From: a virus
Reading direction: 5' to 3' (one strand)
Virus record (IMG/VR): IMGVR_UViG_3300009503_000019
Location: 1-64,000 of that record
Length of the DNA: 64,000 nucleotides
A program made the translations under genes and the position numbers. Numbering within the stretch: the first letter of the stretch is position 1; every line of letters begins with the position of its first letter. Positions 1-64,000 of this stretch are shown piece after piece. The notes under the pieces are model-generated. The model saw only the letters and a program-made list of their open reading frames with translations. It was not told the DNA's origin and searched no databases.

Positions 1-2
1 AG

Positions 3-1337
3 GAAAAAACTAAAAAGAAACTATCTCCATTAATAGCAGACTATCCTGCACTCTACATTACAGTTATGGGAGACGAAATAATAAATAGATTTAATGCTTT
101 GACTACCGATTATGCATACACCGTTGCAAGAGAAGATTTATGGAACTCTTTAGTGGATGGAACATTAGGACAGGGATCATCTGAATATTCGACTATTATG
201 AATTTCATACAAGAATTTCTTGATGCACTGGATATGATCTGGGTTACTTGTTCTGGACTTCATTATTTCAATCCAACAACTGGTGAAAAAGGTAAAAGTA
301 TAATTAATTTATTAATGCTTCCTTATTTATTTGCAGCACGTGTTCCAAATTGTAATGTCATCGCACAAATGGAATATTGTCAAATATCCCAAAACATACT
401 TAATCAACCTACAAGAATGTTATATATGTTACCATTTGCTGGAATTCCAGCAACAACAGGTGAAGAAAGAAGTGTTAATGATGTCAAATATTTAATCGCA
501 CCTTCCGAATTGTCAGATGCAATAACAAAAACAATTAATGAAGAAAAAAAGACTAAAACATTTTATCAAATATATTATTCTCATTATACTAAAGAAGAAT
601 CTATCCGTGGAATAAATAATATAGTAAAAGAAATGCCAAAATGTTTTACAAATACAAAAGAAAACTTTTCAAGTAGTGAAAAACCTCCGCTTATTGAACA
701 AGCACAGAATTTTGCTCAAAAGATTTTACATTATGATTTTTTAGTATCAAAACTTTCTTCAGCAAATGTTTATATTTCAATGATTTTTAACCCATTTCTC
801 GTACCTGGATTTCCAGCGTTGATTTATGATAAAAATAACGAATTTACAGGAAGATTCTTGCCGTTAGAGGTTTCACACTCTATTTCAGCATCTGGAACAA
901 CAACAACGATAAATGGGGCATTCTACCAAAATATTGAAAAGATACAAATCCAAACAGAAGGTAAAATTGTTGACCCTATCGCAAACATTGTTAATGATGT
1001 ATCTCCGGCCTTAGTGGATCCCGTTACTTTTTATAAACAATTTGGAATCAAATTTGATTTAGTTCATAAAGGAGATTCACAAGAGTTTAATATGGATAAT
1101 TTAAATCAATTAGAATCAATTAAATTGTGGATGCTTTTTGCAAAAGATAGATATATTCCTACTATTACAGATTTTGAACAATTTATGCAATTAACTTTGA
1201 AAAATACAAAAATCGCGGGGAAATCTTATTATTATTTCACCGATGAAAATAATAAGGGATATTACCATCCGGATAGACGAAAGATTATCGAAGATATGCT
1301 TTCTGAAATACTTATGAAAAAGATTAAATTAGGATAA
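3..1337 (+). CDS. Probable tail/baseplate hub-like structural protein, 5'-partial
   Basis: Frame is open from nt 3, upstream of the listed ATG at 66. The FNPFLVPGFPALIYD...EVSHSISASGTTT segment resembles hub/late-control-D proteins. Lies next to tail genes. Confidence 0.45.
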   Translation, partial: EKTKKKLSPLIADYPALYITVMGDEIINRFNALTTDYAYTVAREDLWNSLVDGTLGQGSSEYSTIMNFIQEFLDALDMIWVTCSGLHYFNPTTGEKGKSIINLLMLPYLFAARVPNCNVIAQMEYCQISQNILNQPTRMLYMLPFAGIPATTGEERSVNDVKYLIAPSELSDAITKTINEEKKTKTFYQIYYSHYTKEESIRGINNIVKEMPKCFTNTKENFSSSEKPPLIEQAQNFAQKILHYDFLVSKLSSANVYISMIFNPFLVPGFPALIYDKNNEFTGRFLPLEVSHSISASGTTTTINGAFYQNIEKIQIQTEGKIVDPIANIVNDVSPALVDPVTFYKQFGIKFDLVHKGDSQEFNMDNLNQLESIKLWMLFAKDRYIPTITDFEQFMQLTLKNTKIAGKSYYYFTDENNKGYYHPDRRKIIEDMLSEILMKKIKLG

Positions 1338-1369
1338 AATATGATGAGAGTTCTGATTCAGAGAGCACT

Positions 1370-2071
1370 ATGATAACAAAAGAACGAAAACAAGAAGAAT
1401 TTCAACTCTGGCAAACATGGAAGAAAACAGGAGATAAAGAAGTTCTAAATAATCTTTTGAAAACATTCAATCCGCTAATCCAAAAAGAAGTAAATAAATG
1501 GACTGGTAATTTACCAAGAGAGTTTATTGAAGCAGAAGCGAAAAGATTAGCAGTTAATGCATTCAAAACATATTCACCCAAAAAAGGGGCATTAACTACA
1601 CATTTAGTTAACCAATTAAAACCTATTTCAAGATATGTTTATACTTATCAAAACATTGTTCGTATTCCATCAGAGGAAAGAATAAGAAAGATAACAATAT
1701 TCAAAAATGCTCTTGACGACTTAGAAACTTCATTAGGAAGACCACCTTCTACTGATGAATTAGCAGACTATTTGAAATGGAATAAGAAAGAAATTCATAA
1801 ATTAATGAAAGAATTGAGACCAGAATTAGTATCAACATTTGAATTTGCAAAGGAACCTGTATATTATGATGAACATACAAGAAGAATTCTTACTGCAATT
1901 TATTATGACTTAACTCCTAGAGACAGAGCAATATTTGAATATTTAACCGGATATAATGGAAGACAGATTATGTCTGTTGAAAAATTATCAAAAAAATTTA
2001 ATGTCCCCAGAAGTTATATTGAAGATTTGAAAAATCGTATAAAAAAGGAATTAAAAACTATGAGAATTTAA
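1370..2071 (+). CDS. Phage sigma-70-family factor (SigF/FliA-like)
   Basis: Region 2 (ALTTHLVNQLKPISRYV), region 3 (LETSLGRPPSTDELADYL) and a C-terminal region-4 HTH. Confidence 0.9.
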   Translation: MITKERKQEEFQLWQTWKKTGDKEVLNNLLKTFNPLIQKEVNKWTGNLPREFIEAEAKRLAVNAFKTYSPKKGALTTHLVNQLKPISRYVYTYQNIVRIPSEERIRKITIFKNALDDLETSLGRPPSTDELADYLKWNKKEIHKLMKELRPELVSTFEFAKEPVYYDEHTRRILTAIYYDLTPRDRAIFEYLTGYNGRQIMSVEKLSKKFNVPRSYIEDLKNRIKKELKTMRI

Positions 2072-2095
2072 AAAACTTTATTTTTTTAAAAGATT

Positions 2096-2104
2096 TGATA
2101 TAAT
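2096..2104 (+). promoter_or_regulatory. Extended -10 promoter of sRNA A
   Basis: TGaTATAAT; predicted TSS 2111. Confidence 0.6.
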
Positions 2105-2110
2105 GAAGTT

Positions 2111-2170
2111 AGCTTCCATATCCTTTCCTTCCCATAACCTCATCTTAGGGGGGAAACTCCCCCCTATTGA
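2111..2170 (+). ncRNA. Putative anti-SD small RNA A
   Basis: C/U-rich 35 nt with CAU+CCUUUCCUUCC and CAU+ACCUC modules, then hairpin TAGGGGGGA-aac-TCCCCCCTA (2146-2166). Confidence 0.55.
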
Positions 2171-2196
2171 CTTGTTATTTTTTTTGTTTTAATAAT
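2167..2196 (+). promoter_or_regulatory. Sigma70-type promoter, near-leaderless transcript of glycosyltransferase
   Basis: TTGACT then TAATAAT; ATG at 2204; no SD. Confidence 0.45.
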
Positions 2197-2203
2197 TGTT
2201 TTA

Positions 2204-3280
2204 ATGAATGAGAAGTTAAAAGTTCTTTTTGCAACTTCTGATGATCCAAATGTATCCGGATGTGGAGTTTATCGTGTATTGCAACCATCATTGTGGTTAT
2301 CACATTTATTCGGAGATCAGATAGAACTTATGTTTACCGATGTTCTTATGGAAGAAGACATGTATAAGCAGGACATATTTTATTTCACCCGTCAGGCAAA
2401 ACCCGATGTTGTTAATTATGTTGAAAAAATGAAAAAAGAGACAAATAAATTTGTTGTACTCGATTTTGATGATAATTTGAATGCAATTCCTCCTCACATA
2501 GCACATGCCCAAAAGTATTACAATGAGAACAAATCTTATTTGAGAAAAATGATGCAATTGTCCGATTTATTCGTCTTTACACATACATATCTTGCTGAAC
2601 AAACAATTAACACAAATGGGATAAGAAAACCGTTTATTTTATTACCAAATGCAGTGAATGTTGATTATCTAAAAAATCATCCGGATGAAGAAGATAATTG
2701 TGTGAGAATAGGCTGGTTCGGGTCATATACACACAAATATGATTTAGCAATAATTAGGGGGATGATGGAAGAAGTTTATAAGAAATTGAATGGTCAAAAG
2801 AAAATTAAATTGTTCACTATAGGTCCTCCAAAAGAATTCATTCCAGAGTATTTATTTATTTCAAATAATCCTCCATTTGAATGGAAGCATTTATACTGGC
2901 AACCGACGATAAAATACTTAGAAACTATTTTAGATTTGAAAATTCATATAGGACTTGCTCCATTAGAAGATACTTATTTCAATAGATGCAAATCCAATTT
3001 GAAGATGCTTGAATATGTGTGGTGTGGAGCGGTTCCGCTTGCATCCGATGTTTATCCCTATTCAGAGGCATTCACTGCTTATAAACAATACACACATTGT
3101 GAAAATAGATTCAAAGACTGGATTTCAAAATTGATAACATTAATAATGAATTCTGATTTGCGTAAACAAATCCATGATGAATTGAAAAAAGAATTGAATG
3201 AGAAATGGAGTTGTAAAGTTGTATATCAAAAATTTGGAGAAGAATTGCTATCTAAATATAGAGAATTGAATAATAAATAA
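2204..3280 (+). CDS. Glycosyltransferase, GT-B (GT4-like)
   Basis: GCGVYRVLQP, DFDDNL, LPNAVN, IGWFGSYTH, IGLAPLED..FNRCKSNLKMLEY. Confidence 0.85.
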   Translation: MNEKLKVLFATSDDPNVSGCGVYRVLQPSLWLSHLFGDQIELMFTDVLMEEDMYKQDIFYFTRQAKPDVVNYVEKMKKETNKFVVLDFDDNLNAIPPHIAHAQKYYNENKSYLRKMMQLSDLFVFTHTYLAEQTINTNGIRKPFILLPNAVNVDYLKNHPDEEDNCVRIGWFGSYTHKYDLAIIRGMMEEVYKKLNGQKKIKLFTIGPPKEFIPEYLFISNNPPFEWKHLYWQPTIKYLETILDLKIHIGLAPLEDTYFNRCKSNLKMLEYVWCGAVPLASDVYPYSEAFTAYKQYTHCENRFKDWISKLITLIMNSDLRKQIHDELKKELNEKWSCKVVYQKFGEELLSKYRELNNK

Positions 3281-3294
3281 TTCTTTCTTATAAT
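3266..3294 (+). promoter_or_regulatory. Sigma70-type promoter, near-leaderless
   Basis: TTGAAT-17-TATAAT; in-frame ATG at 3304, no SD. Confidence 0.6.
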
Positions 3295-3303
3295 AAAATG
3301 ACA

Positions 3304-4506
3304 ATGTTAAAAAACATTATAAATTTTTATTTAGACGACATTAATATATTTCCGATAAATCTATATGAAGAAGTTATTACATGTTTGCCTGAAACTGTAA
3401 TTTGTTCATTGGACGATAATGAAAGTTTGATTATTCCTAAATATTTTCCAGATACAAAAAAAATAAAATTGTATTTAAAAAGTTCAATCAAAAATAATAA
3501 TGTTGTTGATATTTTTGAGACTTATAATAATACTGGCGATCTGAAAAACGTTTGGAAAACAAACTCTAATTTTGTCTCTTTAGAATTGGTTTCTTTAGAG
3601 ACAAAGATGATGAAAATACAATTGACAAAGAGCACTTCAAAAGATTCTATGATTTACAGAAGCTATTTCCCGACTATCGATTGGACTAACTTTGATGGCG
3701 TTAAATTTAAATGGTTTCAATCTGATTTCGGCAGTAATTTCAATTTTTATATATACGATGGTAAAGTAAAATTGGTAAAAAATATAGAACCTAAAAATGA
3801 ACAAAATTTTGAGGATATATTTTTATTTTTCTCAGAATTCAGTCAAATTGGAACAGGAAATTTTAACTTTGCTACTATAAAAGAAATTGGATTTACAGTT
3901 TTGAGAAGTATAGAAAATACATATGTATATGTAGACGATATTTATTTATTTCCAAAAAGTGATTTCATAACGACTTATGTGGGAAATTATGATATTGATA
4001 ATAATTCTTTTACAAAAATTAAAAGTAATACCAACAAAATAAATCTCGCCTGGAATATTATCGAAATAGATACATCTGATATAAACAATTGGGATTGGAA
4101 TTATATAAAAATTTTTAAAAATCCTTCAAATTTATTCAGATGTGATTTTTATGGCAGTTCGGAAGAATCTAATAGTATCTTCAAAATTGATTCTAATAAC
4201 ACTTTATCTCAAATAAGCGGTAAAATATATTCAGGCTGTTTAATTTATAAAAATATAGTCAGGATAAGTCGAATTGTGCTGTATCCTGACACAGAGTTCA
4301 ATGGGGATATAATCAAAATATACAAATATGATTTTACAATCAGCACTTTTCAAATATTATTTTACAATCCGGCGTTTGGAAGAGAAATTGTAATTGATAT
4401 TAACGATGTTTGTATGAACGGAAGAATTTTTTTAGAAATCTTGCGAAAAAGTAATATTAAACAAATAACTGCAATAATTGAATTTGAAGAAGGGGTAATA
4501 TACTGA
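3304..4506 (+). CDS. Probable virion protein with carbohydrate-binding-like beta-sandwich
   Basis: DWTNFDGVKFKW...FNFATIKEIGF...VYVDDI pattern is typical of galactose-binding/CBM folds. Start moved from 3298 to 3304 on promoter spacing. Confidence 0.5.
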   Translation: MLKNIINFYLDDINIFPINLYEEVITCLPETVICSLDDNESLIIPKYFPDTKKIKLYLKSSIKNNNVVDIFETYNNTGDLKNVWKTNSNFVSLELVSLETKMMKIQLTKSTSKDSMIYRSYFPTIDWTNFDGVKFKWFQSDFGSNFNFYIYDGKVKLVKNIEPKNEQNFEDIFLFFSEFSQIGTGNFNFATIKEIGFTVLRSIENTYVYVDDIYLFPKSDFITTYVGNYDIDNNSFTKIKSNTNKINLAWNIIEIDTSDINNWDWNYIKIFKNPSNLFRCDFYGSSEESNSIFKIDSNNTLSQISGKIYSGCLIYKNIVRISRIVLYPDTEFNGDIIKIYKYDFTISTFQILFYNPAFGREIVIDINDVCMNGRIFLEILRKSNIKQITAIIEFEEGVIY

Positions 4507-5171
4507 TGAAATTGATGTGGGCAGAATTCAAAGACATTGTTTCAAAGTATGATAAACAATTAAAAGGAATTCGTTATGTTGATTTGGGAAATGTGTATTC
4601 TATATGGATTGAGCTCGGAGGAAAGGTTTTTGAATGTGATGTTTATAAAGATACGCAGGACGCTGTTGAATTTGAGACATATTATAAGGCGTATGTAAAA
4701 TCTGAATATATTGAGGGTGGGAAATATGTATCTTCATCATTGCCCGTTGTATTTGGAAATACGATTTGGCGGGGAGATGAAAATGGGATAGAGTTAAAAT
4801 TTTTGATAACCGCAGGTGTTGAAAACTTTTTTGATATTCAAATCACTAAAACAAAATGCCTGCGAGGAGGTAGATATATTATTATGAATCCCGAAGATGT
4901 TCATGAGGATGACTATATTGAGTTTTCAATCATAGATAAGGACAATGTTTTAGGATTATTTCAGATATATGGAGTTCCCGAAGGAGGTTTCCTTGAATTA
5001 ACTAAATTTGTCAAGAAATGGTGGGTATATAAAACACCAACATGGGAGTTCAAGAGTGAGAGTTACAATAAAATTCTTCAAGGATTGTATTTTAGAATTG
5101 GATATAATTCTCACGGCACGGTTGATATAAAACTTAAAGGGACGCTACAATGGATAGAGAATACTTGTTAG
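4506..5171 (+). CDS. Hypothetical (probable virion) protein
   Basis: 221-aa ORF coupled to the upstream gene. Confidence 0.65.
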   Translation: MKLMWAEFKDIVSKYDKQLKGIRYVDLGNVYSIWIELGGKVFECDVYKDTQDAVEFETYYKAYVKSEYIEGGKYVSSSLPVVFGNTIWRGDENGIELKFLITAGVENFFDIQITKTKCLRGGRYIIMNPEDVHEDDYIEFSIIDKDNVLGLFQIYGVPEGGFLELTKFVKKWWVYKTPTWEFKSESYNKILQGLYFRIGYNSHGTVDIKLKGTLQWIENTC

Positions 5172-5183
5172 GAGGTTTAAAAT

Positions 5184-5342
5184 ATGGCAGTAATAGTTGC
5201 TGTGATAAAACCGAATGAAATACAAGGTGAGAAAACAGAAGACGGATATGTGAAAGGAATTGAGCAGATAAATGAAATTAAGAAAATTAAAGTTGAGGAT
5301 AAAGATGTTAATACACTGATTGAAGAGGTAATGAGAAAATGA
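5184..5342 (+). CDS. Small hypothetical protein (52 aa), missing from ORF track
   Basis: GGAGG at 5171-5175; MAVIVAVIKPNE...VMRK*; ATGA overlap with the next gene. Confidence 0.7.
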   Translation: MAVIVAVIKPNEIQGEKTEDGYVKGIEQINEIKKIKVEDKDVNTLIEEVMRK

Positions 5343-5896
5343 ATTTGGTTGAAGGAGCAATAGGATTTTCCAGTTCACCATCATGGATTAGTAAAATTAT
5401 AAAATGGTTTACAAAGTCCAAATGGTCACATTGTTTTGTCATCTGGAAAATTTTTGGACAATCTGATGACGAAATTTTATTGGTAGAAGCAGGTGAATTC
5501 CAGGTTCAAATAGTTCCATTTAGCAAATATGTGCGTGGAAATTATGAATTTGAAATTTTAGATATAATTCCATTAATCAATTCTGAAAAGAAAAAAGAAG
5601 CAGATAAAAAATTGATATCGAAAATAGAAACTCTTTACGGATGGTTACAATTGATTGGTTTCGGAATTGTAATATTATTAAGAAAATGGTTTGGATGGAA
5701 AAGTAAAACGAATATTTGGGGCAAAGGAAAAATATGTTCTGAGATTGTCGCTGAGTATTTAATTGATTGTGGAATTGATTATAAAAGCTTATGCGGAGAT
5801 AAAGACATAAATTTAATTTCACCTGAAGATATATATCAATTTTTGAAAAAAAGGAATTGTTCTGTTATAATGAAGTCATTAAATTTAGGAGGATAA
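5339..5896 (+). CDS. Permuted papain-like amidase (YiiX/YebB-like NlpC/P60)
   Basis: N-terminal SKWSHC (His) precedes C-terminal ICSEIV (Cys). Confidence 0.75.
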   Translation: MNLVEGAIGFSSSPSWISKIIKWFTKSKWSHCFVIWKIFGQSDDEILLVEAGEFQVQIVPFSKYVRGNYEFEILDIIPLINSEKKKEADKKLISKIETLYGWLQLIGFGIVILLRKWFGWKSKTNIWGKGKICSEIVAEYLIDCGIDYKSLCGDKDINLISPEDIYQFLKKRNCSVIMKSLNLGG

Positions 5897-5897
5897 A

Positions 5898-6188
5898 ATG
5901 GTTGATAAAATTGCTGAAGTATTGCTTAAAGAATTTGATTTGATAGTTGGTGGAATCATTATTGCATTGATTGAATGGCCAATATTCAAAACATTAAAAA
6001 AAATAATTATGGAGCAGTGGTGGGACATTCTGGGGTTATTGATAGCAATAATACTTGGAATTGCATACGGATTCATAAGACAATCTGCATTCTCTGCATT
6101 AGAAGCAATTGCAGGTGCACAGTTGATATTTATTTTAATTAAAAAGGGTTTAATTTCTATATTTAATTTTAATAAGAAAAATGGATAG
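5898..6188 (+). CDS. Holin-like membrane protein
   Basis: 96 aa, about 3 hydrophobic helices, basic C-tail; near amidase and SLT. Confidence 0.5.
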   Translation: MVDKIAEVLLKEFDLIVGGIIIALIEWPIFKTLKKIIMEQWWDILGLLIAIILGIAYGFIRQSAFSALEAIAGAQLIFILIKKGLISIFNFNKKNG

Positions 6189-6432
6189 ATTCACATTCTT
6201 AAGATATTTACTACAACAAGCAGGTGCATTAACACCCGACAAATGCTTATTAGATGCAGATGTTTCAAAGCTATTAAAAATTCTAGAAATGTCTGGTAAT
6301 GTTAGTGGACTTTCAAATGATGCTCTGCTTTCATTGATTAAACTTGTGGAGAATGAAATCACGACAAAAAATGCGGATTTGAAAGTTTTGTATAAGATGT
6401 TGACTGATGAAAAAACGAGGAGAGGGTTATGA
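6181..6432 (+). CDS. Hypothetical protein
   Basis: 83-aa ORF overlapping both neighbours. Confidence 0.6.
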   Translation: MDRFTFLRYLLQQAGALTPDKCLLDADVSKLLKILEMSGNVSGLSNDALLSLIKLVENEITTKNADLKVLYKMLTDEKTRRGL

Positions 6433-7976
6433 TAAACCAAACAATAAAACCTTTTGAATATGGCGAAAAATGGTATGTGGATTCAGATAATGGAAACGAT
6501 TTCAATGATGGGAGAAGTTGGAATAGCTCTAAAAAAACACTTCAAAATGCAATAAATAGTGCTAATAGTGGTGATATAATTTTAGCACGAGGATTTTTTA
6601 ATGAAGATATTACCATTTCAAATAAAAACTTAATGATTGTATGTATTGGTGAGACATATATTGCTGGGACAAATGATTTGACTAAAAGCATCATAACAAT
6701 AGATTCTGGAACTGTTATAGTTGTAGGAGGAACATTAGGAATTGTTTGGAATGCTGACCAATCATGTATTCTGCTTGATAACCCTATTGGTAGTCAATCT
6801 GAACAAATTGTTGAAATTTTTGGCGCTGTAGATGATTTAAATGTAGGATGGTGGATAGGAGATTCTTTTAATACTGAAGAATTGACATCCAATAGATTAC
6901 TTGAAAAATATGTAGCAAATGTGGTTCAAAAGCCCTCTCCTGGGGATACAACTTTAGTGGTTCAAGGGAATATAGCCGTTGAGCCATGGCTTTCCGTGAA
7001 AAAATTTATGCAAAGAGGTCATGCGTTGATACCTGCATATATAACAAGGATTTATCAGAACATAACTTATGATAGTGGAAATGATGTATCAATTATTTCT
7101 GGGATTGACCCGCCGTTCACACAGGATACCTTGCCAGGAGACCCACCAAAAAATCAAATTTATCTGTGTGCTATAAAAATCAACCCTTCACAATTTACGG
7201 CACCACATTTTGCTGGAGAACAGATAACAAATAATCCACAGAATTTAAAAAATTTAATTTCTATTCAAGGATTGGCTCTATTTCCTGTGATTTTCGTGGG
7301 TTCAAAAATTATGGCTTTCATAAGCCCACAAGTTCAATTCCCTGTTCCAGTTGCTAATGTTATTTTTGATGGCTGTTGGTTCATGGGATTTAATAGTGTC
7401 GGAAGATACTTTTTTAATTTTATAATGTGGATGCCGTTTAGCCCTTTTGCAATTCGTGATTCTGTTTTTTTACTTACAGAGAGTTCAGGGATAGCACGAA
7501 TATATGGTGTTACAGCAGAAGTATTGCATGCTCTGGGAGCCCCTATGGATAAAGATTTTAGAGATTTGCTTAAAGCAGGCGGATTTTATCACAATATCAT
7601 AAGTGTAGTATCATTTGGTAATTTTGATACGCCCTCCGTAAGAAACTGGATAACTTCAAAAATACAATTGGGTTTAGTGATTGGGAGAGAAGCAACATCA
7701 ATTGATCCCAATACAGGAATAACAATTGAGCCATTGAATTTGGAACTTCCCTTTGCTGAAAACTTATGGGTAAAATATGCAATGTCTGGATTCTTTCCGA
7801 AGTATTATGATATCGTTAAAGACATAAATCAATGTCCTTCTGGGAATGTTGCAAGTGATTATAAAGATAAATCACCATTAAGCAATGTTGCTCCAACTGA
7901 AGAATCGCTTGTGTTTAATGCAGTTGCGTCAATAAAAGATATCATAAGAGCTAAAAAAATAGAAATTATAAAATGA
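6429..7976 (+). CDS. Tail fibre/spike-like protein with pectin-lyase-type beta-helix start
   Basis: WYVDSDNGNDFNDGRSW...KTLQNAIN...GDIILARG motif. Confidence 0.6.
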   Translation: MINQTIKPFEYGEKWYVDSDNGNDFNDGRSWNSSKKTLQNAINSANSGDIILARGFFNEDITISNKNLMIVCIGETYIAGTNDLTKSIITIDSGTVIVVGGTLGIVWNADQSCILLDNPIGSQSEQIVEIFGAVDDLNVGWWIGDSFNTEELTSNRLLEKYVANVVQKPSPGDTTLVVQGNIAVEPWLSVKKFMQRGHALIPAYITRIYQNITYDSGNDVSIISGIDPPFTQDTLPGDPPKNQIYLCAIKINPSQFTAPHFAGEQITNNPQNLKNLISIQGLALFPVIFVGSKIMAFISPQVQFPVPVANVIFDGCWFMGFNSVGRYFFNFIMWMPFSPFAIRDSVFLLTESSGIARIYGVTAEVLHALGAPMDKDFRDLLKAGGFYHNIISVVSFGNFDTPSVRNWITSKIQLGLVIGREATSIDPNTGITIEPLNLELPFAENLWVKYAMSGFFPKYYDIVKDINQCPSGNVASDYKDKSPLSNVAPTEESLVFNAVASIKDIIRAKKIEIIK

Positions 7977-8818
7977 GATATAGAATAGGAGAACAGATTA
8001 TTATTTTCACTACATTATATAATGAACAGGGAAATGTTGTAACTGGTGCAACTATAACTGCGGAGATGGAAAAACCTAATGGTGTATCTGCGGGACCATT
8101 TTTGTCAACAGAAAGTTCATCATTTCCTGGAATTTATAAAATTGAAATTCCGTCTCAAGAATTAGATCAATTAGGCAATTACATAGTTAGAACTCTGTCA
8201 ACGGGTTATTCACCAGAATTTACAACATTTTTCCTGGGACAAAGTGGTGGTGGAGGAGGTGGTGGTATAGGTGCATATAAATTATCAATTGATTGTAAAG
8301 ATCAATATAATCATATTATTTCTGATGCCTTAGTCTCAATAAGAATTGGAAATACAATAATATCTTCGTTGTTAACTGATGTATCAGGACATGCTGAATT
8401 TAATTTAGAAGCCGGAACTTATAATGTTTTAGTTTACAAAGCAGGATATTCATTTGAAAAATATACATTTACAATAAATAATGATGTAACCGCAACAATT
8501 ACCGGCAGCATTCTTTCATTACCTCCCGCAGAAAATCCCGAGTTATGCCGAGTATATATAAGAACAGTAGATTTGGGTTTAGGAGCAGTATCCGGGGTTG
8601 AAATCAATATTAATTATGACGTCCCTGAAGAAATCGGTACTAATTTAGGAATAGATAAATGGACAAAAGTTATTACAGACAATAATGGAGTTGCATATTT
8701 CGACGCGCCTAAAGGAAGCAATGTGTTGGTGCGTGTACATAAAGCTAGTGTTAATGTTAAAGTGAAAATACCTGATAAAGATTCAGTTTATTTGACTGAT
8801 TTATTTGAATTTACATGA
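7973..8818 (+). CDS. Virion protein with Ig/prealbumin-like domains
   Basis: Beta-rich domains separated by a poly-Gly linker; GTYNVLVYKAGY motif. Confidence 0.55.
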   Translation: MRYRIGEQIIIFTTLYNEQGNVVTGATITAEMEKPNGVSAGPFLSTESSSFPGIYKIEIPSQELDQLGNYIVRTLSTGYSPEFTTFFLGQSGGGGGGGIGAYKLSIDCKDQYNHIISDALVSIRIGNTIISSLLTDVSGHAEFNLEAGTYNVLVYKAGYSFEKYTFTINNDVTATITGSILSLPPAENPELCRVYIRTVDLGLGAVSGVEININYDVPEEIGTNLGIDKWTKVITDNNGVAYFDAPKGSNVLVRVHKASVNVKVKIPDKDSVYLTDLFEFT

Positions 8819-8820
8819 TT

Positions 8821-8832
8821 TTTTGTTATAAA
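8821..8832 (+). promoter_or_regulatory. Phage promoter motif TTTTGTTATAAA (drives sRNA B)
   Basis: Exact 12-mer found 8 times upstream of transcription units. Confidence 0.7.
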
Positions 8833-8838
8833 ATAAAT

Positions 8839-8900
8839 AACCTTCATACTTACCTCCTTACCATATCCCTTCCTCATGGGGAGAGCATTTGCTCTCCCTT
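8839..8900 (+). ncRNA. Putative anti-SD small RNA B
   Basis: Contains CAU-ACUU-ACCUCCUUA (16S 3'-end-like) and CAU-AU-CCCUUCCU, then hairpin GGGAGAGC-attt-GCTCTCCC (8879-8898). Confidence 0.6.
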
Positions 8901-8927
8901 AATAAAAAATAATTAAAGGAGGATATA

Positions 8928-9476
8928 ATGGTAAAAAAAATATTCCCAGTAATACTATTTTATTTATGCATAATTTTCCTTATGAAAATATTCTTTGATT
9001 ATAGATTAGTAGAAAAAAAAGAAAATAATTATAATAAAATTTGTTCAATTGAAGAAGAAAGATTTGATCCGATACAATATGATTCAAGATTTAATTTTAT
9101 TGATGATATAAATTATAGAAATGCTATTTTTCATTATGGTAAGAATCTATCTTATTATATAAATGATCCATATGGATTTTTAATTGCATTGTCATGTGTA
9201 GAAAGTTCATTCGGGAAAAATCAATATGGCAAAGATGGAGAAAAAGGACTTTTTCAAATACATCCTTACTGGAAGAGAGTTTATAATTTAGAAGAAATGT
9301 ATCTAGAAAACCCTGAAATTAATGTATATATTGCCGTTGATATTTTAACAAAATTATTCAAAACATATGGAGATCCTTTTATTGTATTAAATGTGTATAA
9401 CACTGGAAATAATAAGAAAAAAAATAAAAAATATATAAATAGATTTCTTGAATGTTATACAAAAATAAATTTTTAA
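8928..9476 (+). CDS. Lytic transglycosylase (SLT) with N-terminal signal-anchor
   Basis: VESS catalytic Glu, GLFQI, YNTG motifs; hydrophobic N-terminus. Confidence 0.85.
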   Translation: MVKKIFPVILFYLCIIFLMKIFFDYRLVEKKENNYNKICSIEEERFDPIQYDSRFNFIDDINYRNAIFHYGKNLSYYINDPYGFLIALSCVESSFGKNQYGKDGEKGLFQIHPYWKRVYNLEEMYLENPEINVYIAVDILTKLFKTYGDPFIVLNVYNTGNNKKKNKKYINRFLECYTKINF

Positions 9477-10249
9477 ACTTCCTCATCTTCTTCAAAATCA
9501 AATAATAATTTCATTATTTCAATTACACCTATTATCATTTTTTTTGTATTTTCTTTTTCATATTCTTTTATAAACTTTTCTTCAAACAAATCTGCCCATC
9601 TATCAGGATCAATTGAATTTATTTCTTTTACAAGATGAAAAAATCGTTCGACGGTATCCCTCTTCACTTTGACAAAATTTACGATATTTTCGTCTGATAA
9701 CTCCTGAATTAACCAATTTTCAAATTCTCCAAGAATGTTTATTATTTGTATTTCTCCGGAATCTTCATAAGAAATTTTATCATTCTCTAAATCCCCAATA
9801 AATGTTGAAAATAATGCAATTGCATATTCTTCTGAGACATTTTCCGGGACAAATTCAAGATCCACATCTTCGGCATTCAACGCCAGTGTATCAAAATCTA
9901 TCCAGAATACTTTACAACCTAATATACTTTCAAATTCAATAATAATATCATCTATCATTACTTCTGTTAAATACTCTTCATTTTTTTCTACAAATTCTTC
10001 TGCAAATTCTTCTGGTATTGAATGCTTCTCGGCAAGATATTTAAAAATACTATCTAAAGTTGGAAGAGTCACATGAGCACGAATTGTAGGATACTCGTTT
10101 CTACCATGATGCACCTCATACAATTCTTTTAATAAATTCTGTTCATCTATTGTTTGAAGATAATTATCATGAGTATCTATTACAATTTCATGAATTTTTT
10201 CTCTAAAATCTTTATCAATTTCAGCTAAAATTATCATATTTTCATACAT
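9473..10249 (-). CDS. Acidic hypothetical protein
   Basis: Start moved to 10249 (MYENMII), preceded by AGGAGG and the promoter at 10274. Confidence 0.7.
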   Translation of the reverse strand: MYENMIILAEIDKDFREKIHEIVIDTHDNYLQTIDEQNLLKELYEVHHGRNEYPTIRAHVTLPTLDSIFKYLAEKHSIPEEFAEEFVEKNEEYLTEVMIDDIIIEFESILGCKVFWIDFDTLALNAEDVDLEFVPENVSEEYAIALFSTFIGDLENDKISYEDSGEIQIINILGEFENWLIQELSDENIVNFVKVKRDTVERFFHLVKEINSIDPDRWADLFEEKFIKEYEKENTKKMIIGVIEIMKLLFDFEEDEEV

Positions 10250-10273
10250 GGTTCCTCCTTTGATTTTGATGTT

Positions 10274-10285
10274 TTTATAACAAAA
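10274..10285 (-). promoter_or_regulatory. Promoter motif TTTTGTTATAAA
   Basis: Exact motif upstream of an SD-led gene. Confidence 0.7.
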
Positions 10286-10325
10286 ATTATTAAATTTAAA
10301 ACATCGGTAAAATTGGCATCGAAAA

Positions 10326-10369
10326 TGAGATCTCTTAACCTGGCTTAAACTGTGCATTCTGGCGCCTAT
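10326..10369 (+). repeat. Bipartite repeat, copy 1
   Basis: TGAGATCTCTTAACCTG-N15-TCTGGCGCCTAT; inverted copy at 19142-19185. Confidence 0.85.
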
Positions 10370-10605
10370 TTTCAAAAATCGATAGCGGTAAAATCGCTAT
10401 TTTTTAAAAGGAAATAGGGAGAGTAGGGGTCGCACTAGATCGTTAAAATTTCGAAGGTCAAAATGGTTAACATTTCAAAAAAAATAGTATTAAAAAGGAA
10501 TAGTTATTTGAAAAAAATAAAATTGATTCGTGATATTTTATACAACATGTAATGAAATTGATATCATTTTTTTTCAATTCTAATAATGTTCGTAATTTTA
10601 TACCT

Positions 10606-11202
10606 CTATTTTTCGGAATCACTGATTTTGATTAACTTGTTTATTGATGAGATGAATTCGGGAATTACTTTTAATTCATTTATTAACTTCTTTGCAAACA
10701 TAGTTCGCAAATTCTCACCGCTCTTTTCAACTGGTGAGAACTTGAGTAAATTTATATTTAAAAAAGAAAAAGATATGCAAATATCATCAGAAGCTTGACT
10801 TCTTACTATTTCTACATATACACTATCAAAATACCTGGACAAACCTTTAGAAGATTTTTGTAAAACATATAACATGTGGTTCTCACGATTATCTACCAAA
10901 TTCTTTACATATATTCCTGTAATTTTATTGGTAAGAATTTTGAAATTTAATTTTAATTCTACTCCCTTATATTCATGTTTAGAAAAATGAATTAATACCT
11001 TATCTGTTTTTTTTATTAATAAATTATAATCTGCCATAGTATCTTTTATATTATTATTGAAAAACTTATACAGATTAGAATATAATTTATTACTAAGGTT
11101 TATGAGTTTCTTTATATTTTCATCAAATTCTTCAATATCTTTATCTGAATATAAATATTCATTTATTATTAATTGTATATACAATAATTGTTGTGCTGTC
11201 AT
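10606..11202 (-). CDS. QxxINxxIF-family early protein
   Basis: N-terminal IQLIINEYLY. Confidence 0.65.
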   Translation of the reverse strand: MTAQQLLYIQLIINEYLYSDKDIEEFDENIKKLINLSNKLYSNLYKFFNNNIKDTMADYNLLIKKTDKVLIHFSKHEYKGVELKLNFKILTNKITGIYVKNLVDNRENHMLYVLQKSSKGLSRYFDSVYVEIVRSQASDDICISFSFLNINLLKFSPVEKSGENLRTMFAKKLINELKVIPEFISSINKLIKISDSEK

Positions 11203-11203
11203 C

Positions 11204-11845
11204 TTATTCTCCCGATATTAATAAAGATTTTAAATCTTTATTTAGATTTTTTATAAAAGGATAAAAGAGATATAACATTCTCACGTTTTCTCCACGAGAG
11301 ACCAGCATGCGTTTTTCGTTTTGTTCATCCCATTGGTAATCCATAGAATCTATTATTAGATCTTTTGTATATGGTTTATAATAAATATTAAACTCATTCA
11401 ATTTTTTGTATAAAGAAAACATATTATGCCAGCATAGGTTCATTTGTATATCTTCTGAACGCTCTTTCGTTATCTTTAGTGATGCAACTGCTTTCATTGA
11501 GTTCGTGACATAAAATAAATGAAATCTTGGATAATTCTTAGTTCCAAAATGTGCGTGTTCATCCTGATAGAAAAGGAAAGGACATTTTTTTAATATTGTA
11601 ATCTTTGCGGTTAAATTATATCTTTTTTCATAATGAATAGATACGGATACAAAATAATCCATATATTTTCTGCCTGTTGTCCTTTTGTATGTATGATAAT
11701 TAGTTTTTAACGATGTATAAAGTTCATTTATAAAATCAAATACTTCTTTCATTAATTTTTTTAGTTCTTCTTCTACAATTTTTTTATTCATAAATAGTGA
11801 GTCGTTTATAATTTTTTGATATTCAATGATTTCATTTATTCTCAT
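11204..11845 (-). CDS. QxxINxxIF-family early protein
   Basis: N-terminal YQKIINDSLF. Confidence 0.65.
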   Translation of the reverse strand: MRINEIIEYQKIINDSLFMNKKIVEEELKKLMKEVFDFINELYTSLKTNYHTYKRTTGRKYMDYFVSVSIHYEKRYNLTAKITILKKCPFLFYQDEHAHFGTKNYPRFHLFYVTNSMKAVASLKITKERSEDIQMNLCWHNMFSLYKKLNEFNIYYKPYTKDLIIDSMDYQWDEQNEKRMLVSRGENVRMLYLFYPFIKNLNKDLKSLLISGE

Positions 11846-12396
11846 TAGCTTCTCTCCAGTGTTAATTTTATTACATTCATAATATTGATTATCTGGTCGT
11901 GATAAAATGGTACAAATTCTATAATATTATGCCCTTTAGAATATGCAACTGTATTTTGTCCCACATCGGCATCAATAAGTTTACAGTAGATTGAGTTATG
12001 GACTGAATGTACCCACGCGTAAATGTTGATTTTTGTTATAAATGATGTCACATAGTATTTGTTTATGTCAATTATCATTTTTCCTGGAAATTTTAGCATA
12101 TGAATCTTAAATAATGCCCGCATGAGATCAGGCTTTTCAGGAATTTTTTCTAAACAAAAATATAGATTTCTTATCCTCTTTTCCCCATTTATGAATTCAC
12201 TCATGTCCGTACGATACCCAAGTGATAATTGCACAAACTGATTGTTCATATTTGGTTCTATTCTCTTATATATAACTTGTTTTATATTTGTTCTTGCAAT
12301 TAATTTGACAAAATCAACTAATCTACAATAAAAATCATCCAGATTTATTTCATACCACATATAATTTATTCGCTGTTGAAGTTTTGATAAATTCAT
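11845..12396 (-). CDS. QxxINxxIF-family early protein
   Basis: N-terminal LQQRINYMWY. Confidence 0.65.
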   Translation of the reverse strand: MNLSKLQQRINYMWYEINLDDFYCRLVDFVKLIARTNIKQVIYKRIEPNMNNQFVQLSLGYRTDMSEFINGEKRIRNLYFCLEKIPEKPDLMRALFKIHMLKFPGKMIIDINKYYVTSFITKINIYAWVHSVHNSIYCKLIDADVGQNTVAYSKGHNIIEFVPFYHDQIINIMNVIKLTLERS

Positions 12397-12415
12397 TGTT
12401 GTCTCCTTTTATTCC

Positions 12416-12427
12416 TTTATAACAAAA
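12416..12427 (-). promoter_or_regulatory. Promoter motif TTTTGTTATAAA
   Basis: Exact motif. Confidence 0.7.
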
Positions 12428-12431
12428 AAAA

Positions 12432-13094
12432 TTATTTTACAGCATTTTTTAATTCTTTTGATTTCAAAATTCGAATTACATCATCTATAATCATCATATT
12501 AAGTAAATAAAACAGTGATTCATATTTCATATTAAAATTTTTTTTACTTAAATATAAATCATTGTTAATCAAAAATATTGTAAATGACGGATAAGATGAC
12601 ATTTCTGAAATACGATTATGTTCTAAAACCGTCCTGTAATGATATAATGTACATACAATTTTTTCCTCTGGAGTTAACAATATAGTTGAATTTACAGGAA
12701 AAATTACATCTTCATATGGCTCTGAATATTTGAATTTAAAGAGATATTTTTTATTTCCAGATATATAACTACAATAAATACGAAAACAATATGTATTGAA
12801 CTTTTTATTAAATGGGTGGTTTTTTTCCAGTGCAATTGTTAAAAGTGAATTAGTAAGGTCTGGAACATACTCCATTTCAATTCCAAGATTATTATCCATA
12901 CGATATGAAAAAATCTTTTCTTCTTCGGCTTCCCGGAAAAGATATTTTAATCTGATTTTTGTTGCATAAAACTTGTTAAAAATAGTATCAATTTCTTTTA
13001 TTTTAATTTTGTATTTTTCTATTATTGATTCAATATCTTCCTTACTAAAATTATATTCTATTCTATTAATTGTTTTCTGCACTTTTGTTAACAT
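12432..13094 (-). CDS. QxxINxxIF-family early protein
   Basis: N-terminal VQKTINRIEY; SD GGAGG. Confidence 0.65.
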   Translation of the reverse strand: MLTKVQKTINRIEYNFSKEDIESIIEKYKIKIKEIDTIFNKFYATKIRLKYLFREAEEEKIFSYRMDNNLGIEMEYVPDLTNSLLTIALEKNHPFNKKFNTYCFRIYCSYISGNKKYLFKFKYSEPYEDVIFPVNSTILLTPEEKIVCTLYHYRTVLEHNRISEMSSYPSFTIFLINNDLYLSKKNFNMKYESLFYLLNMMIIDDVIRILKSKELKNAVK

Positions 13095-13159
13095 TCATGT
13101 TTCCTCCTTTAGTTTTCTAAAAATCAGCGAATTTTCATTATTAAAAATATTTATAATAA

Positions 13160-13233
13160 AACAAAAGGTGAGGAGAATAACTTCTCACCCGGATCCCTTA
13201 AAAAAATATAATAATAGTTGCGAAGGGATCCTT
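13160..13233 (-). ncRNA. Putative two-hairpin small RNA
   Basis: Promoter-like TGTTATAAA at 13241-13249; GGATCCCTT/AAGGGATCC 9-bp stem with a 23-nt loop; second hairpin 13167-13189 followed by a U-tract. Confidence 0.4.
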
Positions 13234-13570
13234 GAAATTGTTTATAACATTTTTAAGAAAAAATTTCTTCCGGAAAAATTAGACAAAAAAATCAATTTTT
13301 ATTACAATTTTTTTATGATTGACCCGTACCGATTTATAATCATTATTAATTCCCCAGAAGATTTATATGAATTAGAAAAAATATCGGAATAAATTTGAAA
13401 ACCTGACGAGGGGAGATATTTAATTATTTTTCCTTCTAATATAAATAAAGAGAATACCTACTTACATGTTATATAGATAGGAATATTATTCTAGAATGTT
13501 TATTTCTTAAGAATGATTCTATTAAATAACAATTAAAATTATTTAAAAGAAATTAAATTATTAAATAAAA

Positions 13571-13597
13571 TAATACCCCCGCTCTGCGGGGGTATTA
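13571..13597. repeat. Perfect 12-bp palindromic hairpin 1 in AT-rich region
   Basis: TAATACCCCCGC-tct-GCGGGGGTATTA. Confidence 0.9.
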
Positions 13598-13668
13598 ATT
13601 ATTTCTTTAACCTTATTTTATTTAATATTAAACACTATTTATTATTTCTTTTTATTATTTATTATTTA

Positions 13669-13695
13669 AATATCCCCCGCGAAGCGGGGGATATT
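13669..13695. repeat. Perfect 12-bp palindromic hairpin 2 in AT-rich region
   Basis: AATATCCCCCGC-gaa-GCGGGGGATATT. Confidence 0.9.
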
Positions 13696-13891
13696 ATTAA
13701 TTATTTTCTTAAATTATTTATTTTATTTTAATATTATGTTTAATATTAAACACTAAACGTTATCTATTATTTTTTTTATTATTTAATATTTTAATATATT
13801 TCTTAGAATCACCTAGGTACTTTTAATTAATTATTTATCTTATCTTATCTCATCTTTTCTCTTCTTATCTTATCTCTTCTTCCTTAAATAA

Positions 13892-14416
13892 ATGTTTAAT
13901 AAATACGTGCTTAAACAAATATTTAAACAAGACTTGACTAAATATTTTTGTTTGATTATATTTAAAAGTATGAATGAACCGTGGTATGAAATATTTGTAT
14001 ATTTAGAAGGGGAAATAGTAAAATTTTTTAAATTTTTAAGAAAGGTTCAAGATTATGATAAAGATATTTATAAAAAAATACCCAATGTTTTGCAAGAATA
14101 CATAATTTCACATTTATTCAAACTAGGTTTAGAAAAACATATGATTCCTTTTCCAGAATATAGACCTTTTCTAAATAAAGGGAATAGAATTGATTTAGTA
14201 TGGTTTTCGTATGAAGGATTAATAGATTCCGCTTTTGAGGTTGGTCGTCCTAAAATGAGAGATATAAAAAAATTATTAAGTTTAGGAAGATATTGTGACA
14301 AATATATAATTTTTGTAAATAAAGACAGAAATGAAAAATTTTATCAATTATGTAAATATGCAGAATCAAATGGTATAAAATTATTAGATTTAAGTTGGAC
14401 TTTGGGATTTAAATAA
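13892..14416 (+). CDS. Possible PD-(D/E)XK restriction-endonuclease-like protein
   Basis: PEY...RIDLVW...AFEV pattern; start uncertain. Confidence 0.45.
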   Translation: MFNKYVLKQIFKQDLTKYFCLIIFKSMNEPWYEIFVYLEGEIVKFFKFLRKVQDYDKDIYKKIPNVLQEYIISHLFKLGLEKHMIPFPEYRPFLNKGNRIDLVWFSYEGLIDSAFEVGRPKMRDIKKLLSLGRYCDKYIIFVNKDRNEKFYQLCKYAESNGIKLLDLSWTLGFK

Positions 14417-14439
14417 AAAATTATTACGGAGGTGGTGAA

Positions 14440-14775
14440 ATGAGATGGATAAAAATATGGATAGACGAGCTACTAACAGGCACAACTTTGAAAGAGCTGG
14501 ATGGAGAAGAATTTAAAGTCTGGATACTTCTTTTATGCCACGCAGCTAAAAGCAAAAATAATCCCGGGATTGTGGAGAAATATGATGGTGCTGCTTATAA
14601 ACTGGAAACTCTCGCAGATTTATTAGATTGTGATGTTGAAAAATTCAAAAAAATTTTAAAAAAATTAGAAGAAGTTGGGAAAATAAAAATTCTTACTGAT
14701 AAACGTATTGAAATAATTAATTTTAAAAAATATCAAACAATATATGAGAAGTATTATAAGAAAAAGAAAAGTTAG
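14440..14775 (+). CDS. Replisome-organizer / replication-initiator N-terminal (wHTH) domain protein
   Basis: MRWIKIW...KVWILLLCHA...Y..ETLADLL...LKKLEEVGKI; SD GGAGG. Confidence 0.65.
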   Translation: MRWIKIWIDELLTGTTLKELDGEEFKVWILLLCHAAKSKNNPGIVEKYDGAAYKLETLADLLDCDVEKFKKILKKLEEVGKIKILTDKRIEIINFKKYQTIYEKYYKKKKS

Positions 14776-14777
14776 TT

Positions 14778-14896
14778 GTTCCATTTTAAAATTATATTTA
14801 AAGTATAATTAAATATTTAATAATGGAATTTTAGAAGAAGTATGGTTTCCATTTTAAAAATATAAATATTAAATTATTATTAATTTAAAATGGAAC
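14778..14896. repeat. Iteron-like repeats TTCCATTTTAAA
   Basis: Direct copies at about 14779 and 14847; inverted copy at 14884-14896. Confidence 0.7.
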
Positions 14897-14954
14897 ATGA
14901 GAATAGAAAAAAATAAATATACAAAAAATTTTTTTAAAATTTATATCAATTTTT

Positions 14955-15128
14955 TTATTTAATTTCTTCATCTTCTGATGATTCCAGTTCAGAAGTTTCT
15001 ATCAATAGCCATTCTCTTCCACAGGAGGAACATATACCCTGGTATTCATTCTGGTATTGTCCACCAATAATTTCTAGAAATAATTCTTTTCCACATAAAC
15101 ATTTTAGTGTAATTTTGCTCAGCTCCAT
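14955..15128 (-). CDS. Small Zn-finger protein (57 aa), missing from ORF track
   Basis: AGGAGG RBS; MELSKITLKCLCGKE...ICSSCGREW...EEIK*. Confidence 0.7.
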   Translation of the reverse strand: MELSKITLKCLCGKELFLEIIGGQYQNEYQGICSSCGREWLLIETSELESSEDEEIK

Positions 15129-15147
15129 TTCTTTCCTCCTGCATAAT

Positions 15148-15726
15148 TTAAGTGATTTTATTAAGACAAAATATTTTCAAACTTTCAAGGAGTTCGTTGA
15201 GTGCATTTATTCTCTGCTCATCAAAATTGAGAAGAGCAGTAGTGCTTCCAAATTCATCAAGACAGCTTTTAACTTCTGTTGCAATAAGAGTCTGTTTTGA
15301 TTCCTCGCGAATACGCACTGATATAAATCGATTATCATCGAGCTGAACTTTCACATAATATTCTTTAGATTCACGTGAAAATTGTTCAATTAATATATAA
15401 ATCGTATCCTTCCTCTTCCTGTAAAAATCTATACAATGTATTTTTCCATATGCATACCATGTTGAGCTAACCTTCCATTTAATTGCAAGTTTATTTATTT
15501 TTTTTCTTGAATATATAACAAAATAATTTTTATAGAATCTTGCACAAATAAAAATCCCTTTTGTTTCATCTTTGTATAGTTCATTTGGTTGTATATTCTG
15601 AAAATAATCTATCAATTCAGCAATTTTTGTTGAAACAATCGTCCGTATTTTTTCTTTTGTTTGCTCAAAATTGAATATCCGGGAATCAATTATATTTTTC
15701 ATTTCAATTAATTTATTTACATTCAT
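15148..15726 (-). CDS. QxxINxxIF-family early protein
   Basis: Start moved to MNVNKLIEMKNIIDSRIF. Confidence 0.6.
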   Translation of the reverse strand: MNVNKLIEMKNIIDSRIFNFEQTKEKIRTIVSTKIAELIDYFQNIQPNELYKDETKGIFICARFYKNYFVIYSRKKINKLAIKWKVSSTWYAYGKIHCIDFYRKRKDTIYILIEQFSRESKEYYVKVQLDDNRFISVRIREESKQTLIATEVKSCLDEFGSTTALLNFDEQRINALNELLESLKIFCLNKIT

Positions 15727-15909
15727 TTTTTCTCCGTTGTTATCCATTCTTTGCGTGGATTGTCCAATATTATGGACTTTGTTTCCTTCAGACACAATGA
15801 CGGGAAAGGACCCTAGTGGATTGTCTTATAGACTTTGTTTCCTGTTTAGAAGGAAACTGGCTTCTCCCAAGCCTTGGTAAGAAATATTTAATGTGGTTTG
15901 CTCATTATT

Positions 15910-16060
15910 GTGAACTATTTTTTATGAGCTTCTGTCCTCTTTCAAAGAGAACAAGGCCTCTCCCAGGCCTCTTTAAATTCGATGAAAAAGATGTGGACTA
16001 TCCAGCATTTATTTGCTGGACTTCGCTCTTAGTATCAAAGAGCAAGCTCATCCCGAGCTT
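15910..16060 (-). ncRNA. TnpB omega/re-RNA and element right end
   Basis: Hairpins overlap the tnpB 3' end and finish GAAGC...UAGUUCAC at 15910, the typical IS200/605/607 right-end pattern. The 5' boundary is approximate. Confidence 0.6.
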
Positions 16061-17041
16061 TTGTAGAACTTTCGCCGCATTCAAATCTCTATGCATTTTA
16101 ATTCCACAATACGGGCATATATGCATTCTTTGTTTCAATTCTTTCTTAACAATATTTCCACAATTACAACATATTTGTGAGGTATTTCTCGGGTCAACCT
16201 TTATCACACGCTTTCCATTCTTAATTGCCTTATATTCAATAAAACTTAATAATCTGTTCCATGATGCATCTGTAATTTCTTTATTCAATTCAGACTTATT
16301 TTTCATTAACATCTGCATAATATTTAAATCTTCAACTACAATAACATCATATTTATCAACAATTTGTTTGGAGATTTGATGTAGATAATTATTTCGCAAA
16401 TTAAGTATTTTTTCATGTAATCTTTCAACTTTTATTTTCGCATTCTCATATGCTTTTGTCCCTTTCTTTTTCTTTGAAAGTATTTGTTGTGCCAATTTTA
16501 ATTTCCATTCCATCGCTTTGAAATACTTTGGAAAATCAATTATTGTTCCGTCAGATAAAGTTGCTAGATGCTCAAGACCGACATCTATACCAACAATTTT
16601 CTCTGTATTTATTTCTTTCGGTTGAATATTGTTATCTATTTCCAAACCAACTGATATATAATACTTATCTGCATGTTTTATAACATGAAAGAACTTAATT
16701 CTTGCATTTTCTGGCAAATCCCGGTGCCATTTTATTTTTACATATCCAATCTTTGGAATATAAATTTTTCTATATCTGCTATTTCCGATTAAATCTAATT
16801 TATAAACCTGTGGATAGGTTATGCTTTTATATTTATGTGAGGGCTTGTATTTTGGGAATCCAACCCATTTTTTCTTACCATTTCCATTTAATTTCTTCAA
16901 TTTCTTATTTCTTTTTATTGCATTAAAAAAGTTATCAAATGCGTTTTTAACCCTGAAAACAACATCATATAGAACTTGTGAATAAACTTCTTGATACTCC
17001 GGGAATTCTTTTTTAAGTAATGGTAATTCTTTACTTATAAT
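15998..17041 (-). mobile_element. tnpB: TnpB, 5'-truncated (RuvC triad intact), no transposase seen
   Basis: GIDVG, VVEDL, RDLNAA and two CxxC pairs. The frame is open to 17041 without an ATG; the strong RBS/ATG at 17054 is out of frame (MLNLNYK*). Confidence 0.85.
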
Positions 17042-17085
17042 TTAAATTCAGCATCTGCACCTCCTTTGAATTTTTTACTTTTAAA

Positions 17086-17097
17086 TTTATAACAATT
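17086..17097 (-). promoter_or_regulatory. Promoter motif variant upstream of tnpB
   Basis: ATTGTTATAAA. Confidence 0.6.
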
Positions 17098-17123
17098 TTT
17101 AATCTAAATTTTTAATAAAAATA

Positions 17124-17810
17124 TTATTCTTTCTCTTTTATAAGATTTTTTAATACATTAAAACATTCATTCAGGTATGGAAATAAAGTTTTTAATATCA
17201 AATTATTCAATTTTAATTTTGATTCATCCATATGTTTATGATATTCACAATTTTTATCTAAAATTATAATTTCTCTCAGAATTGATTTGTCATTAATAGT
17301 TCTGAAAAGTGCAATGAATGAGAGTTCTTGTTTTTCCTCCGAATAAGTCATTATAAATGTTGGTGGTTTAGACAATTTTTCCGGTTTATTGAAACAAAGA
17401 AATACAGGTCTTGCAAAGAATTCTCGCGCAAAACTATCTCTTTCTTCATAAGTAGGGCTGTGTGGGATAATATGATATGGAAATATTTTCATGTCTTTTT
17501 TCATATAAAATGAAAGAGAAATATCGATGTGGAACGATAGAGTATCTGAGGGCTTATCACTTTTCTTTACATTCACTGAAAAATTTTTGTAAATCCTGTA
17601 TGAATCATCTTCATATATTATTTTTGTGCATTCACACTTATGTTCGGTAATTTCCTCTAATTTACCGCATATTGCACAACCATTAATTAAGTCAGAACGA
17701 ATATTCTTAAAGAAATTATGCAATGAGATTGACAATTTTTCAATTTCTTCATCTGAAATAAATAACAATTTATTTAGATTCTTTTGATGTTCTATTATGT
17801 CTATATTCAT
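17124..17810 (-). CDS. QxxINxxIF-family early protein
   Basis: N-terminal HQKNLNKLLF; CAIC...CEC insert. Confidence 0.65.
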   Translation of the reverse strand: MNIDIIEHQKNLNKLLFISDEEIEKLSISLHNFFKNIRSDLINGCAICGKLEEITEHKCECTKIIYEDDSYRIYKNFSVNVKKSDKPSDTLSFHIDISLSFYMKKDMKIFPYHIIPHSPTYEERDSFAREFFARPVFLCFNKPEKLSKPPTFIMTYSEEKQELSFIALFRTINDKSILREIIILDKNCEYHKHMDESKLKLNNLILKTLFPYLNECFNVLKNLIKEKE

Positions 17811-17907
17811 TGTGATTTCCTCATTTTGTTTTGTAAAATTTCCATTTCATAATTAATTTATTATAAATAACATCTTTCAGCTCTCAAAATTTTATAACAA
17901 TTTTTTT

Positions 17908-18171
17908 TCAATTTATTGTAGCAATCCAAATATCAAATCCTTCTTTTTTGCATTTTTCTATATAATCTTTAATACAATTTTCACATATAAAAATACTATC
18001 TTCTTTCACATAATAAAAGAATTCAGTATTATTTGATAATTTATTATTACATTGAGCACATATTAGATAAGAAATATTGAATTGTTTTCCTAATTGCTCA
18101 CTGGCTTCTTTAATCTTAGTTAACCATTTATCCATCTTCTTCGTTTCTATTTTGCGAATCATTTTATTCAT
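17908..18171 (-). CDS. Small Zn-finger protein
   Basis: CAQC...CENC. Confidence 0.6.
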   Translation of the reverse strand: MNKMIRKIETKKMDKWLTKIKEASEQLGKQFNISYLICAQCNNKLSNNTEFFYYVKEDSIFICENCIKDYIEKCKKEGFDIWIATIN

Positions 18172-18174
18172 TTC

Positions 18175-18849
18175 TTATATTCCCCCTATTCCTTGCCATT
18201 TTTCATCTCTATCTCTCATTTCATATTCACTACATTTTCTGAATTTTTTAATATCTGTTAAAAAATCTTCCAGGATACTTAAAAATTCTATAATTTGGTC
18301 TTTATAAATCATAGTATTTATATAATCCATTCCATAATCATCGCTGAATCTATATTCTTGAAGTGCTTCATCAATCTCTGGTGCATTTGGGAACAATCGT
18401 GGGTATTTTGAAAATAATAGAGCTAATAGATGAGTATCATCAAAGATTTTAATATTAATTCGTAATGATTTGTCGATATATCCTTCCAAATATAGAGAAG
18501 AATTTTCTACATATTTGACATCCAAAAAGGATTTATATAACTCAACTGTACTCGTATCTCTGATCCTCATAAAAATATTCTCTTTACAATGAAATCCGTT
18601 GAAACGTTGATTCGAATATATTGATATTGTCAAATAGGAATTCTCACGCTTAGAACTAACTACGTTTTTAGTTTCTCTGTGCACATATACTGTAACAAGC
18701 TGTTTATTTTCTAAAGATTCCATATTTTGTATTGTATAATTAATCTTATCTACTATAGAATCAATCTTGTTATTGATTATATTTTTTATTTCGTCCGGAG
18801 AGAATATTGCATTATCTATTATTTCTTTAATGTTTCCTTTTAACTCCAT
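18175..18849 (-). CDS. QxxINxxIF-family early protein (divergent)
   Basis: N-terminal IKEIIDNAIF. Confidence 0.6.
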   Translation of the reverse strand: MELKGNIKEIIDNAIFSPDEIKNIINNKIDSIVDKINYTIQNMESLENKQLVTVYVHRETKNVVSSKRENSYLTISIYSNQRFNGFHCKENIFMRIRDTSTVELYKSFLDVKYVENSSLYLEGYIDKSLRINIKIFDDTHLLALLFSKYPRLFPNAPEIDEALQEYRFSDDYGMDYINTMIYKDQIIEFLSILEDFLTDIKKFRKCSEYEMRDRDEKWQGIGGI

Positions 18850-18858
18850 TTCTTCTCC

Positions 18859-18887
18859 TTGACTTAATCATTATAATATAATAGAAT
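18859..18887 (+). promoter_or_regulatory. Sigma70-type promoter, near-leaderless
   Basis: TTGACT-17-TAGAAT; ATG at 18896; no SD. Confidence 0.6.
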
Positions 18888-18895
18888 CATATTCA

Positions 18896-19117
18896 ATGGA
18901 TTTAGACAAAATAGCATATATTGCATGGTGCATAATATTCTTAATTCTTTGCTTTATTATAGCTAAAAATTTGAAAGTTCCAGAAATAGTTTTAGATATC
19001 ACTATTATGGTGGCTTTTCTTTTGATCATCAGCCTTGTTTATTTCCATTTAATTTTTTTTACATTTCTTGCAATTTCTATATTTGCTCTCCTTTATGTGC
19101 TTCGTATAAAATCTTAA
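18896..19117 (+). CDS. Small membrane protein
   Basis: About 3 hydrophobic helices in 73 aa. Confidence 0.6.
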   Translation: MDLDKIAYIAWCIIFLILCFIIAKNLKVPEIVLDITIMVAFLLIISLVYFHLIFFTFLAISIFALLYVLRIKS

Positions 19118-19141
19118 GACAATCACTGACTTCTTAAAAAC

Positions 19142-19185
19142 ATAGGCGCCAGATTTTACCGGTTGCGTCAGGTTAAGAGATCTCA
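19142..19185 (-). repeat. Bipartite repeat, copy 2 (inverted)
   Basis: Reverse complement reads TGAGATCTCTTAACCTG-N15-TCTGGCGCCTAT. Confidence 0.85.
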
Positions 19186-19291
19186 GTGTCTAACGAGGGG
19201 GGGAAATAGAGGGTAAGATAAAAAATGCGATTTTTCCGATGATTAATTTTTAAATTTTTAACCAGACGCACGGAAATAGGTCTATTTTTAA

Positions 19292-19311
19292 TTTTCCACA
19301 GGTTTTCCACA
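19292..19311 (+). promoter_or_regulatory. Two tandem DnaA-box-like 9-mers
   Basis: TTTTCCACA at 19292 and 19303; matches consensus TTWTNCACA. Confidence 0.4.
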
Positions 19312-19345
19312 GCAAAAAACGAAGCACCAACTTAATTTTTTTAAG

Positions 19346-19975
19346 TTATTTATAAATTATTCCACCTAAATTATCAACTTTTTCAATTGCAGCTTCAATA
19401 ATTTTTGAATCATTTATTCTCTTTAAAACGATATATTTGTATATTGGATCTAATTTATTTGCAAAATTAATTCTATATTTATCTTTTGAGAATTTGATTG
19501 TTAAAATTCTATTATAATTATCTATTTCATAAGACACATAAGCTATATGCTGTGGAATATTAAAATAAATTCTTATTCTCATTAAATCAGGGTTGTTGAT
19601 ATTGATAATGCATTTATAACCTTTAATATAATCAATTTCAAATAATGATAATTCTCCATTTATATATTTTGGACAATATATTGTATCTTTATCTTCAATG
19701 CTTTTGTTAATCTCTGTGGTAATATCGCAATAAAGCTTATAAATATCCTTATTGAAATGGATATTGAATAATACTTTATAATTAGATGTGTAACCTTTTA
19801 TGAATCGTATATTTCGTTTCGCCAAGAATTGCATAAATTCTTCTGAATAAAAATTATCTTTATAATATTTCATACATTTTTCTTTTAATTTTTTACAACT
19901 TTCTACAAATATTCCTTTCTCTTTAGTTTCAGATTCAAAAATCAATTTATTTAACTCTGCTTGCAATTTCAGCAT
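19346..19975 (-). CDS. QxxINxxIF-family early protein
   Basis: N-terminal LQAELNKLIF. Confidence 0.65.
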   Translation of the reverse strand: MLKLQAELNKLIFESETKEKGIFVESCKKLKEKCMKYYKDNFYSEEFMQFLAKRNIRFIKGYTSNYKVLFNIHFNKDIYKLYCDITTEINKSIEDKDTIYCPKYINGELSLFEIDYIKGYKCIININNPDLMRIRIYFNIPQHIAYVSYEIDNYNRILTIKFSKDKYRINFANKLDPIYKYIVLKRINDSKIIEAAIEKVDNLGGIIYK

Positions 19976-20033
19976 TAGACTATCTCCTATTAAAGTTTTT
20001 TTTTAATCTTTTAACAAAAGATAAATGATAGAA

Positions 20034-20759
20034 TCAGGGAAAGATAAATGATAAACTCAGGGATCGATGATTGATTTTATTATAAAATTTTTCGATTAAG
20101 CTAGACAGTTTATTGTAAATAATGTTATTGAATAAGAAATATGCAATTTTCTTTTCATAGGCGTATGTCTTCTTTTCAATAAGATTCAATTTATTTATAT
20201 TTTTTATGATTTTTATATAAAACTTATCGGATGTATAGCTCCGGTGTAATTGGGGTACTTCGCAAAGTGTAACTGCATATTTATAATATAGCATTGCACT
20301 TCTTGCGTCCATCATTAAGGAAATTACTGGTAGATAATTGAAAAATGTATTATGTGCAGTTTCATTTTCTTTTAATGAAAAATTAATTTCTTCATAAGGA
20401 ACTTGCAGAATTAACATAAATTTGTGAAATGTCCATTTGTGAGCAAGAGTTAACATATCGTAAGCAATTGAGTATCTTCCGATACGAAATATATCATCAA
20501 TCATCGGAAATTTTTTATTATTATTGTGATAAGAAACATCATAAATGAAGAGCAGAATTGCATTATTCATTTTCCATGGACTTACTGCACTGGTTAATGG
20601 AATTTTTGAATTTTCAATATAATTTTCTAAATAATCTTTTATTTTTTGTAATTGTGTTAAGAGTTGATGAAATTTATTTATGAAATGCTTTCTTTCAATC
20701 TGTAATTTTATGTTGTAAATGGAATGGTCAATTACTTCTTTTACACAAACTCTATTCAT
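20034..20759 (-). CDS. QxxINxxIF-family early protein (divergent)
   Basis: Start moved to MNRVCVKEVIDHSIY after GGAGG. Confidence 0.6.
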   Translation of the reverse strand: MNRVCVKEVIDHSIYNIKLQIERKHFINKFHQLLTQLQKIKDYLENYIENSKIPLTSAVSPWKMNNAILLFIYDVSYHNNNKKFPMIDDIFRIGRYSIAYDMLTLAHKWTFHKFMLILQVPYEEINFSLKENETAHNTFFNYLPVISLMMDARSAMLYYKYAVTLCEVPQLHRSYTSDKFYIKIIKNINKLNLIEKKTYAYEKKIAYFLFNNIIYNKLSSLIEKFYNKINHRSLSLSFIFP

Positions 20760-20791
20760 AATTACACCTCCTTTTTTCAAATAGTTAATTA

Positions 20792-20803
20792 TTTATAACA
20801 AAA
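20792..20803 (-). promoter_or_regulatory. Promoter motif TTTTGTTATAAA
   Basis: Exact motif. Confidence 0.7.
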
Positions 20804-20826
20804 ATGAAAAAAAATTATTTTTTCAA

Positions 20827-21039
20827 TTAATCTTTTTCAACATAGATACAAATACAGGATGCGTTGTCAGATAAAGCTAAAGTCTTAACATCTACTATTC
20901 TTTCTTTTGGACCAACTTGTGCTAAAGCATTTTTCAGTTTTTCTTCAACTGCTTCTGGTAAAGAAGATTTAGAGTTGTAGACTTCACTGACGATCACACG
21001 ATATTGTGGTAGATTACATTTTTTTACCATTTTTCTCAC
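20827..21039 (-). CDS. Hypothetical protein
   Basis: Member of a dense coupled minus-strand cluster. Confidence 0.55.
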   Translation of the reverse strand: MRKMVKKCNLPQYRVIVSEVYNSKSSLPEAVEEKLKNALAQVGPKERIVDVKTLALSDNASCICIYVEKD

Positions 21040-21440
21040 CTCCTTTTCTTTAAAATTTTATCGAAACATTCAGGACATATCCATCTTCCTGCTTCTTTAT
21101 CGCAGAACCATCCATGTCGGTCCACATAGAATGGCAATTGTTTTGAAATAGGTTTGCCTACAAATAAATATCCTCCTCCAATATATGCATGTTTTCCACA
21201 AATATAACATGAATCATTTATCATTGTAAAACATTCGCCATCTTTCACAACCGCAATTATTTTTTGTCCTTTTACTGTCGCTTTATACCATTTTCCTTCC
21301 AAATATACACGACTACCTTTAGGTAATTTATTTACAAAAATACCAACTTCTTCAATATAATCATCAATAGCCTTTTCATCTTTTTTGTATTTAAATCTTT
21401 GTTTTTTCATTTTATTTCCCCCATCCAAGTTGTTTTGCAA
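21036..21440 (-). CDS. Cys-rich hypothetical protein
   Basis: CYIC...CPEC. Confidence 0.6.
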   Translation of the reverse strand: MQNNLDGGNKMKKQRFKYKKDEKAIDDYIEEVGIFVNKLPKGSRVYLEGKWYKATVKGQKIIAVVKDGECFTMINDSCYICGKHAYIGGGYLFVGKPISKQLPFYVDRHGWFCDKEAGRWICPECFDKILKKRR

Positions 21441-21645
21441 TTCTCACTATTTCTTCATAATCCTCTCGTGTAAGTTCAATAAGTAATTCTCCATTATTCA
21501 TTCCAATTGTATTTTTATAAACTTTTCCAAAATTTGTTTCCGGCATTGCTTCTAATATTTCTCCAGTTTCAGTGCATACAAGAAATATTCTTGGTGTATC
21601 TTCATCAGATTCAATAAATTTCTTTTTATATTCTTCGTTGGGCAT
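21412..21645 (-). CDS. Hypothetical protein
   Basis: GGAGG RBS. Confidence 0.6.
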   Translation of the reverse strand: MPNEEYKKKFIESDEDTPRIFLVCTETGEILEAMPETNFGKVYKNTIGMNNGELLIELTREDYEEIVRIAKQLGWGK

Positions 21646-21928
21646 ATTTTTTCCTCCTTTTCCATCGTTCTTTCAGATATTTATCTCCAAATTTTTCTAT
21701 CAACACTTTAATAATATCAGATGGTGTCATATGCACTATTTTTCTAATATCCTCTAAAGATTTTCCTTTTTTCCACAGCTCAATAATTTTCTTATTTTTC
21801 ATTTTTTTTCTTTCAGGGTTATATCGTTTATGAAAACTCAAATGTCCCGCAATTCTACTCCTATCTTTCGGAGTTTTTATTACAATCTCTTTCTTGCATT
21901 GCGGGCAGATCCATTTGTTTTCCACCAT
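21626..21928 (-). CDS. C2H2-like Zn-finger plus HTH-like protein
   Basis: CPQC...H...H followed by LEDIRKIVHMTPSDI. Confidence 0.55.
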   Translation of the reverse strand: MVENKWICPQCKKEIVIKTPKDRSRIAGHLSFHKRYNPERKKMKNKKIIELWKKGKSLEDIRKIVHMTPSDIIKVLIEKFGDKYLKERWKRRKKYAQRRI

Positions 21929-22352
21929 AATCCTCCTGTATCTGATATAATTGTTCAGCTAATTTTATAACTTCTTTTGTGACATATTCAATAGTTCTAT
22001 AAGTTTCATTTTCGCCAAGAATTGGATGGAATGGAATACAATCACCCGCATGTGCTGTATCAAATCCGAACCACCATAATTCTTCTTTGTCTGGCAACTC
22101 ATATCCACGAAGATATTTGTCTGAATAGGATATTCCACCATGAACATCAAGTTCCTTTATTTTTGGGTCATCAATATCTTTTCCAAATAACGGATGACCT
22201 TTTGGTACTGCAACATATCCATTCAAAAATCCTAATAACGGCATTCTAAAAATAACGCATTTCAATCCTTTATGCTCAAATATTTTAAAACTCCCCTCTT
22301 TGTTGATTTGCTTATATATTTTAACAGGAATTTTGAGTTTATATATTTTCAT
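21861..22352 (-). CDS. Conserved phage hypothetical protein
   Basis: NGYVAVPKGHPL...VHGGISY...WWFGFDTAH motif common in phages. Confidence 0.7.
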   Translation of the reverse strand: MKIYKLKIPVKIYKQINKEGSFKIFEHKGLKCVIFRMPLLGFLNGYVAVPKGHPLFGKDIDDPKIKELDVHGGISYSDKYLRGYELPDKEELWWFGFDTAHAGDCIPFHPILGENETYRTIEYVTKEVIKLAEQLYQIQEDYGGKQMDLPAMQERDCNKNSER

Positions 22353-22368
22353 TTTATTCCTCCTCTAT

Positions 22369-22593
22369 TTACTCTCTATAACGCAAATTTATGAATGGAA
22401 AATAGTATTTTGCATCTTTGCTAGACAATTTGCATCCATATTTTGCTACATATTCAACAGTTTCTTGCTCTGTTTTTGAATCATCAGTAGCACCAATATA
22501 AGCCGCCCAATCAATTCCTTCAGTAATAACTGCAACAATAGCAACGGCGAAACCATTTGAATTCCAATATCTACCTTCTATTATTTTTTTCAT
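22369..22593 (-). CDS. Hypothetical protein
   Basis: AVI...DWAAYIGA motif; GGAGG RBS. Confidence 0.65.
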   Translation of the reverse strand: MKKIIEGRYWNSNGFAVAIVAVITEGIDWAAYIGATDDSKTEQETVEYVAKYGCKLSSKDAKYYFPFINLRYRE

Positions 22594-22623
22594 TTTAACC
22601 CTCCTTTGAATTTAATATTTTTT

Positions 22624-22770
22624 TTAAGAATAAGGAATTACGCAAAAAGGCGGATCACGAACAATTTTTGAAAATCTACCACAGAATGCCGCACGAGTTT
22701 CTAAATCCATCTCCTTCAAAATTCTTGGTCTTTTCCACTTTTTCTTTTTTAATTTCTTTTTATTTTTCAT
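22624..22770 (-). CDS. Small basic protein (48 aa), missing from ORF track
   Basis: MKNKKKLKKKKWKRPR...VIPYS*; weak RBS. Confidence 0.4.
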   Translation of the reverse strand: MKNKKKLKKKKWKRPRILKEMDLETRAAFCGRFSKIVRDPPFCVIPYS

Positions 22771-22938
22771 TTCAATTACACCGTCACACTATCAACGGTT
22801 GCGCGTATTTGGAATCTTGATTCACATTTTTCGCAATAGCAATCTGCATATATCCTTCCATTTGCATATTCATAGTTATTTATGACCCAATTTTCTTCTT
22901 GACATCGTGGACATTTTATTATTCTATAATGTTGTTGT

Positions 22939-23223
22939 TTATTTTTCTTTGCCATTTTTGCCTCCTTTTATTATTTCAAATAATACTGGAATTGCACTCA
23001 CTTTGAAAACAATTTTACAATCTTCACATTCACACTCTGCAAATAACCATCCATCGCGATATGAAATATCGGAAGTAAATCTCCAATTTCTGCTATCGCA
23101 ATTTGGGCACAACATATTCCAATAACGAATTATTGAAGTATTCTCAACCGATTTTTTCAATGAAAATATTTCAAAGCATTTATCTAAAATTTTTGATTTT
23201 GGATTGGTCTTCTTTTTCATCAT
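22939..23223 (-). CDS. Small Zn-finger protein
   Basis: CPNC...CECEDC. Confidence 0.55.
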   Translation of the reverse strand: MMKKKTNPKSKILDKCFEIFSLKKSVENTSIIRYWNMLCPNCDSRNWRFTSDISYRDGWLFAECECEDCKIVFKVSAIPVLFEIIKGGKNGKEK

Positions 23224-23485
23224 TTACTCCTTTGATGTCGTCGATAAGAGACATTGTTAATATAAATATTGCTATAATCGATATAATTAATAATATTCCA
23301 CCAATTTTCCACTTTATAAGTGTAATAATAATTAGAGATATCATTGCCCCAATTTTAAAAATTATATCAAAAATTTTGTCTTTAATAATTTTACTTTTCA
23401 AAAATCTATTTATAATAAAAATAATAAAAAATCCCAGTAAAAATAAAGCAATTACTCTGTCCATTGTTGTTAAAATTTCTTCCAT
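23180..23485 (-). CDS. Small membrane protein
   Basis: About 3 hydrophobic helices; GGAGG RBS. Confidence 0.6.
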   Translation of the reverse strand: MEEILTTMDRVIALFLLGFFIIFIINRFLKSKIIKDKIFDIIFKIGAMISLIIITLIKWKIGGILLIISIIAIFILTMSLIDDIKGVNDEKEDQSKIKNFR

Positions 23486-23728
23486 TTATTCCTCCTTTAC
23501 ATCAAAATATTCTTCTAACAATTGTTTCAATTCATTTTTGTATTTTCCTCCAGTTTTGATACTATCAGGAACTTCCATTGTGGAACGTGCACTTGCGAAG
23601 GTAAATGCAATTTCATCCAGTAATTGCCAGAATTCTTCTCGTCTGACTGTTAACTCTCCTGCTAAAGCACTATTAATATAAATTCTCATGTGAATATGAG
23701 TGTCAATTTGGTCTATATGAATTGTCAT
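23486..23728 (-). CDS. Hypothetical protein
   Basis: Coupled ORF. Confidence 0.6.
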   Translation of the reverse strand: MTIHIDQIDTHIHMRIYINSALAGELTVRREEFWQLLDEIAFTFASARSTMEVPDSIKTGGKYKNELKQLLEEYFDVKEE

Positions 23729-24018
23729 TGTGCACCTCCTTGTTTGATAATGTATACAAAAATTGTTTCAAAATTATTTAACAATTTAAATAATTTTTTC
23801 TTTCTATTTTGTATGTCATTCAATATTTTTATAAGTTTTGCAGCCTGCTTTTTCAATTTTGAATAATCCTTCTTGTCAATTAGTTTTTTATCCAGTTTTT
23901 GTTTCATATCAATTAGAATGGTTTCTACCAGAATGCTTGCATAAGTATACATATTGAGCATTTCTTCATCAAAGAGTTTTTTCAAATTTTCCATCGTTTT
24001 TTCTAAATGTTTATTCAT
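23725..24018 (-). CDS. Coiled-coil hypothetical protein
   Basis: Start moved to MNKHLEK after AAGGAGG. Confidence 0.6.
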   Translation of the reverse strand: MNKHLEKTMENLKKLFDEEMLNMYTYASILVETILIDMKQKLDKKLIDKKDYSKLKKQAAKLIKILNDIQNRKKKLFKLLNNFETIFVYIIKQGGAQ

Positions 24019-24048
24019 AACGACCTCCTTCAATTTTTTTTCTATTTC

Positions 24049-24060
24049 TTTATAACAAAA
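24049..24060 (-). promoter_or_regulatory. Promoter motif TTTTGTTATAAA
   Basis: Exact motif. Confidence 0.7.
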
Positions 24061-24079
24061 AAAAGAAAAAAATAAAATA

Positions 24080-24103
24080 GGGGAAGGAACTTATTCCTTC
24101 CCC
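24080..24103 (-). terminator. Intrinsic terminator
   Basis: 10-bp stem GGGGAAGGAA/TTCCTTCCCC followed by a U-tract on the minus strand. Confidence 0.85.
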
Positions 24104-24128
24104 GTTAATCCAGAAGGCAGCAGTAGCC

Positions 24129-24656
24129 TTATTCTAATTCTTTTTTCAACTCATCCAATGCTTCAAGTCCATCGGGGACATCTTCAAAATCTTTTTCTTC
24201 ACCATTTTCAAGTACAATTCGGATTCCTTCGGTTGGATTTCCGTAAGTTCGTCCAGTTCTTTTCCATTTATATTTCAAGACACTTCCTTTTGGAATAGTT
24301 ACCAATGCTCCATGGGAAATTCCACAATTCCCCCGTGGACTTTCATAAACACGATATTCACATATTTGTTCAACTTGAGGTTCTAATATTTTGAATGATG
24401 AACTCCCACGGTATCCACATTGAACAAAGATATTATGAGTGATATGATTTTCGGACGGCTTTAGTATAAGAGATCCTTTTTCTGTTTTTATAATCATTGC
24501 GTTCATCGGAAATTCGATTATGTCTTTTTCATCTTTTTTCTTAATGAGCTTGTGACTGACCCATAGACGAAAAGATTTTCGTCCATGGTCCTCAGAGCCG
24601 ACATCTACATAGGGAAATTTCTCCCCGGCCTCATTTTGTTTGTAGTTCACTATCAT
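24129..24656 (-). CDS. Hypothetical protein
   Basis: Own promoter, structured leader, AAGGAGG RBS and terminator. Confidence 0.75.
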   Translation of the reverse strand: MIVNYKQNEAGEKFPYVDVGSEDHGRKSFRLWVSHKLIKKKDEKDIIEFPMNAMIIKTEKGSLILKPSENHITHNIFVQCGYRGSSSFKILEPQVEQICEYRVYESPRGNCGISHGALVTIPKGSVLKYKWKRTGRTYGNPTEGIRIVLENGEEKDFEDVPDGLEALDELKKELE

Positions 24657-24739
24657 TTTTACCTCCTTTTTCCCCCATTGCGCATGGGATTAGAACCCTT
24701 CGCGTGGGGGAAATAATTTTGTATTTTCATTACAATTAA

Positions 24740-24751
24740 TTTATAACAAAA
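24740..24751 (-). promoter_or_regulatory. Promoter motif TTTTGTTATAAA
   Basis: Exact motif. Confidence 0.7.
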
Positions 24752-24772
24752 AAATTAAAGATTTGTAATATC

Positions 24773-24994
24773 CTATGACCTGTATATCAAAATCATTATT
24801 ATTATTGACAATGTATATAATCCAACAAGTTGAATAGAAAAATTCTTTGTTGCTTCTATAATAAAACCAATTGTGCTAAGAATTCCTAATGTTATTGCAA
24901 AAGTTTTTATTGATATGTTAAGAATTTTGTTCAGCATTGAATTTCCTTTCATTTTTCTGAAACAATTATTGCTGAATTTACATTTTTCTGCCAT
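24773..24994 (-). CDS. Small membrane protein
   Basis: Two hydrophobic helices; start uncertain. Confidence 0.5.
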   Translation of the reverse strand: MAEKCKFSNNCFRKMKGNSMLNKILNISIKTFAITLGILSTIGFIIEATKNFSIQLVGLYTLSIIIMILIYRS

Positions 24995-25197
24995 TTTTTA
25001 AAACATTCATCGCATAAAAAAGAATAATCTATTCCAGGATGAGGCATTCCTGGTGTCACACTTATATCTTTAAGAATAGTCAATTTTCCGGTTTTCAAAG
25101 ATTCTTTCACGTAATAACAATGGATTATCACAGATGCTTTGTTTCCACACTCATCACATTCATAAATTTCTTTTGTTTTTGATTTTTTTCTACGCAT
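24949..25197 (-). CDS. Small Zn-finger protein
   Basis: CDEC...CDEC. Confidence 0.6.
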   Translation of the reverse strand: MRRKKSKTKEIYECDECGNKASVIIHCYYVKESLKTGKLTILKDISVTPGMPHPGIDYSFLCDECFKKWQKNVNSAIIVSEK

Positions 25198-25558
25198 CGT
25201 ATGTCACCTTCATTGCTTCAACTTCAGCTGCTTTTTCTGCACAATATTCCAAATCTTTCCACTTACGAGCATCTTCTGGGGAGAATCCATAATTTGACCA
25301 TTCTTCCGCTTCAATCGGATCAAAATCTGCATCTCGCCATTCAGATGCTTCCATTGGGTCGTCAAAATTATGTTCTACCCATTCAGCCGCTTCATTTGCA
25401 TTAAAATTTTCGTTATACCAATCCAATGCGATTGAGGCGTTATCAAATTTTTCTGCAAAATCAGCTGCTGTTTCAATATCATCAAAGGTTTCAATCCAAT
25501 CTTTTAGATCATCTAAACTTGAAACACAATTTATTAGTCTTAGTATTGCATCTTTCAT
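25190..25558 (-). CDS. Acidic repeat protein
   Basis: About 5 tandem ~11-aa EA.EW...F repeats. Confidence 0.65.
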   Translation of the reverse strand: MKDAILRLINCVSSLDDLKDWIETFDDIETAADFAEKFDNASIALDWYNENFNANEAAEWVEHNFDDPMEASEWRDADFDPIEAEEWSNYGFSPEDARKWKDLEYCAEKAAEVEAMKVTYDA

Positions 25559-25570
25559 TTTTTCCTCCTT

Positions 25571-25762
25571 TTAAAATTTTTCTCCTTCATACCAGTCTTC
25601 AAAACATTCATCACATAAGTGTATATTTTCATTTGTATCAGGTTCAATATCTGTTATTATTTCGGGGTCAATATAATTACCTTTATTATCAATTTTCCAT
25701 ATTACCCATAATTTTTGAATATTAATTGCAGCATTTTTTTCTTTGCAGAAATCACATTTCAT
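25571..25762 (-). CDS. Small Zn-finger protein
   Basis: CDFC...CDEC; GGAGG RBS. Confidence 0.65.
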   Translation of the reverse strand: MKCDFCKEKNAAINIQKLWVIWKIDNKGNYIDPEIITDIEPDTNENIHLCDECFEDWYEGEKF

Positions 25763-25773
25763 TTTTTCCTCCT

Positions 25774-26475
25774 TTAAATTAATTTTGCATAAACTGGTTT
25801 TTGATGAAAAATATCATCTGGAATTTTTAATAATTCTTCAAATGTATTTTTTACAATGAAAATTATTAATTTTTCATTTAAATGATGCCTGGGATTGGCA
25901 TAAACTTTCAGTTGTTGATTGGAGACACTAAAATATAGTATATATTCATATATTTTCTTTTTGGAAATAATAGAAATCTCAAAATCAATTGAATTATAAG
26001 ATTTACTATTTTTTATCTTTGATTCATATTTTCTAAACGTAATTTGTATTCTTATTGATTTTATTGGGAATACTGAATATATATTTTCTGATTTTTCCCT
26101 GATATGGCTAAAATTGATATAAATGTCAGAAGGAAATGCTTTTTCAATAATAATTTCATCAGTTGTACCATCGTAACAACTTCTATGTTCAATTCTTTTT
26201 ATAATATATTCTTCCCATAATATTTCCCACGGAAAAAAGCTTTTATAGTAAAAACGATTATTAGCTGCGATATGATAGTAGGGACAATATTTATTATCAC
26301 ATTTTTTTATTTTAAACATCAATTTTGATTCAATTACATTAAATACATTTATTGCTAGTTCAATTAATTTTTTTTCATTGATTTCTTGATTCGTGTTAAA
26401 AATGATTTCATTTAGGTTATTCTGACTTTTAATTAAAGTTTGCATTCTTTTAGTTAACATTGCCTTCTCCATCAC
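25774..26475 (-). CDS. QxxINxxIF-family early protein
   Basis: N-terminal SQNNLNEIIF. Confidence 0.65.
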   Translation of the reverse strand: MMEKAMLTKRMQTLIKSQNNLNEIIFNTNQEINEKKLIELAINVFNVIESKLMFKIKKCDNKYCPYYHIAANNRFYYKSFFPWEILWEEYIIKRIEHRSCYDGTTDEIIIEKAFPSDIYINFSHIREKSENIYSVFPIKSIRIQITFRKYESKIKNSKSYNSIDFEISIISKKKIYEYILYFSVSNQQLKVYANPRHHLNEKLIIFIVKNTFEELLKIPDDIFHQKPVYAKLI

Positions 26476-26478
26476 AAG

Positions 26479-26865
26479 TTATACTAAATTTTTTAATCTT
26501 GTCTCTTCTTGTGGAAGTAATTTATCTACTCTATTTTTAAAATCTTCTAATTTGCAATATGTGTTGGTTCCGCCATGATAGTCTTTTTCATTTTGTGCCG
26601 TTCTCACTAGAATATTATCAATCCATAGATTATTAAATCTTACATCAGGAATACTAAAATATACATATCCATCTCCTCGACGGATGAAACCATAAATATA
26701 AAAATGACCAACTTCATATTTTATCAAACGTGCTCCTAATGGAAGTAAAGAAATAATAATTTGCTTAAATTCTTTTGCAAATTGTAAAAATTCTGGTGTG
26801 TTCGCCAAAGAACTATAAAAAGTAAAATTTGAATACTTTTGCTTGAATTTTACTATTTTATTCAT
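26479..26865 (-). CDS. Hypothetical protein
   Basis: GGAGG RBS; 128 aa. Confidence 0.7.
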   Translation of the reverse strand: MNKIVKFKQKYSNFTFYSSLANTPEFLQFAKEFKQIIISLLPLGARLIKYEVGHFYIYGFIRRGDGYVYFSIPDVRFNNLWIDNILVRTAQNEKDYHGGTNTYCKLEDFKNRVDKLLPQEETRLKNLV

Positions 26866-26883
26866 AGAACACCTCCAATTTTA

Positions 26884-27102
26884 TTATTGATATTTATATG
26901 AATCACTCCAGAAATAAAAATCAATATAATACATGCTTGTATCAGTTTCGTTTATATGTATTGATGAAGGTAATGATTGGAAATTTGATAAATTGGTTTT
27001 ACTGAGCAATTCAACGAGATGTAATAAATTGTTTTCTAAATCCGGCTTTATAATTTCAAAATTAAATATTGCATTATTTATTCGTTTTTGTAATTCTAAC
27101 AC
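26884..27102 (-). pseudogene. Short/truncated QxxINxxIF-family member
   Basis: LQKRINNAIF motif present, but only 72 aa versus about 200 aa for paralogs. Confidence 0.5.
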
Positions 27103-27198
27103 TTCATTTCCTCCTGAAACTTTTTCTTTCCTTTTAACTTAAAAATTATTTATTTTTGTTAAAAGTTCAATAAAATATTTAAAAAGGAGGTTTTTCCA

Positions 27199-27789
27199 TT
27201 GAAAATTAATATCGACAAAATAATAAAATGTCAAAGTAAATTGAATGAAAAGTTATTTGTTCCGGATAAAGATATAAAATTGATAATAGATTCATTAAGA
27301 GATGTATTACTTCCAGATGGTTATGAATTAGAGATAGATTGGAAGAAATTGCATGAACATAAGTATTGGATATTCAGAGTTGATAAGTATTCTTATAAAA
27401 AAGTTAATATTGACATTGATCATATTTTAATACATTCTATGAGTTCTAATCGATTTGTAAAACGACTTAGAACTAGAGATTTGGCATTTGATCTTATGTT
27501 CTATGTAGATAATTTAGATTTTGATAGAAATTTCATTCCTTTCACAATATCATTGAAAAGTATTAAAAGAAGAAAAATAAATCTTACTATCAGTTATAAT
27601 GCTAACACTGATGAATTTTATATAAGAATAATAACGCGAGATTATAATTGGAGTTGGGATTGGTTTATTCCATTTCCTGATAAATATCTTGATAAGATTT
27701 CTATTGATAAAATTTATATAATTTTTAAATTATTATATCCATTACTTGAAAAAATAATGGAAGTTCTGACTAAAGGAGTTGTGGAATGA
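27199..27789 (+). CDS. QxxINxxIF-family early protein
   Basis: N-terminal CQSKLNEKLF; TTG start after GGAGG. Confidence 0.65.
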   Translation: MKINIDKIIKCQSKLNEKLFVPDKDIKLIIDSLRDVLLPDGYELEIDWKKLHEHKYWIFRVDKYSYKKVNIDIDHILIHSMSSNRFVKRLRTRDLAFDLMFYVDNLDFDRNFIPFTISLKSIKRRKINLTISYNANTDEFYIRIITRDYNWSWDWFIPFPDKYLDKISIDKIYIIFKLLYPLLEKIMEVLTKGVVE

Positions 27790-28397
27790 ATGAAATGATA
27801 GATGAATTAGTAAGATTGCAGAATTATACAAATTATTGTCAATATTATGTCAGTAATGAAGAGACTTTAGATTTAATTAAAGAAATTTATAAATATTTGA
27901 TGGTATTTCCGTTGAAATGTGGTAAATGTAATAAGATGGGAAAATGTGATTGTGACAAAACATACATCAGAAAAAAAAATTTATATGTTGCTCGTCATTA
28001 TAAGCAGATCTTGCAGCGTTTTCCTATAGAAATTTTAAGTATATTGGATGTTTTTATTGACGGAGAAGATTTTAAATTTTATAAATATAAGCATTATGAA
28101 GATCATGGTATTCAAACTATTAATGTGAATCTTGAAAATGAAGATATTTTAATTGTTTTGTCATTGAGTACTGTTCCTACCGAGAACTATGTATATGCAA
28201 TGGTTCTTAATTTATGTCATAAGTTTGATATTCATTCATCATTTGAACATCATTATTACAATCCGAATGTCAAAATGAATTTTCAATCAAGTCCTTCAGA
28301 TCGTGCCTGGATTCATGCATGGAAATTCAATTATGTTCTTTTGAAAAAAATACTTTCATTGTTAAAAAACATTTATATAAAATATACAAAAAAATAA
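27786..28397 (+). CDS. QxxINxxIF-family early protein
   Basis: N-terminal LQNYTNYCQY; CGKC..C.C insert. Confidence 0.6.
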   Translation: MNEMIDELVRLQNYTNYCQYYVSNEETLDLIKEIYKYLMVFPLKCGKCNKMGKCDCDKTYIRKKNLYVARHYKQILQRFPIEILSILDVFIDGEDFKFYKYKHYEDHGIQTINVNLENEDILIVLSLSTVPTENYVYAMVLNLCHKFDIHSSFEHHYYNPNVKMNFQSSPSDRAWIHAWKFNYVLLKKILSLLKNIYIKYTKK

Positions 28398-29027
28398 CTA
28401 CAGTTTCCATTTTTTTTTGATTCTTAATATTTTTTCTTTAAATACTGGTAATGTTTTCATTGCAATATGTAATGCAAGAAATTCAACGTATTTGATATCA
28501 TCTAAATTTAAACATTTGGATAAGTTTCGGGATTTGTAAATATTTAATTTATTTTTCGAATAAGTTATTTTCAATTTATACCACCACCAGGCAGCATAAA
28601 TGCAATATCCAAAATCAATTTCAACAGTATTATAGATATTTTTTTTGAATAATTGCATCTTCACCGTGCTATATTTATCTAGATGAATTTGTGCAGATGA
28701 ATTAAGTAAATTTAGTTCGCTATTTAGATAAATAGGAATTTGTGTAGATATATAAACTTCTTCATCATTATAAGCATTATTATATACGGAGAAAGTAGTA
28801 CCATCAAATGTTTTAGATAATTCCACATTAATATAATCACAATTGAATTTTTTACTAAATTTTTCAAGGTCTTTTTTCACCGGTATACACATCTTTGCAA
28901 TATCCGAGATTATATCTACAATTTGTTTTTCAAGCTTCTTTTTTGCAATTAACATATTTTTTCTGTCACATTCGTATAAACATTTATTAACTTTATTAAT
29001 TCTGTTTTTAATTTTTATGATGTTCAT
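28398..29027 (-). CDS. QxxINxxIF-family early protein (divergent)
   Basis: N-terminal INKVNKCLY. Confidence 0.6.
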   Translation of the reverse strand: MNIIKIKNRINKVNKCLYECDRKNMLIAKKKLEKQIVDIISDIAKMCIPVKKDLEKFSKKFNCDYINVELSKTFDGTTFSVYNNAYNDEEVYISTQIPIYLNSELNLLNSSAQIHLDKYSTVKMQLFKKNIYNTVEIDFGYCIYAAWWWYKLKITYSKNKLNIYKSRNLSKCLNLDDIKYVEFLALHIAMKTLPVFKEKILRIKKKWKL

Positions 29028-29647
29028 TCTTTTCCCTCTTTTTCAAGTGATTTAATTACTTCCAGAATTTTCATATTTAGTTTCTCCGCTAATTGTAATT
29101 TTATTATATGATTATATATAAAATTTTCTATCATGCCCTTTCTAAAATTATCTGTGAGACCGGAATTATTAGAATATGAAATATATGTATATTTAGTTTT
29201 GATACGGTATGCTTCCGGAGAAGATAATACTATTTCCATCGGATAAATACGAATCACATCATCATCACATCTAATAGAAGGAATTTTTTCTAGTATTAAA
29301 ATCATTTTATTATTTATATGATTATTTATAATGATTCTATTTGTCTTAATTTTTTTTTCTGAACTGACTGCTACTGAAAGTTCTATTTTTGGTTCTTCAG
29401 ATTCTCTATAAATATCTATATTTAAACTTAAATTTTCATGTTCTATATGATTATATCCGAATAATCGTTCCAATTTAGAATCTTCATAAGCAGAAATGAA
29501 TTTATCATAAAAAATCTTTTTCAATTTTTGTGCATTTTCCAAAATTGCTTTTAATTGATACATAAAATTGTTTTTTAATTCTTTAATCTCTTTAGGTTTC
29601 ATATAGATTGCTTGATTTATTTGTTTTTGTGCGTTCTCTATATTCAA
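29024..29647 (-). CDS. QxxINxxIF-family early protein
   Basis: N-terminal AQKQINQAIY. Confidence 0.65.
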   Translation of the reverse strand: MNIENAQKQINQAIYMKPKEIKELKNNFMYQLKAILENAQKLKKIFYDKFISAYEDSKLERLFGYNHIEHENLSLNIDIYRESEEPKIELSVAVSSEKKIKTNRIIINNHINNKMILILEKIPSIRCDDDVIRIYPMEIVLSSPEAYRIKTKYTYISYSNNSGLTDNFRKGMIENFIYNHIIKLQLAEKLNMKILEVIKSLEKEGKE

Positions 29648-29664
29648 TTTTTACCTCCATAAAA

Positions 29665-29787
29665 AAAAGATAGGTTTTGAATTTGTTAATTGGTTGTGTA
29701 ACGGAACCTGGAAGGTGGAGTGGAACAGGCAATTTTGAACAAGAGATAAATTTTGCCATCGATAACAATGGCATTGTCCTATCTTTT
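29665..29787 (-). ncRNA. Structured RNA unit 1 (retron msr/msd-like layout)
   Basis: Closing stem 29665-29674/29778-29787; conserved hairpin 29751-29773. Confidence 0.65.
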
Positions 29788-29798
29788 GTCCTTGTAAT

Positions 29799-29920
29799 GT
29801 CAGAAGATAGATTTAATTTGTTTGTTGTCCAAAATTTACGCTGTTTAAATTTTGGACACGATTTCTATTAGATTTTTATTTTGCTATCGATATCAATAGC
29901 AAATCCTTCTATCTTCCGAC
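29799..29920 (-). ncRNA. Structured RNA unit 2 (retron msr/msd-like layout)
   Basis: 13-bp closing stem with a G.U pair on the minus strand; conserved hairpin 29879-29901; additional 12-bp hairpin TGTCCAAAATTT/AAATTTTGGACA. Confidence 0.65.
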
Positions 29921-29924
29921 GAAT

Positions 29925-30227
29925 TCAAAATTCCCAGCTACAGTGATAAATTGCTAATTCGCTCAATTTATGAATTAAATCAAACTGATTTATTCTTGCT
30001 TTATTAGACCGTTGATAATTTTTTATTAATTCATATACTTGTGTTTCGTCTTCTAATTTGAATATAAAATCTATATCTTCAGGTGAAATTTCGGTCAATT
30101 TATTTCCATTTACTCTGTTCCAGGTCCACATTTGTAATCCGAATACATTTCCTTGATGTTCTTCAACAATATGTTTAATATCTTCCAATATGTGCTCATG
30201 GATCCATTCTATGTCTTCATCGTTCAT
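29925..30227 (-). CDS. Hypothetical protein upstream of the RNA pair
   Basis: Start moved to MNDEDI after GGAGG. Confidence 0.65.
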   Translation of the reverse strand: MNDEDIEWIHEHILEDIKHIVEEHQGNVFGLQMWTWNRVNGNKLTEISPEDIDFIFKLEDETQVYELIKNYQRSNKARINQFDLIHKLSELAIYHCSWEF

Positions 30228-30258
30228 TGCAAATCCTCCTTGTGAATAATTTGATTGA

Positions 30259-30270
30259 TTTATAACAAAA
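30259..30270 (-). promoter_or_regulatory. Promoter motif TTTTGTTATAAA
   Basis: Exact motif. Confidence 0.7.
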
Positions 30271-30273
30271 TTT

Positions 30274-30918
30274 TTGATAAATTTCATTATAATGTTTTTA
30301 ATTTATGAATTAAATATCTATCATTATTTGAATAGACAATTTGGGAATAAGTGGTTATTATGGCTTCCAGAAACGTTAAAAAAGGAGATTGAGACCACTC
30401 AATGTTTGGTTCTTGACGACTTAATATGGAATAAAATACGGGCTATTAGAGCAATACTTTATACAGATTCGTTTTTCGAATATTTTTATATTTTTGAAAA
30501 GATAGTAACTACATTTAACAATCGTATGCCTAATTTTTCAATTTTTACACCTATTTCTCCGCATGAACTTGTTTGGGGGATATTTATTTCTAAGAATATA
30601 AGAGATGATAAGTTCTCCGAGGAAGTAAAGAATTATATTGAAAAGGTTTTTGAATATAATGGTATACTTTTTCCGCATCCTATTGTTGATTTTAACAACA
30701 AATTCAATAAATATAAAGATATTGTTAGAACTATGAATGACAAGTTTGATTCAATCATTGACGAAGATGAAATTACAGACCCGATAGAGCATTCTGCATT
30801 TGAAATTGTCCGAATGGATAGAATCCTTCAAATTAAAAAGAAAGATATGTTTAGAGAAGCAGAGAATAATGGCATAATTTATCAGTTGAAGTTTGACTTT
30901 GATTTAAACTTGATTTAG
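30274..30918 (+). CDS. Hypothetical protein upstream of portal
   Basis: 214-aa ORF; start uncertain. Confidence 0.65.
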   Translation: MINFIIMFLIYELNIYHYLNRQFGNKWLLWLPETLKKEIETTQCLVLDDLIWNKIRAIRAILYTDSFFEYFYIFEKIVTTFNNRMPNFSIFTPISPHELVWGIFISKNIRDDKFSEEVKNYIEKVFEYNGILFPHPIVDFNNKFNKYKDIVRTMNDKFDSIIDEDEITDPIEHSAFEIVRMDRILQIKKKDMFREAENNGIIYQLKFDFDLNLI

Positions 30919-30921
30919 TAT
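30893..30921 (+). promoter_or_regulatory. Sigma70-type promoter, leaderless portal mRNA
   Basis: TTGACT-17-TAGTAT; ATG 7 nt after the -10. Confidence 0.6.
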
Positions 30922-30927
30922 ATAACT

Positions 30928-32781
30928 ATGCTGTTTTTTGATTTAAAATATGATATTGGAATCCCATCTGGTTTAGAACCATCTTTTGAAATTGAGAAGA
31001 CATTAAAGGTTTCTAATATCAAAGATATATTTAAACATATAAACTATTTTTCGAACAATGATGGATTTTTAGCATCTATAATCTTTAAACTTGCTCTCTA
31101 TCCAACAACAGATATTGTTGTTCAACCAGAGAATGACGCAACTGCAAAAATTATAAAGGATTTATTTTATGATGTTTTCGATATAAAGACTATTATTTTG
31201 AATGCATTAATTAGTTATTACATGTATGGGAATTTATTTGTTTCCATATTACCTGCTCGCAAAAGGCATTTTAAGTGCAAACAATGTAATCAAGATTTAG
31301 ATATAAATGATATTCCAATGATTAAATATGCGAAGAAGCAAAAATTTTATGGGATTTGCCCAAAGTGTAATACACGAGTTAATTTTGATGTTTATGATGA
31401 ATTAGACCGATCTGTAGAGAAAATGACTATAAAAATCTGGAATCCTATAGATATAGAATTAAATGATGATGGTTTTGGATATGTAGAAATTTATCACACA
31501 ATTTCTGCAACTCTGAAGAATAAGATTTCCAGAGCTGCAGAAGAAATAGTTTCATATGATCCATCTAAACCACCTCAATTGTCGCCAATGAGACATACAA
31601 AGACTATTTTAAAAAATATTCCATTAGAATTTCTTGATGCTGCAGTTAATGATGTATGGGTTAAATTTCATCCATCTAATATTTTCTTTAAAGCACGTCC
31701 CTCAGATTTAAACTGGATAGATCAGCCGTGGGGAATGCCATTACCTCGTCCTGCATTGAGTGATTTATGGTCATATAATTATCTAAAAAAATTATTGAAT
31801 TATGTTGCAAAAGAGAGAACATTTCTTCGTCGTATTGTATTCCCACAACCATCCGGTTCTGGGGATCCCGCAGAATTAATTAATCTTGCACGTTTCAAAT
31901 CAGAAATTCAGCAGGCGTGGCAGATGTGGAAGTATTATCCTGAAATTTTAAAATTCTTACCATTTCCAATAGGGATTCAGCATATTGGAGGAGAAGAATT
32001 ACAAATTCCTATTGTAGAATTGATGGATGCATTAGAAAAAAGGATTATTCGTGTTATGAATGTTCCTCTTGAATTTGCATACGGAGGTGCTGGCTTTACA
32101 TGGTCTGGAACGAGTGTAGGAATAAGAATGCTGGAAAATCTATTTACTAATGCTCGATTTGTTGCAATATCGTTATTAAAATTCATATTGCAAAAGATGC
32201 AAGATATTTATCAAATTGATACACAGAAACTAAATATCAGATTTACAGATATGAAAACTGCAGATGATTTAGCACGAACCAGATTACTATTTGAACTTGC
32301 ACAAGGAAATAGAATATCATGGTCAACACTTTTAAGAGAGGTTGGTTTAAATTATGAAGAAGAAATGAAAACATTAAAAAAAGATACCGAATTGTTTGCA
32401 GAATTTATGGCAGCATCTGCATTGGCTGAGGCACATGCCCAAAGAGAAGCACAAAAGACTTTAGCAACAACTCCTCTATATCAACAAATGATGCAACAAA
32501 TAGTAGCGGCTGGATTATCTATACCTTCTGACGAGGCAATTTCTCTTCCACCTCCAGTATTAGAGTTTTTGGGTCAAATAATGCAATTAGCACCGGCAGA
32601 ACAAGAATATATATTAAGAATGATGGAAAAAAAGATGCCTACTCTTGTTAAATATACGAGGAAAATTTTAGAAAAAATAAAACTGAGAGCCCCCTCCCCT
32701 CCACAAAGCGAGGAGGGCACAGAAGAATCTTTGCCTGAAGAAAAACCCCCACGGCGTGAGGGGGAAAAGAAACTTATTTAG
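30928..32781 (+). CDS. Probable portal protein with CxxC/CxxC insertion
   Basis: Size; PWGMPLPRPAL clip/stem-like region; helical C-terminus; genomic context. Confidence 0.65.
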   Translation: MLFFDLKYDIGIPSGLEPSFEIEKTLKVSNIKDIFKHINYFSNNDGFLASIIFKLALYPTTDIVVQPENDATAKIIKDLFYDVFDIKTIILNALISYYMYGNLFVSILPARKRHFKCKQCNQDLDINDIPMIKYAKKQKFYGICPKCNTRVNFDVYDELDRSVEKMTIKIWNPIDIELNDDGFGYVEIYHTISATLKNKISRAAEEIVSYDPSKPPQLSPMRHTKTILKNIPLEFLDAAVNDVWVKFHPSNIFFKARPSDLNWIDQPWGMPLPRPALSDLWSYNYLKKLLNYVAKERTFLRRIVFPQPSGSGDPAELINLARFKSEIQQAWQMWKYYPEILKFLPFPIGIQHIGGEELQIPIVELMDALEKRIIRVMNVPLEFAYGGAGFTWSGTSVGIRMLENLFTNARFVAISLLKFILQKMQDIYQIDTQKLNIRFTDMKTADDLARTRLLFELAQGNRISWSTLLREVGLNYEEEMKTLKKDTELFAEFMAASALAEAHAQREAQKTLATTPLYQQMMQQIVAAGLSIPSDEAISLPPPVLEFLGQIMQLAPAEQEYILRMMEKKMPTLVKYTRKILEKIKLRAPSPPQSEEGTEESLPEEKPPRREGEKKLI

Positions 32782-32960
32782 TTTTCTTTTTTTTCGTAAT
32801 AATAGTTGTCATATGTGTTTGATTGTTGGGAATTATTATCAACATTATAAAGTTGATTATTATAATCCCCGTATAATTTTTGGTTGATTTTGTCCTGGAT
32901 ATACTGTCCAACCATTTGTCCTATTAAATATCCTATTGCACCAAAAAGTTTGTCTAACAT
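32778..32960 (-). CDS. Small hypothetical protein
   Basis: Start moved to MLDKLFG after AAGGAGG. Confidence 0.55.
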   Translation of the reverse strand: MLDKLFGAIGYLIGQMVGQYIQDKINQKLYGDYNNQLYNVDNNSQQSNTYDNYYYEKKEN

Positions 32961-33068
32961 AATATTCACCTCCTTCCAATATATAGTCGGTTCAATTGAC
33001 TCATTCCAATAGATTCTTCTGTGCCTCCAAATTAACAATTGATTTATAACAGGAAATTTAATTTTTTT

Positions 33069-33097
33069 TTGATTTTAGATTTTTTTTCTTGTATAAT
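33069..33097 (+). promoter_or_regulatory. Sigma70-type promoter, leaderless
   Basis: TTGATT-17-TATAAT; in-frame ATG at 33105. Confidence 0.6.
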
Positions 33098-33104
33098 TGT
33101 ATTT

Positions 33105-33401
33105 ATGACGAGAATAAAATTTGATGTTTTCAATCTTTTATCTAAACGGGATGTCAACCGACTTAATAAAATTTTGAATGATCCTCATGTTTCTATATTG
33201 AAGTTTGAGATTAGAGATAATAATGCAATTGGATTGCGTCTTATAATGCAATGGAATGAATTTGATGAATCTATTCCAAAACAAATAGAAAAGATGATAA
33301 ATCTAGTTCCAGAAGAAGATTTGAGTAAGTATCCTGAAATTAAACATGAAACTAACGAAGAAAGGAAACGAAAGATGAAGGAGTCAACGGAACTTAAATG
33401 A
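33105..33401 (+). CDS. Hypothetical protein
   Basis: Start moved to MTRIKF. Confidence 0.6.
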   Translation: MTRIKFDVFNLLSKRDVNRLNKILNDPHVSILKFEIRDNNAIGLRLIMQWNEFDESIPKQIEKMINLVPEEDLSKYPEIKHETNEERKRKMKESTELK

Positions 33402-33928
33402 ATACAAATTCTCAAATAGAGCGGACAAAAGAATATGCAAGACAATTGGCAGAACAATTAAAACTAAGTCCAAAACCAATTGTAACATTTCATCCTGCGG
33501 GTGCTTTTGCATATCAACCATCTAAAGGCAAGCCAATCGTTTATTTATATCAATTCACACCAGAAGAACTGGCACATGAAATGGGACATATATATTTATT
33601 TCAGAGACATCCATTTTTATCATCTGTTGCTCAAAGTTTGTATGAGTTGCGGCCATTAACTACTTTTCTAGGGGGGATCACACCTATAGCTCTGATACGA
33701 GAAAGACCGTTGTGGGGGAAACCATTGTTAAAATCAATACCGTTGTCTATTTTAGGAATGTTGGCAGGTTATGGAATAGCAACTATTCCGAAATTGTTAG
33801 AAGAATCGGCTGCAACACAAGTTGGTATAAGAGGTTTGAAACAGTTAGGATATCAGCCTGCGCCTGGACTAACTCGAAGAGAAATGAAATTCTTGTATAG
33901 TTATGCGAAACCACATGTTTCAAGTTGA
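33398..33928 (+). CDS. Membrane-associated zinc metallopeptidase-like protein
   Basis: AHEMGH (HExxH), hydrophobic hairpin, downstream EESAA. Confidence 0.65.
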   Translation: MNTNSQIERTKEYARQLAEQLKLSPKPIVTFHPAGAFAYQPSKGKPIVYLYQFTPEELAHEMGHIYLFQRHPFLSSVAQSLYELRPLTTFLGGITPIALIRERPLWGKPLLKSIPLSILGMLAGYGIATIPKLLEESAATQVGIRGLKQLGYQPAPGLTRREMKFLYSYAKPHVSS

Positions 33929-33953
33929 CAAATAATGAAATTTGTGTTAATAT
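33925..33953 (+). promoter_or_regulatory. Sigma70-type promoter, near-leaderless
   Basis: TTGACA-17-TAATAT with TG; ATG at 33963, no SD. Confidence 0.65.
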
Positions 33954-33962
33954 AAATGCAAC

Positions 33963-34235
33963 ATGTGGAATGATATTTTTAAAATTGCTTATCTGAAGAC
34001 TTTAGTAAAAGAAGCCGGAGTTTTACCATTGACTAAACAGGAAGAATTATGGAAAGCTCTAAAAAAAATGAGACAAGCATTAGGGCATGCTACTTTTGAA
34101 CAGGTGTTACCATCAACAATTGGCAGAGAAACAGAATACTTTACTAAAGCAAGGGCATTAAAAACAATGCCATGGCAGAGATTTACAGAAGAACTTTATA
34201 GAGAGGTACCACAAGTTCGATATTTATATAAATAA
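33963..34235 (+). CDS. KxA-leader protein (probable virion internal)
   Basis: FKIA...VKEA near the N-terminus. Confidence 0.6.
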   Translation: MWNDIFKIAYLKTLVKEAGVLPLTKQEELWKALKKMRQALGHATFEQVLPSTIGRETEYFTKARALKTMPWQRFTEELYREVPQVRYLYK

Positions 34236-34255
34236 TGATTTTTGGAGGTAAAAAA

Positions 34256-34645
34256 ATGTGGCTAAAATATTTGATTGAAATGGAAAAACAGGCAGCAGAA
34301 TTTAGATTAACAACCCTATCACCAAGGGCACGAATGTTGATAAGAGACCTAATAGGAAAAATTGAAAAAGAACGAGCAGCTCAAGCACCAGTATTAAAAG
34401 AAACGTTACAAAAGATGTTACCTATTCCAGCATATGTGCCTCCGCCACAGCCCGGTTTTCTAAGAGGTTTACTTGAAGATACTTTAAATGTGCTCCGTGA
34501 ACCTCGTCGACAGCTTCCTCTTATTTTATCTCCGAAGACATGGAGAGGAGATATTGCTGTTGCAAGAAGGCAATTAGCAAGAAGGATGCGTGGTGCAGGA
34601 CAAGCAATGAGAAGGAGATTAGGGCAACTATTTCCTTTAAGATAA
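34256..34645 (+). CDS. KxA-leader Arg-rich protein
   Basis: Start moved to MWLKYL after GGAGG; EKQAA; Arg-rich C-terminus. Confidence 0.6.
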   Translation: MWLKYLIEMEKQAAEFRLTTLSPRARMLIRDLIGKIEKERAAQAPVLKETLQKMLPIPAYVPPPQPGFLRGLLEDTLNVLREPRRQLPLILSPKTWRGDIAVARRQLARRMRGAGQAMRRRLGQLFPLR

Positions 34646-34663
34646 AAAATTAGCGAGGTTAAG

Positions 34664-34972
34664 ATGTGGAAAGAAATTTTTGATGAAGCATATGTAAAGT
34701 TAGCAAAGAAGCTAACTTATCGAGAGCGTCAGCAACTCCCAGACAGTGCATTTGCTATACCTGAAGAACGTAGATATCCTATTATGGATCGAGCGCATGC
34801 GAAAAATGCTCTTGCACGAGTAGCTCAGTTTGGAACTCCTGAAGAGAGACAGAGAGTGCGTGAAGCGGTTTACAGAAGATATCCTGATTTGAAAGAGCAG
34901 CGTGAAGAAAAAATTGGTCGTCCAATGTCTCGTAGAGAGTTAAAAGAAAAAAAGAAACTCCCAAAAAAATAA
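34664..34972 (+). CDS. KxA-leader basic protein, DUF6582-like
   Basis: YVKLA; R..LPDSAFAIPEERRYPI.D..HA.NALARVAQ motif (recalled family, not searched). Confidence 0.6.
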   Translation: MWKEIFDEAYVKLAKKLTYRERQQLPDSAFAIPEERRYPIMDRAHAKNALARVAQFGTPEERQRVREAVYRRYPDLKEQREEKIGRPMSRRELKEKKKLPKK

Positions 34973-34984
34973 AAAATTAATTAT

Positions 34985-35779
34985 TTAATCCATTGCATAA
35001 GTATTTTCAGGCATTGATGCAATAATTTCTTCTAAATCTGGTAATTTTTTGGTTTTTTTCATAGTTTCCAGATGTTTTCTTATTTCAATAGCCCTACAAT
35101 ATCTTTTTACTTCTTCTGGGCAATAAGCACATAATGGACCGAATTCTGCAATTGAATTCGATATATCTTTTGAACCTTCATGAATTGCTTTAATTCTGTC
35201 AATTATAAAGTTTTTAATTTCTGTAGAGTTTTCAATGTCAACTTGAAATCTTTTTACTCCACGCATTGAAATATATATTAATTCTAATCGCTTAATATTG
35301 TCACTATGAGTTTTTTCATACATATATTTGTATAAATTTACTTGTTTTTTATGTGCTTCATATGGATGATATGGAAATTCCGATGTTGTTTTGTAATCTC
35401 TTAAAATTTTATTTTTGATATCAATTTCATCAATTCTTCCTACAATTTTTTCATTGTGTAATAAAAGCTGTACATCATATTCAGTTAATAAATTTTTATT
35501 ACTATGAAATTCTACTGCTAAATGTAATCCAGTTCCTCTAAATTTAAAAAATAGATTTTCAGGTTTTTCTAAGTAATCAATTTGTCTTTTCAATACTTTT
35601 TGTCTTGGACATACTGTCAAATCAGTAACATGAATATCTTCATCCATTCTTTCTTTTATCATACTCCTTAATATACTTGCCGTATAATCACATGGATTAT
35701 CTCCACTTTCTGCACATGTTAAACATTCTTTAACAGTAAATACATTTTTTCTTTTATTACACATTATTCCTTTTATCAT
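34985..35779 (-). CDS. Cas4-like PD-(D/E)XK exonuclease
   Basis: VTDLTVCPR, GTGLH, GRIDEID...DYKT, QVNLY, C-terminal CAYCP..C. Confidence 0.85.
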   Translation of the reverse strand: MIKGIMCNKRKNVFTVKECLTCAESGDNPCDYTASILRSMIKERMDEDIHVTDLTVCPRQKVLKRQIDYLEKPENLFFKFRGTGLHLAVEFHSNKNLLTEYDVQLLLHNEKIVGRIDEIDIKNKILRDYKTTSEFPYHPYEAHKKQVNLYKYMYEKTHSDNIKRLELIYISMRGVKRFQVDIENSTEIKNFIIDRIKAIHEGSKDISNSIAEFGPLCAYCPEEVKRYCRAIEIRKHLETMKKTKKLPDLEEIIASMPENTYAMD

Positions 35780-36545
35780 TATATCCTCCTTGTACTAATC
35801 TGATCATATTATAAAATTCATCACAATCATAGAATTTATATTTATCCCCAAAAAATATTCCAAGATATTTAATAGTTTTTTTAGTGAGTATCTTAATTAT
35901 GAAAGATGTTGCTAATGATGCTCCAATGATATTCCATATTGGAAGTATACCATTTCCACAATGTACTTTTGACACGTTATTCTTTGATAACATTATATGC
36001 CATGGGACTATGTCAGTAATTTTGAATCCATCAAATATTTGTTTACCTGATTTATGTCTTATATTATAATATTGTGAGGAATGACTTATTGGAAATAATA
36101 GAGTTTGCCCTCCATTTTCATGAACGCCAGTATCGATGATTGCGATAATTTTTGAAATTAAAAAACGTGAACAATGATGGAATATTTTCAGTCGGGTTTC
36201 GAAGTTATCAACACACAAAACAATAATTGCATACATATTTAAAAAATTATTAATTGCATATTCTATTTTGTTTATTATATAGTACAAATTTGAGTATATT
36301 TTTGAATATCTTTGTGCTATGACCTCAGCTTTATATTTTTTTAAATCACTTTTTATAAAGTTCTGATTTAATAAATTTTTTTCTTCTACTCTATCAAAAT
36401 CTATAACAACAATATCTATATTTTTTAAATTTAATGCAGTTAGATTTCTTGCTAGAAAATTAGTGAGATAACTTCCAGTCGCTCCTGCGCCAACTATAAG
36501 TATGTTTATAGGGGCATCATAATCTTGTAAGTTAGCATATAGCAT
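35757..36545 (-). CDS. ThiF-family E1-like enzyme (PRTRC type)
   Basis: IVGAGATGS, DFDRVEEKNL.NQNF, CVDN..TR, VHC. Confidence 0.85.
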   Translation of the reverse strand: MLYANLQDYDAPINILIVGAGATGSYLTNFLARNLTALNLKNIDIVVIDFDRVEEKNLLNQNFIKSDLKKYKAEVIAQRYSKIYSNLYYIINKIEYAINNFLNMYAIIVLCVDNFETRLKIFHHCSRFLISKIIAIIDTGVHENGGQTLLFPISHSSQYYNIRHKSGKQIFDGFKITDIVPWHIMLSKNNVSKVHCGNGILPIWNIIGASLATSFIIKILTKKTIKYLGIFFGDKYKFYDCDEFYNMIRLVQGGYNDKRNNV

Positions 36546-36546
36546 T

Positions 36547-37056
36547 TTATTCCTCCAGTGCGAGAAATTTTAAAAATACTTCTATGTTAATTTTTTTATA
36601 TAGAAAATTTGGTTTTTGAGAGAACGGCATTAATATAAATTTTTGAACTGCATCTTGTGCTGAATGCGGTATATAGTTGTTATAGCATATAGCTTTAAAT
36701 TCAGGTATTTCTTGAAATCCATCAATTTGATTTGGCATTTGTGGGAATATGCCTATAGATTCATTAGGAGTATTTCTATCTATTATACCAAAAAGGAATG
36801 TCTTTTTATTTTTTAAAACAATAAATAATTTTAAATTAGATGGTATTTCAATTTTTTCTATTATCTTATTATCGTTATTACCATTAATATAATACAGGTA
36901 TTTACTATCAACAAATTTGATGTCCAGAGATTTAATGAATTTATTTTTAAATAATATACTTAGCGGAACAATTTTAGTTCCTTTTATAGTATGGATATAT
37001 GCTACTTTATTTGTGTCGGGGTATATATCCATTTTCTTTGATTTATTCATTATCAT
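36547..37056 (-). CDS. Probable prokaryotic E2 family D protein
   Basis: PQMPN...AICY...F...PFS resembles PRTRC protein B; adjacent to ThiF. Confidence 0.5.
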   Translation of the reverse strand: MIMNKSKKMDIYPDTNKVAYIHTIKGTKIVPLSILFKNKFIKSLDIKFVDSKYLYYINGNNDNKIIEKIEIPSNLKLFIVLKNKKTFLFGIIDRNTPNESIGIFPQMPNQIDGFQEIPEFKAICYNNYIPHSAQDAVQKFILMPFSQKPNFLYKKINIEVFLKFLALEE

Positions 37057-37291
37057 CCTCCCATTTGATTGTTATGCCTGTTCCGTTTAATACGAATTTG
37101 ATAAAGGAGTTAATATTTTTATCCCAAAGATATTTTTCATTAGTCAATGTATTTTTTATTTTTTCTGGATATATGAGGATTAAATGTGGGAATAGAAAGA
37201 TATTATATTTTTCAAATGCGGTGCGTAATCGTTCATAGAATTTTGATTTTTCCAAAATTTTATATAAATTCTTCGTCGGTTTCATAATCAC
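37043..37291 (-). CDS. Hypothetical protein in RT-Ubl operon
   Basis: Overlaps both neighbours. Confidence 0.55.
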   Translation of the reverse strand: MIMKPTKNLYKILEKSKFYERLRTAFEKYNIFLFPHLILIYPEKIKNTLTNEKYLWDKNINSFIKFVLNGTGITIKWEDDNE

Positions 37292-37649
37292 CCTCCAAAG
37301 ACTTTAATTGATTTGCAATTTCTTTTAAAACGTCTATATTTTTATGTATTTCAATAAAAAAATTTATTGCTTTATAAAGATCTTCTTTCAATTTAGGATC
37401 CAATGATAAATCCGGATCGAATTCTAATTTGAAATTATATCCCTTTTCACCAACAATTAATCCGACTTTATAAATAGAATCATCAATTTTTTCTATATTA
37501 TTTTCGTCAATTTTTATGTTAAGTCCGTCTAATTCATGAATAATTTCTTTTTTAATTTCTTCTTCTGACAGGGTATCATTCAATTCCAATACAATTTCAA
37601 AATCTGTGCTTGTTGGGTAGTTAGGACCTACTATTTTAATTTCTTTCAT
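37260..37649 (-). CDS. Probable ubiquitin-like protein with C-terminal extension (PRTRC-C-like)
   Basis: About 70-aa domain ending VGEKG (G70), then a 59-aa tail. Confidence 0.5.
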   Translation of the reverse strand: MKEIKIVGPNYPTSTDFEIVLELNDTLSEEEIKKEIIHELDGLNIKIDENNIEKIDDSIYKVGLIVGEKGYNFKLEFDPDLSLDPKLKEDLYKAINFFIEIHKNIDVLKEIANQLKSLEGDYETDEEFI

Positions 37650-37667
37650 TTTAGTACCTCCTTATTT

Positions 37668-38477
37668 TTATTTGTTCATTATTTCTATAATATTTTTCCA
37701 TGAACGGTATCCCATCAATTTTTTGTGAAGATTTTCATCATAATTTTTTTCTAAATGATGCTGTAATCCACGTATGGTATGAGAATGCTTCTGTCGAATT
37801 TTTGCTACGATTTTTCCATCATAATCATCTCTATATATAGTGAATCCAAGCATTTTTACAAATGGTTTGTTTTCAGATTTATATGGAATTTTTCTACATT
37901 TGAATTTTGATATTTTGAAACCGTAGTTTAGTATTGAAGCTACTAAGTATTTATTCATTTTTTTATCTGAGTGAAACATATAAAAATTATCTATATAATT
38001 TATAATTGCTACTGCTTTATATTTAAAAATATAATCAAACATTCTGAATAATTTAAATAAAGCAAATGAAGACAATCTAGGCGAAGTTGGTGCGCCTTGA
38101 GGCAATATTAATTTTCCTTTATATTCAACAAAACATTTTTCTACAATATTTATAAATTTTGAATTGCTCCATTTGTAGAAAATATTTAATAGATAATCTG
38201 GAGTCACATTCGTAAAAAAATTTTTGATATCACACGCTGTTAAGAATATTTCATCGGGATTAGGATCGTAAAATTGTGCGTTAATGAATTTAAATATGTA
38301 GCTTGGAGAACATTTATGTTGACCCAATATTATAGTGTTTTTTAATTTTGGATATTTAATTATTGCTAATTCATGATGTAGAATTTCTTTTTGTTGTTTT
38401 TTTAAATCATCATCTGGAATATGGAGGATTCTAAATCCTCCTTTCCTTTTTGGGATTTTAATAATTTTATACGGCAT
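37668..38477 (-). CDS. Retron-like reverse transcriptase with non-canonical YIDN motif
   Basis: KRKGGFRILHIP, LKKQQ, NAQFY, DIKNFF, LPQGAPTSP.LS, YIDN, MLGF. Confidence 0.85.
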   Translation of the reverse strand: MPYKIIKIPKRKGGFRILHIPDDDLKKQQKEILHHELAIIKYPKLKNTIILGQHKCSPSYIFKFINAQFYDPNPDEIFLTACDIKNFFTNVTPDYLLNIFYKWSNSKFINIVEKCFVEYKGKLILPQGAPTSPRLSSFALFKLFRMFDYIFKYKAVAIINYIDNFYMFHSDKKMNKYLVASILNYGFKISKFKCRKIPYKSENKPFVKMLGFTIYRDDYDGKIVAKIRQKHSHTIRGLQHHLEKNYDENLHKKLMGYRSWKNIIEIMNK

Positions 38478-38504
38478 GTTTCCTCCGAAATCTGGATTTA
38501 TTAT

Positions 38505-38533
38505 TTGAATTTATAACAAAAAATTGATAAATT
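38505..38533 (+). promoter_or_regulatory. Sigma70-type promoter, near-leaderless RNAP mRNA
   Basis: TTGAAT-17-TAAATT with TG; ATG at 38543; no SD. Overlaps the divergent RT promoter. Confidence 0.6.
38510..38521 (-). promoter_or_regulatory. Promoter motif TTTTGTTATAAA (RT-Ubl operon)
   Basis: Exact motif. Confidence 0.7.
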
Positions 38534-38542
38534 TAATGTCAA

Positions 38543-41500
38543 ATGCTGAAAGGGTATATTGAAGCTATTCAGAATCTCTTTCCCATTGATTCCCCAAATT
38601 ATACAATTAATGTATCTAATATAACGCCTAAGATCAAAGAAGATGTTTTTATTCCTGAGAATATAAAAAAAATGAAATTGGAAGGAAAGATTTTGACTAC
38701 TCCTATATATGCAGATGTTACAATTACTGACAAAAATGGTAAAGTTATTAGTTCCAGGAAACAGATGAAGATTGCAGAAATACCTGCACTTATTCCTGCA
38801 ACAAATTCTTATCTTGGAGGTAAAGGTAAAGAAATTACTATATTGGGTCAATTTAGATTCAAGCCAGGAATTTATACTATAATTCCATCTTCTGGTAATG
38901 TTAAAACAACTTTTCATTTAAAAGGTACGAGTTTTCATCTGACAAGCGATGCAGGAAAATTATATTTCACTGTAGATTCAAAACATTTCGCTATCTATCC
39001 AATATTAAAATTTTTTGGTATTACTGATAATGATATTATTAATAATTTTGGAAATAAATTTTTAGAGGATAATAAAATAGATATTTCTCCTGCAGAAATG
39101 GAAAGATTGATAAAGAGATTTTACAAAAATATTTCAAGAGATCAACGTTCCGAAGATGAGATTAGTATCAATGATATTATAACATATTTTTCAGGTAATA
39201 TTTTTGATCCGAATGTAAACAAAGTCACATTAGGTCAGGATTTTTCTCAATTAAATAAAGAAACATTATTAGCAGCTATTAAGAAATTTTTAAATGTTTC
39301 TACTGGAGTTGAACCACCAGATTCAAAAGATTTATTAATATTTAAAAGATTTCATAATGTAAATGATTTTATTAAAGAACGTATAGAAGGTCTTAAATGG
39401 CAATTAAAAAAGAAAATTCAGCGAAATCTTGAATTACATCCAGAGGAGATTCGCCGGGTTTTACCTACTGGATTATTGTCTAAACCATCGTTTGAATTAT
39501 TGAATTCTTCAGTAGCGTCTATGGAAAAATATACTAATCCCGCATCAATATTATCGGCAATGACGAAAATGACTTATCTTGGGGAAGGAGGATTACAGAC
39601 TGAATATGCCGCTACACCAGAAATGCGAAATTTCAATTTTTCTATGCTTTCAACCTTAGATCCTATACAAATGCCAGAGTCTGAGAAAATTGGGTTAGTT
39701 TTTCATGCTGCTTTGGGTGCTAATGTAGATAATCAAGGTAATATAACTAAAATTGTTTTCAATCATAAAACTGGAAAATATGAAACAATAAGTGGAACTG
39801 ATTTCTGGATAAAAAATATTGCTTTTCCTGATCAATATGAAAACGGTAAATTCAAGAATCCAAATTCAGTTAAAGTTATGAATGAAGGTAAAATAAAATA
39901 TGTAAAATCTAAAGATGTAGATTATATTCTTCCTATGAGTACTTCTTTTTCAATGCTTAGTTCGTTAATTCCAATGATTTCATCATTCCATCCTACAAGA
40001 GCTTTAATTGCTTCTAAAATGATTGGGCAAGCTTTGGCATTAAAGAATAAAGAAGCGCCTTTAGTTCAAAGTGAGATCCCTTCAGAATTATTAGAAATCA
40101 GGAAACAATTACATCCTGAATTGACTGGTGCCTTATCTGATCATTTAGAACATTCTAATTCCTTTGAAGAATTATTAGGTGCAAAATATTCTGTTGTTTC
40201 CCCAGTTAATGGAACGGTTACGTTAGTATCCAAAGATGAAATTGTCATTACTGATAAAAAAGGAGAAAAATACAGATTTCCTCTATATAATAATTTTCCC
40301 GTATATCCAGATTCTTTTATTCATCAGGAGCCTATAGTAAAAGTTGGTGATAAAGTTTCAAAAGGGATGCCATTAGCTAAAAGTAATTTTACTGATGGTA
40401 AAACATTAGCATTAGGTACTAATTTATTAACGGCTTATATACCTTTTAAAGGGTATAATTATGAAGATGCTATAGTTATATCAGAGAGTGCATCAAAAAA
40501 ATTGACTTCAGAAAGAATTATACATGAATATTTTGAAATTCGAGAGGGTATGATTCTTGATAAAAATAAATTTAGAGCAATTTTTCCAACATTATTATTA
40601 GAAGAAAATGCACGCAAATTAGATGATGATGGTGTAGTCAAAAAAGGAGCAATTGTTAAAAAAGGAGAAATTTTAATTGCGGCATTAATGCCTCGTATTA
40701 TAACTCCAGATGAATATCAACTTATGCGTATACACAGGAAATTAGTGCCTAAGTATCGTGATGCTTCATTAGTATGGAATAGGGAGAACGACGGAGAAGT
40801 TATAGAAGTGCGCAAAACAAGACATTCAATAAGTTTATTAATAAAAACATCAGATCCTGCTGAGATTGGTGATAAATTGGTAGGACGATTTGGTGAAAAA
40901 GGGCTCATTGCTTATATAGTTCCAGATAGTGAAATGCCAAGAACTAAAGATGGAAAGGTAATTGATGTCATTTTTAATCCATTAAGTGTTATTTCAAGAA
41001 TTAATACTGGACAATTAGTAGAACTTGCATTAGGTAAAGTTGCTCAGAAACAAGGAAAACCAATTTATGTTCCTTTATTCACAAAACAAAATTATGTAGA
41101 ATATGCAAAAAAATTATTGAAAGATCATGGATTATCCGACACCGAAACATTAATTGATCCAAAAACTGGAAAAGAAATACCTAATGTGATGGTTGGTCCA
41201 AAATATATATTTAAATTGGAACATGAGATTAAAGATAAATTAGATGCTCGTTACAAAGGTTCTTACGATATGGATTTAGCACCTGCTAGACAAGGAGAAG
41301 AAGGGGCAAAAGCATTAGATACTTATACTGCATATGGATTATTTGCACATGGAGCACTAGCAAATTTAAAAGAAATGGCAACATATAAAGCAGAGAAGAA
41401 TGATGCATTCTGGGATGCAATTGAAAATGGTTTTATGTTGCCAGCACCTAAACCTACATTTGCAATGGATAAATTTTTAGCAATGTTAAAATCTGCAGGG

Positions 41501-44500
41501 ATAAATGTTGAAAAACAAGGTACAACTTTTAGATTATTACCCCTAACTGATAAAGATGTCACTGAAATTGCAAAAATAAAAATAGAAAATCCGAGGACGG
41601 TATCTGGTGCAGAATTAAAACCCGAAAAAGGAGGTTTATTTGACCCGGCATTAGGAGGATTAACAGGAACACGCTGGGGATATATTCAATTAGCTGAACC
41701 GATGCCAAATCCTATCGTAGAAAAAGCATTATTACAAATATTACAATTAAGTTCTGCTCAATTTGAAGATTTGATTGCTGGTAAAACTGTTAATGGTATT
41801 CAAGGAATAGAAGGATTAAAACAATACTTAAAAAATTTAGATATTGATAAATTAATTACTCAGTATCAAGAAATGGCAAAGAATGCTCGTTTAGATGAAT
41901 TGGATAAATATAATAGAATAATAAGATTTTTAAAAGGACTAAAAGAAGCTAAAATAAAACCAGAATCATTAATAATAACAAAAATACCAGTAATTCCACC
42001 AAAAATGAGACCTATTTATGTGAAAGATGATCAGGTTATTTATTCTCCATTTAATGACTTGTATAAGCATTTATTGATGGCAAATGAATTATTAGAAAGA
42101 ACAAAAGAACTTCCTGAAGAACATCGTGCTTCTATACGATTAAAAGCTTATGAAGCCTTAAAAGCTATTGCAGGATTAACTGACCCCATTTCACCTGCAT
42201 TTTCAAAACGGCCTGTTCAAGGAATTTTATCAATGATTGCAGGTCCAACTCCTAAATTAGGATATTTTCAGTCTAAACTTGCACGTAAAGAGCAAGATTT
42301 AGTAGGAAGAACTGCAATTATTCCAGAACCAGATTTACATCCTGATGAAGTTGGATTGCCGTATGAGATTGCATGGAAGATATTTGAACCATTTGTTATT
42401 CGTAAACTTATTCAGCAAGGATATACAAAAATTCAAGCTGTTAAGAATGTAGAAGATAGAACTCCTATAGCAAAAGCTGCATTAGAAGCAGTTGCAAAAG
42501 AAAGATTAGTTTTATTAAATAGAGCACCAAGTTTGCATAAATATAATATACTTGCATTCAAACCCAGACTCATTGAAGGAAATGCAATGAAAATACCTCC
42601 ATTAGTTGTTGTTGGCTTTAATGCTGATTTTGATGGCGATGAGCAGCTAGGGTCGATATTGATTTCAGTTAAAAAAGATTTTAAATTACAGAAATGGTAT
42701 TTAGATTTGATAAAAACTGGGGCCAGAATAATGTTCGATAAAAATGCGAAAATACCCATTAAATCAGATCGTGAATATTTTATTATTAATCTTGCGGATT
42801 TTCCGAGACTTCATTTAGTAGCTTCTAAAAATCATATAGATTTTTATGCAGTTCCAGACGATATTGAAGTACTGGCATACGACGAGAAAATTCATACGAT
42901 TTCATGGCAAAAAGCGACTTCATGGTCGTTACATCATAAAAGAAAAATTTGTTTTATCAATTTGAAATCAGGCAAACAAATTGTGTCTGATGATGATCCA
43001 AGGGCAGTTTATGGGATAGATCCAGTTACATTAGAATACGGACGGTGGAGACCTGCAGAAAGTATTGGTAAATTAGTGCCGGTTGTAAAAAATTTGAAAT
43101 TGCAAGAATATGTAAAGCAAATAAGCACCAAAGGTTGTCCTTACTGGAAATTGAAGAATTGTCTAAAAGAAACAATAGAATTGAATGAGGAATTTGGTTA
43201 CTTACTTGGTTATATTATAGGCGACGGCTGGATATCTTATACAAAAGACGAAGAAAAAAATGTAAGCATTGCTATTGATCCAAAAAATTCAGAGCTCAAA
43301 AAACATTTGATTTCAATAACGAAAAAACTTTTCAATAAAAAATATAATCTCATTAGTGAACAAAAAGTATCAAAATCAAAGTGGCAATCTTCCAAAATAA
43401 CAATCAATTCCAAACAACTTGCATGGTTAATTTCTCCATGGATTGGTAAAAATGCAGAAAATAAACATTTACCTCCATTTACATTAATTTCTCCGGAAGA
43501 ATTCAGACGAGGATTATTAGCTGGTTTAATTGATTCAGATGGTAGCATCTCAATCTCTCATGCTAAGTCCAAACCACAATTACTTATAAATTTATCAACT
43601 GCAAGCATACGACTGGCACAGGAAATACAATTGCTAGCAAAAAGTTTAGGAATCCCTGCTTCTATAACTGCATATAATGGTGGAATGAAAAATAGCAAAA
43701 ATTATATGATTAATTTTTCTAATTATCATTTCCAGAAAGCTAATTTGAATATTAAACATCCTGAAAAAAGAAGAAAATTGTTATCAATTTCGATTGAATC
43801 TTCTCCTGGTTTGATGTCTCATGATTTAGTTCCATTTAATTCAACACTGGCGGAAATTATTATGAAACGAATAAATCGCAATAAAGAATGGAGTTTGTAT
43901 GTAATAGTGCAGAGGTATAAAAATTTGAATTATATAACTCGTTCTTCAGCATTAAAAATTCTAAAAATTGTTGATAATGATGATCCATTATTTTTGAGAT
44001 GGAAGCAGATTGTATTGAATGATTCAATAACATGGGATCCCGTAGTTTCTTATGAACAAACTGATATTGAAGAAGATGGTTATGATATCACCGTTCCAGG
44101 ATACGAAACATTTATGAACATTGAAGGAGTGATTTTATCAAACACAATGACTATTCATACTCCTGTAACTCAGGAAGCATTAGAAGAAGCACGTAGACTT
44201 TTGCCTTCAAATAACTGGGTACATGAAGCAAAAGGGACTATATTATTGATGCCACGTCATGAGGCAATTATTGGAATCTACAGATTGACTTCTGAAGGAC
44301 GCCAATTGAATATTACTTTCAACAATGAAAAGGAAGTGGAGGATGCTTATAAAGCAAATAAGATAAATTTCAATGATATTGTCAATGTCAAGGGAATAGG
44401 CAGGACGTCGTTTGGAAGAATAATTGTTAATAAAGTTTTACCTCCTGAATTGAGAGATTATAAATCTCAAATTGATGGTTCCAAATTACATGACATATTG

Positions 44501-46039
44501 ATGAAAATTTTTAGACGAGACCAAAAATTAGGAACTGATATTTCACATTATCTTGACAAAATAGGTAAAGAATTTGCATACTTATCTGGATATAGTTTAA
44601 GTTTGGATGATATAACACCAATTGATTTATCTGATATAAATCGTAAAATCAGAGAAACTATGCCGAAATTATCTTCTGATAAAGAAAGGCAAAAATTTTT
44701 ATCAGAATTAGCAGATAAAATAGATCAAAGGGTAATGTCTTCTAAAAGCCGATTAGTAGAGGCAATTAAATCTCGTGCAAGAGGAAAAGTTATTGATGCT
44801 AGACAAATTATAGGTGCACCTATTGTTGCAACTGATATTAATGACAATATTATACCCGCTCCTGTGAATACCAGTTATGCAGCAGGAATGTCTTTTTCAG
44901 ATTGGTTTAAATCAATATTTGGAGGAAGAAAAGCGGCAATAGATAAAGTAACTTCAGTGAGTGAACCTGGGATGATGACTAAAGAATTATTTTCAGCAAT
45001 GTCTTCATTTCGTATAGTAGAGCATGATTGCGGAACTAAAAATGGTGTTGAAATGGATTTAAATGAAGCGGATGCGTTAGATTATTGTTTAGCAGAAAAT
45101 ATTTATTCTCATGGAAGATTAATAGCAAAAAGGAATTCACCATTAACTTCAGATGTTGTAAATGCCTTAGTTGCACACAAAATAAATAGAGTTAAAGTTA
45201 GAACACCATTAACATGTGAATCCATAGATGGAGTTTGTCAATTATGTTATGGATTGGATAAATTCGGGCAATTTCCATCAATTGGAGAATATGTTGGAAT
45301 TAAAGCTGCACAATATATAGGCGAGCCGATGACACAATTAATTCTTTCAAGAGCCCATTTTGGTGGAACCAAAGGTGCACCATCATTACAGGGATATAAA
45401 TTATTTGAAAACATATTAAATTTTTCACCTTCAATTCGTCCTCGTGCAACACTTGCTAAATTAGATGGGAGAGTTCAAAAAATTTTGATTAATCCGGACG
45501 GATCTAAAGATGTGTTAATAGATGGAGTTAGTCATCCTGTTTCAAGAGAAAGTGTGGTTACAGTTAAAACTGGAGAAATTGTAAAAAAAGGACAACAAAT
45601 TTCAGAAGGAATTCCGCATCCTGTAGATGTATATGCTACTAGAGGGATGATGGAAATGAGAAAATATTTGTCAGAGCAATTAAGAAAAATATATTATGAT
45701 AATGGACTTAAAGTGGATAAAAGAATGTTTGATGTATTGGCAAAGGCTATGACAAATACCGGAATTATTACTGATCCTGGTGATTCTGATTATATAATAG
45801 GAGATAAAGTTTCAATAGATAAAATAGAAAATAAAAATAAAGAATTGAAGCACCCAATAAAATATACACCTGTTTTTCGTGGATTGCCCCATCAAGTCTT
45901 GCTTTCAACAGATTGGTTGAATAGAATTTCAAGAAAGGATATAAAAAATACATTGGTAGAAGGAACGATTAGGCAGTGGACTGGAGATATTTCAAGGTAT
46001 CCAATACCTGCATTCGCTTATGGAGTTGAGCTAAAGTGA
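38543..46039 (+). CDS. rpoBC: Fused beta-beta' multi-subunit-type RNA polymerase, intein-containing
   Basis: Beta motifs: GYNYEDAI, GDKLVGRFGEKG, NPLSVISRIN. Beta' motifs: LNRAPSLH, NADFDGD, bridge helix, GEPMTQL trigger loop, C-terminal Zn Cys. Junction at about 41510. Confidence 0.97.
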   Translation: MLKGYIEAIQNLFPIDSPNYTINVSNITPKIKEDVFIPENIKKMKLEGKILTTPIYADVTITDKNGKVISSRKQMKIAEIPALIPATNSYLGGKGKEITILGQFRFKPGIYTIIPSSGNVKTTFHLKGTSFHLTSDAGKLYFTVDSKHFAIYPILKFFGITDNDIINNFGNKFLEDNKIDISPAEMERLIKRFYKNISRDQRSEDEISINDIITYFSGNIFDPNVNKVTLGQDFSQLNKETLLAAIKKFLNVSTGVEPPDSKDLLIFKRFHNVNDFIKERIEGLKWQLKKKIQRNLELHPEEIRRVLPTGLLSKPSFELLNSSVASMEKYTNPASILSAMTKMTYLGEGGLQTEYAATPEMRNFNFSMLSTLDPIQMPESEKIGLVFHAALGANVDNQGNITKIVFNHKTGKYETISGTDFWIKNIAFPDQYENGKFKNPNSVKVMNEGKIKYVKSKDVDYILPMSTSFSMLSSLIPMISSFHPTRALIASKMIGQALALKNKEAPLVQSEIPSELLEIRKQLHPELTGALSDHLEHSNSFEELLGAKYSVVSPVNGTVTLVSKDEIVITDKKGEKYRFPLYNNFPVYPDSFIHQEPIVKVGDKVSKGMPLAKSNFTDGKTLALGTNLLTAYIPFKGYNYEDAIVISESASKKLTSERIIHEYFEIREGMILDKNKFRAIFPTLLLEENARKLDDDGVVKKGAIVKKGEILIAALMPRIITPDEYQLMRIHRKLVPKYRDASLVWNRENDGEVIEVRKTRHSISLLIKTSDPAEIGDKLVGRFGEKGLIAYIVPDSEMPRTKDGKVIDVIFNPLSVISRINTGQLVELALGKVAQKQGKPIYVPLFTKQNYVEYAKKLLKDHGLSDTETLIDPKTGKEIPNVMVGPKYIFKLEHEIKDKLDARYKGSYDMDLAPARQGEEGAKALDTYTAYGLFAHGALANLKEMATYKAEKNDAFWDAIENGFMLPAPKPTFAMDKFLAMLKSAGINVEKQGTTFRLLPLTDKDVTEIAKIKIENPRTVSGAELKPEKGGLFDPALGGLTGTRWGYIQLAEPMPNPIVEKALLQILQLSSAQFEDLIAGKTVNGIQGIEGLKQYLKNLDIDKLITQYQEMAKNARLDELDKYNRIIRFLKGLKEAKIKPESLIITKIPVIPPKMRPIYVKDDQVIYSPFNDLYKHLLMANELLERTKELPEEHRASIRLKAYEALKAIAGLTDPISPAFSKRPVQGILSMIAGPTPKLGYFQSKLARKEQDLVGRTAIIPEPDLHPDEVGLPYEIAWKIFEPFVIRKLIQQGYTKIQAVKNVEDRTPIAKAALEAVAKERLVLLNRAPSLHKYNILAFKPRLIEGNAMKIPPLVVVGFNADFDGDEQLGSILISVKKDFKLQKWYLDLIKTGARIMFDKNAKIPIKSDREYFIINLADFPRLHLVASKNHIDFYAVPDDIEVLAYDEKIHTISWQKATSWSLHHKRKICFINLKSGKQIVSDDDPRAVYGIDPVTLEYGRWRPAESIGKLVPVVKNLKLQEYVKQISTKGCPYWKLKNCLKETIELNEEFGYLLGYIIGDGWISYTKDEEKNVSIAIDPKNSELKKHLISITKKLFNKKYNLISEQKVSKSKWQSSKITINSKQLAWLISPWIGKNAENKHLPPFTLISPEEFRRGLLAGLIDSDGSISISHAKSKPQLLINLSTASIRLAQEIQLLAKSLGIPASITAYNGGMKNSKNYMINFSNYHFQKANLNIKHPEKRRKLLSISIESSPGLMSHDLVPFNSTLAEIIMKRINRNKEWSLYVIVQRYKNLNYITRSSALKILKIVDNDDPLFLRWKQIVLNDSITWDPVVSYEQTDIEEDGYDITVPGYETFMNIEGVILSNTMTIHTPVTQEALEEARRLLPSNNWVHEAKGTILLMPRHEAIIGIYRLTSEGRQLNITFNNEKEVEDAYKANKINFNDIVNVKGIGRTSFGRIIVNKVLPPELRDYKSQIDGSKLHDILMKIFRRDQKLGTDISHYLDKIGKEFAYLSGYSLSLDDITPIDLSDINRKIRETMPKLSSDKERQKFLSELADKIDQRVMSSKSRLVEAIKSRARGKVIDARQIIGAPIVATDINDNIIPAPVNTSYAAGMSFSDWFKSIFGGRKAAIDKVTSVSEPGMMTKELFSAMSSFRIVEHDCGTKNGVEMDLNEADALDYCLAENIYSHGRLIAKRNSPLTSDVVNALVAHKINRVKVRTPLTCESIDGVCQLCYGLDKFGQFPSIGEYVGIKAAQYIGEPMTQLILSRAHFGGTKGAPSLQGYKLFENILNFSPSIRPRATLAKLDGRVQKILINPDGSKDVLIDGVSHPVSRESVVTVKTGEIVKKGQQISEGIPHPVDVYATRGMMEMRKYLSEQLRKIYYDNGLKVDKRMFDVLAKAMTNTGIITDPGDSDYIIGDKVSIDKIENKNKELKHPIKYTPVFRGLPHQVLLSTDWLNRISRKDIKNTLVEGTIRQWTGDISRYPIPAFAYGVELK
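42641..44143 (+). mobile_element. 501-aa intein with LAGLIDADG homing endonuclease
   Basis: Removing it restores NADFDGD-TMTIH. Contains YLLGYIIGDG and LLAGLIDSDG; ends YDITVPG...ILSN/T. Confidence 0.9.
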
Positions 46040-46506
46040 TTGTATGTAAAAATTATACTATAGTTTCTGGTGTTGGTAGAGATGAAGATGAACTTGTTGC
46101 ATTTGATAAAGCATTAAAAAGTGCAGGATTGCATAGATTTAATTTAGTGCCTGTTTCAAGTGTGTTTCCTACTTTAGCTGAATATCATCCGCCAAGAGAT
46201 TTGAAGGAACTTGATCGTGGGGCAATCATTCATGTTGTTTTGAGTAAAATAAATGTGAAAAAAGAATTTGTAGATATATCGGCAGGAATTTGTTTAGCAA
46301 TTTCCAAAATAAGTGGTGGAGGGATCATAAGTGAATATTCGGGAGAAGTAAATAAGGAAAAATGTAAATCTATTCTAAGGGAAAGAGCCAATAAAATTGC
46401 AGAAACTCACGATCTTTTTGATATGACTATGGAATTTGAAATAATGAGTGCAAAATCTAATCCTGTAACTTATACTTGTTGTATAGCGGCAGTAGTTTTA
46501 TGGTGA
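46036..46506 (+). CDS. pdaD: Pyruvoyl-dependent arginine decarboxylase
   Basis: AFDKAL..AG...FNLVPVSSVFP self-cleavage motif; GTGA overlap with the RNAP stop. Confidence 0.88.
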   Translation: MIVCKNYTIVSGVGRDEDELVAFDKALKSAGLHRFNLVPVSSVFPTLAEYHPPRDLKELDRGAIIHVVLSKINVKKEFVDISAGICLAISKISGGGIISEYSGEVNKEKCKSILRERANKIAETHDLFDMTMEFEIMSAKSNPVTYTCCIAAVVLW

Positions 46507-46510
46507 AATA

Positions 46511-47386
46511 ATGGAACTAGCTTTAGAAAAAGCTAAAGTTATTTCAGTTGATCCAGAAAAAAGGACATTTACATTATTAACATTGAGAACAAAGAGAGAG
46601 ATTCGTTCTCCTTTTCCAGTTTCATTATATAGATCGCAAGATGGTGTTACAGGATTGTTATATATACCACAAAATGGTGATATATGCGTGGTATTATATG
46701 ATGAAAAATCTCCCGAAGTATATGTTTTAGGATTTATTTCTTCTGAAAATTTAATTAAGGAATTTCCCTTTCCCGTTGAGCAAGGAGATATCATTTTTGT
46801 TGGTGGAGAAAATAATTATATCCTTATGAATAAGCATGGATTAATTAGATTAATCGGTAGTCCAATGTGCAGATTAGATCTTATTCCACAGATAGCAAAG
46901 GAAGTAATGAGAGCTTTTTCTACACAATTCGATTTTCAAACACCTTATTGGGGAGAAAGAATTATAGTAGATGATTTTGGATATAATTATCGATTTCAAT
47001 TCAATGATTCCTCTACTGCTATCCCAACGGGTTATTTTTTTGTTTATGAAGTATTTGATTCAACAATGCAGCCAAGATTATCTATTCATATTGACAGATT
47101 GGGAAAATTAGAATATCAATCCGGATTAGTAAAAATGACTATTTTTAATAATATTGTAACAATTGATGGGATAATGCAATTAGATGTTAAAGCTCAAAAG
47201 ATAAATTTAGGCTCATCTCCGATGGCACCATTTGTGTTAGGTAATGTTTTAAATTCATTTTTAACTTCTTTGATCACCTGGTTAACTTCTCATACGCATC
47301 CAACTGCAATGGGTCCAAGTGGTCCTCCAGCTGCACCCCCACCGCAATTACCAAATATTCTATCTCAAATTATAACTGGGCAATGA
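46511..47386 (+). CDS. Baseplate spike protein (gpV/gp45-like)
   Basis: N-terminal OB-fold (YIPQNGDICVV), beta-strand repeats, C-terminal HTHP metal-binding tip. Confidence 0.75.
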   Translation: MELALEKAKVISVDPEKRTFTLLTLRTKREIRSPFPVSLYRSQDGVTGLLYIPQNGDICVVLYDEKSPEVYVLGFISSENLIKEFPFPVEQGDIIFVGGENNYILMNKHGLIRLIGSPMCRLDLIPQIAKEVMRAFSTQFDFQTPYWGERIIVDDFGYNYRFQFNDSSTAIPTGYFFVYEVFDSTMQPRLSIHIDRLGKLEYQSGLVKMTIFNNIVTIDGIMQLDVKAQKINLGSSPMAPFVLGNVLNSFLTSLITWLTSHTHPTAMGPSGPPAAPPPQLPNILSQIITGQ

Positions 47387-47568
47387 TTATATATAAGATA
47401 ATGCCTGTATGGCCAGATGATAAAGAAATGCATAAAAAATTGAAACAAAGAGGATATAGATTATGGAAAAAAGATGCAATTGTTTGTAATAGAAAAATTT
47501 TTCTTTTTCGTAAAAAAGATGAAGTTATTGATAAACCATATCCTTTTGGAAGGAGGAATGACGAATGA
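47383..47568 (+). CDS. Small basic hypothetical protein
   Basis: ATGA-coupled. Confidence 0.5.
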   Translation: MIIYKIMPVWPDDKEMHKKLKQRGYRLWKKDAIVCNRKIFLFRKKDEVIDKPYPFGRRNDE

Positions 47569-47867
47569 CCTATTTTTTAAGTGACGATGAGAAAAATGAG
47601 TTCAAGCAGGGTTTAAAAGTTAGAATTTCTGCGGCATTAACAGCATGTGATACAATTCCTGTGACTGGAACTATCAATGAAATAATTTCTGCTATTAGAG
47701 ATACAATTTCGGAGGAATTATCCAGTAAAATTACAAATGAATTACTTCAAAATATGACAATCATTATTCCGGCAAATACAGTAATCAAATTGAAAACTTC
47801 TACTGATTCAGTTACTGCTTTTACTATTACGGAAGATGTAACGGCAATAAGGGTTAAACTTGATTAA
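47565..47867 (+). CDS. Hypothetical (possible baseplate) protein
   Basis: GGAGG RBS; follows the spike gene. Confidence 0.55.
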   Translation: MTYFLSDDEKNEFKQGLKVRISAALTACDTIPVTGTINEIISAIRDTISEELSSKITNELLQNMTIIIPANTVIKLKTSTDSVTAFTITEDVTAIRVKLD

Positions 47868-47873
47868 TTAAAT

Positions 47874-47902
47874 TTGACTTTAAATTTTTAATTTTGTAAA
47901 AT
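47874..47902 (+). promoter_or_regulatory. Sigma70-type promoter, near-leaderless
   Basis: TTGACT-17-TAAAAT; ATG at 47911; no SD. Confidence 0.65.
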
Positions 47903-47910
47903 CATTAAAA

Positions 47911-49902
47911 ATGTTAAAGACAAGTGAAAATTTTTATCAACTTTCAGATGATCCTTCATCATGGATTCCAGAGATTTCTCATATTTTTTCAGAACAGTTC
48001 CCGGAATTAGCAGAATTTGGTGCAGAAGTTAAGCTTTCTAAAGTAAATCCTGAAATTGGATTTGCTTTAGGCAGTATAACGATATTTTCTGATGTTGATG
48101 AAGTTCATATTCCTATTGTTATTCGTGAAAAAAAATTAGCTCCATTTGATATATTTGAGTATAAAAAAACTTATTATCCACTAAAGTCTTCAAAAATTAT
48201 AAATATACTGTATGCAGGTAAATTAGGATCACCTGTTGCTGCAATTCCTACCGAACGAGCAACACAACCGACAATGCTCGGTGAAATAATGCCACCTCCT
48301 TTCGGCTTGGGACCGCGCGCTGAATATTATACTGAAGTTAGGAGTTTGCCTAAAGGGGCATCATCATTATTTTTATCAATTTCAAAATCAACTTTTAGTG
48401 AAGAAGTAAAAAAAGCATATGACAAATTTATAAAAATAGCTCAATCATTGTCTTTGGTAGATACGGTTAGAACAATTTTAGACAAAATTTTATCTTTACA
48501 GAGTGGAATTGTTTCAGCAAAGAGTTATTTGAAAAATGAAATACGCCGGGTTCGTAGAAATGCATTTTTAATTAAAAAAATAGGACCAGATCAATATCAG
48601 ATTATTTTTAATCCAATCAACGAAATTTCCATGTCTTCTGCTGTAGTTAATTCAGATGGAATTATAAAATTATTAACTGCATTGAAATATGATATTCCTA
48701 CCGCATTTACAGATTTAGATTCTGGAAAAGTTATTTATTTTTCGCCTGAAATGCAACAATTAGTTCCTATTATACTCGAAAAAATAGATGGTCAACCTGT
48801 AATTAGTCCAGGAAAATATGTATTTATTACAGCTAATGGCAAAATTATTAGAGGATTGGTTATTAAAAATCTTTTTGGTGGTTGGATGTTATGGTCCGAT
48901 CCTTATGCAATATCAGATTCTTTATATGGTGTGAAAGAATCTGATTATATTGAAAAAACTCCATTTGTAGATGAATGTTCTCCAGGACAGACAATTTTAT
49001 TACGAATCATTTCTTGTAATAACTCTATAGGATTGGGTCCAATTAAAGTCTTCAGAGTTATTTCAAAAAGAGCTTCCTGTGAAGCAAAGCCTGTGATGAA
49101 ACTTGAAAATGCAGAATTTCCAAAGCTTATTGGTAAGATTTTGACGATAACTGGTAAATATGGAGATTTTCCAATAAAGATAGAAATTAGCCCCTTTAAA
49201 AATGAGAATAAAATAATTAATTTACAAAAAAGTGCAATAGGCGAAATAGAAATTACAATTTGTGGAGCACCTGTTGATATACTTCCTGTAACTTATGAAG
49301 TTACTTTACCAACTAACGAGCAGGAATTCTATGATTATTTGTCATTGTTCAAACGACCTGTTAATGTTGAATATCTTGGTGATGAAACTTATATGATTGC
49401 AAGTAATGGTGAAAAATATAAAGTTGATGGAACAGACAAATTAGTTTTATCATTGATATCAATGACAATACCAAAAGAGAGTGCTATGAAAATTGCTTCT
49501 GCAACCAAAACGGTTAGGAAATTAACACTTCTTGGTCCAAGTTTAACGAATAAAAAAGAAATTCCATTAGAAAAGATAGGAGTATCAAGTCAAAAGATAA
49601 AAGATATTCTTGGGATATCCGATGATTTAATAAAATCCGCAATTGTATCAAGAGAAGGATTAACAATTGATACTGTATTTTCTTTAAATTTAATAACACC
49701 ACAGAATATTCAAAAATTTATTGAATCCGTGCCTATAATCAGAGAAACCGTGAATCATCTTGCAAAATTACTTATATTTTCAAGATTAGGTTTCAAAGAA
49801 TTTTCAGAAGAAGATTTATCTTACTTAATGAAAAAATTAGATGAAATTGCTGATAAATTAGAATCATTAAAAATAATCTATAAATTAAAATCAATGGCAT
49901 AA
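47911..49902 (+). CDS. Large hypothetical protein (probable head-associated)
   Basis: 663 aa; several KxA motifs (KGASS, KIASA, KSAI). Confidence 0.7.
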   Translation: MLKTSENFYQLSDDPSSWIPEISHIFSEQFPELAEFGAEVKLSKVNPEIGFALGSITIFSDVDEVHIPIVIREKKLAPFDIFEYKKTYYPLKSSKIINILYAGKLGSPVAAIPTERATQPTMLGEIMPPPFGLGPRAEYYTEVRSLPKGASSLFLSISKSTFSEEVKKAYDKFIKIAQSLSLVDTVRTILDKILSLQSGIVSAKSYLKNEIRRVRRNAFLIKKIGPDQYQIIFNPINEISMSSAVVNSDGIIKLLTALKYDIPTAFTDLDSGKVIYFSPEMQQLVPIILEKIDGQPVISPGKYVFITANGKIIRGLVIKNLFGGWMLWSDPYAISDSLYGVKESDYIEKTPFVDECSPGQTILLRIISCNNSIGLGPIKVFRVISKRASCEAKPVMKLENAEFPKLIGKILTITGKYGDFPIKIEISPFKNENKIINLQKSAIGEIEITICGAPVDILPVTYEVTLPTNEQEFYDYLSLFKRPVNVEYLGDETYMIASNGEKYKVDGTDKLVLSLISMTIPKESAMKIASATKTVRKLTLLGPSLTNKKEIPLEKIGVSSQKIKDILGISDDLIKSAIVSREGLTIDTVFSLNLITPQNIQKFIESVPIIRETVNHLAKLLIFSRLGFKEFSEEDLSYLMKKLDEIADKLESLKIIYKLKSMA

Positions 49903-49908
49903 ACATAG

Positions 49909-49937
49909 TTGAAAAAATTATGAGGTTTTATTAAAAT
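49909..49937 (+). promoter_or_regulatory. Sigma70-type promoter of sRNA C
   Basis: TTGAAA-17-TAAAAT; predicted TSS 49944; no ORF downstream on this strand. Confidence 0.65.
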
Positions 49938-49943
49938 GTTTTC

Positions 49944-50013
49944 AGCCCATGCCCTTCTCTTCCTCCTCCATACACGCCTCCTGCAGGAGGGAGACAACAA
50001 TCTCCCTCCTGAT
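49944..50013 (+). ncRNA. Putative anti-SD small RNA C
   Basis: CAU-GCCCUUCUCUUCCUCCUC and CAU-ACACG-CCUCCUG, then an 11-bp hairpin at 49984-50011. Confidence 0.6.
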
Positions 50014-50026
50014 AAATTTGTTTAAT

Positions 50027-50386
50027 TTATCCTCCTTTTACTACTGTTCTAATAAAAGTTTGTGTTCCTCTTAATGGTCGAAATGGTACTGGTTCAGGAT
50101 ATCTTTCAATTATTTTTATTGGATAAAAATACAATTTATTCGGGAATCCCCACCATTTCATTGCTTCTTCTTGTGTGACTTTATGAATTGCTCTTAATTT
50201 TTCAAATTCTTTTCTTGATATCAATTTTGGTTCTTGTAATGAAATAATTCCCAGTATTCCTTCCGGTCCAACAAGTGCTAATGGAATATTTATCATTTTT
50301 GGATAATATCTTTTCTTCAGTAAAGCTTTTTTCTTTTGTTCAATTATCCATTGTGCGTGTGGAGAGATTATATATATTCCACGCAT
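50027..50386 (-). CDS. ASCH/PUA-like domain protein
   Basis: GIYIISPHAQWI..KKK...GILGII.L motif. Confidence 0.6.
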   Translation of the reverse strand: MRGIYIISPHAQWIIEQKKKALLKKRYYPKMINIPLALVGPEGILGIISLQEPKLISRKEFEKLRAIHKVTQEEAMKWWGFPNKLYFYPIKIIERYPEPVPFRPLRGTQTFIRTVVKGG

Positions 50387-50392
50387 GAAGGA

Positions 50393-50421
50393 ATTTTAGA
50401 AAAAATTGTTATAATATTCAA
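50393..50421 (-). promoter_or_regulatory. Sigma70-type promoter, leaderless ASCH mRNA
   Basis: TTGAAT-17-TAAAAT; ATG 7 nt after the -10. Confidence 0.65.
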
Positions 50422-50470
50422 TGTTAAGAAATTTTTGAAAAAAAAGAAAAAAATAAGTTTTTAACTTTTA

Positions 50471-50553
50471 TGCGTCGGCTCCCCCCGCCGTCTCTTCCTT
50501 ATCACCTCTCTTGGGCTTATACCCATTGGAGCGGCCGCAGGGAGCCGAACGCA
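50471..50553 (-). ncRNA. GC-rich structured RNA D
   Basis: 13-bp closing stem (one bulge), inner stems, U.G pair favouring the minus strand; purine loop GAGAGGUGAUAAGGAAGAG. Confidence 0.6.
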
Positions 50554-50597
50554 AAAATCTTTCCAATATACTTATAACATTTTTTAAGGAGAAAAAA

Positions 50598-51212
50598 ATG
50601 AACAAAGAATTGGTAAAAATTCAAAATGAATTAAATAGAGCGATGTATATATCTGATGACGAATTTGAAAAGAAATATATGGAATTTATAAATAACTTAT
50701 TAAAGATAAAAACTTTGGTTTATAAAATATATAATTTATTTCGGCATCGTTTTGTAGATAGACCGGGTTATATTTTTCCATGGTCTGGTAGAATAAATTT
50801 TAAAAAAACATATTATAGATTTAATATTCTTGATACAGTTGATAACTTAGAAATTGATATGTTAATAAATTTAACTTCTAATTTGTTATGGGGTATAAAA
50901 AGAATTTGTATAAAAAAAACACACGATATTATAGAAGTGCTTCAATCAAATTTTGATTTACCAATTGATATTAATATCAGATTAACTAAAAAAGGTAATT
51001 ATAATGTTTATTTTTACTGTCTAGTTTGGGATGAAAATTTTACTAATTGTCATTATGTTTCTATAAAATATTTAGATCAAAAAAATAAATTGTATTTAAA
51101 ATATAGAAACGAGATTGAATTCATAGCACATTATATTTTCTTAAGACTATGTGATACAAAATTGAAATTTATAATTGATACATTGAAGAATGATTTTAAG
51201 GGATTTTTATGA
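50598..51212 (+). CDS. QxxINxxIF-family early protein
   Basis: Start moved to MNKELVKIQNELNRAMY after AAGGAG. Confidence 0.65.
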   Translation: MNKELVKIQNELNRAMYISDDEFEKKYMEFINNLLKIKTLVYKIYNLFRHRFVDRPGYIFPWSGRINFKKTYYRFNILDTVDNLEIDMLINLTSNLLWGIKRICIKKTHDIIEVLQSNFDLPIDINIRLTKKGNYNVYFYCLVWDENFTNCHYVSIKYLDQKNKLYLKYRNEIEFIAHYIFLRLCDTKLKFIIDTLKNDFKGFL

Positions 51213-51794
51213 TAATTTTTTTTCTATTATTGAGAAAATATTAGATCTATTAATTATTCTAATGAGTAGATTTTTTATTTCTTTATTTAGATATCGTGAG
51301 AATTGTAAACTGGGTTTAGAATTTATATAAAAGAAATACAATCTAAAATCTTTAATTATTTTCTCTACAGTGATAATGTGAGGTTTAATGATTATATCTT
51401 CCAAGCGAATGTAAACATTTTTGTTTGCGGAGACTGTTAATTTTGATGGAAATGTATATTCAGAAGAATGTATTTGAAAAGATAGTATTTTTTCTGAAGG
51501 TATGGATATAGGAATTGTTAAATGTAAATATACATCGAAATATGAATTACCATTTGTTGCTGAAATTTTTAAAGACCAGTTTTTCATATATCCAAATAAA
51601 TAATTAAATCTTTCGACTTCAGAATTATGTAGATTGCAATTTAATTCAATTAAATTCATTAATATTTTATTATACAAATTTATTGCTTTTTCCGAGATTG
51701 ATATAAATTTTTCAATAATTTCTTTTTTTTCTTTTTTTATTTCATCGTTTGGGAGAAATAATGTTTTGTTAATAATAGCTAATGAATTTTCCAT
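51207..51794 (-). CDS. QxxINxxIF-family early protein
   Basis: N-terminal LAIINKTLF. Confidence 0.6.
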   Translation of the reverse strand: MENSLAIINKTLFLPNDEIKKEKKEIIEKFISISEKAINLYNKILMNLIELNCNLHNSEVERFNYLFGYMKNWSLKISATNGNSYFDVYLHLTIPISIPSEKILSFQIHSSEYTFPSKLTVSANKNVYIRLEDIIIKPHIITVEKIIKDFRLYFFYINSKPSLQFSRYLNKEIKNLLIRIINRSNIFSIIEKKLS

Positions 51795-51805
51795 TTTTAC
51801 CTCCT

Positions 51806-51834
51806 TTGCATTTTTTTTAATTATTGTTTATAAT
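51806..51834 (+). promoter_or_regulatory. Sigma70-type promoter, leaderless
   Basis: TTGCAT-17-TATAAT; in-frame ATG at 51842. Confidence 0.6.
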
Positions 51835-51841
51835 AATTCTT

Positions 51842-52621
51842 ATGAAATTACCATTTAGAAGATTTCTTGCTGCACTTATTGTTGATAGCCCTAATGATAT
51901 TAATTTGATCAAACGTATTCTTAGTGAATGCGGAATATTTATAACAGATAATGACGATATTTTAAGTTTCAGAGCTCGCATATTCAATAAATTCAAGCGT
52001 ATTCCTAAAAATAAGAATTTGACATTTAAGAAATTGGGTTTAACAGAATATTTAGAAAATAAAGAAAAAGGTAATATAGATTTTCTTGGGGCATATTTTG
52101 CACAAAAAGATCAATTTTTGAGAAAAGCATTTCAAGCATATATTTTTACTCATAACGAGAAATTTTTAGATTTTATTCCATCACAAAATAAAGAAACTGA
52201 AATAAATATATTTAAAAAATACTTTTTTGATATTGATAATTTATCTTTAGCAGAATGGACATATTATAAGAAATTTATTTCAGGAGCAGATGTGTTATTT
52301 TTAAATGCATTATTAAATAATGATTTGGGATTAGCCCTTCATTATCTCAAAAGGTCTATACCACCATCGGTTGAAGAGGGATTATCAAAATTATTATCAA
52401 TTTCATACTGGAGGGCAATGGAAACTGCTTATAATGCAGACCCATCTGATTTTATCAAACTATCGGACACTTTCTTAAAAATATATAAAGCATCCAAGGA
52501 CGTTTTAATTGAAAAGAAAAAAGAAACTTTACCTGATTTAATCTTTGAAGAGAAAAATCCAGAAGAAGATGAAAGGTTAGTTTCCTATGACGAACTTGGA
52601 AAACAATCAAAAACAAAGTAA
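51842..52621 (+). CDS. Hypothetical protein, candidate small terminase
   Basis: Immediately precedes and overlaps terL; helical. Confidence 0.45.
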   Translation: MKLPFRRFLAALIVDSPNDINLIKRILSECGIFITDNDDILSFRARIFNKFKRIPKNKNLTFKKLGLTEYLENKEKGNIDFLGAYFAQKDQFLRKAFQAYIFTHNEKFLDFIPSQNKETEINIFKKYFFDIDNLSLAEWTYYKKFISGADVLFLNALLNNDLGLALHYLKRSIPPSVEEGLSKLLSISYWRAMETAYNADPSDFIKLSDTFLKIYKASKDVLIEKKKETLPDLIFEEKNPEEDERLVSYDELGKQSKTK

Positions 52622-54155
52622 AATTTCTCGCGCAGATATTGCTCAAAAAATTCTTTATTTGAGAGGAAACCCATTTTCTTTGAATGAACGGCCACATTTA
52701 AAATTTATTTATGATTATGCAGATAAGGTCTGGGTCATAAAAGCAGGTAGACAGGTAGAGAAATCTACTACATTGGCAGCAATTATTCTTACAGAATCGA
52801 TAATAATTCCACATTTTAATTCTTTATATGTAACTTATTCTAATAAGCAGGTTTCTGATTTCTCTTCAGATAAGATTGTTCCTATGATATTACATTCTCC
52901 ATTTGTAAGAAATTATTATCATTCCGGTGAAGTTGTGAAAAGAGTTACAGACAGAACTTTTACAAATGGCTCACATATTTTTTTGAGATCTGCATATAAT
53001 AATCCAGAAACATTAAGAGGTATTCCTGCCGATAGAGTAGTTTTCGATGAGGTTCAGAATTTGATTCCTGAAGTTATTTATGTAGCTGAGGAATCACTTG
53101 CTCATAGCAAATATCAATGGAAGATATTTTCAGGCACGGCAAAAACGAGAAATAATCTTATAGAGACTTACTGGAATCTTTCAAAGCAAATAGAGTATAT
53201 GATTAAATGTGAAGCGTGTAATAATTGGAATTATCAGGATGAAAAAATTATAGGTAAGGATTCTTATATATGTACTAAATGTGGGAAGAAAATTGATATC
53301 AGGAATGGAAGATTTGTAATGCTTAATCCATCAGGCAAATTTATGGGAATTCGTATTACTCAAGTTATGGTTCCATGGATGACTTTTGAAAATATTAAAG
53401 AAAAATTTGAGTTAAAGCCAATGTCTTATTTTTATAATGAAGTCCTCGGACTTCCTTATGAATCAATGGAACAGCCCGTTACAGAATTAGAACTTCGTCA
53501 ATGTTGTTCCGACTACCCAATGAATCTGGATTTTGTGAAATCAATTCCTTATGAATCAATTATTGTAGGTATTGACTGGGGAATGGGATTGAATTCTTCT
53601 ACTGTTGTGACAATAGGGCATCTACATGCGGGTAAAGCTCGTGTTTTGTATGCAGTTCGTATTATGGAAACAGATGCAGTAAAGCAATATGAACAGATTA
53701 AAAATTTATTATCATATTGTAAAGCGTCTATTATAATTACTGATTTTGGTGCGGGATTTGGCTTAAATGACATGTTAAGAAGAGATTTTAATATGGTTAT
53801 TCCAGTTTTATATACAGAAGGTGGTGTGGGAAAGGTTTTAAAATGGGATACAAAAGGAAAAAAATATATTGCGTTGAGAACACCATTATTGAATATTGTT
53901 TTCAGTTCTTTAAAACGGCAGGATATCATATTTCCTAAATATGAGAATATAAAAGATTTTTTACAGGATATAATGAATGTTTATGTTGATTACAGAACAG
54001 TTAAAGGAAGAGAAATTCCATATTATACTCATAATGTGCAAGAATATGATGATTTTTTACATAGCCTTACTTATTTCTTAATTGGATGCTGGTTATATTC
54101 TGGAAAACAATATTTATTTACGTCAGTTGCGGAATTTCCAAGAGAATTTGAGTAA
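52587..54155 (+). CDS. terL: Terminase large subunit
   Basis: KAGRQVEKST (Walker A region), VVFDEVQ (Walker B), CEAC..CTKC, nuclease GIDWG...DFG...DDFLHS. Confidence 0.92.
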   Translation: MTNLENNQKQSKISRADIAQKILYLRGNPFSLNERPHLKFIYDYADKVWVIKAGRQVEKSTTLAAIILTESIIIPHFNSLYVTYSNKQVSDFSSDKIVPMILHSPFVRNYYHSGEVVKRVTDRTFTNGSHIFLRSAYNNPETLRGIPADRVVFDEVQNLIPEVIYVAEESLAHSKYQWKIFSGTAKTRNNLIETYWNLSKQIEYMIKCEACNNWNYQDEKIIGKDSYICTKCGKKIDIRNGRFVMLNPSGKFMGIRITQVMVPWMTFENIKEKFELKPMSYFYNEVLGLPYESMEQPVTELELRQCCSDYPMNLDFVKSIPYESIIVGIDWGMGLNSSTVVTIGHLHAGKARVLYAVRIMETDAVKQYEQIKNLLSYCKASIIITDFGAGFGLNDMLRRDFNMVIPVLYTEGGVGKVLKWDTKGKKYIALRTPLLNIVFSSLKRQDIIFPKYENIKDFLQDIMNVYVDYRTVKGREIPYYTHNVQEYDDFLHSLTYFLIGCWLYSGKQYLFTSVAEFPREFE

Positions 54156-54157
54156 AT

Positions 54158-54186
54158 TTGACATCATTTAAAAAAAATTGTATTAT
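54158..54186 (+). promoter_or_regulatory. Sigma70-type promoter, leaderless
   Basis: TTGACA-17-TATTAT; in-frame ATG at 54193, exactly 7 nt downstream. Confidence 0.7.
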
Positions 54187-54192
54187 ATTCTT

Positions 54193-55293
54193 ATGTTTAA
54201 AACTGCAATAAAACTTGATGAAGATGCGATAAGTCTTCTGGCTTCTGTAGCTGCTAATGATTATATAGAGAACAATACTCCACCTGCAGAAGCAATCGCT
54301 AAAGTAATAGTTGAACAAGGATATGAACTTACGCCAGAGCAAGTTTCGAGAATTGCTGAAAAAACTAATAACTATATATATTTGCAGTTATTAAAAACTA
54401 AAAAACAACCTCCTAAATTTCCAGTTGCAAAACGTGATGATATATTAAAAATTATTGATCAAAAAATTCATCCTCCTGAAAAAACCGCTAATCATCCTAT
54501 ATCTTCGTTATTTGATAAAGAATTGAAAGATTATTCTGATTTATTCGACAGATATATTGAACAATTATTATCCAAAACTGGTAGTAAAGAAATTGAAAAA
54601 GACAAGATTTCATCTCCATCCATTCCTTATTTTGAAGTTGTTGATGATTTGAAAAAGTTTAAATTTATTGTTGAGGATGAAATTGAAAAAATTGAATCTG
54701 GGCGATTTGAAACTTTGAATAGTATGATTAAAAAGGCGGCAAATGAAATAGTTAATAATGAATTAAAATTAACTGATTTTGTCAAATTCATATTCAAAAC
54801 TGCAAATAATGAAGTATTAGCACAGGAAATTATTTTAGAACTTGATAAAGAATTAAATAAACTCGGATTTAATAAATATGCAAATCAACCTAAATATTTA
54901 ATTAGACAATCTCCTATGCAATATACATATACTTTGACAACAATTATGGATCAGGATGCTTACAGAGATGCCCTATACAAACTTCCAACTATAACGAATG
55001 ACTGGATTATGTATCTGGAGAAAACAATGAGTGATTTGATAGAAATGAATAAAATCGCAGAATCAGTACCAGAAACAATATTAATAAAGATTTTAAATGA
55101 TGTTGTTGTTCCAGCGCATAATGCGGGATTATTTAAGAAATCTCAAGAAGCTGCAATATGGGCAAAATCTACACTTTCAAAGGAACCATGGTATAAAAGC
55201 TTTTTTAGTCTCAAGAAAGGACTGAAAGCAGTTAAGAGTCATGGATTATGGTCTTTATTTGGAACATTTCTTGAACCGGGGTTGAAGATATGA
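54193..55293 (+). CDS. Head-module protein with multiple KxA motifs
   Basis: MFKTA, EKTA, FKTA, NKYA, NKIA. Confidence 0.65.
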   Translation: MFKTAIKLDEDAISLLASVAANDYIENNTPPAEAIAKVIVEQGYELTPEQVSRIAEKTNNYIYLQLLKTKKQPPKFPVAKRDDILKIIDQKIHPPEKTANHPISSLFDKELKDYSDLFDRYIEQLLSKTGSKEIEKDKISSPSIPYFEVVDDLKKFKFIVEDEIEKIESGRFETLNSMIKKAANEIVNNELKLTDFVKFIFKTANNEVLAQEIILELDKELNKLGFNKYANQPKYLIRQSPMQYTYTLTTIMDQDAYRDALYKLPTITNDWIMYLEKTMSDLIEMNKIAESVPETILIKILNDVVVPAHNAGLFKKSQEAAIWAKSTLSKEPWYKSFFSLKKGLKAVKSHGLWSLFGTFLEPGLKI

Positions 55294-55790
55294 AGAAAAG
55301 AATTGTAACAAAAAAAGCTATGAAAAAACAGGCTGGTGCTATTGCACCAATTAAATTGGAATCATGGGCACTTCCGCTTGCAGTTACTGCGTTAGGAGCA
55401 ACTACCGTTGGATTTCCTTTACTCGTAGAGGCAATTCACCATGCAAAATTGAAGAAGCAGCAAGAACGAGCGTACCAAGTTGCTACTAAATTATATGAAC
55501 CTGAATTGAAATCATATCCGGAGCAAGAGAAAAGATTATATTTTCATACATTGAGAACATTGGCTCCTTCATTAGCAACCGATCCGATACTTGTAGGGAC
55601 TTTTTTAAAGCAAACTCTTGCTATGAGAGCAATTGATCCTAATCTCATAAAAAATTTAAGAGAAGCAACTCCCGTAGAAAGGATGGTGTATACGCATACA
55701 CCTCCAATGGCTACGGAAGCTGGAAAGATGCTTGCACAAACAATATTAGGTTTAGGCACAATTGGACCTACTGGAACTAGTGAGACATGA
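55290..55790 (+). CDS. Head-module protein with KxA motif and hydrophobic helix
   Basis: KKQAG; WALPLAVTALGATTVGFPLL. Confidence 0.65.
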   Translation: MKKRIVTKKAMKKQAGAIAPIKLESWALPLAVTALGATTVGFPLLVEAIHHAKLKKQQERAYQVATKLYEPELKSYPEQEKRLYFHTLRTLAPSLATDPILVGTFLKQTLAMRAIDPNLIKNLREATPVERMVYTHTPPMATEAGKMLAQTILGLGTIGPTGTSET

Positions 55791-56983
55791 TAAAAACTAT
55801 AACAATACCTTATCAAGATAAAGAAGGATTAAGAATTTCTGTTGTTAATAAAAAATGTCTCCATAAACTTGCGAGTGATTCTTTATCCCAAGAATTAGAT
55901 AAATTCTTATCTAATGAGCCTCCGCGTAAAAATGAATCTTATATTTTGATTAATGCATTAGGTGCAGGAGAAATATGGGGTCCTAATAATCGTGGTGATT
56001 ATTTTCCCGAATCTCAATTGAATGTGGAAAATCCCACATATGGATATAAAACTTTTGAAGTTTATGGAAATTTTTATCAACATCATGAAAATAAAGTTTT
56101 TGCAAATCGCATTGGTTATGTGAAAAAAGCAATATGGGTAGATGATTTAAAAAAAGTTTATCTTATTGTTTCTGCAGGAAGAATGTATGGTCCAATTTCA
56201 GAAAAAATTGTTATTGATATTGAATCTGGAAAACCAGTTGCTACATCCATGGGATGTCGTGTTCCATACGAAGTATGTTCTTTATGTTTAAAAAAAATTA
56301 CATCATTTCCAGAGAGGTGTGAACATCTTAAGTATCACATGAATGAAATCCTTGACGATGGCCAGCAAATATTTGCTATAAACTATTATCCCTTATTTTT
56401 TGATATATCTGCAGTATATTCTCCTGCAGATCAAACTTCTTATGTACTTGCAAAAGTTGCTTCTGATAAAGTTGCAGATATGGAAAAAAGGTTCCCTGCA
56501 TTGACTTTGCCTTTATCTGTGGATGAAGAAACTTATAGGAAAGCTGCTCTAATTCGTATGTTAAGACAGAGAGAACCATTTTTACATGAATTAGAATATA
56601 TGCATGATTATTTTGATCCAAGAGAATTATTATCAGCATTAACTCTTGGTGGAATTGCACTTTCTCCTTATGAATTCAATAAATATTTTGGTAAATTTCC
56701 TGGATTTACTGAAGAAATCAGTCCAAATTTACTAAGTATTATTCCACAATTAGCAGAAAAAAGATCAATATTTAAACCATATGTTCAAAAAAGAATAACA
56801 ATAATAATTCAAGGAGCTCCTCAGCCTCCTGCTGAAACTACAAGAGAGTATTTGAAATATAAATTATTCTTAAAACAAATACTACCATTTATTCTGGAGA
56901 AGTTTAGAGAATTATTATCAATAATAGATGCGGAAATGGTTGGAATTGACCCTGAATTATTAGATTATTATCTGGAGATGTAA
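55787..56983 (+). CDS. Probable prohead (maturation) serine protease with Zn insert
   Basis: YQHH, ATSMG, CSLC..CEH, FFDISAVYSPAD align to HK97/herpes-type protease motifs. Confidence 0.7.
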   Translation: MIKTITIPYQDKEGLRISVVNKKCLHKLASDSLSQELDKFLSNEPPRKNESYILINALGAGEIWGPNNRGDYFPESQLNVENPTYGYKTFEVYGNFYQHHENKVFANRIGYVKKAIWVDDLKKVYLIVSAGRMYGPISEKIVIDIESGKPVATSMGCRVPYEVCSLCLKKITSFPERCEHLKYHMNEILDDGQQIFAINYYPLFFDISAVYSPADQTSYVLAKVASDKVADMEKRFPALTLPLSVDEETYRKAALIRMLRQREPFLHELEYMHDYFDPRELLSALTLGGIALSPYEFNKYFGKFPGFTEEISPNLLSIIPQLAEKRSIFKPYVQKRITIIIQGAPQPPAETTREYLKYKLFLKQILPFILEKFRELLSIIDAEMVGIDPELLDYYLEM

Positions 56984-56986
56984 AAA

Positions 56987-57340
56987 ATGGAAGATTTAAT
57001 TTTACAAGCATTAATCAAAGAAGCAGCTGCTGAAAAATTATTAGAAGAAGCAGAATTATTAAAAATTGCAGCAGAACAATTGTCTGCTCCCCCTAAACCA
57101 GAATTACCATGGTCTTATAGACATCCTGTATTAGCGAATGCTTCAGCATTAGCGACTATGGGGCTATTGGCGGCATCTCCATTCGCAATTCGAAAATTTA
57201 TAACAAAAGAACCTGAAGAAGCATGGGGATTGCTTGCTAGTGGGCTTCTTGCAGGTGTTGTAATCGGAGGGTTACGTGGACATCTCCAATCTCGCGAATT
57301 GGAAAGATATAAAAGAATGAAAAAATTAGGAATAACATGA
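56987..57340 (+). CDS. KEAA-leader Gly-zipper protein
   Basis: ALIKEAAAEKLLEEAELLKIA; two hydrophobic helices. Confidence 0.75.
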   Translation: MEDLILQALIKEAAAEKLLEEAELLKIAAEQLSAPPKPELPWSYRHPVLANASALATMGLLAASPFAIRKFITKEPEEAWGLLASGLLAGVVIGGLRGHLQSRELERYKRMKKLGIT

Positions 57341-57394
57341 GAAATTTGCTTTTTAAATTTTTTTTGATATCATTATCAAAAATGGAGGTTTGCG

Positions 57395-57880
57395 ATGTAT
57401 TACTTAGAAGACTTAATCGAAGAGGCAATGCTTAAAGAAGCCGCGGCACTAGAACTTCTAGAAGAAAGTGATTATCTATATAAACTTGCAGCGGCTGAAG
57501 CTAAAGCAGAAGAAGAGGAAGAATTAGCGGATGAAGAACCTACTGAAGAGGAACTTGAGGAAGAAGAGGAAGAAAAAAAGGCATTTGGAGGTCTAATGAG
57601 AGCTCTTAAATTACGATTACTCAGTAGATTAGCTCCGGATGTAGAAACTTTTGCAGAAGCTTTAGGTCGACGTGCCGCTAGAAGAATGGGTCCAGAACAG
57701 TTTAGGGCATTAGGGATGAGAGAAATTGGTGAAGCTTTAGGCAGACCTGCGAGAACGATAGGAAGAGAATCCTGGTGGTCTAGATACGGTGCTCCTATAG
57801 GAATTGGACTAGGTGGTGTTGGAGCGGGATTAGGTGCAGCAGCTCTTATAGATTTATTATCAAAACCACGTGGATTATAA
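57395..57880 (+). CDS. KEAA-leader Gly-zipper protein
   Basis: AMLKEAAALELLEESDYLYKLA; poly-Glu, Arg-rich segment, GIGLGGVGAGLG. Confidence 0.8.
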   Translation: MYYLEDLIEEAMLKEAAALELLEESDYLYKLAAAEAKAEEEEELADEEPTEEELEEEEEEKKAFGGLMRALKLRLLSRLAPDVETFAEALGRRAARRMGPEQFRALGMREIGEALGRPARTIGRESWWSRYGAPIGIGLGGVGAGLGAAALIDLLSKPRGL

Positions 57881-57900
57881 TATTGATAATTCATTTAAAG

Positions 57901-57929
57901 TTGACAAAAGATTTTTTTTATATTAAAAT
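57901..57929 (+). promoter_or_regulatory. Sigma70-type promoter (SD-led)
   Basis: TTGACA-17-TAAAAT; AAGGAGG before the ATG at 57961. Confidence 0.75.
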
Positions 57930-57960
57930 TGACAACAATAAAATTTAAGGAGGTTAAAAA

Positions 57961-58794
57961 ATGGCCGGAATAGATGAGCTTATAAGGACAATTTTATCCG
58001 AAGGTGATGCTGAACTTCAGAAACTTGCTGAAGACTTAAATACAGAATTACTCGCTCAGAAAAAAAATGAAGAAAAAATTCTGAAATCTTATGAGAAGCA
58101 GGGACAAGCATTTGCAAGAGGATTTATCAATGAACTTCGTAAAAGAGGATTTGGTAAACTTGCTCAGGGAATAGTTTCTCCTGCAGTTACGCCTGAATCA
58201 AATGTTGAAAAACAACCTGAGCCTGCCGCTCCAACAGTGAATGAACCTACGGGTGAAGCTCCAGAAGATGTTGGAGAAGCAATAGAAACAATGATTGCAG
58301 CACCAGAAGCTGCATCGGATGTTGCGGGAGAGAATGTAACTGCAATAGAAGGACAGATGGAAACAACTCCTGGTGGAGAAACTCAACCAGTCGATGAGGC
58401 TGCTCTTGATGCATTAAATACTCTTATTCAAGGTGCTGTATCACAAAGTCCAGAAGCCGCATCTGCTGTTGCATCTACATCGCCATCTGCAGAACAACAG
58501 GCGCAGTCTCGAACTTCTAGCATAGAAGCTGCTCTTAGCGATCTAGCTTCTCAACTTGAAGTTACTTCTCAAGCCACTACACCGGAAGAAGTTATAGACC
58601 AAGCAATAGGAGAAGGAGAATCTGCACCTTCTTCAGAAGCTGCACCAGCCACACCAACCGGAGGATTAATAATGGATCCTACAACTGGATTATTGGTTAA
58701 CCCTGCTACTGGCGAAGCTTATGATCCACTAACTGGAATGCCTGTAGAAGCATCATTCTATGATCCTTGGTTGTACCCATTTTATGAATATTAA
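57961..58794 (+). CDS. Acidic Ala/Pro-rich scaffold-like protein
   Basis: QKLA and GKLA motifs; low-complexity body. Confidence 0.6.
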   Translation: MAGIDELIRTILSEGDAELQKLAEDLNTELLAQKKNEEKILKSYEKQGQAFARGFINELRKRGFGKLAQGIVSPAVTPESNVEKQPEPAAPTVNEPTGEAPEDVGEAIETMIAAPEAASDVAGENVTAIEGQMETTPGGETQPVDEAALDALNTLIQGAVSQSPEAASAVASTSPSAEQQAQSRTSSIEAALSDLASQLEVTSQATTPEEVIDQAIGEGESAPSSEAAPATPTGGLIMDPTTGLLVNPATGEAYDPLTGMPVEASFYDPWLYPFYEY

Positions 58795-58815
58795 TATTAA
58801 AAATGGAGGCTAGCC

Positions 58816-59061
58816 ATGTATAGAGACGAAGCACTTTTTGAGGATCCGCTGGTAAAAATAGCGGAAAAGGAATTAAAATTTCCTACAATAACAGAATTTG
58901 AAAAAATCGCCGCTGGATATCGCTTGAAGTTAAATGCTCATGATCTTAAAACAGCACAGAAAATTGCTTCTATGATAAAATTCTTTTCAAAACATCCAAA
59001 AGTTGCTACCGTAGTTCGCGATGCGGCAACTATTGGTTTGATTAAGTCTAGAAAAAAATAA
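58816..59061 (+). CDS. Small KxA-rich protein
   Basis: KIA three times plus KVA in 81 aa. Confidence 0.65.
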   Translation: MYRDEALFEDPLVKIAEKELKFPTITEFEKIAAGYRLKLNAHDLKTAQKIASMIKFFSKHPKVATVVRDAATIGLIKSRKK

Positions 59062-59079
59062 TTTATAAGGAGGTTTAAA

Positions 59080-59430
59080 ATGATGTACTACGACGACATA
59101 AACGCTCTTTTAGAAGAGGCAATGATAAAAGAAGCAGCTGCTGAAGAGCTGCTTGCTGAAAGTGAAGAGCTTTATAAATTGGCTCAACTTGGAGAACTTT
59201 TAGGGATTCCTGCTGCAGAAGTTTTATCTCGTGCAAGACAAGAGACTGTTCCAATTACGCAACTTGTAGGATATGAAACAAGACTTACTCCTAGTGTAAC
59301 ACAAAGAATGAGAGCAGCTTTAGCAAGATTAATAAGAGCTAAGGCGTTCTTACCTACTGCAGTCGGTCTAGGAGCTCTCGGACTTGGTGCTGGAGCAGGA
59401 TATTTAGCAGCTCGTCCACGTAAGAGATAA
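59080..59430 (+). CDS. KEAA-leader Gly-zipper protein
   Basis: AMIKEAAAEELLAESEELYKLA; AVGLGALGLGAGAGYL-RPRKR. Confidence 0.8.
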   Translation: MMYYDDINALLEEAMIKEAAAEELLAESEELYKLAQLGELLGIPAAEVLSRARQETVPITQLVGYETRLTPSVTQRMRAALARLIRAKAFLPTAVGLGALGLGAGAGYLAARPRKR

Positions 59431-59439
59431 AAATAATTA

Positions 59440-59847
59440 ATGCATTCTTCTATCTTCTACACTAGAGCGTTGATGAAAAGCGCAGCAGCGGAAAAACTTC
59501 ATATTGAAAGTATATTGCTTTATAAATTGGCTGGAGAACTTTATCGCGAAGAAACAGAAGCATTATTAAAATCAATAGGAATTAATCCAGAAACTGTTGT
59601 ATATCATCCTCCTCTAGGCGAACTTTATAGACAAGAAGTTGCCCCTGTAATTCAAGCACGTCCACAAGAAATATTATCTGCCGAACAAGAGATAGCTGAA
59701 CTTCCGAAAACTATCGAAACTGCTCAACAGGCAGGTAAACTTAGAAGATTAATTAAATCCAAAGCATTCTTACCGGCGGCAGTTGGTCTCGGAGCTTTAG
59801 GACTTGGTTTAGGTGGGAGCTACTTATTATCCCATAGGAGATATTAA
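59440..59847 (+). CDS. KSAA-leader Gly-zipper protein
   Basis: ALMKSAAAEKLHIESILLYKLA; AVGLGALGLGLGGSYL-HRRY. Confidence 0.8.
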   Translation: MHSSIFYTRALMKSAAAEKLHIESILLYKLAGELYREETEALLKSIGINPETVVYHPPLGELYRQEVAPVIQARPQEILSAEQEIAELPKTIETAQQAGKLRRLIKSKAFLPAAVGLGALGLGLGGSYLLSHRRY

Positions 59848-60458
59848 TGTATTATTCTAATTTCAATACTGATATTAATTCTTTAAAAGAATCTCTTATT
59901 CTTGATGAGCTTCAAAAGGAATTGATAAAAGAAGCACAATGGGAATGGTTAAAACAGTTAGGACGTCGTGTTTCAGGCGGTTTTGCTCGATATTTTAGAG
60001 GAGCGTCGCCTGCAATTAGAACATCCGCAGAGGAAGCTGCACGACAAAGAGAATTATATGAACATTTCATAAGAGGTCTTCCTGGAGCAGAAGCAACTCG
60101 TAAAGGACGGATAGGACGTGCTTTTGAAAAAGCAAAAGGATTACTACGACGAAAACAAAAAGTTCCAGAAGCTCCGGCAGCAAAAGGACCAGGTGAACGT
60201 TATTGGGGAGAGGTTGCACCTGTGATTCAACCACGTCCTGCGGAGAGAATTGAAGAAGCATTTGAAACTGCATTAGCTAGAGAGACTGCAACTCAGCCTA
60301 CTGCAACAGAAGTGGCTCAAACTGTGACTCAAACTGCTCCAGTAGCAGAAACTACTCAAGGTCGAAGATGGATTGGTCCAGCAATTGTTGGTGGTGGATT
60401 GGCAGCAGGTGGATTATTAGGATATGGTTTAAGTAGAAGAAGGAGAGAAGAAGAATGA
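59847..60458 (+). CDS. KEA-leader Arg-rich Gly-zipper protein
   Basis: LIKEA; EVAPVIQ.RP shared with the previous gene; GGGLAAGGLLGYG-RRRR. Confidence 0.75.
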   Translation: MYYSNFNTDINSLKESLILDELQKELIKEAQWEWLKQLGRRVSGGFARYFRGASPAIRTSAEEAARQRELYEHFIRGLPGAEATRKGRIGRAFEKAKGLLRRKQKVPEAPAAKGPGERYWGEVAPVIQPRPAERIEEAFETALARETATQPTATEVAQTVTQTAPVAETTQGRRWIGPAIVGGGLAAGGLLGYGLSRRRREEE

Positions 60459-60730
60459 TGCCTTATAGAGATTTAATTTTTGAGGCAATGTTAAAAGAAG
60501 CGGCAGCATACGAACTTCTGAGAGAAAGTAATTATTTGTATAAACTCGCAGGTGGATTCTGGGCTAGAGCTGGCGAATACTTATCAAAAGTTCCAGAATA
60601 CTGGCAGAAATTCAGAACTTCTAAATATTTCTGGCCTACTGTTGCAGGTGTTGGGGGATTAACCGTTGGTGGACTAGGTGGTGCAGTGTATGGACTCAGT
60701 AGACCCAGGAAACGATATATTGAAGAATAA
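60455..60730 (+). CDS. KEAA-leader Gly-zipper protein
   Basis: AMLKEAAAYELLRESNYLYKLA; GVGGLTVGGLGG-RPRKR. Confidence 0.8.
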   Translation: MMPYRDLIFEAMLKEAAAYELLRESNYLYKLAGGFWARAGEYLSKVPEYWQKFRTSKYFWPTVAGVGGLTVGGLGGAVYGLSRPRKRYIEE

Positions 60731-60749
60731 AATTAAGGAGGTTTAAAAA

Positions 60750-61127
60750 ATGTACTACGATGAGTTTGATCTTTTGATAGAATTAGAGAAAGAAGCAGCT
60801 TTAGAAAAAATAGCACAAGGTAAACTTAGATCAGTTTTACGCAAAATTCCATTGCTTGGTAGATTAGTAAAAGCCCCGCCTCGTCCTTTAACCAGAACAG
60901 AAAGATTAGCTGCAAGATTGGGGGCATTTGCAACAAGACATCCATATCTTTCTTTAGGAATTCCAGCAGCTGGATTAGGCCTTGGTGTAGCAGGTGGATA
61001 TCTTCTTGGTAGCAGAATGGGAGGTATTGGATTAGCAGCGGGTCAAGAACCTCTTACAACTGAATTAGCAGCTGATCAGGAACCTCTTACAATAGAGGAT
61101 TTGGGATATTATCTCGGTGAGATTTAA
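60750..61127 (+). CDS. KEAA-leader Gly-zipper protein
   Basis: LEKEAALEKIA; GLGLGVAGGYLLG; internal LAA.QEPLT duplication. Confidence 0.75.
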   Translation: MYYDEFDLLIELEKEAALEKIAQGKLRSVLRKIPLLGRLVKAPPRPLTRTERLAARLGAFATRHPYLSLGIPAAGLGLGVAGGYLLGSRMGGIGLAAGQEPLTTELAADQEPLTIEDLGYYLGEI

Positions 61128-61588
61128 TGATAGTTCCTAAGAGAATAAATAAATATTCTCATATCGCTCTTCTCAAAAAAATTGCACAAGCAGCGGAGAC
61201 TGCAACAATAACAACAGAAAAAGCATTGAAGAAACCTACACCTCAAATATCACATCCTAAAATTTCGCAGCAAAAACCATCTGCTCAGAAGAAATTTGAA
61301 AAGATGGGTTCATTCGAGAATATTGCTATTAAATATGCTAATTTCTTGAATAAAGTTGGTTCTTCTATATTACCCACATTAAATATCAATATTGACAATG
61401 AAATGAAAAAAGAAGCGATTAAATGGTGGCCCTGGATGAAACGATTGGGATTACTTGGAGCAGGATATTATCTTGGATATAGATCCGCAAAGAGCAAATA
61501 TGGTCCGCAGCCCCCACCAGAAATGGCGAATCCCCTTGAAAGTGGTTATTTTCTTACACCTGAAATGGAATATGGAGGTATGAAATGA
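61127..61588 (+). CDS. KxA protein with short Gly-rich hydrophobic segment
   Basis: KKIA, KKEA; LGLLGAGYYLGY. Confidence 0.65.
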   Translation: MIVPKRINKYSHIALLKKIAQAAETATITTEKALKKPTPQISHPKISQQKPSAQKKFEKMGSFENIAIKYANFLNKVGSSILPTLNINIDNEMKKEAIKWWPWMKRLGLLGAGYYLGYRSAKSKYGPQPPPEMANPLESGYFLTPEMEYGGMK

Positions 61589-61917
61589 CAGGACCAGAAA
61601 AAATAAGAACTTTATTTAAAGTAGCTTCACAAGTGATAATTAAACTTGCAAATGAGAATAAACAATTGAAAGCTAAATTAGATTATTATGAGAAAAGGGC
61701 TAAAGCGGAGAAAATAGTGGATAAATTGATTCGTGCTGGGCATCTTTCAGAATTTCAAAAAGAAGCAAAGATAAATGAATTGATGAAAGATGATCTCAAA
61801 GCATGGGAAAAAGCAGCTTCTTTAGTATCGACAATGACTTCGTTAGGAGAAACCGTATCTCCAGTTCAATCAAATGATGCAGAAAATGAACTCATTAAAG
61901 CTTTATTGAGTTCGTAA
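61585..61917 (+). CDS. Probable capsid scaffold (coiled coil)
   Basis: Heptad repeats with KVA, KLA, KRA, KAA; upstream of decoration and MCP genes. Confidence 0.6.
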   Translation: MTGPEKIRTLFKVASQVIIKLANENKQLKAKLDYYEKRAKAEKIVDKLIRAGHLSEFQKEAKINELMKDDLKAWEKAASLVSTMTSLGETVSPVQSNDAENELIKALLSS

Positions 61918-61938
61918 AAAAAAGAAGGAGGTTAAAAT

Positions 61939-62355
61939 ATGGCGCTGACAGAACTAAAACTGAGACTTTTAAAAGCAGCAATAGGTGTTACCGAAGAAAA
62001 GGTGAGTTTAAGTACAGCATTTAATGAAGGTATGGCTCTGGTATATGATGCAACTGCCGGAGCCTGGAAAGCAGGTAATGCAACTGATGGAAAGGTTCCA
62101 CTCAGAGTAGTCTATTTTGGCTATGCATCAGATCGACCGGATGTTATGCAACTCGGGCAGTGTAAAACAATTGCCGCTCCATGCGTGATAACCGTTAGTG
62201 TAGACAACGTTATAACTGCAACTGGTAGAATTCCAACTGCAGGAAGTGGAATTATCATAACTGGTGGTAAATATGCAGCTGTGAGTGGTACTGAAGTTCC
62301 ATGTGGAATGTGCCTCGGCGTGAAAGGCGATGAATACGAGATTGAACTCTATTAA
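61939..62355 (+). CDS. Probable capsid decoration/cement protein
   Basis: 138-aa beta-rich protein directly before MCP. Confidence 0.6.
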   Translation: MALTELKLRLLKAAIGVTEEKVSLSTAFNEGMALVYDATAGAWKAGNATDGKVPLRVVYFGYASDRPDVMQLGQCKTIAAPCVITVSVDNVITATGRIPTAGSGIIITGGKYAAVSGTEVPCGMCLGVKGDEYEIELY

Positions 62356-62367
62356 GGAGGTGAAACA

Positions 62368-63339
62368 ATGTACGGAAATACAATGAGATTATTCTTAAAT
62401 AAATTAGACACAGGTTTATCAAAAGAGGCACAAGGAGCCCTTGCAACAGTAATAAGAAGAAAAGTTCGTGAAAGAGGTATATCTCCAAGAGTTATTCCTT
62501 TTGAAACAATAAGTCCAGGAGATGTGAGAATTCAGAGAGATCTTGATAGAGATATTATCTATTTTGTTGGTGAAAAAGAAGCTGATTCTTATGCAATGGT
62601 TCTTACTCTTGAAGGTAAACCCGGTATAATTGAGCCCAGAGGTACAAGATTTAGGGTTGATTTCTATCAGTTTGCAACTCCGAAAGTCAAAAAGCATGAA
62701 ATCAATCTTCTTTCCTATACATATTCATTTGAAAAATGGTTAGAAGAAAATGTTGTATATGATATTGAAGAAGCTTACGATACCAAATTCTTAACACTTG
62801 CTTTGAGATCGGCTGAAACGACAAATCAGATTGTTCAAACTACAAGTGCAAAATTTACACTTAATGATTTAATTGATCTTCAAAAAGTATTAACTCAAAC
62901 AAAGAAGGCTTCTGATGCTAATATTGTAGTTATGAATAAAACTACATTCCTTGAGTTCTTATCACAGGGTACAACAGTATTCGGTGATGTTCTGCAGAAG
63001 GAAATTGTAATCAATGGATACAAATATCAAACTCTACTTGATACTGCATTTGTCGTAACTGAAAATAATGTTGTCGTTCCTCCAGGAATAGTTTATGCAT
63101 TTGCAAAACCTCAGTATCTTGGTGTAGTTCCAGTTCTTCATGATATAAAATTTTTCATCAAGAAAGAAGGACCAGAAGTTGAATGGAATACATGGTCAAT
63201 ACTCGGAATGAACATTGCTAATGCTTATGGGGTTGCGGTTTTAATTTATGGCTCTAAAGGTTGGTCTGTTAAAAATGGTAAAATCACATATACAGTAGAC
63301 ACTGTTGATTACACCGAACCACCATATCCTGAGAAGTAA
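62368..63339 (+). CDS. Major capsid protein (HK97-like)
   Basis: Size, strong RBS, followed by a terminator, position after scaffold/decoration; SKEA at residues 18-21. Confidence 0.8.
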   Translation: MYGNTMRLFLNKLDTGLSKEAQGALATVIRRKVRERGISPRVIPFETISPGDVRIQRDLDRDIIYFVGEKEADSYAMVLTLEGKPGIIEPRGTRFRVDFYQFATPKVKKHEINLLSYTYSFEKWLEENVVYDIEEAYDTKFLTLALRSAETTNQIVQTTSAKFTLNDLIDLQKVLTQTKKASDANIVVMNKTTFLEFLSQGTTVFGDVLQKEIVINGYKYQTLLDTAFVVTENNVVVPPGIVYAFAKPQYLGVVPVLHDIKFFIKKEGPEVEWNTWSILGMNIANAYGVAVLIYGSKGWSVKNGKITYTVDTVDYTEPPYPEK

Positions 63340-63362
63340 ATTGTTGTTCTTTTGTATAATTG

Positions 63363-63390
63363 AAGGAGGGGTAAATCCCCTCCTTTTTTT
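63363..63390 (+). terminator. Intrinsic terminator after MCP
   Basis: AAGGAGGGG-taaat-CCCCTCCTT followed by a T-run. Confidence 0.9.
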
Positions 63391-63417
63391 CTTTTTAAAC
63401 AAAAATAGGAGGTAACA

Positions 63418-63786
63418 ATGGCAATAAAAATACAAAGTGCAGTAAAATATTTAATATCATTAGGGGAAATAATTTTTAATCCTGGAATAATTTATGAACT
63501 TTCAGACGAATTTTATAATAAACATAAAGATGTACTGGATAATCTTGTTAAGAATGGGTTATTAAAAAGAATAGATATACCAGATATTCCTTCAGCATCA
63601 TCTGAGACTGATGAATCATCTAAAGAGGAACCAAAAGTTGAAATAGAAACTAAAGTAGAAGAGAAAAAAGAAGAAGAATCTATACCTAAATTAGAAGTGG
63701 ATGCAGAAGTTGTAGATGAAGTTGCAAATCTTTCTGTTGAGGAAGATTCTTCAAAAAGAAGAGGAAGAAGAAAAAAGGCGGATTAA
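63418..63786 (+). CDS. Small head-associated protein with acidic tail
   Basis: GGAGG RBS; Glu-rich C-half, basic end. Confidence 0.65.
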   Translation: MAIKIQSAVKYLISLGEIIFNPGIIYELSDEFYNKHKDVLDNLVKNGLLKRIDIPDIPSASSETDESSKEEPKVEIETKVEEKKEEESIPKLEVDAEVVDEVANLSVEEDSSKRRGRRKKAD

Positions 63787-63841
63787 CATGTATAATTATT
63801 TTCTAATACAATTTTCAATATTATGAAATAAGGAGGTTAGC

Positions 63842-64000
63842 ATGTATAATTATTTTCTAGCACAAGCTTTAATTAAAGAAGCAACGGCGTTAGAGCTTTT
63901 AAGGGAAGCGCGATTATTAAAATTAGCTGCTCGTGAAAGTTCTCTAACTCCTGAAGAAAAACTTCGTCTAATAGGACGTGGTGCATTATATGGAGGCCTA
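63842..64000 (+). CDS. KEA-leader family protein, 3'-partial, missing from ORF track
   Basis: AAGGAGG RBS; MYNYFLAQALIKEATALELLREARLLKLAARESS... Confidence 0.75.
   Translation, partial: MYNYFLAQALIKEATALELLREARLLKLAARESSLTPEEKLRLIGRGALYGGL

Follow-up and report, generated by a model that had tools for sequence, protein, structure and literature searches.

The window analysed here, 64,000 nt with a G+C content of 30%, opens a linear IMG/VR virus record of 121,041 bp that is about 66% complete, and the public runs that contain the sequence of this record are hot-spring metagenomes, with no RNA run among those listed. All genes between positions 1 and 9476 lie on the plus strand, and sizeable gaps occur in this block at two places only: 2072-2203, which holds the candidate small RNA studied in this work (A), and 8819-8927, which holds another one (sRNA B). 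Upstream of A ends a sigma-like gene, whose product matches the Pfam family Sigma70_r3 with an E-value of 4.7e-5, just under the curated cut-off; proteins 90% and 79% identical to this product exist, and a 90%-identical one carries the JGI name "specialized sigma subunit". Downstream, a glycosyltransferase-like (GT) gene opens the interval between the sigma and SLT genes (2072-8927), which holds about 6.7-6.9 kb of plus-strand glycosyltransferase, beta-helix and Ig-like genes, with A and B at its opposite edges (Table 1). A sigma profile search gave 29 loci, of which only one (L003, 77% amino acid identity) is close, and there 2.7 kb of minus-strand genes replace this interval (L003:1998-4495). 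On such gene order, the sigma-to-SLT interval is read as a swappable cassette.

Table 1. Features at the locus of A and related features in the window and in the rest of the genome.
Feature	Position	Strand	Basis or remark
Sigma-like gene, 233 aa	1370..2071	+	ORF; TAA stop at 2069-2071
Extended -10 promoter box TGATATAAT (P_A)	2096-2104	+	Sequence match; matrix score
Predicted transcription start, A or G	2111-2112	+	From spacing, 7-8 nt past the -10 box
G-free tract, 35 nt, 40% C	2113-2147	+	G-free run in the sequence
Module 1, CCAUAUCCUUUCCUUCC, complement of GGAAGGAAAGGAUAUGG	2116-2132	+	Sequence
Module 2, CAUAACCUCAU, complement of AUGAGGUUAUG	2133-2143	+	Sequence
Extended terminator stem, AUAAC/GUUAU and UCA/UGA enclosing the core hairpin	2134-2178	+	Folding
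Core GC hairpin, UAGGGGGGA-AAC-UCCCCCCUA	2146-2166	+	9 bp with 3-nt loop, or 8 bp with 5-nt loop
Promoter-like TTGACT-18-AATAAT before the GT gene	2167-2196	+	10/12 consensus matches
U-run UUUUUUUGUUUU, likely 3′ end region	2179-2190	+	Adjoins the extended stem; 12 nt past the core hairpin
GT gene, first of the variable cassette	2204..3280	+	ORF; Pfam
sRNA B	8839-8950	+	29 nt upstream of the SLT gene
Promoters of the tttttTGTTATAAA class in the window (examples)	12424(-), 17899(-), 24057(-), 38518(-), 50407(+)
Other TATAAT-N6-7-ATG starts without SD	33105, 51842, 54193 (window); 64143, 64580, 75662, 105524 (genome)

An earlier sequence-only reading of this DNA had described in the gap behind the sigma gene a promoter box TGATATAAT, followed by the sequence AGCUUCCAUAUCCUUUCCUUCCCAUAACCUCAUCU and a 9-bp hairpin, and all three are indeed there, the second of them at 2111-2145. 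The main promoter class of this phage is tttttTGTTATAAA, an extended -10 element with no clear -35, whose members sit 20-105 nt upstream of genes led by a Shine-Dalgarno sequence (SD), nearly all on the minus strand. A position matrix was built from 22 other promoters of the phage, with both A and B left out; under it, P_A scores 13.9 bits and ranks 20th among 242,034 positions, the promoter site of B ranks 17th, and every site above P_A is either a training promoter or B, so that A and B are the two best untrained matches to the class in the 121-kb genome. The motif TGNTATAAW is also enriched between genes: intergenic DNA makes up 5.7% of the genome and contains 21 of its 68 sites (p 1e-10); TGNTATAAT alone occurs at chance level in the window (10 sites vs 9.0 expected). 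P_A is thus probably functional. The +7 rule places the start of A on A2111 and that of B on its AACCUUCAU, so that the promoter of A would lie 6-8 nt upstream of a start of the form A-R-C-Y.

Other structured segments occur near promoters of this phage. About 50 nt after a TGTTATAAT promoter at 50407, the segment 50467-50553 (+) encodes a very stable structured RNA (-40.2 kcal/mol, z -5.2). Its closing stem, GCGUCGGCUCCC/GGGAGCCGAACGC, is long, and its internal loop, UUCCUUAUCACCUCUC, comprises 16 nt that are unpaired and rich in C and U. A doubtful ORF with a TTG start overlaps the segment. Two leaders, at 24657-24772 (-) and 116436-116527 (-), carry hairpins that resemble the T-arm of tRNAs (GGGTTCTAATCCC and GGGGTTCGAATCCTCGC), behind consensus promoters and directly 5′ of the SD of the next gene. 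Outside the window, the intergenic segment 83126-83235 (-) of the genome seems to resemble a long-arm (type II) tRNA gene.

The pyrimidine-rich tract that follows P_A has at least 24 nt of G-poor, C-rich sequence, predicted to be unpaired, directly 5′ of a GC hairpin. Positions 2111-2133 are predicted by folding to be unpaired with a probability of about 0.9 or more from 37 to 75 °C, which makes them the likely seed. The two modules that had been described as complementary to GGAAGGAAAGGAUAUGG and AUGAGGUUAUG are exact complements of these sequences, with module 2 falling mostly within the lower terminator stem at temperatures up to 55 °C. The tract does not contain CCUCC; it has CCUUUCC, CCUUCC and CCUC, together with a single UCCC at 2130-2133. 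Of three CAU triplets in the G-free region, two fall in the part predicted to be unpaired, 2111-2133, and the lower stem takes in the other. On the plus strand, the predicted RNA contains neither a start codon nor an SD.

Folding of 2111-2190 gives a minimum free energy (MFE) of -19.8 kcal/mol (z -3.0), and the core hairpin is predicted to be stable up to 75 °C. It is followed by UUGACUUGUUA and only then by the U-run, and owing to this distance of 12 nt a scan for consensus terminators made no call. In folds at 37 and 55 °C, a lower stem (2134-2138 with 2174-2178, and 2140-2142 with 2168-2170) extends the hairpin to the U-run; from 65 °C upwards its outer AUAAC/GUUAU part is gone and the stem no longer reaches the U-run. 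The 3′ end would therefore be expected at about 2179-2190, and not at 2170 as first proposed. With these features the unit looks like one closed by an intrinsic terminator, which would yield an RNA of about 70-80 nt, and termination at the temperature of the spring may be partial. Since the core hairpin is the only hairpin between 2071 and 2204, and hence the sole candidate terminator 3′ of the sigma gene, it very probably also ends the transcript of that gene.

The GT gene downstream has no SD, and its ATG at 2204 lies 7 nt behind an AATAAT (2191-2196), a spacing that fits the SD-less TATAAT-N6-7-ATG arrangement found at seven other starts of the genome (Table 1). This arrangement suggests that such genes make leaderless mRNAs, and the GT gene seems to have its own promoter of the leaderless type. 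Around 40% of the crude gene calls lack an SD, which is present in 48% of the plus-strand genes vs 73% of the minus-strand ones. Moreover, no complement of the tract of A was found in the GT start region, and thus no pairing in cis. As the GT gene lacks both an SD and complementarity to the tract and has a -10 box of its own, nothing else is evident that P_A would drive.

A is not the only unit of this kind in the genome. A descriptor asking for 32 nt with at most one G and at least nine C, and immediately 3′ of them a perfect hairpin (6 bp or more, with four or more GC pairs), was run over both strands of the 121 kb and matches exactly two places, A and B; 40 shuffles within 200-nt blocks gave 0.05 matches on average. 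A relaxed descriptor recovers a third unit, C, plus a few matches that are explained otherwise, as they lie near a reported inverted repeat, like those at 10432(-) and 19216(-), which were not counted in the family, or within another structure. A, B and C are therewith the only intergenic cases of a C-rich, G-poor tract with a strong hairpin in the 121 kb. Among 30 loci from relatives, the sole further match to the descriptor is L003:4398-4480.

Between A and B, the collinear alignment from the -10 box to the hairpin reaches a score that only 1 of 500 block shuffles attained, and A also aligns collinearly with the L003 unit (12 of 500 shuffles); the alignment of A with C is not significant (319 of 500). 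MAFFT placed the hairpin arms of B out of register with those of C and the L003 unit. The details that had been noted as common to the units are real: CCATATCC occurs in A (2116) and B (8861), CCTCAT precedes the hairpin in both, and the starts are AGCUUCCAU in A, AACCUUCAU in B and AGCCCAU in C. Aligned on their A-R-C-Y starts, A, B, C and the L003 unit begin with AGCUUCC, AACCUUC, AGCCCAU and ACUUCUU. Across the window there are five copies of CCATATCC where 1.5 are expected, a number reached in 2 of 100 shuffles. A third CCATATCC, falling inside the end of the gene 62368..63339, lies 41 nt upstream of a canonical terminator, AAGGAGGGG/CCCCTCCTT with a U-run (63322-63385, plus strand), and a TGTATAAT box stands between the two, adjoining the hairpin. 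Comparison of the sequences thus supports the view that A is built like B, C and the L003 unit, with a promoter, a start of the form A-R-C-Y, a CU tract poor in G and a GC hairpin.

The surroundings of the sister units differ in ways that bear on the interpretation of A. No U-tract follows the hairpin of B, and in the MFE fold the SD and AUG of the SLT gene are paired in cis with its CU tract, UUACCAUAUCC..CUUCCU (-28.9 vs -17 kcal/mol). Lacking a U-tract and able to fold onto this SD and AUG, B may act as a 5′ leader instead of, or besides, a trans-acting RNA, and by extension the RNAs of the CU-tail family may be cis-acting leaders. The SLT start region, however, ranks just 47th of 178 phage start regions for B, so that this pairing in cis is not special, and none of A, B and C prefers that region as a target among the 178. 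C is located between convergent genes, with no downstream gene on its strand. The L003 unit consists of TTGAAA-17-TATAGT, then ACUUCUUUCUUUCCUCUUCCACAUUCCCUCUUG, a hairpin AGGGGAGG/CCUCCCCU and UUUUCUGUU, a clean U-tract terminator; it precedes the SLT gene of L003, with a consensus promoter, TGTTATAAA, directly 3′ of it and genes on the opposite strand upstream. Given those minus-strand genes upstream and the separate promoter downstream, the L003 unit can be neither the terminator of an upstream gene nor a leader, and it is the best support for free-standing small RNAs within the CU-tail family.

The locus of A, by contrast with its build, is not conserved in the relatives compared. In L003 a convergent gene comes directly after the sigma gene and A is missing, and 28 more distant loci likewise have no A behind their sigma gene. 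Only near-identical strains carry it, such as that of a Logan contig (X2) identical across 1768-2440. The matches of the Logan pieces X3 and X4, from two hot-spring runs of 2025, end or diverge at 2043 and 2115; at 2115, where the tract begins, ends the match of a relative's contig that is about 97% identical, with 16 differences in 503 nt. A blastn search against a phage collection gave no match, and scans of viral contigs with the sigma, GT and 522-aa structural-region proteins and with an exact 22-mer of A gave no close relative; a search of genome contigs gave one match, of 41%, in a Desulfovibrio MAG.

A had been described as an anti-RBS RNA, and the tracts of A, B and C were compared with 178 predicted start regions of the phage (-25 to +12). 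For A, the mean duplex energy is -10.1 kcal/mol vs -9.4 ± 0.7 for shuffled seeds, about 1 SD better, and its best target reaches -23.2 vs -21.1 ± 2.8 for the best of the shuffles, with no target that stands out; for B and C the advantage over their own shuffles is about 2 SD. The strongest site for A in the phage (75,27x) lies on the minus strand, where an ORF has its 3′ end. Complementarity of the A seed to these 178 regions is thus not beyond what composition gives, and shows no defined target; with energies within the range of the shuffles, the anti-RBS property is an effect of composition, C/U against purine-rich leaders. As A has no CCUCC either, its anti-RBS label finds no specific support. 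Of the proposal that A belongs with B to one family with different targets, the family is supported by the common build and the alignment, while the targets reduce to composition. The 17-mer GGAAGGAAAGGATATGG has exact matches in the genomes of many unrelated bacteria, at least 120 of them; these point neither to hot springs nor to any taxon, and hence do not identify a host. In 79 of the 120 matches listed, the ATG of GGAAGGAAAGGAUAUGG opens an ORF of at least 60 codons.

These observations would fit the following course of events. A host-type RNA polymerase would start from TGATATAAT at about 2111 and stop at the hairpin and U-run, around 2179-2190, to give an RNA of some 70-80 nt, and the transcript of the sigma gene would end at the same terminator, as in small RNAs that share a 3′ end with a gene and have their own promoter. 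The first 23-35 nt, free of G, rich in C and U and unfolded, would then pair with purine-rich SD and AUG regions of host or phage messages and so block the 30S subunit. We infer all three elements of this scheme, the firing of the promoter, the stop at the terminator and the pairing with start regions, from the sequence. That a discrete short transcript is made from A is rather likely; the rank of the promoter, the rarity of the tract with its hairpin and the apparent own promoter of the GT gene make a separate small transcription unit more likely. To the complete reading, where A would be a free-standing small RNA that works by base pairing to start regions, we assign tentatively a probability of about 0.45.

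The main rival to a free-standing A is a leader or attenuator, in which P_A would drive the cassette 2204-8818 and the tract with its hairpin and U-run would work as a regulated stop or as an element of the 5′ UTR. It owes this rank to the fold of B onto the SD and AUG of the SLT gene, together with the structured leaders behind promoters of the same class: those at 24748(-), 116527(-) and 50407(+), and that of B, precede structured leaders of 90-105 nt, and P_A lies 108 nt upstream of the ATG at 2204. A and B are moreover collinear paralogues, B has no U-tract and pairs in cis at -28.9 vs -17 kcal/mol, and the terminator of A is imperfect. We nonetheless consider a leader unlikely, because the GT gene has neither an SD nor complementarity to the tract and fits the leaderless TATAAT-N6-7-ATG class, C has no gene downstream on its strand, the L003 unit has its own terminator U-tract and then a separate promoter, and the 47th place of the SLT start region among 178 takes away the special character of the pairing of B. 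Quite unlikely, too, is a terminator of the sigma operon and nothing else, with TGATATAAT silent or incidental and the CU tract devoid of any function at the RNA level. The hairpin is after all the sole one between 2071 and 2204, TGNTATAAT comes at chance frequency in a window of 30% GC, A is missing in L003 and no specific target emerged; yet this leaves aside the matrix rank of P_A (20 of 242,034), a G-free tract of 35 nt and 40% C that is far from chance in an AT-rich spacer, two clear canonical terminators (24080 minus and 63363 plus) that have no such tract, and the same build in the L003 unit, where no upstream gene could use it.

Another possibility, which we regard as improbable, is that A binds a protein and not particular messages, as a decoy whose tract mimics the 3′ end of the 16S rRNA or sponges a factor that binds pyrimidines, such as ribosomal protein S1 or a nuclease directed against the anti-SD. 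A generic mimic would be expected to lack target specificity, as A, B and C do; the units come in several copies of differing sequence and common composition, and B carries ACCUCCUUA, which we take to be equal to the 16S 3′ end; but A itself has no CCUCC, and the decoy is pure inference for which no partner protein was identified. A bolder and very improbable version holds that A, B and C, transcribed from promoters of the host type, mimic the anti-Shine-Dalgarno tail of the ribosome, soaking up SDs in general and favouring SD-less or leaderless phage messages, in a genome where at least eight genes have a -10 box 6-7 nt before the ATG; if true, it would be an RNA-only counterpart of the shut-off of the T4 RegA/RegB type. 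Least credible of all is a coding function, either through a plus-strand ORF of 29 codons (2103-2192, MKLASISFPSHNLILGGKLPPIDLLFFLF) or through minus-strand micro-ORFs behind SD-like purine runs. An ATG at 2103 does open that frame through A, C holds a frame of 29 codons in the same register, and the minus strand reads GAGG..AUG and AAGGAAAGGAUAUG. DNA free of G, however, can hold no stops other than TAA, so that open frames are expected by chance, and both the plus-strand ORF and the micro-ORFs were judged by-products of such sequence: no SD lies upstream of 2103, whose ATG precedes the predicted transcription start, the tract of B has no start codon in any frame, and on the minus strand there is no promoter, the spacings from SD to AUG are 0-2 nt and the neighbouring genes are all on the other strand.

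Among known systems, no Rfam family reaches its gathering score anywhere in the window, and around A only chance-level matches appear at E-values up to 10. The match to LhrC (RF00616), at 18 bits vs a gathering score of 110 (E 1.7), led us to reject membership of that family. By analogy, A would be most like the csRNAs of Streptococcus with a single hairpin, and also like CU-seed RNAs of the LhrC/RsaE type, and a member of neither. The csRNAs are multicopy RNAs of 51-202 nt dependent on CiaRH, encoded as promoter and terminator in intergenic DNA (PMC3091779, PMC4507080), with an unpaired stretch complementary to the SD and a CAU anti-start codon, and 16 predicted types have the terminator stem-loop only; their genes are defined by a conserved nonamer and by a CiaR repeat, (N)TTAAG-N5-TTTAAG, located 10 bp 5′ of the -10 box (PMC3091779). 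A, likewise a multicopy unit of promoter and terminator, has the unpaired anti-SD and CAU motifs followed by a terminator stem-loop alone, but not the conserved nonamer, and the repeat NTTAAG-N5-TTTAAG was not found upstream of its -10 box (sequence AAAAACTTTATTTTTTTAAAAGATT). Furthermore, csRNAs are chromosomal, belong to a mesophilic Gram-positive genus and have transcripts and targets shown experimentally, whereas A is phage-borne and predicted from sequence.

The c4 RNA of phages P1 and P7 is also phage-encoded and blocks translation by pairing around a ribosome-binding site, a role that for A is conjectural; c4 is, however, processed from a longer transcript, has its pairing sequences in loops and acts on one defined message, ant (PMC12197685), whereas no cognate phage target was found for A among the 178 start regions. 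LhrC1-5 of Listeria and RsaE/RoxS share with A the redundant siblings and the exposed C/U-rich UCCC motifs, which in those RNAs pair with SD regions and lie in loops and between hairpins; in A they would form a long 5′ tail. Small RNAs of the 3′-UTR type I, such as DapZ and MicL, have their own promoter and share the terminator of the upstream gene; they are enterobacterial and Hfq-dependent, with conserved seeds. A resembles them in a promoter just behind or inside the end of the upstream gene, a single shared intrinsic terminator and a single-stranded 5′ seed, and differs in that its promoter lies wholly past the stop codon and that the one relative available does not share its seed. Finally, the PR'-6S RNA of lambda, with its terminator tR', is a leader under Q antitermination. 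A strong promoter and a short terminated transcript directly before a block of structural or late-type genes recall the arrangement of A, but neither a Q-like gene nor a qut site or pause signal was identified, and C and the L003 unit do not precede genes in this manner.

A 2025 review of phage small RNAs lists mostly those of enterobacterial prophages (PMC12197685). Almost nothing is known about the regulatory RNAs of virulent, uncultured and thermophilic phages. The practical gain is one of annotation, as a promoter matrix for this phage and a recognised class of leaderless genes help to separate small-RNA units from ordinary operon boundaries. A itself is one unconserved copy within the CU-tail family of the genome. 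Should the family be real, its units would make a compact part for synthetic biology at high temperature, and for the phage, a family built from a promoter, a CU tail and a hairpin would provide a simple and portable means of acting against translation initiation.

Follow-up and report, generated by a model that had tools for sequence, protein, structure and literature searches.

Several genes that stand at the head of operons in this phage genome have their ATG almost directly behind a promoter-like sequence, which raises the question of whether they are translated from leaderless messages that begin at the initiator codon and, if so, whether such messages might escape small RNAs directed against Shine-Dalgarno (SD) sequences. 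The window, i.e. the whole stretch of 64,000 nucleotides that was analysed (IMGVR_UViG_3300009503_000019:1-64000), belongs to the 121-kb record of an uncultured phage with a GC content of 29% and a tRNA complement consisting of a single tRNA-Leu. An initial annotation of the window had named 11 genes at which a -35/17-bp/-10 promoter is followed at once by an ATG with no SD. Direct reading and alignment bore this out: each site conforms to a TTG(A/C)nn-17 bp-TAnnnT-like arrangement with the ATG 6-9 nt further on, a GGAG-type motif is absent from all 11, and the site that had been ranked weakest (2204) has the poorest -10 of the set (TAATAA).

The first of these sites (2167..2206; plus strand here and below unless stated) heads a glycosyltransferase gene and reads TTGACT-17-TAATAA-8 nt-ATG 2204, with a GC hairpin directly upstream; the product matches the PHROG glycosyltransferase profile from residue 16 onwards, and an in-frame upstream start is absent. 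It is followed by the sites at 3304 (3266..3306, TTGAAT-17-TATAAT-9 nt-ATG 3304) and 18896 (18859..18898, TTGACT-17-TAGAAT-8 nt-ATG 18896), the latter preceding a 73-aa hydrophobic protein with no in-frame upstream start, and by the head of the portal gene (30893..30930, TTGACT-17-TAGTAT-6 nt-ATG 30928), whose ATG lies 9 nt past the preceding stop and which has an in-frame stop four codons upstream. Further along are the sites at 33105 (33069..33107, TTGATT-17-TATAAT-7 nt-ATG 33105), 33963 (33925..33965, TTGACA-17-TAATAT-9 nt-ATG 33963, with TG preceding the -10) and the RNA polymerase gene (38505..38545, TTGAAT-17-TAAATT-9 nt-ATG 38543), whose promoter overlaps the divergent TGTTATAAA promoter of the reverse transcriptase (RT) operon. 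The remaining four are found at 47911 (47874..47913, TTGACT-17-TAAAAT-8 nt-ATG 47911, 663-aa protein), 50386 on the minus strand (50384..50421, TTGAAT-17-TAAAAT-6 nt-ATG 50386, 119-aa protein), 51842 (51806..51844, TTGCAT-17-TATAAT-7 nt-ATG 51842), heading the gene upstream of the large terminase, and 54193 (54158..54195, TTGACA-17-TATTAT-6 nt-ATG 54193). Outside the initial list are the sites at 13970 (13934..13972, TTGACT-17-TATATT-7 nt-ATG 13970), which opens a 149-aa ORF, and at 30292 (30255..30294, TTGATT-17-TAAATT-8 nt-ATG 30292), which is kept in the relatives L001 and L005 and whose spacer contains the reverse complement of a divergent TGTTATAA promoter. The -10 or -35 elements of 2204, 38543 and 30292 are weak.

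Using our own gene call, we counted 24 leaderless-type genes in the 121-kb record, with 2204 and 18896 as additional cases. This type accounts for ~15% of the genes and about half of the recognisable promoters, while ~60% of the genes carry a very strong SD. The class consensus is TTGA.T, 17 bp, TA.AAT, with individual sites matching 8-12 of the 12 promoter bases and the spacer fixed at 17 bp. In the 25 aligned sites, the initial 11 plus another 14, the distance from -10 to ATG is 6 nt (n=10), 7 nt (n=5), 8 nt (n=6), 9 nt (n=3) or 10 nt (n=1); at a spacing of 9-10 nt the expected leader is 2-4 nt, not zero. An SD match of at least 4 nt to AAGGAGGTGA within 22 nt occurs at none of the 24 leaderless sites, and 98 other genes match over 5-9 nt. 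At 14 of the 15 sites with a spacing of at most 7 nt a pyrimidine directly precedes the ATG (P=6e-4), which fits the usual pyrimidine-purine preference of transcription start sites.

Pairs of the form TTG...TA...T could arise near an ATG without any function in DNA of 29% GC. We scanned the whole record for TTGnnn-17-TAnnnT, requiring a match at 9 or more of the 12 consensus positions and taking 200 block dinucleotide shuffles as the null, and recovered 59 promoter-like sites versus 55±7.7 in the shuffles. Such hexamer pairs are thus not enriched in this AT-rich DNA and any one site could be a chance match. The position of the ATG, however, is far from the random expectation: it falls 6-8 nt past the -10 at 20 of the 59 sites versus 3.6±1.9 in the shuffles, none of which exceeded 10, and the most frequent distances in the histogram are 6, 7 and 8 nt, with the ATGs concerned opening real ORFs. 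Two genomes served as controls, Staphylococcus phage K (29% GC; initial 50 kb) and Salmonella phage Arash, a distant relative (30 kb), and an ATG at that distance occurs at none of their 45 and three promoter-like sites, respectively. With the pattern conserved in relatives (see below) and missing from phage K, whose GC is equal, we consider an origin by chance exceedingly improbable and refuted for the set as a whole, even if a weak individual site, for example 2204, may yet be fortuitous.

Among relatives with 69-90% protein identity, the -35 is 92% and the -10 88% identical, compared with 70% for the spacer, which is 17 bp long in all 25 cases. Over the first eight codons, identity amounts to 81/87/58% at positions 1/2/3 of the codon, so that coding-type substitution starts at the first codon, with third-position changes from codon 2. 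Running the same promoter scan on each relative also returned leaderless heads, with ORF lengths that match the public gene calls. The geometry of the portal promoter is identical in L001 and L005 (the latter at 73% DNA identity), and L012 and L010 have the same hexamers and spacing as site 47911 around a different spacer sequence. We also considered that the RNA polymerase promoter might be a mere mirror of the divergent TGTTATAAA promoter, and rejected this, as TTGCAA-17-TAAATT-8-ATG is retained in L010, where the divergent element has a different position.

The initial annotation had moved several starts downstream of the called ORFs, and the revisions at 3304, 33105, 51842 and 54193 withstood scrutiny, the upstream alternatives being TTG or ATG codons inside the promoter. 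ATG 3298 is only 3 nt past the -10 and therefore upstream of the expected transcription start; the TTG 33039 start is superseded by 33105, whose counterpart in relatives is 98 aa in public gene calls; and at 54193 relatives have an in-frame stop four codons upstream. More generally, relatives carry in-frame stops in the alternative N-terminal stretches of the revised genes and the protein lengths are equal in public calls. At the 11 sites in-frame stops lie 3-12 codons upstream, an alternative upstream start is absent at seven, and a search up to 80 codons downstream of the leaderless ATGs found no SD-led alternative start save a weak TTG in the RNA polymerase gene. All leaderless starts are ATG, but this is not an independent test as the classifier demanded ATG. 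Gene callers misplace the starts at 3298, 33039, 51824 and 54178, and zero-length leaders should be admitted when the promoters and starts of such phages are predicted.

A different account is that these genes are translated from longer transcripts initiated upstream, in an SD-independent manner through re-initiation or an AU-rich unstructured leader, with the hexamers acting as weak internal promoters or serving another role. Eight of the 24 leaderless genes, such as the portal gene, lie at most 40 nt behind a same-strand gene and could therefore also be read from longer transcripts; promoter-like matches are as frequent in shuffled DNA, and other genes of the phage that have no SD rely on overlaps. 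Yet this account leaves unexplained why a -35 is conserved at exactly 17 bp and why the hexamers are more conserved than the spacers. Moreover, the other 16 sites are located at strand switches or after gaps without a same-strand upstream gene, and some of these intergenic regions measure only 47-65 bp, which in the divergent cases is too short to hold a leader. Both the pyrimidine at -1 and the preferred distance of 6 nt are features of a transcription start and not of translation, and we regard translation from longer transcripts as improbable.

Geometry, statistics, conservation and start-codon evidence make the leaderless reading very likely, with the start site deduced from promoter geometry only. 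About 25 transcription units would, in all probability, have a sigma70-type promoter set at the first AUG to yield leaderless mRNAs with SD-free translation of the first cistron. RNA polymerase is predicted to start on the A of the first gene's AUG or 1-3 nt ahead of it. 70S ribosomes are known to bind the 5'-terminal AUG of leaderless mRNAs, and we infer that together with initiator tRNA they would do so directly here, without SD pairing. Translation of the later cistrons would depend on an SD of their own or on 4-nt ATGA-type overlaps, a coupling that had been pointed out in the initial annotation and that we count 24 times in the genome and 14 times in the window. Such an arrangement could help to keep the divergent, back-to-back control regions compact (64-160 bp) and would probably confer a low or separately regulated output on first-gene products needed in small numbers, for example the portal, the polymerase, the gene ahead of the terminase, the baseplate, the tape-measure-like protein and the ligase. 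PHROGs and Pfam give no function for most leaderless-headed genes, and the dosage idea therefore draws on few annotations.

The leaderless class stands in real contrast to a second class of promoters, in which a T-run precedes TGTTATAAA. These have an extended -10 without -35 and are always followed by a short leader and a strong AAGGAGG. TTTTGTTATAAA occurs 11 times versus 0.36 expected, and the genes behind TTTTGTTATAAA promoters do carry strong SDs, as had been claimed. An example is found on the minus strand at 38510..38518, where the T-run plus TGTTATAAA would provide the RT gene (ATG 38477) with a leader of ~30 nt that contains a GGAGG SD. As this class is always SD-led, the way in which translation is initiated is linked to promoter class. 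The TTGAnn-17-TAnnnT (class I) promoters are not always leaderless, since the one at 57901..57963 (plus strand, TTGACA-17-TAAAAT) has a 31-nt leader and TAAGGAGGT before ATG 57961; the product of this gene, previously called the major capsid protein, found no match in family searches.

Candidate readers of the two classes are encoded in the phage itself. The gene at 1370..2071 (plus strand) encodes a sigma70-family factor with sigma2, sigma3 and sigma4 helical domains: its product has weak but consistent NCBIfam and Pfam matches over residues 3-230 and a PDB sequence match to WhiG (E=4e-4), and its AlphaFold2 model (pLDDT 75) matches sigma factors only (117 at E<=1e-3). In a genome-level search, the Pfam models of sigma region 2 and region 4 gave no match. 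The gene at 38543..46039 (plus strand) encodes a fused beta-beta' multisubunit RNA polymerase with inteins, as judged from Pfam domains on a 2498-aa homologue and tblastn matches to phage and bacterial rpoB/rpoC. Either promoter class could be read by host sigma-A polymerase or by the phage sigma factor with the fused beta-beta' polymerase, and the phage sigma factor is a candidate for one of the two.

The initial annotation had gone further and proposed that the leaderless heads escape three CU-rich anti-SD RNAs (A-C) that block SD-led host and early phage messages, bringing about a translation takeover or a temporal switch. Three CU-rich RNA-like elements do exist on the plus strand, look like promoter-plus-hairpin RNAs and recur in relatives: 'sRNA A' (2096..2170) has TGaTATAAT, a 40-nt unpaired CU-rich stretch and then a GC hairpin, 'sRNA B' (8821..8900) contains ACCTCCTTA, and 'sRNA C' (49909..50013) is placed between convergent genes. 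Each combines a promoter-like element, a ~40-nt unpaired CU-rich stretch and a stable hairpin, and elements of the same type but of different sequence are present in L012, L010 and L015. This layout resembles that of RsaE/RoxS-type C-rich or CU-rich sRNAs, in which an unpaired pyrimidine-rich stretch complementary to GGAGG-type SDs is joined to a terminator hairpin, but none of the elements in the window matched an Rfam family. The hairpin of B has no T-run, so that B may instead be the 5' leader of the SLT gene 8928 (the B-like element of L015 does have a T-run), and the hairpin of C fits a bidirectional terminator equally well. The predicted duplexes with SD regions average -13.0 to -15.0 kcal/mol, as opposed to -6 to -7 kcal/mol with leaderless 5' ends, yet shuffled RNAs reach -11.6 to -12.6 kcal/mol. 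The CU-rich RNAs thus surpass their own shuffled versions by only 1.3-3.2 kcal/mol, composition accounts for most of the effect, and predicted pairing separates the two types of mRNA only trivially.

In favour of the anti-SD proposal, strong SDs are found in 10 of 22 downstream cistrons of leaderless units versus 32 of 42 (P=0.025), and the example of phiYS40 demonstrates that translation can be turned towards leaderless mRNAs by a phage, there by way of IF2 and IF3. On the other hand, ~98 phage genes have a strong SD, among them the replication module, most genes of the head region and many late genes, and a general SD blockade would hurt the phage, in line with the caveat of the initial annotation that the shut-off could not be global. 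Furthermore, the three RNAs are under mixed promoter classes, and searches of the phage for homologues of IF1 and IF3 were negative. We therefore deem the full proposal unlikely; a takeover or switch role of anti-SD small RNAs is consistent with the data but otherwise not supported. A more elaborate scheme appears similarly doubtful. In it, T-run/TGTTATAAA promoters would feed SD-led messages, perhaps being read by phage sigma and beta-beta' delivered with the virion (as in Arash), TTGAnn-17-TAnnnT promoters would feed leaderless, SD-poor messages that escape while the CU-rich RNAs damp host and early SD initiation, and overlapping divergent promoters would act as the switch.

Thermus phages are known to use leaderless starts, but to our knowledge a low-GC phage with strong ribosome-binding sites at its other genes has not been reported to do so. 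On sequence evidence, leaderless mRNAs at about half of the recognisable promoters would make this clade the first clear example among low-GC phages with strong SDs. The strict pairing of promoter class with initiation mode, in a phage with a sigma factor and a polymerase of its own, provides a compact system in which to ask how leaderless and SD-led translation are balanced during infection and whether the CU-rich RNAs take part in this balance. We rejected the leaderless geometry as a trait of the wider group of RNA polymerase-carrying phages, since SD-led starts are used by Arash (53% GC) and by L016, the sigma relative of 43% GC. As to the host, a 41%-identical sigma copy on a 2-kb MAG contig pointed to Desulfovibrio, a candidate that was dismissed because the link is too weak and the branch distant and of higher GC; a protein atlas search with the arginine decarboxylase returned only mixed taxa, and searches for portal relatives in IMG/VR (with a single sequence) and in species genomes returned none.

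The cI mRNA of phage lambda made from PRM also starts at the A of its AUG and has no SD, with the 70S ribosome binding the 5'-terminal AUG. Whereas cI and other single leaderless mRNAs stem from lone regulatory genes, here ~25 operon heads that include structural and enzymatic genes appear to be of this kind. In bacteria with leaderless genes, a TAnnnT element is located a fixed short distance before the start codon, reading TAtAAT and sometimes with TG in front in low-GC genomes (Zheng et al. 2011). ORFs adjacent to a -10 have been found in Actinobacteria and Deinococcus-Thermus and, among Firmicutes, in Lactococcus, Streptococcus and Mycoplasma; Firmicutes average 4.2% leaderless genes, compared with ~15% in this phage. 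The closest parallel is to the Thermus phages phiYS40, in which most middle and late transcripts are leaderless and IF2 and IF3 reportedly change upon infection to the advantage of leaderless translation, and Lalka27a, in which most transcripts are leaderless. As in these phages, transcripts here would begin at the initiator codon directly behind the -10 and, as in phiYS40, promoter class is tied to the mode of translation initiation. The hosts of phiYS40 and Lalka27a are members of Deinococcus-Thermus, in which leaderless genes are usual (35.9-46.1% of genes), and the late promoters of these phages have no -35 or an unusual -10, whereas the phage studied here has full TTGAnn/17/TAnnnT promoters in a genome of 29% GC, very strong SDs at ~60% of its genes and its own sigma factor and multisubunit polymerase.

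All 11 genes for which the initial annotation had proposed a -35/17-bp/-10 promoter close to the ATG and no Shine-Dalgarno (SD) sequence (ATGs at 2204, 3304, 18896, 30928, 33105, 33963, 38543, 47911, 50386 on the minus strand, 51842 and 54193) read as described: direct reading and alignment gave TTG(A/C)nn, a spacer of exactly 17 bp, TAnnnT, 6-9 nt and the ATG, with TAATAA as the -10 of site 2204, and a GGAG-like motif was found at none of the 11 sites. We then called 166 genes by codon-usage score in the whole, single virus record (121,041 bp, 29.7% GC, CheckV completeness 66%; the window is its first 64 kb) and scored every candidate start for an SD and for a promoter ending 5-10 nt upstream. 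This start scoring yielded 24 leaderless-type genes, nine of them among the 11 sites; sites 2204 and 18896 have the same layout as the others but fall below the scoring thresholds. Two additional leaderless-type starts, 13970 and 30292, are inside the window, and another 13 are found past its end (64143, 64580, 72919-, 75002, 75662, 98433-, 104541-, 105524, 109470, 112586-, 114510-, 114623 and 116596; minus strand marked). The consensus is TTGA.T-N17-TA.AAT, with a -10-to-ATG spacing among aligned sites of 6 (n = 10), 7 (n = 5), 8 (n = 6), 9 (n = 3) or 10 nt (n = 1). A possible further start, at 113599 on the minus strand of the full record, consists of TGATATAAT, 7 nt and an ATG located 9 nt inside an ORF first begun at 113608. 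The ORF at 18896-19117, a lone plus-strand gene with a leaderless promoter at its head within a minus-strand early block, encodes 73 strongly hydrophobic residues, probably forming 2-3 membrane helices.

Promoter-like hexamer pairs as such are not enriched, neither in the whole record (59 versus 55 ± 7.7 in block dinucleotide shuffles) nor in a 20-kb stretch searched with an independent scanner (109 matches versus 117 ± 12), and a hexamer match by itself therefore means little in this AT-rich DNA. An ATG follows the -10 by 6-8 nt at 20 of the 59 promoter-like sites, versus 3.6 ± 1.9 in 200 shuffles (maximum 10); the histogram of -10-to-ATG distances peaks sharply at 6-8 nt, and these ATGs are the starts of real ORFs. 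In Staphylococcus phage K, which has the same GC content, none of 45 promoter-like sites in the initial 50 kb had an ORF-opening ATG at 6-9 nt; there, ATGs are found 19-40 nt from promoter-like sites, as expected of leadered mRNAs. Transcription starts usually follow a pyrimidine(-1)/purine(+1) rule, and the pyrimidine that directly precedes the ATG in 14 of the 15 sites with a spacing of at most 7 nt (P = 6e-4) fits this rule.

The ATGs behind these promoters also appear to be the true start codons. Upstream of 7 of the 11 ATGs no in-frame start codon exists, a stop lying 3-12 codons back. The revisions of ORF-track starts made in the initial annotation were borne out, as the earlier starts at 3298, 33039, 51824 and 54178 are TTG or ATG codons within the promoter and relatives carry in-frame stops there. 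No SD-led alternative start was found within 80 codons downstream, the single exception being a weak TTG within the RNA polymerase gene. Moreover, when three lineages are compared, identity over the first eight codons is 81% at codon position 1, 87% at position 2 and 58% at position 3, indicating that purifying selection on the protein begins at the ATG.

The phage is tailed and only remotely related to isolates, its portal protein sharing 26% identity with its counterpart in Salmonella phage Arash and 24% with the portals of Vibrio phages D69 and D181. By protein look-up, three lineages were distinguished: the window, a group of five contigs (L001-L004 and L012; portal 90% identical) and a second group of five (L005, L006, L010, L011 and L015; 69-83%). 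Comparison of nine orthologous leaderless sites in 15 pairs revealed 92% identity in the -35 hexamer, 88% in the -10 hexamer and 70% in the spacer, whose length is 17 bp in 25 of 25 instances, while the -10-to-ATG distance varies by no more than 2 nt among relatives. The portal gene of L005 has lost one codon and keeps TTGATT-17-TAAAGT-6-ATG. Similarly, the polymerase gene of L010 keeps TTGCAA-17-TAAATT-8-ATG although the divergent promoter has moved, which excludes that the plus-strand promoter is a mere mirror image of the minus-strand one. Blind scans of promoter-like sites identified 5 of 10, 4 of 11, 3 of 8 and 2 of 4 as leaderless heads in individual relatives, with ORF lengths equal to those of the public gene calls. 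Two distant relatives, Arash (53% GC) and L016 (43% GC), are SD-led, and the leaderless habit thus belongs to the AT-rich clade.

With geometry, enrichment, conservation and start-codon identity established for these sites, it is highly probable, judging from sequence, that the operon-head mRNAs are leaderless. A sigma70-type holoenzyme begins transcription about 7 nt after the -10, and an AUG at the very 5' end of an mRNA is recognized by direct binding of 70S ribosomes together with initiator tRNA, a reaction that IF2 stimulates and IF3 opposes. On this established knowledge, transcription from these promoters would start at the A of the AUG, and 70S ribosomes with initiator tRNA would bind the 5'-terminal AUG of the resulting mRNAs.

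A second promoter class, TTTTGTTATAAA, occurs 11 times versus 0.36 expected and consists of an extended -10 (TG-n-TATAAA) after a T-run, without a -35. Genes preceded by it have short leaders with strong SDs of the AAGGAGG(TG) type, and the gene table upheld the proposal that such promoters precede strong SDs: 19 genes behind the motif have a strong SD, two a weak one or none, and none is leaderless. Promoter class and leader type are thus closely tied, though with an exception elsewhere in the clade: in L015, the SLT transglycosylase gene (5205) has its ATG 7 nt after a TGTTATAAA promoter and is leaderless, whereas the SLT gene of the window (8928) is SD-led with the TGTTATAAA promoter about 90 nt upstream. 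In Arash (L013, 120000-150000), a GGTATAAG / CTTATACC motif loosely like the TGTTATAAA class lies in several intergenic regions about 30 nt upstream of SD-led starts and may be the Arash group's own promoter. Six -35/-10 promoters are leadered, for example that at 57901 before gene 57961 and that of the replication operon at 91873. The leader of this operon (91819-91840 of the full record, beyond the window) contains CCTCC-TTAAA-GGAGG right after a TTGACA-17-TATATT promoter, a predicted hairpin that would sequester the operon's first SD.

Many divergent intergenic regions (47-160 bp) serve an SD-led gene in one direction and a leaderless gene in the other, and in several the SD-led gene carries the TGTTATAAA promoter. 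In three of them (38505-38533, 30255-30283 and 50393-50421) a TGTTATAA -10 falls within the 17-bp spacer of the opposite leaderless promoter, so that both promoters could not be occupied simultaneously and should be mutually exclusive. The phage encodes its own sigma factor and catalytic core. A divergent sigma70-family factor of 233 aa (1370-2071) was recognized by weak sequence matches and an AlphaFold2 model whose PDB matches are sigma factors only (WhiG, SigA, SigS and SigB); its homologues on metagenome contigs are 35-90% identical, one being named a specialised sigma subunit by JGI. The fused beta-beta' multisubunit RNA polymerase with inteins (38543-46039, 2498 aa) was identified by Pfam domains on a homologue and by tblastn. 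It holds intein and LAGLIDADG domains, and the L010 version (1172-7159) has only 1995 aa, which makes the inteins a lineage-specific feature. In all lineages the next gene after the polymerase encodes a pyruvoyl-dependent arginine decarboxylase. The record's sole tRNA gene, tRNA-Leu(UAA), lies at 83143-83228 on the minus strand, beyond the window. Purified virions of Arash were found to contain beta, beta' and sigma, with beta more abundant than any other protein detected (PMC10585845). Possibly the two promoter classes have different readers, an injected phage enzyme for the TGTTATAAA class and host sigma-A polymerase for the leaderless class.

Recognizable products of leaderless-headed genes are the portal, RNA polymerase, the gene that precedes the large terminase (GpA_ATPase neighbour), a glycosyltransferase, an ATP-dependent DNA ligase, a baseplate wedge protein and a tape-measure-like protein; the replication genes (polymerase and two helicases) and most genes between 57 and 69 kb are SD-led. 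These few annotations suggest that the proteins made from leaderless heads are required in low copy number. Half of the leaderless units (12 of 24) are monocistronic. Downstream cistrons carry a strong SD in 10 of 22 cases in leaderless units versus 32 of 42 in other promoter-headed units (Fisher P = 0.025), and those of leaderless units are mostly joined by overlaps; the ATGA-type 4-nt overlaps pointed out earlier number 24 in the genome, 14 of them in the window.

The initial annotation had further proposed three CU-rich elements (A, 2096-2170; B, 8821-8900; C, 49909-50013) as candidate anti-SD RNAs that leaderless genes might escape in a translation takeover or temporal switch. All three combine a promoter-like element with about 40 nt of unpaired, CU-rich sequence and a stable hairpin. 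Such elements, though different in sequence, follow the 47911 homologue in L012 (9480-9720) and L010 (10710-10950), at the genomic position of C, and one with a proper T-run precedes the SLT gene of L015 (about 5130-5200), at the position of B. In these relatives the CU-rich stretches contain CCTCC motifs and lie between a promoter-like element upstream and a GC hairpin downstream. The elements are therefore a conserved feature that merits study in its own right, but they lend little support to a connection with leaderless genes. The pairing energies predicted for SD-led initiation regions, -13 to -15 kcal/mol, are stronger than those for leaderless 5' ends (-6 to -7) but surpass those of shuffled RNA versions by only 1.3-3.2 kcal/mol. 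Moreover, B has no T-run and may instead belong to gene 8928 as its 5' leader, where the CCTCCTT stretch could base-pair in cis with the SD of that gene, and the hairpin of C lies between convergent genes. About 98 phage genes depend on strong SDs, and the phage encodes no IF1 or IF3 homologue. We judge the combined takeover model improbable, and favor leaderless operon heads independently of it.

Systematic leaderless transcription in a phage is already known. In phiYS40, most middle and late transcripts lack a leader, and infection reportedly increases IF2 and decreases IF3, a shift that favours leaderless translation (PMC3594737); in Lalka27a the initiator codon is the start of most transcripts (bioRxiv 10.64898/2026.04.20.719267). 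Leaderless genes make up 35.9-46.1% in Deinococcus-Thermus and on average 4.2% in Firmicutes (Zheng et al. 2011). The phage described here, as deduced from its sequence, resembles phiYS40 and Lalka27a in the systematic use of leaderless transcripts, but these two infect Thermus, where leaderless genes are the norm; unusual here are the low GC content, the full -35/-10 consensus and the coexistence with very strong SDs and with a phage-encoded sigma factor and polymerase.

Follow-up and report, generated by a model that had tools for sequence, protein, structure and literature searches.

The stretch of DNA analyzed here (the window) covers the opening 64 kb of a linear virus record of 121 kb with 30% GC and an estimated completeness of 66%; all four sequencing runs containing the record are hot-spring metagenomes. 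The phage encodes a terminase, a major capsid protein, a sigma70-like factor and a fused beta/beta' RNA polymerase, the nearest cultured matches of which (about 31%) are found in Vibrio phage D181 and Salmonella phage Arash. The polymerase has 2498 aa both in the window phage and in a second, related phage, where it shows intein/LAGLIDADG matches (L021:1-3906) that are absent from the polymerase of a third phage. A gene for a pyruvoyl-dependent arginine decarboxylase (window 46036-46506) lies immediately 3' of the polymerase gene in all three phages. Starts led by a Shine-Dalgarno (SD) sequence were found for 128 of the 174 called phage genes and about ten genes are leaderless; leaderless operon heads (Table 1) are also present in the relatives. 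The SD-led start of a TnpB-like gene (window 15998-17090, minus strand) runs into an early stop, so that a 300-aa frame remains, and the relatives carry a 394-aa form with 90% identity to the window version. A very AT-rich gap at window 13500-13800, harboring two near-identical 12-bp GC hairpins (13571 and 13669), is a possible replication origin. Scans across species genomes with the terminase and TnpB in search of a host gave no match, and look-ups in atlas, cluster and phage-collection resources named no host.

The element at 8821-8899 (element B) reads as described in the initial annotation, i.e., a promoter motif followed by a tract of CAU and anti-SD sequence and then by a GC hairpin. 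The promoter motif TTTTGTTATAAA (8821-8832) is the commonest one of the phage, with 10 copies within the window as against 0.19 in shuffles and 11 copies in the 121-kb contig as against 0.38 expected, 8 of these 11 being placed 20-84 nt before SD-led genes. The same motif precedes the SD-led minus-strand operons and is retained in the orthologue of B in a related phage (L015:9888-9914). Structured leaders ending at the SD follow other early-type promoters of the window (24656-24740 and 13094-13242, both on the minus strand). The tract of B begins seven bases past the -10 hexamer, and the start of the RNA at ~8839 is a prediction based on the -10 spacing. The tract was predicted to be 97% unpaired at both 37 and 65 °C, and ACCUCCUUA within it is identical to the final 9 nt of E. 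coli 16S rRNA, as had been recognized earlier. The U-tract after the hairpin is limited to UU, and the hairpin may function as a weak intrinsic terminator or as a 3' protective stem. The combination of promoter, unpaired tract and hairpin confirms B as a real element, a putative RNA gene with a predicted transcript of ~60 nt.

Table 1. Positions of element B, its neighbor and siblings, and the leaderless operon heads (window numbering unless stated)
Feature	Position	Strand	Details
RNA B promoter, sigma70-type	8805..8832	+	-35-like TTGAAT 8805-8810; extended -10 TG-n-TATAAA 8824-8832
RNA B single-stranded C/U tract	8839..8877	+	39 nt, nearly G-free
Tract B module 1	CAU 8845; anti-SD 8852-8860		ACCUCCUUA
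Tract B module 2	CAU 8862; 8867-8874		CCCUUCCU
RNA B 3' hairpin	8878..8899; hairpin 8879-8898	+	GC-rich, 9 bp; 8 Watson-Crick pairs plus G.U; z -4.3
Antisense ORF, 29 codons	8788..8877	-	Side product of the anti-RBS sequence; lacks conservation
SLT lytic transglycosylase gene	8915..9476	+	182 aa, hydrophobic N-terminus; SD 8915-8923, start 8928; Pfam PF01464, E 2e-13
Sibling RNA A	2096..2166	+	Extended -10 2096-2104; tract 2111-2145; hairpin 2146-2166
Sibling RNA C	49909..50011	+	TTGAAA-17-TAAAAT; tract 49944-49983; hairpin 49984-50011
Leaderless operon heads	3304, 33105, 47911, 50386(-), 51842; contig 75662, 105524		ATG 7-10 nt past the -10 box

The earlier statement that no ORF follows the promoter is only half true, since the RNA stretch itself is non-coding but an SLT lytic transglycosylase gene with a strong SD, absent from the first reading, starts 29 nt past the hairpin and 96 nt past the promoter. 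The gene is situated behind a weak terminator. No late promoter adjoining its ribosome-binding site (RBS) was evident in the 29-nt gap, the late-promoter motif of the phage polymerase being undefined.

Two siblings of B (RNAs A and C), which had been proposed to form a family of three with it, were confirmed in the window. Only nine strong GC hairpins are present in the contig; those of A, B and C (2146, 8879, and 49984) rank highest for C content of the 5' flank, and each of the three tracts lies within the top 0.06% of 35-nt windows by C-minus-G. No fourth copy was found in the contig, including by a covariance-model search. The three share the same design, as claimed, whereas their predicted lengths are similar rather than equal (about 56, 60, and 68 nt). 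Each comes after the end of a plus-strand gene: A sits 3' of the gene for the phage sigma-like protein, with a leaderless next gene that has its own promoter, and C is placed between convergent genes. As a further correction, A lacks CCUCC and its anti-SD is weak.

Starting from homologues of the flanking proteins, the analysis reached two additional phage species, together with strain variants thereof, with 77-90% (sigma-like protein) and 86-91% (terminase) identity to the window phage. The search of related contigs for the promoter-tract-hairpin architecture, as envisaged in the initial annotation, revealed 11 further elements of the same design in these hot-spring phages, bringing the total to 14 members from three or more phage species, with predicted lengths of 52-76 nt and tracts of 29-48 nt. 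A promoter-like site was present directly upstream in 14 of 14 members (score 8-11.5 against a background of 4.9±2.5, the 5' ends having been chosen partly from the promoter), and the antisense side scored 2.5-8, below the sense side at every member where it could be scored. The locus before the SLT gene is occupied in all three phages, as is the locus after the 663-aa gene, where two of them have tandem pairs; the tandem copies in L019 and L021 have one promoter each. Element A was found in two phages (orthologue L011/L015) and is missing from that locus in two others (L007, L010), orthologues of C were identified in L017, L019, and L021, and one phage carries three extra copies on the opposite strand within 20 kb, with a poorer fit to the design and one tract largely paired. 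Several members stand alone, namely C, the tandem copies, and the L007 member, which has a divergent upstream gene, a proper U-tract and, downstream, a separate gene that is leaderless. Judged from this distribution, copies are gained, lost and duplicated between phages, and their tracts diverge.

In the C group, all stem pairs of the hairpin are retained with one two-sided (compensatory) and one one-sided change, although stem conservation was equaled in 44 of 500 shuffles and the sequences are too few for significance. RNAalifold on a MAFFT alignment missed the hairpin because the stems were out of register. The tracts diverge faster than the neighboring genes, yet blocks are common to members: an 18-nt block is identical in C and L017 beside a gene with 75% identity, suggesting an outside constraint, and 11 nt recur between module 2 of B and an element that another phage carries at a different locus. 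A covariance model built on the members, which matches these by construction, found no member in five distant RNA-polymerase phages (132-194 kb; 37-40% sigma identity), and the family therefore looks confined to one small phage lineage. Pattern scans of viral contigs yielded one unrelated chance match and one blank, and BLASTN against cultured phages gave chance matches only. Comparison with Rfam, including the RsaE/RoxS, LhrC, and csRNA models, gave no match at the gathering score and only chance-level hits to unrelated families (E 0.3-5). As far as sequence can tell, this is a real, uncatalogued and conserved family of putative small-RNA genes. Related phages carry a Csx3-like gene (L007:12587-12706) and a PF27247 gene (L015:15530-15904), which may serve as counter-defence against type III CRISPR. 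At L007:12060-12700, some ten GC-rich hairpins are densely packed and overlap a called 176-aa ORF, possibly forming a large structured RNA.

The sequence content of the tracts was evaluated against mono- and dinucleotide shuffles, with the relatives alone as an out-of-sample set. CCUCC occurred 11-12 times in the relatives as against 3.7-5.0 in shuffles (p 0.002-0.01), modules ending in anti-AUG or anti-GUG were modestly enriched (p 0.01-0.04), and CAU was not (p 0.26-0.54), while in the window genome CAU was found 8 times as against 3.2-4.4 (p 0.003-0.02); these p-values are optimistic, as the members are related to each other. CAU is present in A, B, and C and missing from four of the relatives' members, among them the L015 orthologue of B. 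Hence, the two tandem CAU plus anti-SD modules noted earlier hold for B but not as a general rule, and the enrichment of CCUCC without that of CAU indicates that the anti-SD is the trait of the family, which the anti-start codon extends in some members only. In the tandem modules, the geometry of CAU before anti-SD is inseparable from its mirror image. In nine members, a run of 6-9 nt matches the 3' tail of E. coli 16S rRNA exactly, often immediately before the hairpin, and the core preceding the hairpin alternates between ACACCUCCU and ACGCCUCCU, both of which pair, by inspection, with AGGAGGUGU. On the antisense side, a strong SD and ATG open frames of 19 and 29 codons at B and of 20-28 codons at A. 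Conservation of such a frame, the contrary case raised in the initial annotation, was not seen: none exists at the L015 orthologue, and the frames elsewhere are unrelated, 2-41 codons long or absent, which removes a peptide or toxin reading.

Predicted binding to the SD-led start regions of the phage exceeded that of shuffles for B (4/100) and C (1/100), and it was far weaker on leaderless than on SD-led start regions (-5 against -14 kcal/mol); A was no stronger an SD binder than its own shuffles (21/100). No specific target was found among the start regions of the phage's own genome, where the best site did not outperform shuffles (10-25 of 100), matches did not extend beyond SD cores of 9-11 nt, and no member preferred the genes of its own phage. 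The complement of the module spacers is richer in G than the phage spacers (46% vs 18% G in the last 6 nt). As the spacer and start-codon parts have no match in any phage start region and their G content is higher, the targets are, weakly, more likely to be host mRNAs than single phage genes. With most phage genes being SD-led, a blanket anti-SD activity would affect the phage itself. As a target, rRNA was rejected, the best helices lying at the purine-rich 444-458 of 16S rRNA of E. coli (surrogate host) and mostly within the shuffle range. A structured, GC-rich RNA (RNA D; window 50445-50575, minus strand) lies 3' of a TGTTATAAG promoter and is conserved in the second phage (L021:8450-8610, minus strand). 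A long stem closes the structure, and its purine-rich internal loop resembles an SD. Pairing of RNA D with the C-rich RNAs is non-specific, and it was discarded as a specific partner because all members pair with it equally.

Taken directly from the sequences and their predicted folds are the promoter motif, the non-coding architecture, its conservation across related phages, the accessibility of the tract and the anti-SD enrichment. These agree with the initial proposal of a promoter-driven, plus-strand, non-coding family with an exposed anti-SD, and on balance we favor the reading that the members are phage-made sibling anti-RBS small RNAs acting in trans, in the manner of csRNAs or RoxS. 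RNA polymerase would initiate at the strong extended -10 promoter of the phage, and transcription would end, or the RNA be trimmed, at the GC hairpin to give an RNA of 52-76 nt; a discrete RNA is not assured, since U-tracts are mostly missing. The exposed, unfolded C/U tract of ~40 nt would seed on SD sequences through its CCUCC-type cores, and the adjoining letters (the spacer and sometimes CAU against the start codon) would lengthen the duplex and confer a preference for certain mRNAs. The duplex would then exclude the 30S subunit and reduce translation. A more specific version is tentative and rather doubtful: each module of 15-20 nt would be the complement of one host translation start (e.g., of a defence gene), and an arms race between phage and host would drive the shuffling, duplication and replacement of modules.

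Element B could also be mainly a cis-acting leader of the SLT gene, in which read-through RNA folds the tract over the SD and start codon and restrains the lytic enzyme; we regard this as an unlikely main role. A precedent exists in T4, where the RBS of gene e, which encodes a lytic enzyme (lysozyme), is sequestered in long transcripts (PMC3014915). The meager UU after the hairpin and the short distance from the promoter to the SLT start are compatible with such read-through, whose predicted fold buries the SD and AUG of the SLT gene (unpaired probability 0.22-0.28 at 37-70 °C). The L015 orthologue is likewise predicted to bury the SLT RBS (0.13), and its own RBS takes rank 7 among 147 swapped start regions. 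However, the SLT RBS of the window ranks 78 of 147, and pairing between tract and SLT RBS is therefore generic in the window genome. Moreover, for A, C, and the tandem copies there is no SD-led gene on which such a leader could act, and the L007 element precedes a leaderless SLT gene that has its own promoter. The RNA persists in this third phage. A cis effect may be real at B but cannot explain the family. The cis role and the trans role could coexist at B.

It is improbable that the RNAs shut off the SD-led early genes of the phage at the early-to-late switch and spare the leaderless operon heads, as an RNA counterpart of T4 RegB, a protein that inactivates SD-led early mRNAs (PMC3014915). 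Early-type genes on the minus strand contain GGAGGTG more often (19/80 vs 4/66, p 0.005), C slightly favors minus-strand RBSs (p 0.02), and leaderless genes are present and bind poorly. However, the plain 16S tail has the same bias as C, B shows no preference for early-type over structural genes (p 0.42), its promoter motif is shared with early-type genes, and most structural genes, including that of the major capsid protein, are SD-led.

An unstructured, C-rich RNA that leads into a hairpin lacking a U-tract resembles rut sites. Together with the position of A, B, and C after plus-strand genes, this would fit a protein-binding element, either a terminator that loads Rho for the upstream gene or a decoy that captures Rho or ribosomal protein S1. 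This is very improbable, as a terminator needs no promoter of its own, no gene in the same orientation lies upstream of the L007 member, tracts of 29-48 nt are short for Rho loading, and CCUCC is enriched above composition. Expression of the minus strand, either as a small peptide gene in a type I toxin-antitoxin arrangement or as a GGA-rich CsrA sponge, is scarcely credible despite the strong SD and ATG frames at A and B, given the absence of a conserved small ORF and the lower antisense promoter scores.

C-rich small RNAs that block RBSs are well established in bacteria (PMC4409812, PMC4507080), in agreement with the background given in the initial annotation. In Streptococcus pneumoniae, the siblings csRNA1-5 pair with RBS and AUG, and the SD-AUG spacer sets specificity on comC (PMC4507080). 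A, B, and C similarly combine anti-RBS with anti-AUG; however, csRNAs are chromosomal, CiaR-controlled, streptococcal, 87-151 nt long and highly alike, whereas the phage RNAs derive from a hot-spring metagenome virus record, are shorter (52-76 nt) and divergent, and do not have the anti-AUG in every member. In RsaE/RoxS and other C-rich RNAs of Bacillota, several unpaired C-rich motifs pair with G-rich SDs and block initiation (PMC4409812). Unpaired, SD-complementary C-rich motifs are likewise present in the phage tracts, which differ in having no sequence or Rfam similarity, a long 5' single strand with one hairpin, a phage origin and a fast turnover of copies. The Cuckoo/CcsR RNAs of Alphaproteobacteria, whose 2-4 hairpins each display an invariant CCUCCUCCC in the loop (PMC4615179), are also modular, multicopy, tandem anti-SD RNAs, but the phage RNAs have a single 3' hairpin and varying motifs outside the stem rather than CCUCCUCCC loops. 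With T4 gene e and RegB, the family has in common a phage control exerted at the SD, though the e leader acts only in cis and RegB is a protein, whereas the family described here is likely a free-standing, multicopy RNA. Phage RNAs acting in trans on host or phage mRNAs include VpdS, PreS, 24B_1, and phiR1-37 misc_4, none of which, from the parts of the source consulted, is a multicopy C-rich anti-SD family (PMC12197685). A literature search of incomplete coverage found no paper on a phage-encoded anti-SD RNA family of such design, in line with the initial remark, which knew of no described phage family of this kind.

Virulent-type phages are known to seize host translation mostly through proteins. 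If the trans reading is true, multicopy, minimal anti-RBS RNAs would represent an RNA route to the takeover of host translation and a natural counterpart of synthetic antisense oligomers against start regions, as well as a very small, heat-tolerant scaffold. With a host genome in hand, the tract sequences would predict their own targets, which makes the idea directly testable.

What the first reader, a model, noticed from the sequence alone, without database searches (positions are those of the whole stretch)
37668..38477. Retron-like RT with YIDN active site heading a ubiquitin-like operon
Seen: retron-type motifs (KxxGGxR, NAxx[F]Y for NAxxH, LPQGAPTSP) but catalytic YxDD reads YIDN (tat ata gat aat). 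There is no adjacent ncRNA (leader about 25 nt) and no DGR TR/VR or intron domain. It is co-transcribed with Ubl, E2, E1 and Cas4-like genes, and is divergent from the RNAP gene with overlapping promoters. Established: the second Asp is normally needed for catalysis. Inference: either an altered nucleotidyltransferase or a dead RT used as an RNA-binding or anti-retron factor.
Basis: partly seen in the sequence, partly recalled or inferred. Interest (0 to 1): 0.7.

Follow-up and report, generated by a model that had tools for sequence, protein, structure and literature searches.

The report
Phage reverse transcriptase with YIDN site
An uncultured hot-spring phage carries a retron-like reverse transcriptase whose catalytic YxDD motif has been stably kept as YIDN, at the head of an operon with ubiquitin-type activating machinery; this RT-plus-E1/JAB pairing recurs in other phages and I found no paper describing it.

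Summary
Window 37668-38477 (-) encodes a 269-aa reverse transcriptase (Pfam RVT_1, E 9e-13). Its nearest solved and profiled relatives are retron RTs, and motif C reads YIDN.

YIDN is neither an error nor decay:
- All six orthologous lineages (53-68% identity) keep it, using both Asn codons.
- dN/dS is 0.18.
- Every other active-site residue is invariant.

Loss of the second Asp recurs. 22 of 171 nearest relatives have YxDN, in at least five clades.

The RT-E1 link is conserved far beyond this phage. Seven other loci with RTs only 22-36% identical carry a ThiF-type E1 nearby. Four of them also carry a Prok-JAB protein and three an E2_D-like one. Five of the eight linked RTs lack the second Asp.

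In this phage the set is dispersed:
- The operon holds RT, a beta-grasp-like protein, an 82-aa protein, a 169-aa Cys protein (E2 call unproven), E1 and a Cas4-like nuclease.
- A cassette-type JAB lies about 64 kb away.
- Two tandem, covarying, retron-shaped RNAs lie 7.7 kb away on the RT strand.

Most likely this is an attenuated but working polymerase tied to a ubiquitin-like conjugation module. A non-catalytic role is the main rival. This scan has already noted the same RT-Ubl cassette in at least 23 other genomes.

The parts
37668..38477 (-). Retron-clade reverse transcriptase, 269 aa (P0001), with motif C YIDN
   Evidence: RVT_1 E 9.1e-13. Retron RT models score best. Orthologs are 53-68% identical and omega is 0.18.
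37986..37997 (-). Codons TAT ATA GAT AAT = Y161 I162 D163 N164 (motif C)
   Evidence: Orthologs use AAT or AAC for Asn and GAT or GAC for Asp, so Asn is held by selection.
38510..38520 (-). Promoter-like motif TTTGTTATAAA upstream of the RT operon, inside the 65-nt divergent gap to the RNAP gene
   Evidence: Exact match, one of 10 exact copies in the window. The same motif lies at 30259-30269 (-) upstream of the RNA pair, and about 15 nt upstream of RNA unit 1 in L001. Function as a promoter is inferred.
37260..37649 (-). 129-aa protein (P0172): N-terminal beta-grasp-like domain (1-64), linker with conserved GEKG, helical hairpin, acidic tail ending DEEFI. Candidate Ubl.
   Evidence: AF2 gives a bb-a-bb fold with pLDDT 83-92 over residues 1-60. 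Foldseek top hits are ubiquitin and GB1 at E 0.07-0.3. The Atlas lists Ufm1, DWNN, Crinkler and PRTRC-C rows. Omega is 0.12. No Pfam hit.
37043..37291 (-). 82-aa protein (P0173), unknown function
   Evidence: Conserved in 4 lineages (A4). Omega is 0.16. No family hit.
36547..37056 (-). 169-aa protein (P0174) with conserved FPxMPNQID...KAIC. The E2-like reading is unproven.
   Evidence: Only one orthologous cluster was found. The AF2 model is poor (pLDDT 53.5). No fold or family match. The Cys is conserved with a 190-aa protein at the same position in L041 (A6), without statistical support.
35757..36545 (-). ThiF-type E1-like adenylating enzyme, 262 aa (P0175)
   Evidence: ThiF 1.1e-21, PRTRC ThiF 8.4e-20 and CBASS Cap2 E1-E2 models 1.2e-9. 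Invariant residues across six cassette E1s: GxGxxG, DxD, N57, Q61, K72, D113, R118 and Cys196.
34985..35779 (-). Cas4-like PD-(D/E)XK nuclease, 264 aa (P0176), last gene of the operon
   Evidence: PDDEXK_1 9.7e-9, Cas4 models 2.7e-11 and phrog_1706 9e-18. It is 86% identical to the L001 ortholog with omega 0.04, much more conserved than its operon partners. Also present in L041 (7e-40).
29799..29920 (-). Structured RNA unit 1: 13-bp closing stem with AAGAUAG core, conserved 7-bp hairpin, long variable hairpin. Candidate template RNA; its link to the RT is inferred.
   Evidence: Fold z -7.78 for the pair. A syntenic copy in L001 has compensatory changes. 98.8% of cells pair, 6 pairs change on both sides, and slid controls pair about 45%. 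No Rfam family.
29661..29787 (-). Structured RNA unit 2, same architecture, ending in a U run
   Evidence: Model R1 finds only these units in the 121-kb record and the fetched loci.

Best explanation
The gene encodes a functional retron-clade reverse transcriptase. The third, auxiliary carboxylate of its active site (the second Asp of YxDD) has been replaced by Asn and kept that way by selection. I read it as a working but attenuated or metal-shifted polymerase that makes short products, not as a dead enzyme.

It belongs to a recurrent phage module that couples such an RT to ubiquitin-like conjugation machinery: an E1, usually a JAB peptidase, often an E2_D-like protein, and a small beta-grasp protein. 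In this phage the module is dispersed. RT, beta-grasp protein, p82, p169 and E1 (plus a Cas4-like nuclease) form one operon. The JAB sits about 64 kb away. The likeliest template is a tandem pair of retron-shaped RNAs 7.7 kb away on the same strand, behind the same promoter-like motif.

Shown: gene identities, conservation, the linkage, and RNA structure with covariation.
Inferred: polymerase activity of the YIDN form, use of the remote RNAs as template, and any covalent conjugation step.
For: 1. Asn is selected.
- YIDN is present in all six lineages (window, L001, L023, L022, L004, L017).
- They carry synonymous AAT/AAC and GAT/GAC changes.
- RT omega is 0.18.

2. The rest of the active site is intact.
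- Motif A Asp, the first motif C Asp, the FF gate, the QG/SP of motif B, R16 and G13 are kept in 22/22 YxDN sequences.
- That matches the 144 YxDD sequences.

3. YxDN recurs in at least five clades among the 171 nearest relatives.

4. YCDN and YVDN relatives have strongly structured RNA directly upstream: L038 z -7.9 and L005 z -8.05. This is what a templated RT would need.

5. RT-E1 linkage is seen in seven further loci.
- L041: YADD, same synteny with the fused RNAP and Cas4-like gene, plus JAB.
- L038: YCDN, E2_D, JAB, E1.
- L046: YADN, JAB, E1.
- L015: YADD, E2_D, JAB, E1.
- L040 and L009: YADG.
- L014: YADD.
- Sources.

6. A JAB with HSHPGELHNTRFSGTD lies at G000 102275-102940 (-). It is specifically similar to the cassette JABs of L041 (8e-14) and L015 (1e-10).

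7. xDN motif C polymerases work in nature. Negative-strand RNA viruses use GDN, and birnavirus uses ADN with lowered activity (PMC9752661).

8. The remote RNA pair has a retron-like layout, covariation, the same strand and the same promoter-like motif.
Against: - In studied RTs, replacing the second Asp of YxDD abolishes or nearly abolishes activity. This rests on my own knowledge of HIV-1 RT and retron mutants, not on a check made here.
- Two cassette-linked relatives have YADG (L040, L009). Gly offers no metal ligand at all, which fits a role that does not need catalysis.
- The retron hallmarks (the His of NAxxH, VTG) are degenerate.
- No RNA lies next to the RT.
- The RT-RNA link rests on two phage lineages only. 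The RNA model finds nothing near any other RT.
- E2 identity and Ubl conjugation are unproven. The beta-grasp protein ends in DEEFI, not Gly.
- No expression or msDNA data exist.
Confidence: 0.5

Rival explanations
1. Non-catalytic RT. The protein keeps the RT fold to bind a structured RNA or a partner protein, acting as sensor, scaffold, decoy or anti-retron factor, while polymerisation has been lost with the second Asp.
For: The second Asp is lost repeatedly in cassette-linked RTs: 5 of 8 seen here, including two YADG with no side chain at that position. The family is very divergent from true retron RTs (61-67 bits). Retron motifs are degenerate. There is no adjacent template RNA.
Against: Every other catalytic, dNTP-binding and steric-gate residue is invariant in all 22 YxDN sequences. 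A protein freed from catalysis would be expected to drift there. The syntenic relative L041 and also L015 and L014 keep YADD in the same cassette, so the ancestral role used the full site. xDN polymerases are active in RNA viruses.
Confidence: 0.3
2. The RT and the E1 set are independent neighbours. The RT acts alone or with the remote RNAs, and the E1, beta-grasp and Cys proteins serve an unrelated phage function. The operon is only compact packing.
For: Operon partners between RT and E1 differ completely in sequence between lineages. The Cas4-like gene evolves at a very different rate (86% against 56-68% identity) and is probably a core recombination gene. In this phage the JAB and the RNA are elsewhere, so the parts can be separated.
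Against: An E1 lies within a few kb of the RT in seven further loci whose RTs are only 22-36% identical, in varied gene orders. JAB is present in four of them and E2_D-like proteins in three. Linkage that persists through rearrangement argues for a functional tie.
Confidence: 0.12
3. Decay or sequencing error: a dying RT gene, or a miscalled base turning GAT into AAT.
For: A single G-to-A change would produce it.
Against: Six lineages from different samples carry YIDN with both Asn codons. The frame is intact, omega is 0.18 and 100 of the 269 columns are invariant.
Confidence: 0.01
4. A DGR or group II intron RT.
For: Both classes occur in phages. TIGR04416 (group II RT/maturase) gives a weak partial hit at 3.6e-10, 39.5 bits against a cut-off of 300.
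Against: No template/variable repeat pair occurs in 24-50 kb. No intron RNA was found by Rfam in the 33000-40500 stretch scanned. The protein is only 269 aa, with no maturase or endonuclease part. Retron models score best.
Confidence: 0.02

Closest known systems
Retrons (RT + msr-msd ncRNA + effector; 13 types, Mestre et al. 2020, PMC7736814)
   Same: The RT is closest to retron RTs by every profile used. It is compact (269 aa), and motifs 1-7 are recognisable, including LPQGAPTSP. Distant YxDN relatives have structured RNA just upstream. The candidate RNAs have terminal inverted repeats, a conserved hairpin and a long variable hairpin.
   Different: It scores far below all retron family cut-offs (67 against 235 bits). 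The His of NAxxH is absent and VTG reads LGF/Y. Motif C is YIDN. No ncRNA lies next to the RT. The partners are E1, JAB and beta-grasp proteins, which appear in none of the 13 types: neither 'ThiF' nor 'ubiquitin' occurs in that paper. It is carried by a lytic-type tailed phage rather than a bacterial defence island.
Bacterial E1/E2/JAB ubiquitin-like cassettes: Bil (BilABCD), type II CBASS Cap2/Cap3, PRTRC
   Same: There is a ThiF-type E1 with all adenylation residues and an invariant Cys. The best E1 models are PRTRC ThiF and Cap2 E1-E2. A JAMM-motif JAB is present. Relatives carry Prok-E2_D-like proteins. A small beta-grasp-like protein is present. The cassette is attached to a nucleotidyltransferase, as in type II CBASS (analogy from my own knowledge).
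   Different: The beta-grasp protein ends in DEEFI, whereas BilA homologs end in an obligatory Gly (10.1101/2023.09.04.556158). No E2 is verified in this phage. The E1 is minimal (262 aa) and not fused to an E2. The JAB is 64 kb away. The attached enzyme is an RT, not a CD-NTase. The carrier is a phage, not a host defence locus.
Right-hand polymerases with natural xDN motif C (GDN of negative-strand RNA virus L proteins; ADN of birnavirus VP1)
   Same: They replace the last Asp of motif C by Asn and retain activity. In birnavirus the ADN form lowers activity (PMC9752661).
   Different: Those are RNA-dependent RNA polymerases. I found no described reverse transcriptase class with YxDN (one search returned only unrelated gene names).
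Phage RT-Ubl cassettes already noted by this scan in at least 23 other genomes
   Same: They show the same pairing of a retron-type RT with an E1, JAB, E2-like and small beta-grasp kit in large uncultured phages. I re-derived the pairing independently here.
   Different: Those notes describe compact cassettes with adjacent template RNAs. Here the cassette is dispersed (remote JAB, remote RNAs) and the RT has YIDN. The notes are unchecked AI readings, not publications.

Membership tests
Retron | RT belongs to the retron/retron-like RT clade | tested here: inconclusive
   Retron models are the best hits (PADLOC RT_II-A 1.6e-17, St85 1.4e-18, PDB retron RTs 1e-11). However, 67 bits falls far short of the 235-bit cut-off, and no retron type is clearly preferred.
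Retron | NAxxH motif in region X (His most conserved) | tested here: not met
   The window reads NAQFY. Orthologs read NDI-V, NNTPL, NEL-L and NHY-V. Only the Asn is invariant. The definition comes from PMC7736814.
Retron | VTG triplet in region Y (Gly most conserved) | tested here: inconclusive
   It reads LGF or LGY. The Gly (G211) is invariant but V and T are not kept.
Retron | YxDD catalytic motif | tested here: not met
   YIDN is found in all six lineages.
Retron | msr-msd ncRNA adjacent to the RT gene | tested here: not met
   The 65-nt upstream gap is unstructured (z -0.05). No gap exists inside the operon and there is no Rfam hit. A retron-shaped RNA pair exists 7.7 kb away, but its link to the RT is only inferred.
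Retron | Production of msDNA primed from a branching G | not testable with these tools
   Only assembled contigs of DNA runs were available.
Ubiquitin-like conjugation cassette (Bil / Cap2-Cap3 / PRTRC type) | E1 with ATP-binding and adenylation residues | tested here: met
   ThiF 1.1e-21. Invariant GxGxxG, DxD, N, Q, K, D, R and a Cys across six cassette E1s.
Ubiquitin-like conjugation cassette (Bil / Cap2-Cap3 / PRTRC type) | E2 (UBC fold) with catalytic Cys | tested here: inconclusive
   p169 has an HPN...C-like string and a conserved Cys. It has no Pfam, PDB or fold match, the model is poor, and hhalign to the E2_D-like proteins of relatives gives nothing.
Ubiquitin-like conjugation cassette (Bil / Cap2-Cap3 / PRTRC type) | Ubl: beta-grasp fold with C-terminal Gly | tested here: inconclusive
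   The beta-grasp-like fold is modelled with pLDDT 83-92 and weak ubiquitin matches (E 0.07). The protein ends in DEEFI. A conserved GEKG lies after the domain, so exposure of a Gly would need cleavage, which is untested.
Ubiquitin-like conjugation cassette (Bil / Cap2-Cap3 / PRTRC type) | JAB/JAMM peptidase | tested here: met
   It is not in the operon. The genome encodes a 221-aa protein at G000 102275-102940 (-) with HxH...SxxD. Prok-JAB scores 19.7-20.5 bits, below the 25-bit cut-off. It is similar to the cassette JABs of L041 (8e-14) and L015 (1e-10).
Diversity-generating retroelement | Template/variable repeat pair near the RT | tested here: not met
   No direct repeat of 40 nt or more other than AT-rich promoter-like stretches occurs in 24000-50000.
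Group II intron | Intron RNA domains around the RT, and maturase/X domain | tested here: not met
   No Rfam intron hit in the 33000-40500 stretch scanned, which brackets the RT gene. The protein is 269 aa and ends soon after RT7.

The most novel reading that the evidence does not exclude
The phage RT-E1-JAB(-E2)-beta-grasp set is a new kind of functional system. In it a retron-like RT, working with only two catalytic carboxylates, makes a short cDNA from dedicated phage RNAs. The ubiquitin-like machinery then covalently couples a protein (the beta-grasp protein or the RT itself, by analogy with Cap2 priming of CD-NTases) to a target or to the nucleic-acid product. The parts can work in trans from dispersed loci.
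Probability: 0.3. Interest if true: 0.85.

Novelty: new variant of a known kind. Interest (0 to 1): 0.62.

Why it matters
Three points stand out.

- **Active-site rule.** The second Asp of YxDD is textbook-essential for RTs. Here a whole set of natural RTs under purifying selection has replaced it (YxDN, and even YxDG) while keeping everything else. This gives a direct natural test of how many carboxylates an RT needs.
- **Undescribed pairing.** The RT is tied, across very divergent phages, to E1/JAB/E2-type ubiquitin-like machinery. I could not find this pairing in the literature searched. Its purpose is open: phage counter-defence, self-modification, or a cDNA-protein conjugate.
- **Trans action.** This phage shows the module can be split across the genome. 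That helps define which parts must act in cis and which in trans.

Tried and rejected
- **Complex prediction** of E1 (A9) with the 129-aa protein (A3): no answer, score 0.00. This is not evidence either way.
- **AF2 of the 169-aa protein:** pLDDT 53.5. VIA-align wide search gave Z of 3.6 or less with nothing coherent. The Atlas model was also poor.
- **hhalign of the p169 group (A6) against the E2_D-like group (A7):** no match.
- **hhalign of p129 (A3) against the 70-aa protein after the L041 E1:** no match, despite a motif-level resemblance.
- **Pfam at E up to 10** for p129, p82 and p169 gave nothing meaningful.
- **Nucleotide search of INPHARED phages:** no match. The protein search found only two Staphylococcus Kay-type phage records at 28% identity.
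- **The search for related loci:** E1 or p169 alone found nothing in IMG/VR. The 19-sequence RT alignment was too diverse to scan. The metagenome scan gave one 1.6-kb contig.
- **IMG/VR pattern scan for the conserved RNA hairpin:** 14 single hits, about the number I estimated by hand for chance, and none in tandem.
- **Model R1** found no further RNA copies in the 121-kb record or in other loci.
- **The L041 gap between E1 and the nuclease** holds small ORFs and a terminator, not an RNA array.
- **Sequencing runs:** no RNA holder is listed. Only contigs from hot-spring DNA runs were available, so there is no depth or end information.
- **Literature search for the YxDN strings** returned E. coli gene names only. 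No paper holds RT, ThiF, JAB and retron together. The jumbo-phage survey PMC7824862 does not mention the pairing.

Full report
**1. What is at the coordinates**

The ORF 37668..38477 on the minus strand encodes 269 residues (P0001). Pfam RVT_1 matches end to end at E 9.1e-13, above its cut-off.

All profile libraries place it nearest to retron RTs:
- PADLOC RT_II-A 1.6e-17 and RT_III-A 2.6e-16.
- NCBIfam retron St85 1.4e-18, but 67 bits against a cut-off of 235.
- A profile of the family against PDB sequences hits retron Ec78, Ec83 and St85-type RTs at 1e-11 to 1e-9, ahead of group II intron RTs.

Motif C reads Y161-I-D-N164. The codons TAT ATA GAT AAT lie at 37997-37986.

Two details need trimming. 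First, the 'NAxxH' equivalent keeps only its Asn. The His that Mestre et al. call the most conserved residue of that motif (PMC7736814) is absent in all orthologs. Second, VTG reads LGF or LGY, with only the Gly kept.

**2. Is YIDN real and selected?**

An indexed search of 5.8 billion proteins found four orthologous clusters at 53-67% identity. An exhaustive HMMER pass over 1.84 billion representatives found only one representative above 1e-30, so the family is tiny. A sixth lineage came from the metagenome scan.

All carry YIDN. The Asn codon is AAT in four lineages and AAC in two, and the Asp codon varies between GAT and GAC. Window against L001 gives dN/dS 0.18 for the RT. The 129-aa, 82-aa, E1 and nuclease genes give 0.04-0.20; for the 169-aa gene dS was saturated and no ratio could be computed.

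**3. How unusual is the Asn?**

Among the 171 nearest relatives collected, motif C ends in DD in 144 and in DN in 22. Of the other five, two end in DG and two in DE. The fifth (P0050) is a misaligned 1123-aa protein that was left out of later counts. A FastTree phylogeny puts the DN forms in at least five separate clades. The window's family sits in a weakly supported neighbourhood of 20 sequences, of which 13 are DN and 2 are DG.

In all 22 DN sequences the other functional positions are as invariant as in the DD group:
- the motif A Asp;
- the first motif C Asp;
- the second Phe of the motif A FF pair (the first varies, A/F/Y, outside this family);
- Gln-Gly and Ser-Pro of motif B (Gln is Glu in one sequence);
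- Arg16 and Gly13.

That pattern is what an enzyme looks like, not a relic. Natural xDN motif C polymerases exist: GDN in negative-strand RNA viruses, and ADN in birnavirus, where it lowers activity (PMC9752661). It is established polymerase knowledge, not tested here, that only two carboxylates are universal in right-hand polymerases.

**4. The surroundings**

The record is a 121-kb IMG/VR virus contig, with completeness estimated at 66%. It is a tailed phage with a large terminase at 52587-54155 and an HK97-type head protein at 62368-63339. It occurs in hot-spring metagenome runs.

The RT is divergent from a 2498-aa fused beta-beta' RNAP that carries a LAGLIDADG intein.

Downstream on the RT strand, with gaps or overlaps of -32 to +18 nt and no terminator-like site, lie:
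- a 129-aa protein;
- an 82-aa protein;
- a 169-aa protein;
- a ThiF-type E1 (1.1e-21; PRTRC ThiF and Cap2 models are the best matches);
- a Cas4-like nuclease.

The order is kept in L001, L002, L003 and L018-L023.

The 129-aa protein models as a bb-a-bb beta-grasp over residues 1-64 (pLDDT 83-92), followed by a linker, a helical hairpin and an acidic tail. Foldseek's top hits are ubiquitin and GB1, but only at E 0.07-0.3. The Atlas lists Ufm1, DWNN and PRTRC-C rows. The protein ends in DEEFI, and a conserved GEKG follows the domain.

The 169-aa protein has an HPN...Cys-like string, but no test supported an E2 fold.

**5. The linkage is general**

I looked up the contigs of distant RT relatives.

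| Locus | RT motif C (identity to window RT) | Neighbours |
|---|---|---|
| L041 | YADD (36%) | Same synteny: divergent fused RNAP, RT, two small genes, Prok-JAB-like, ThiF, then a Cas4-like gene (7e-40 to the window's) |
| L038 | YCDN | RT, Prok-E2_D-like, Prok-JAB-like, ThiF |
| L046 | YADN | RT, Prok-JAB, ThiF |
| L015 (188-kb viral contig) | YADD | E2_D, JAB, ThiF, one gene, RT |
| L040 | YADG | E2_D-like proteins next to the RT and a partial E1-like gene (weak match to the L038 E1) at the contig edge |
| L009 | YADG | E1 nearby |
| L014 | YADD | E1 nearby |

So an E1 accompanies RTs that share only 22-36% identity, in several gene orders. Five of the eight linked RTs lack the second Asp.

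The six cassette E1s share all adenylation residues and one invariant Cys.

The window's operon has no JAB. However, the same genome encodes one at 102275-102940 (-) with HSHPGELHNTRFSGTD. It is specifically similar to the JABs of L041 (8e-14) and L015 (1e-10), and it lies beside an AAA ATPase.

**6. A candidate RNA**

The gap folds with z -7.78. It holds two units, each with:
- a closing stem around an AAGAUAG core;
- a conserved 7-bp hairpin that keeps a U.G pair;
- a long variable hairpin.

The syntenic copy in L001 has compensatory changes in the closing stem, and a different sequence but the same shape in the variable hairpin. On the four units, 98.8% of cells pair and six pairs change on both sides. 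Slid controls pair about 45%.

The RNAs lie on the RT strand. The same TTTGTTATAAA motif precedes the RT operon (38510) and the RNA transcript (30259), and in L001 it lies just upstream of unit 1.

The RNAs match no Rfam family, and the model finds no other copy. The layout is retron-like, but the tie to the RT rests on two lineages and is an inference. Supporting the idea that such RTs are templated, the YCDN and YVDN relatives L038 and L005 have strongly structured RNA directly upstream (z about -8).

**7. Reading**

Most likely (0.5) this is a working, attenuated RT within a phage RT plus ubiquitin-like module that is dispersed in this genome. The main rival (0.3) is a non-catalytic, RNA-binding or scaffold RT, favoured by the YADG relatives. 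Independent neighbours (0.12), decay or error (0.01), and DGR or intron (0.02) are less likely or excluded.

I found no paper on the pairing. This scan has noted the same cassette in at least 23 other genomes. Those notes are unchecked and were not used as evidence.

Noticed in passing
window 38543-46039 (+): A single 2498-aa ORF fuses RNAP beta (Rpb2 domains) and beta' (Rpb1 domains) and carries a LAGLIDADG/intein insertion. The ortholog in L004 is 1995 aa with no intein hits, and L041 has the same fused gene.
   Followed up: partly
window 29661-29920 (-): Two tandem structured RNAs with covariation, conserved at the syntenic place in L001 (18611-18901). No Rfam family matches. They are treated here as candidate RT templates.
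   Followed up: yes
G000:C1:102275-102940 (-) = L043 18275-18940 (-): A 221-aa JAMM-motif JAB protein related to the JABs of RT-E1 cassettes in other phages. It lies directly upstream of a 566-aa AAA ATPase (L043 16584-18284).
   Followed up: partly
window 46036-46506 (+): The gene after the RNAP matches pyruvoyl-dependent arginine decarboxylase (PvlArgDC) in the orthologous loci L001 and L004.
   Followed up: no
window, 10 exact sites (e.g. 8822+, 10274-, 12416-, 20792-, 24049-, 24740-, 30259-, 38510-, 57197-): TTTGTTATAAA recurs upstream of genes. With one mismatch allowed there are 24 matches, against 12.7 expected. It is likely a phage promoter element.
   Followed up: partly
L001 13531-14514 (-): The sister phage has a 327-aa Intein_splicing/HNH_3 gene next to the Cas4-like gene. 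The gene lists show no ORF of that size at the matching place in the window (the convergent genes after the nuclease are 102 and 136 aa), but I did not search the window for it.
   Followed up: no
L005 1052-1555 (-) and 1805-2833 (+): A YVDN RT relative (P0006, 342 aa) sits divergent from an RNaseH_like (PF04308) gene, with a 249-nt strongly structured gap between them (z -8.05).
   Followed up: partly
window 29600-38600: The stretch is held by runs labelled hot springs metagenome. Two 2025 runs carry a variant about 91% identical over the RT region.
   Followed up: no
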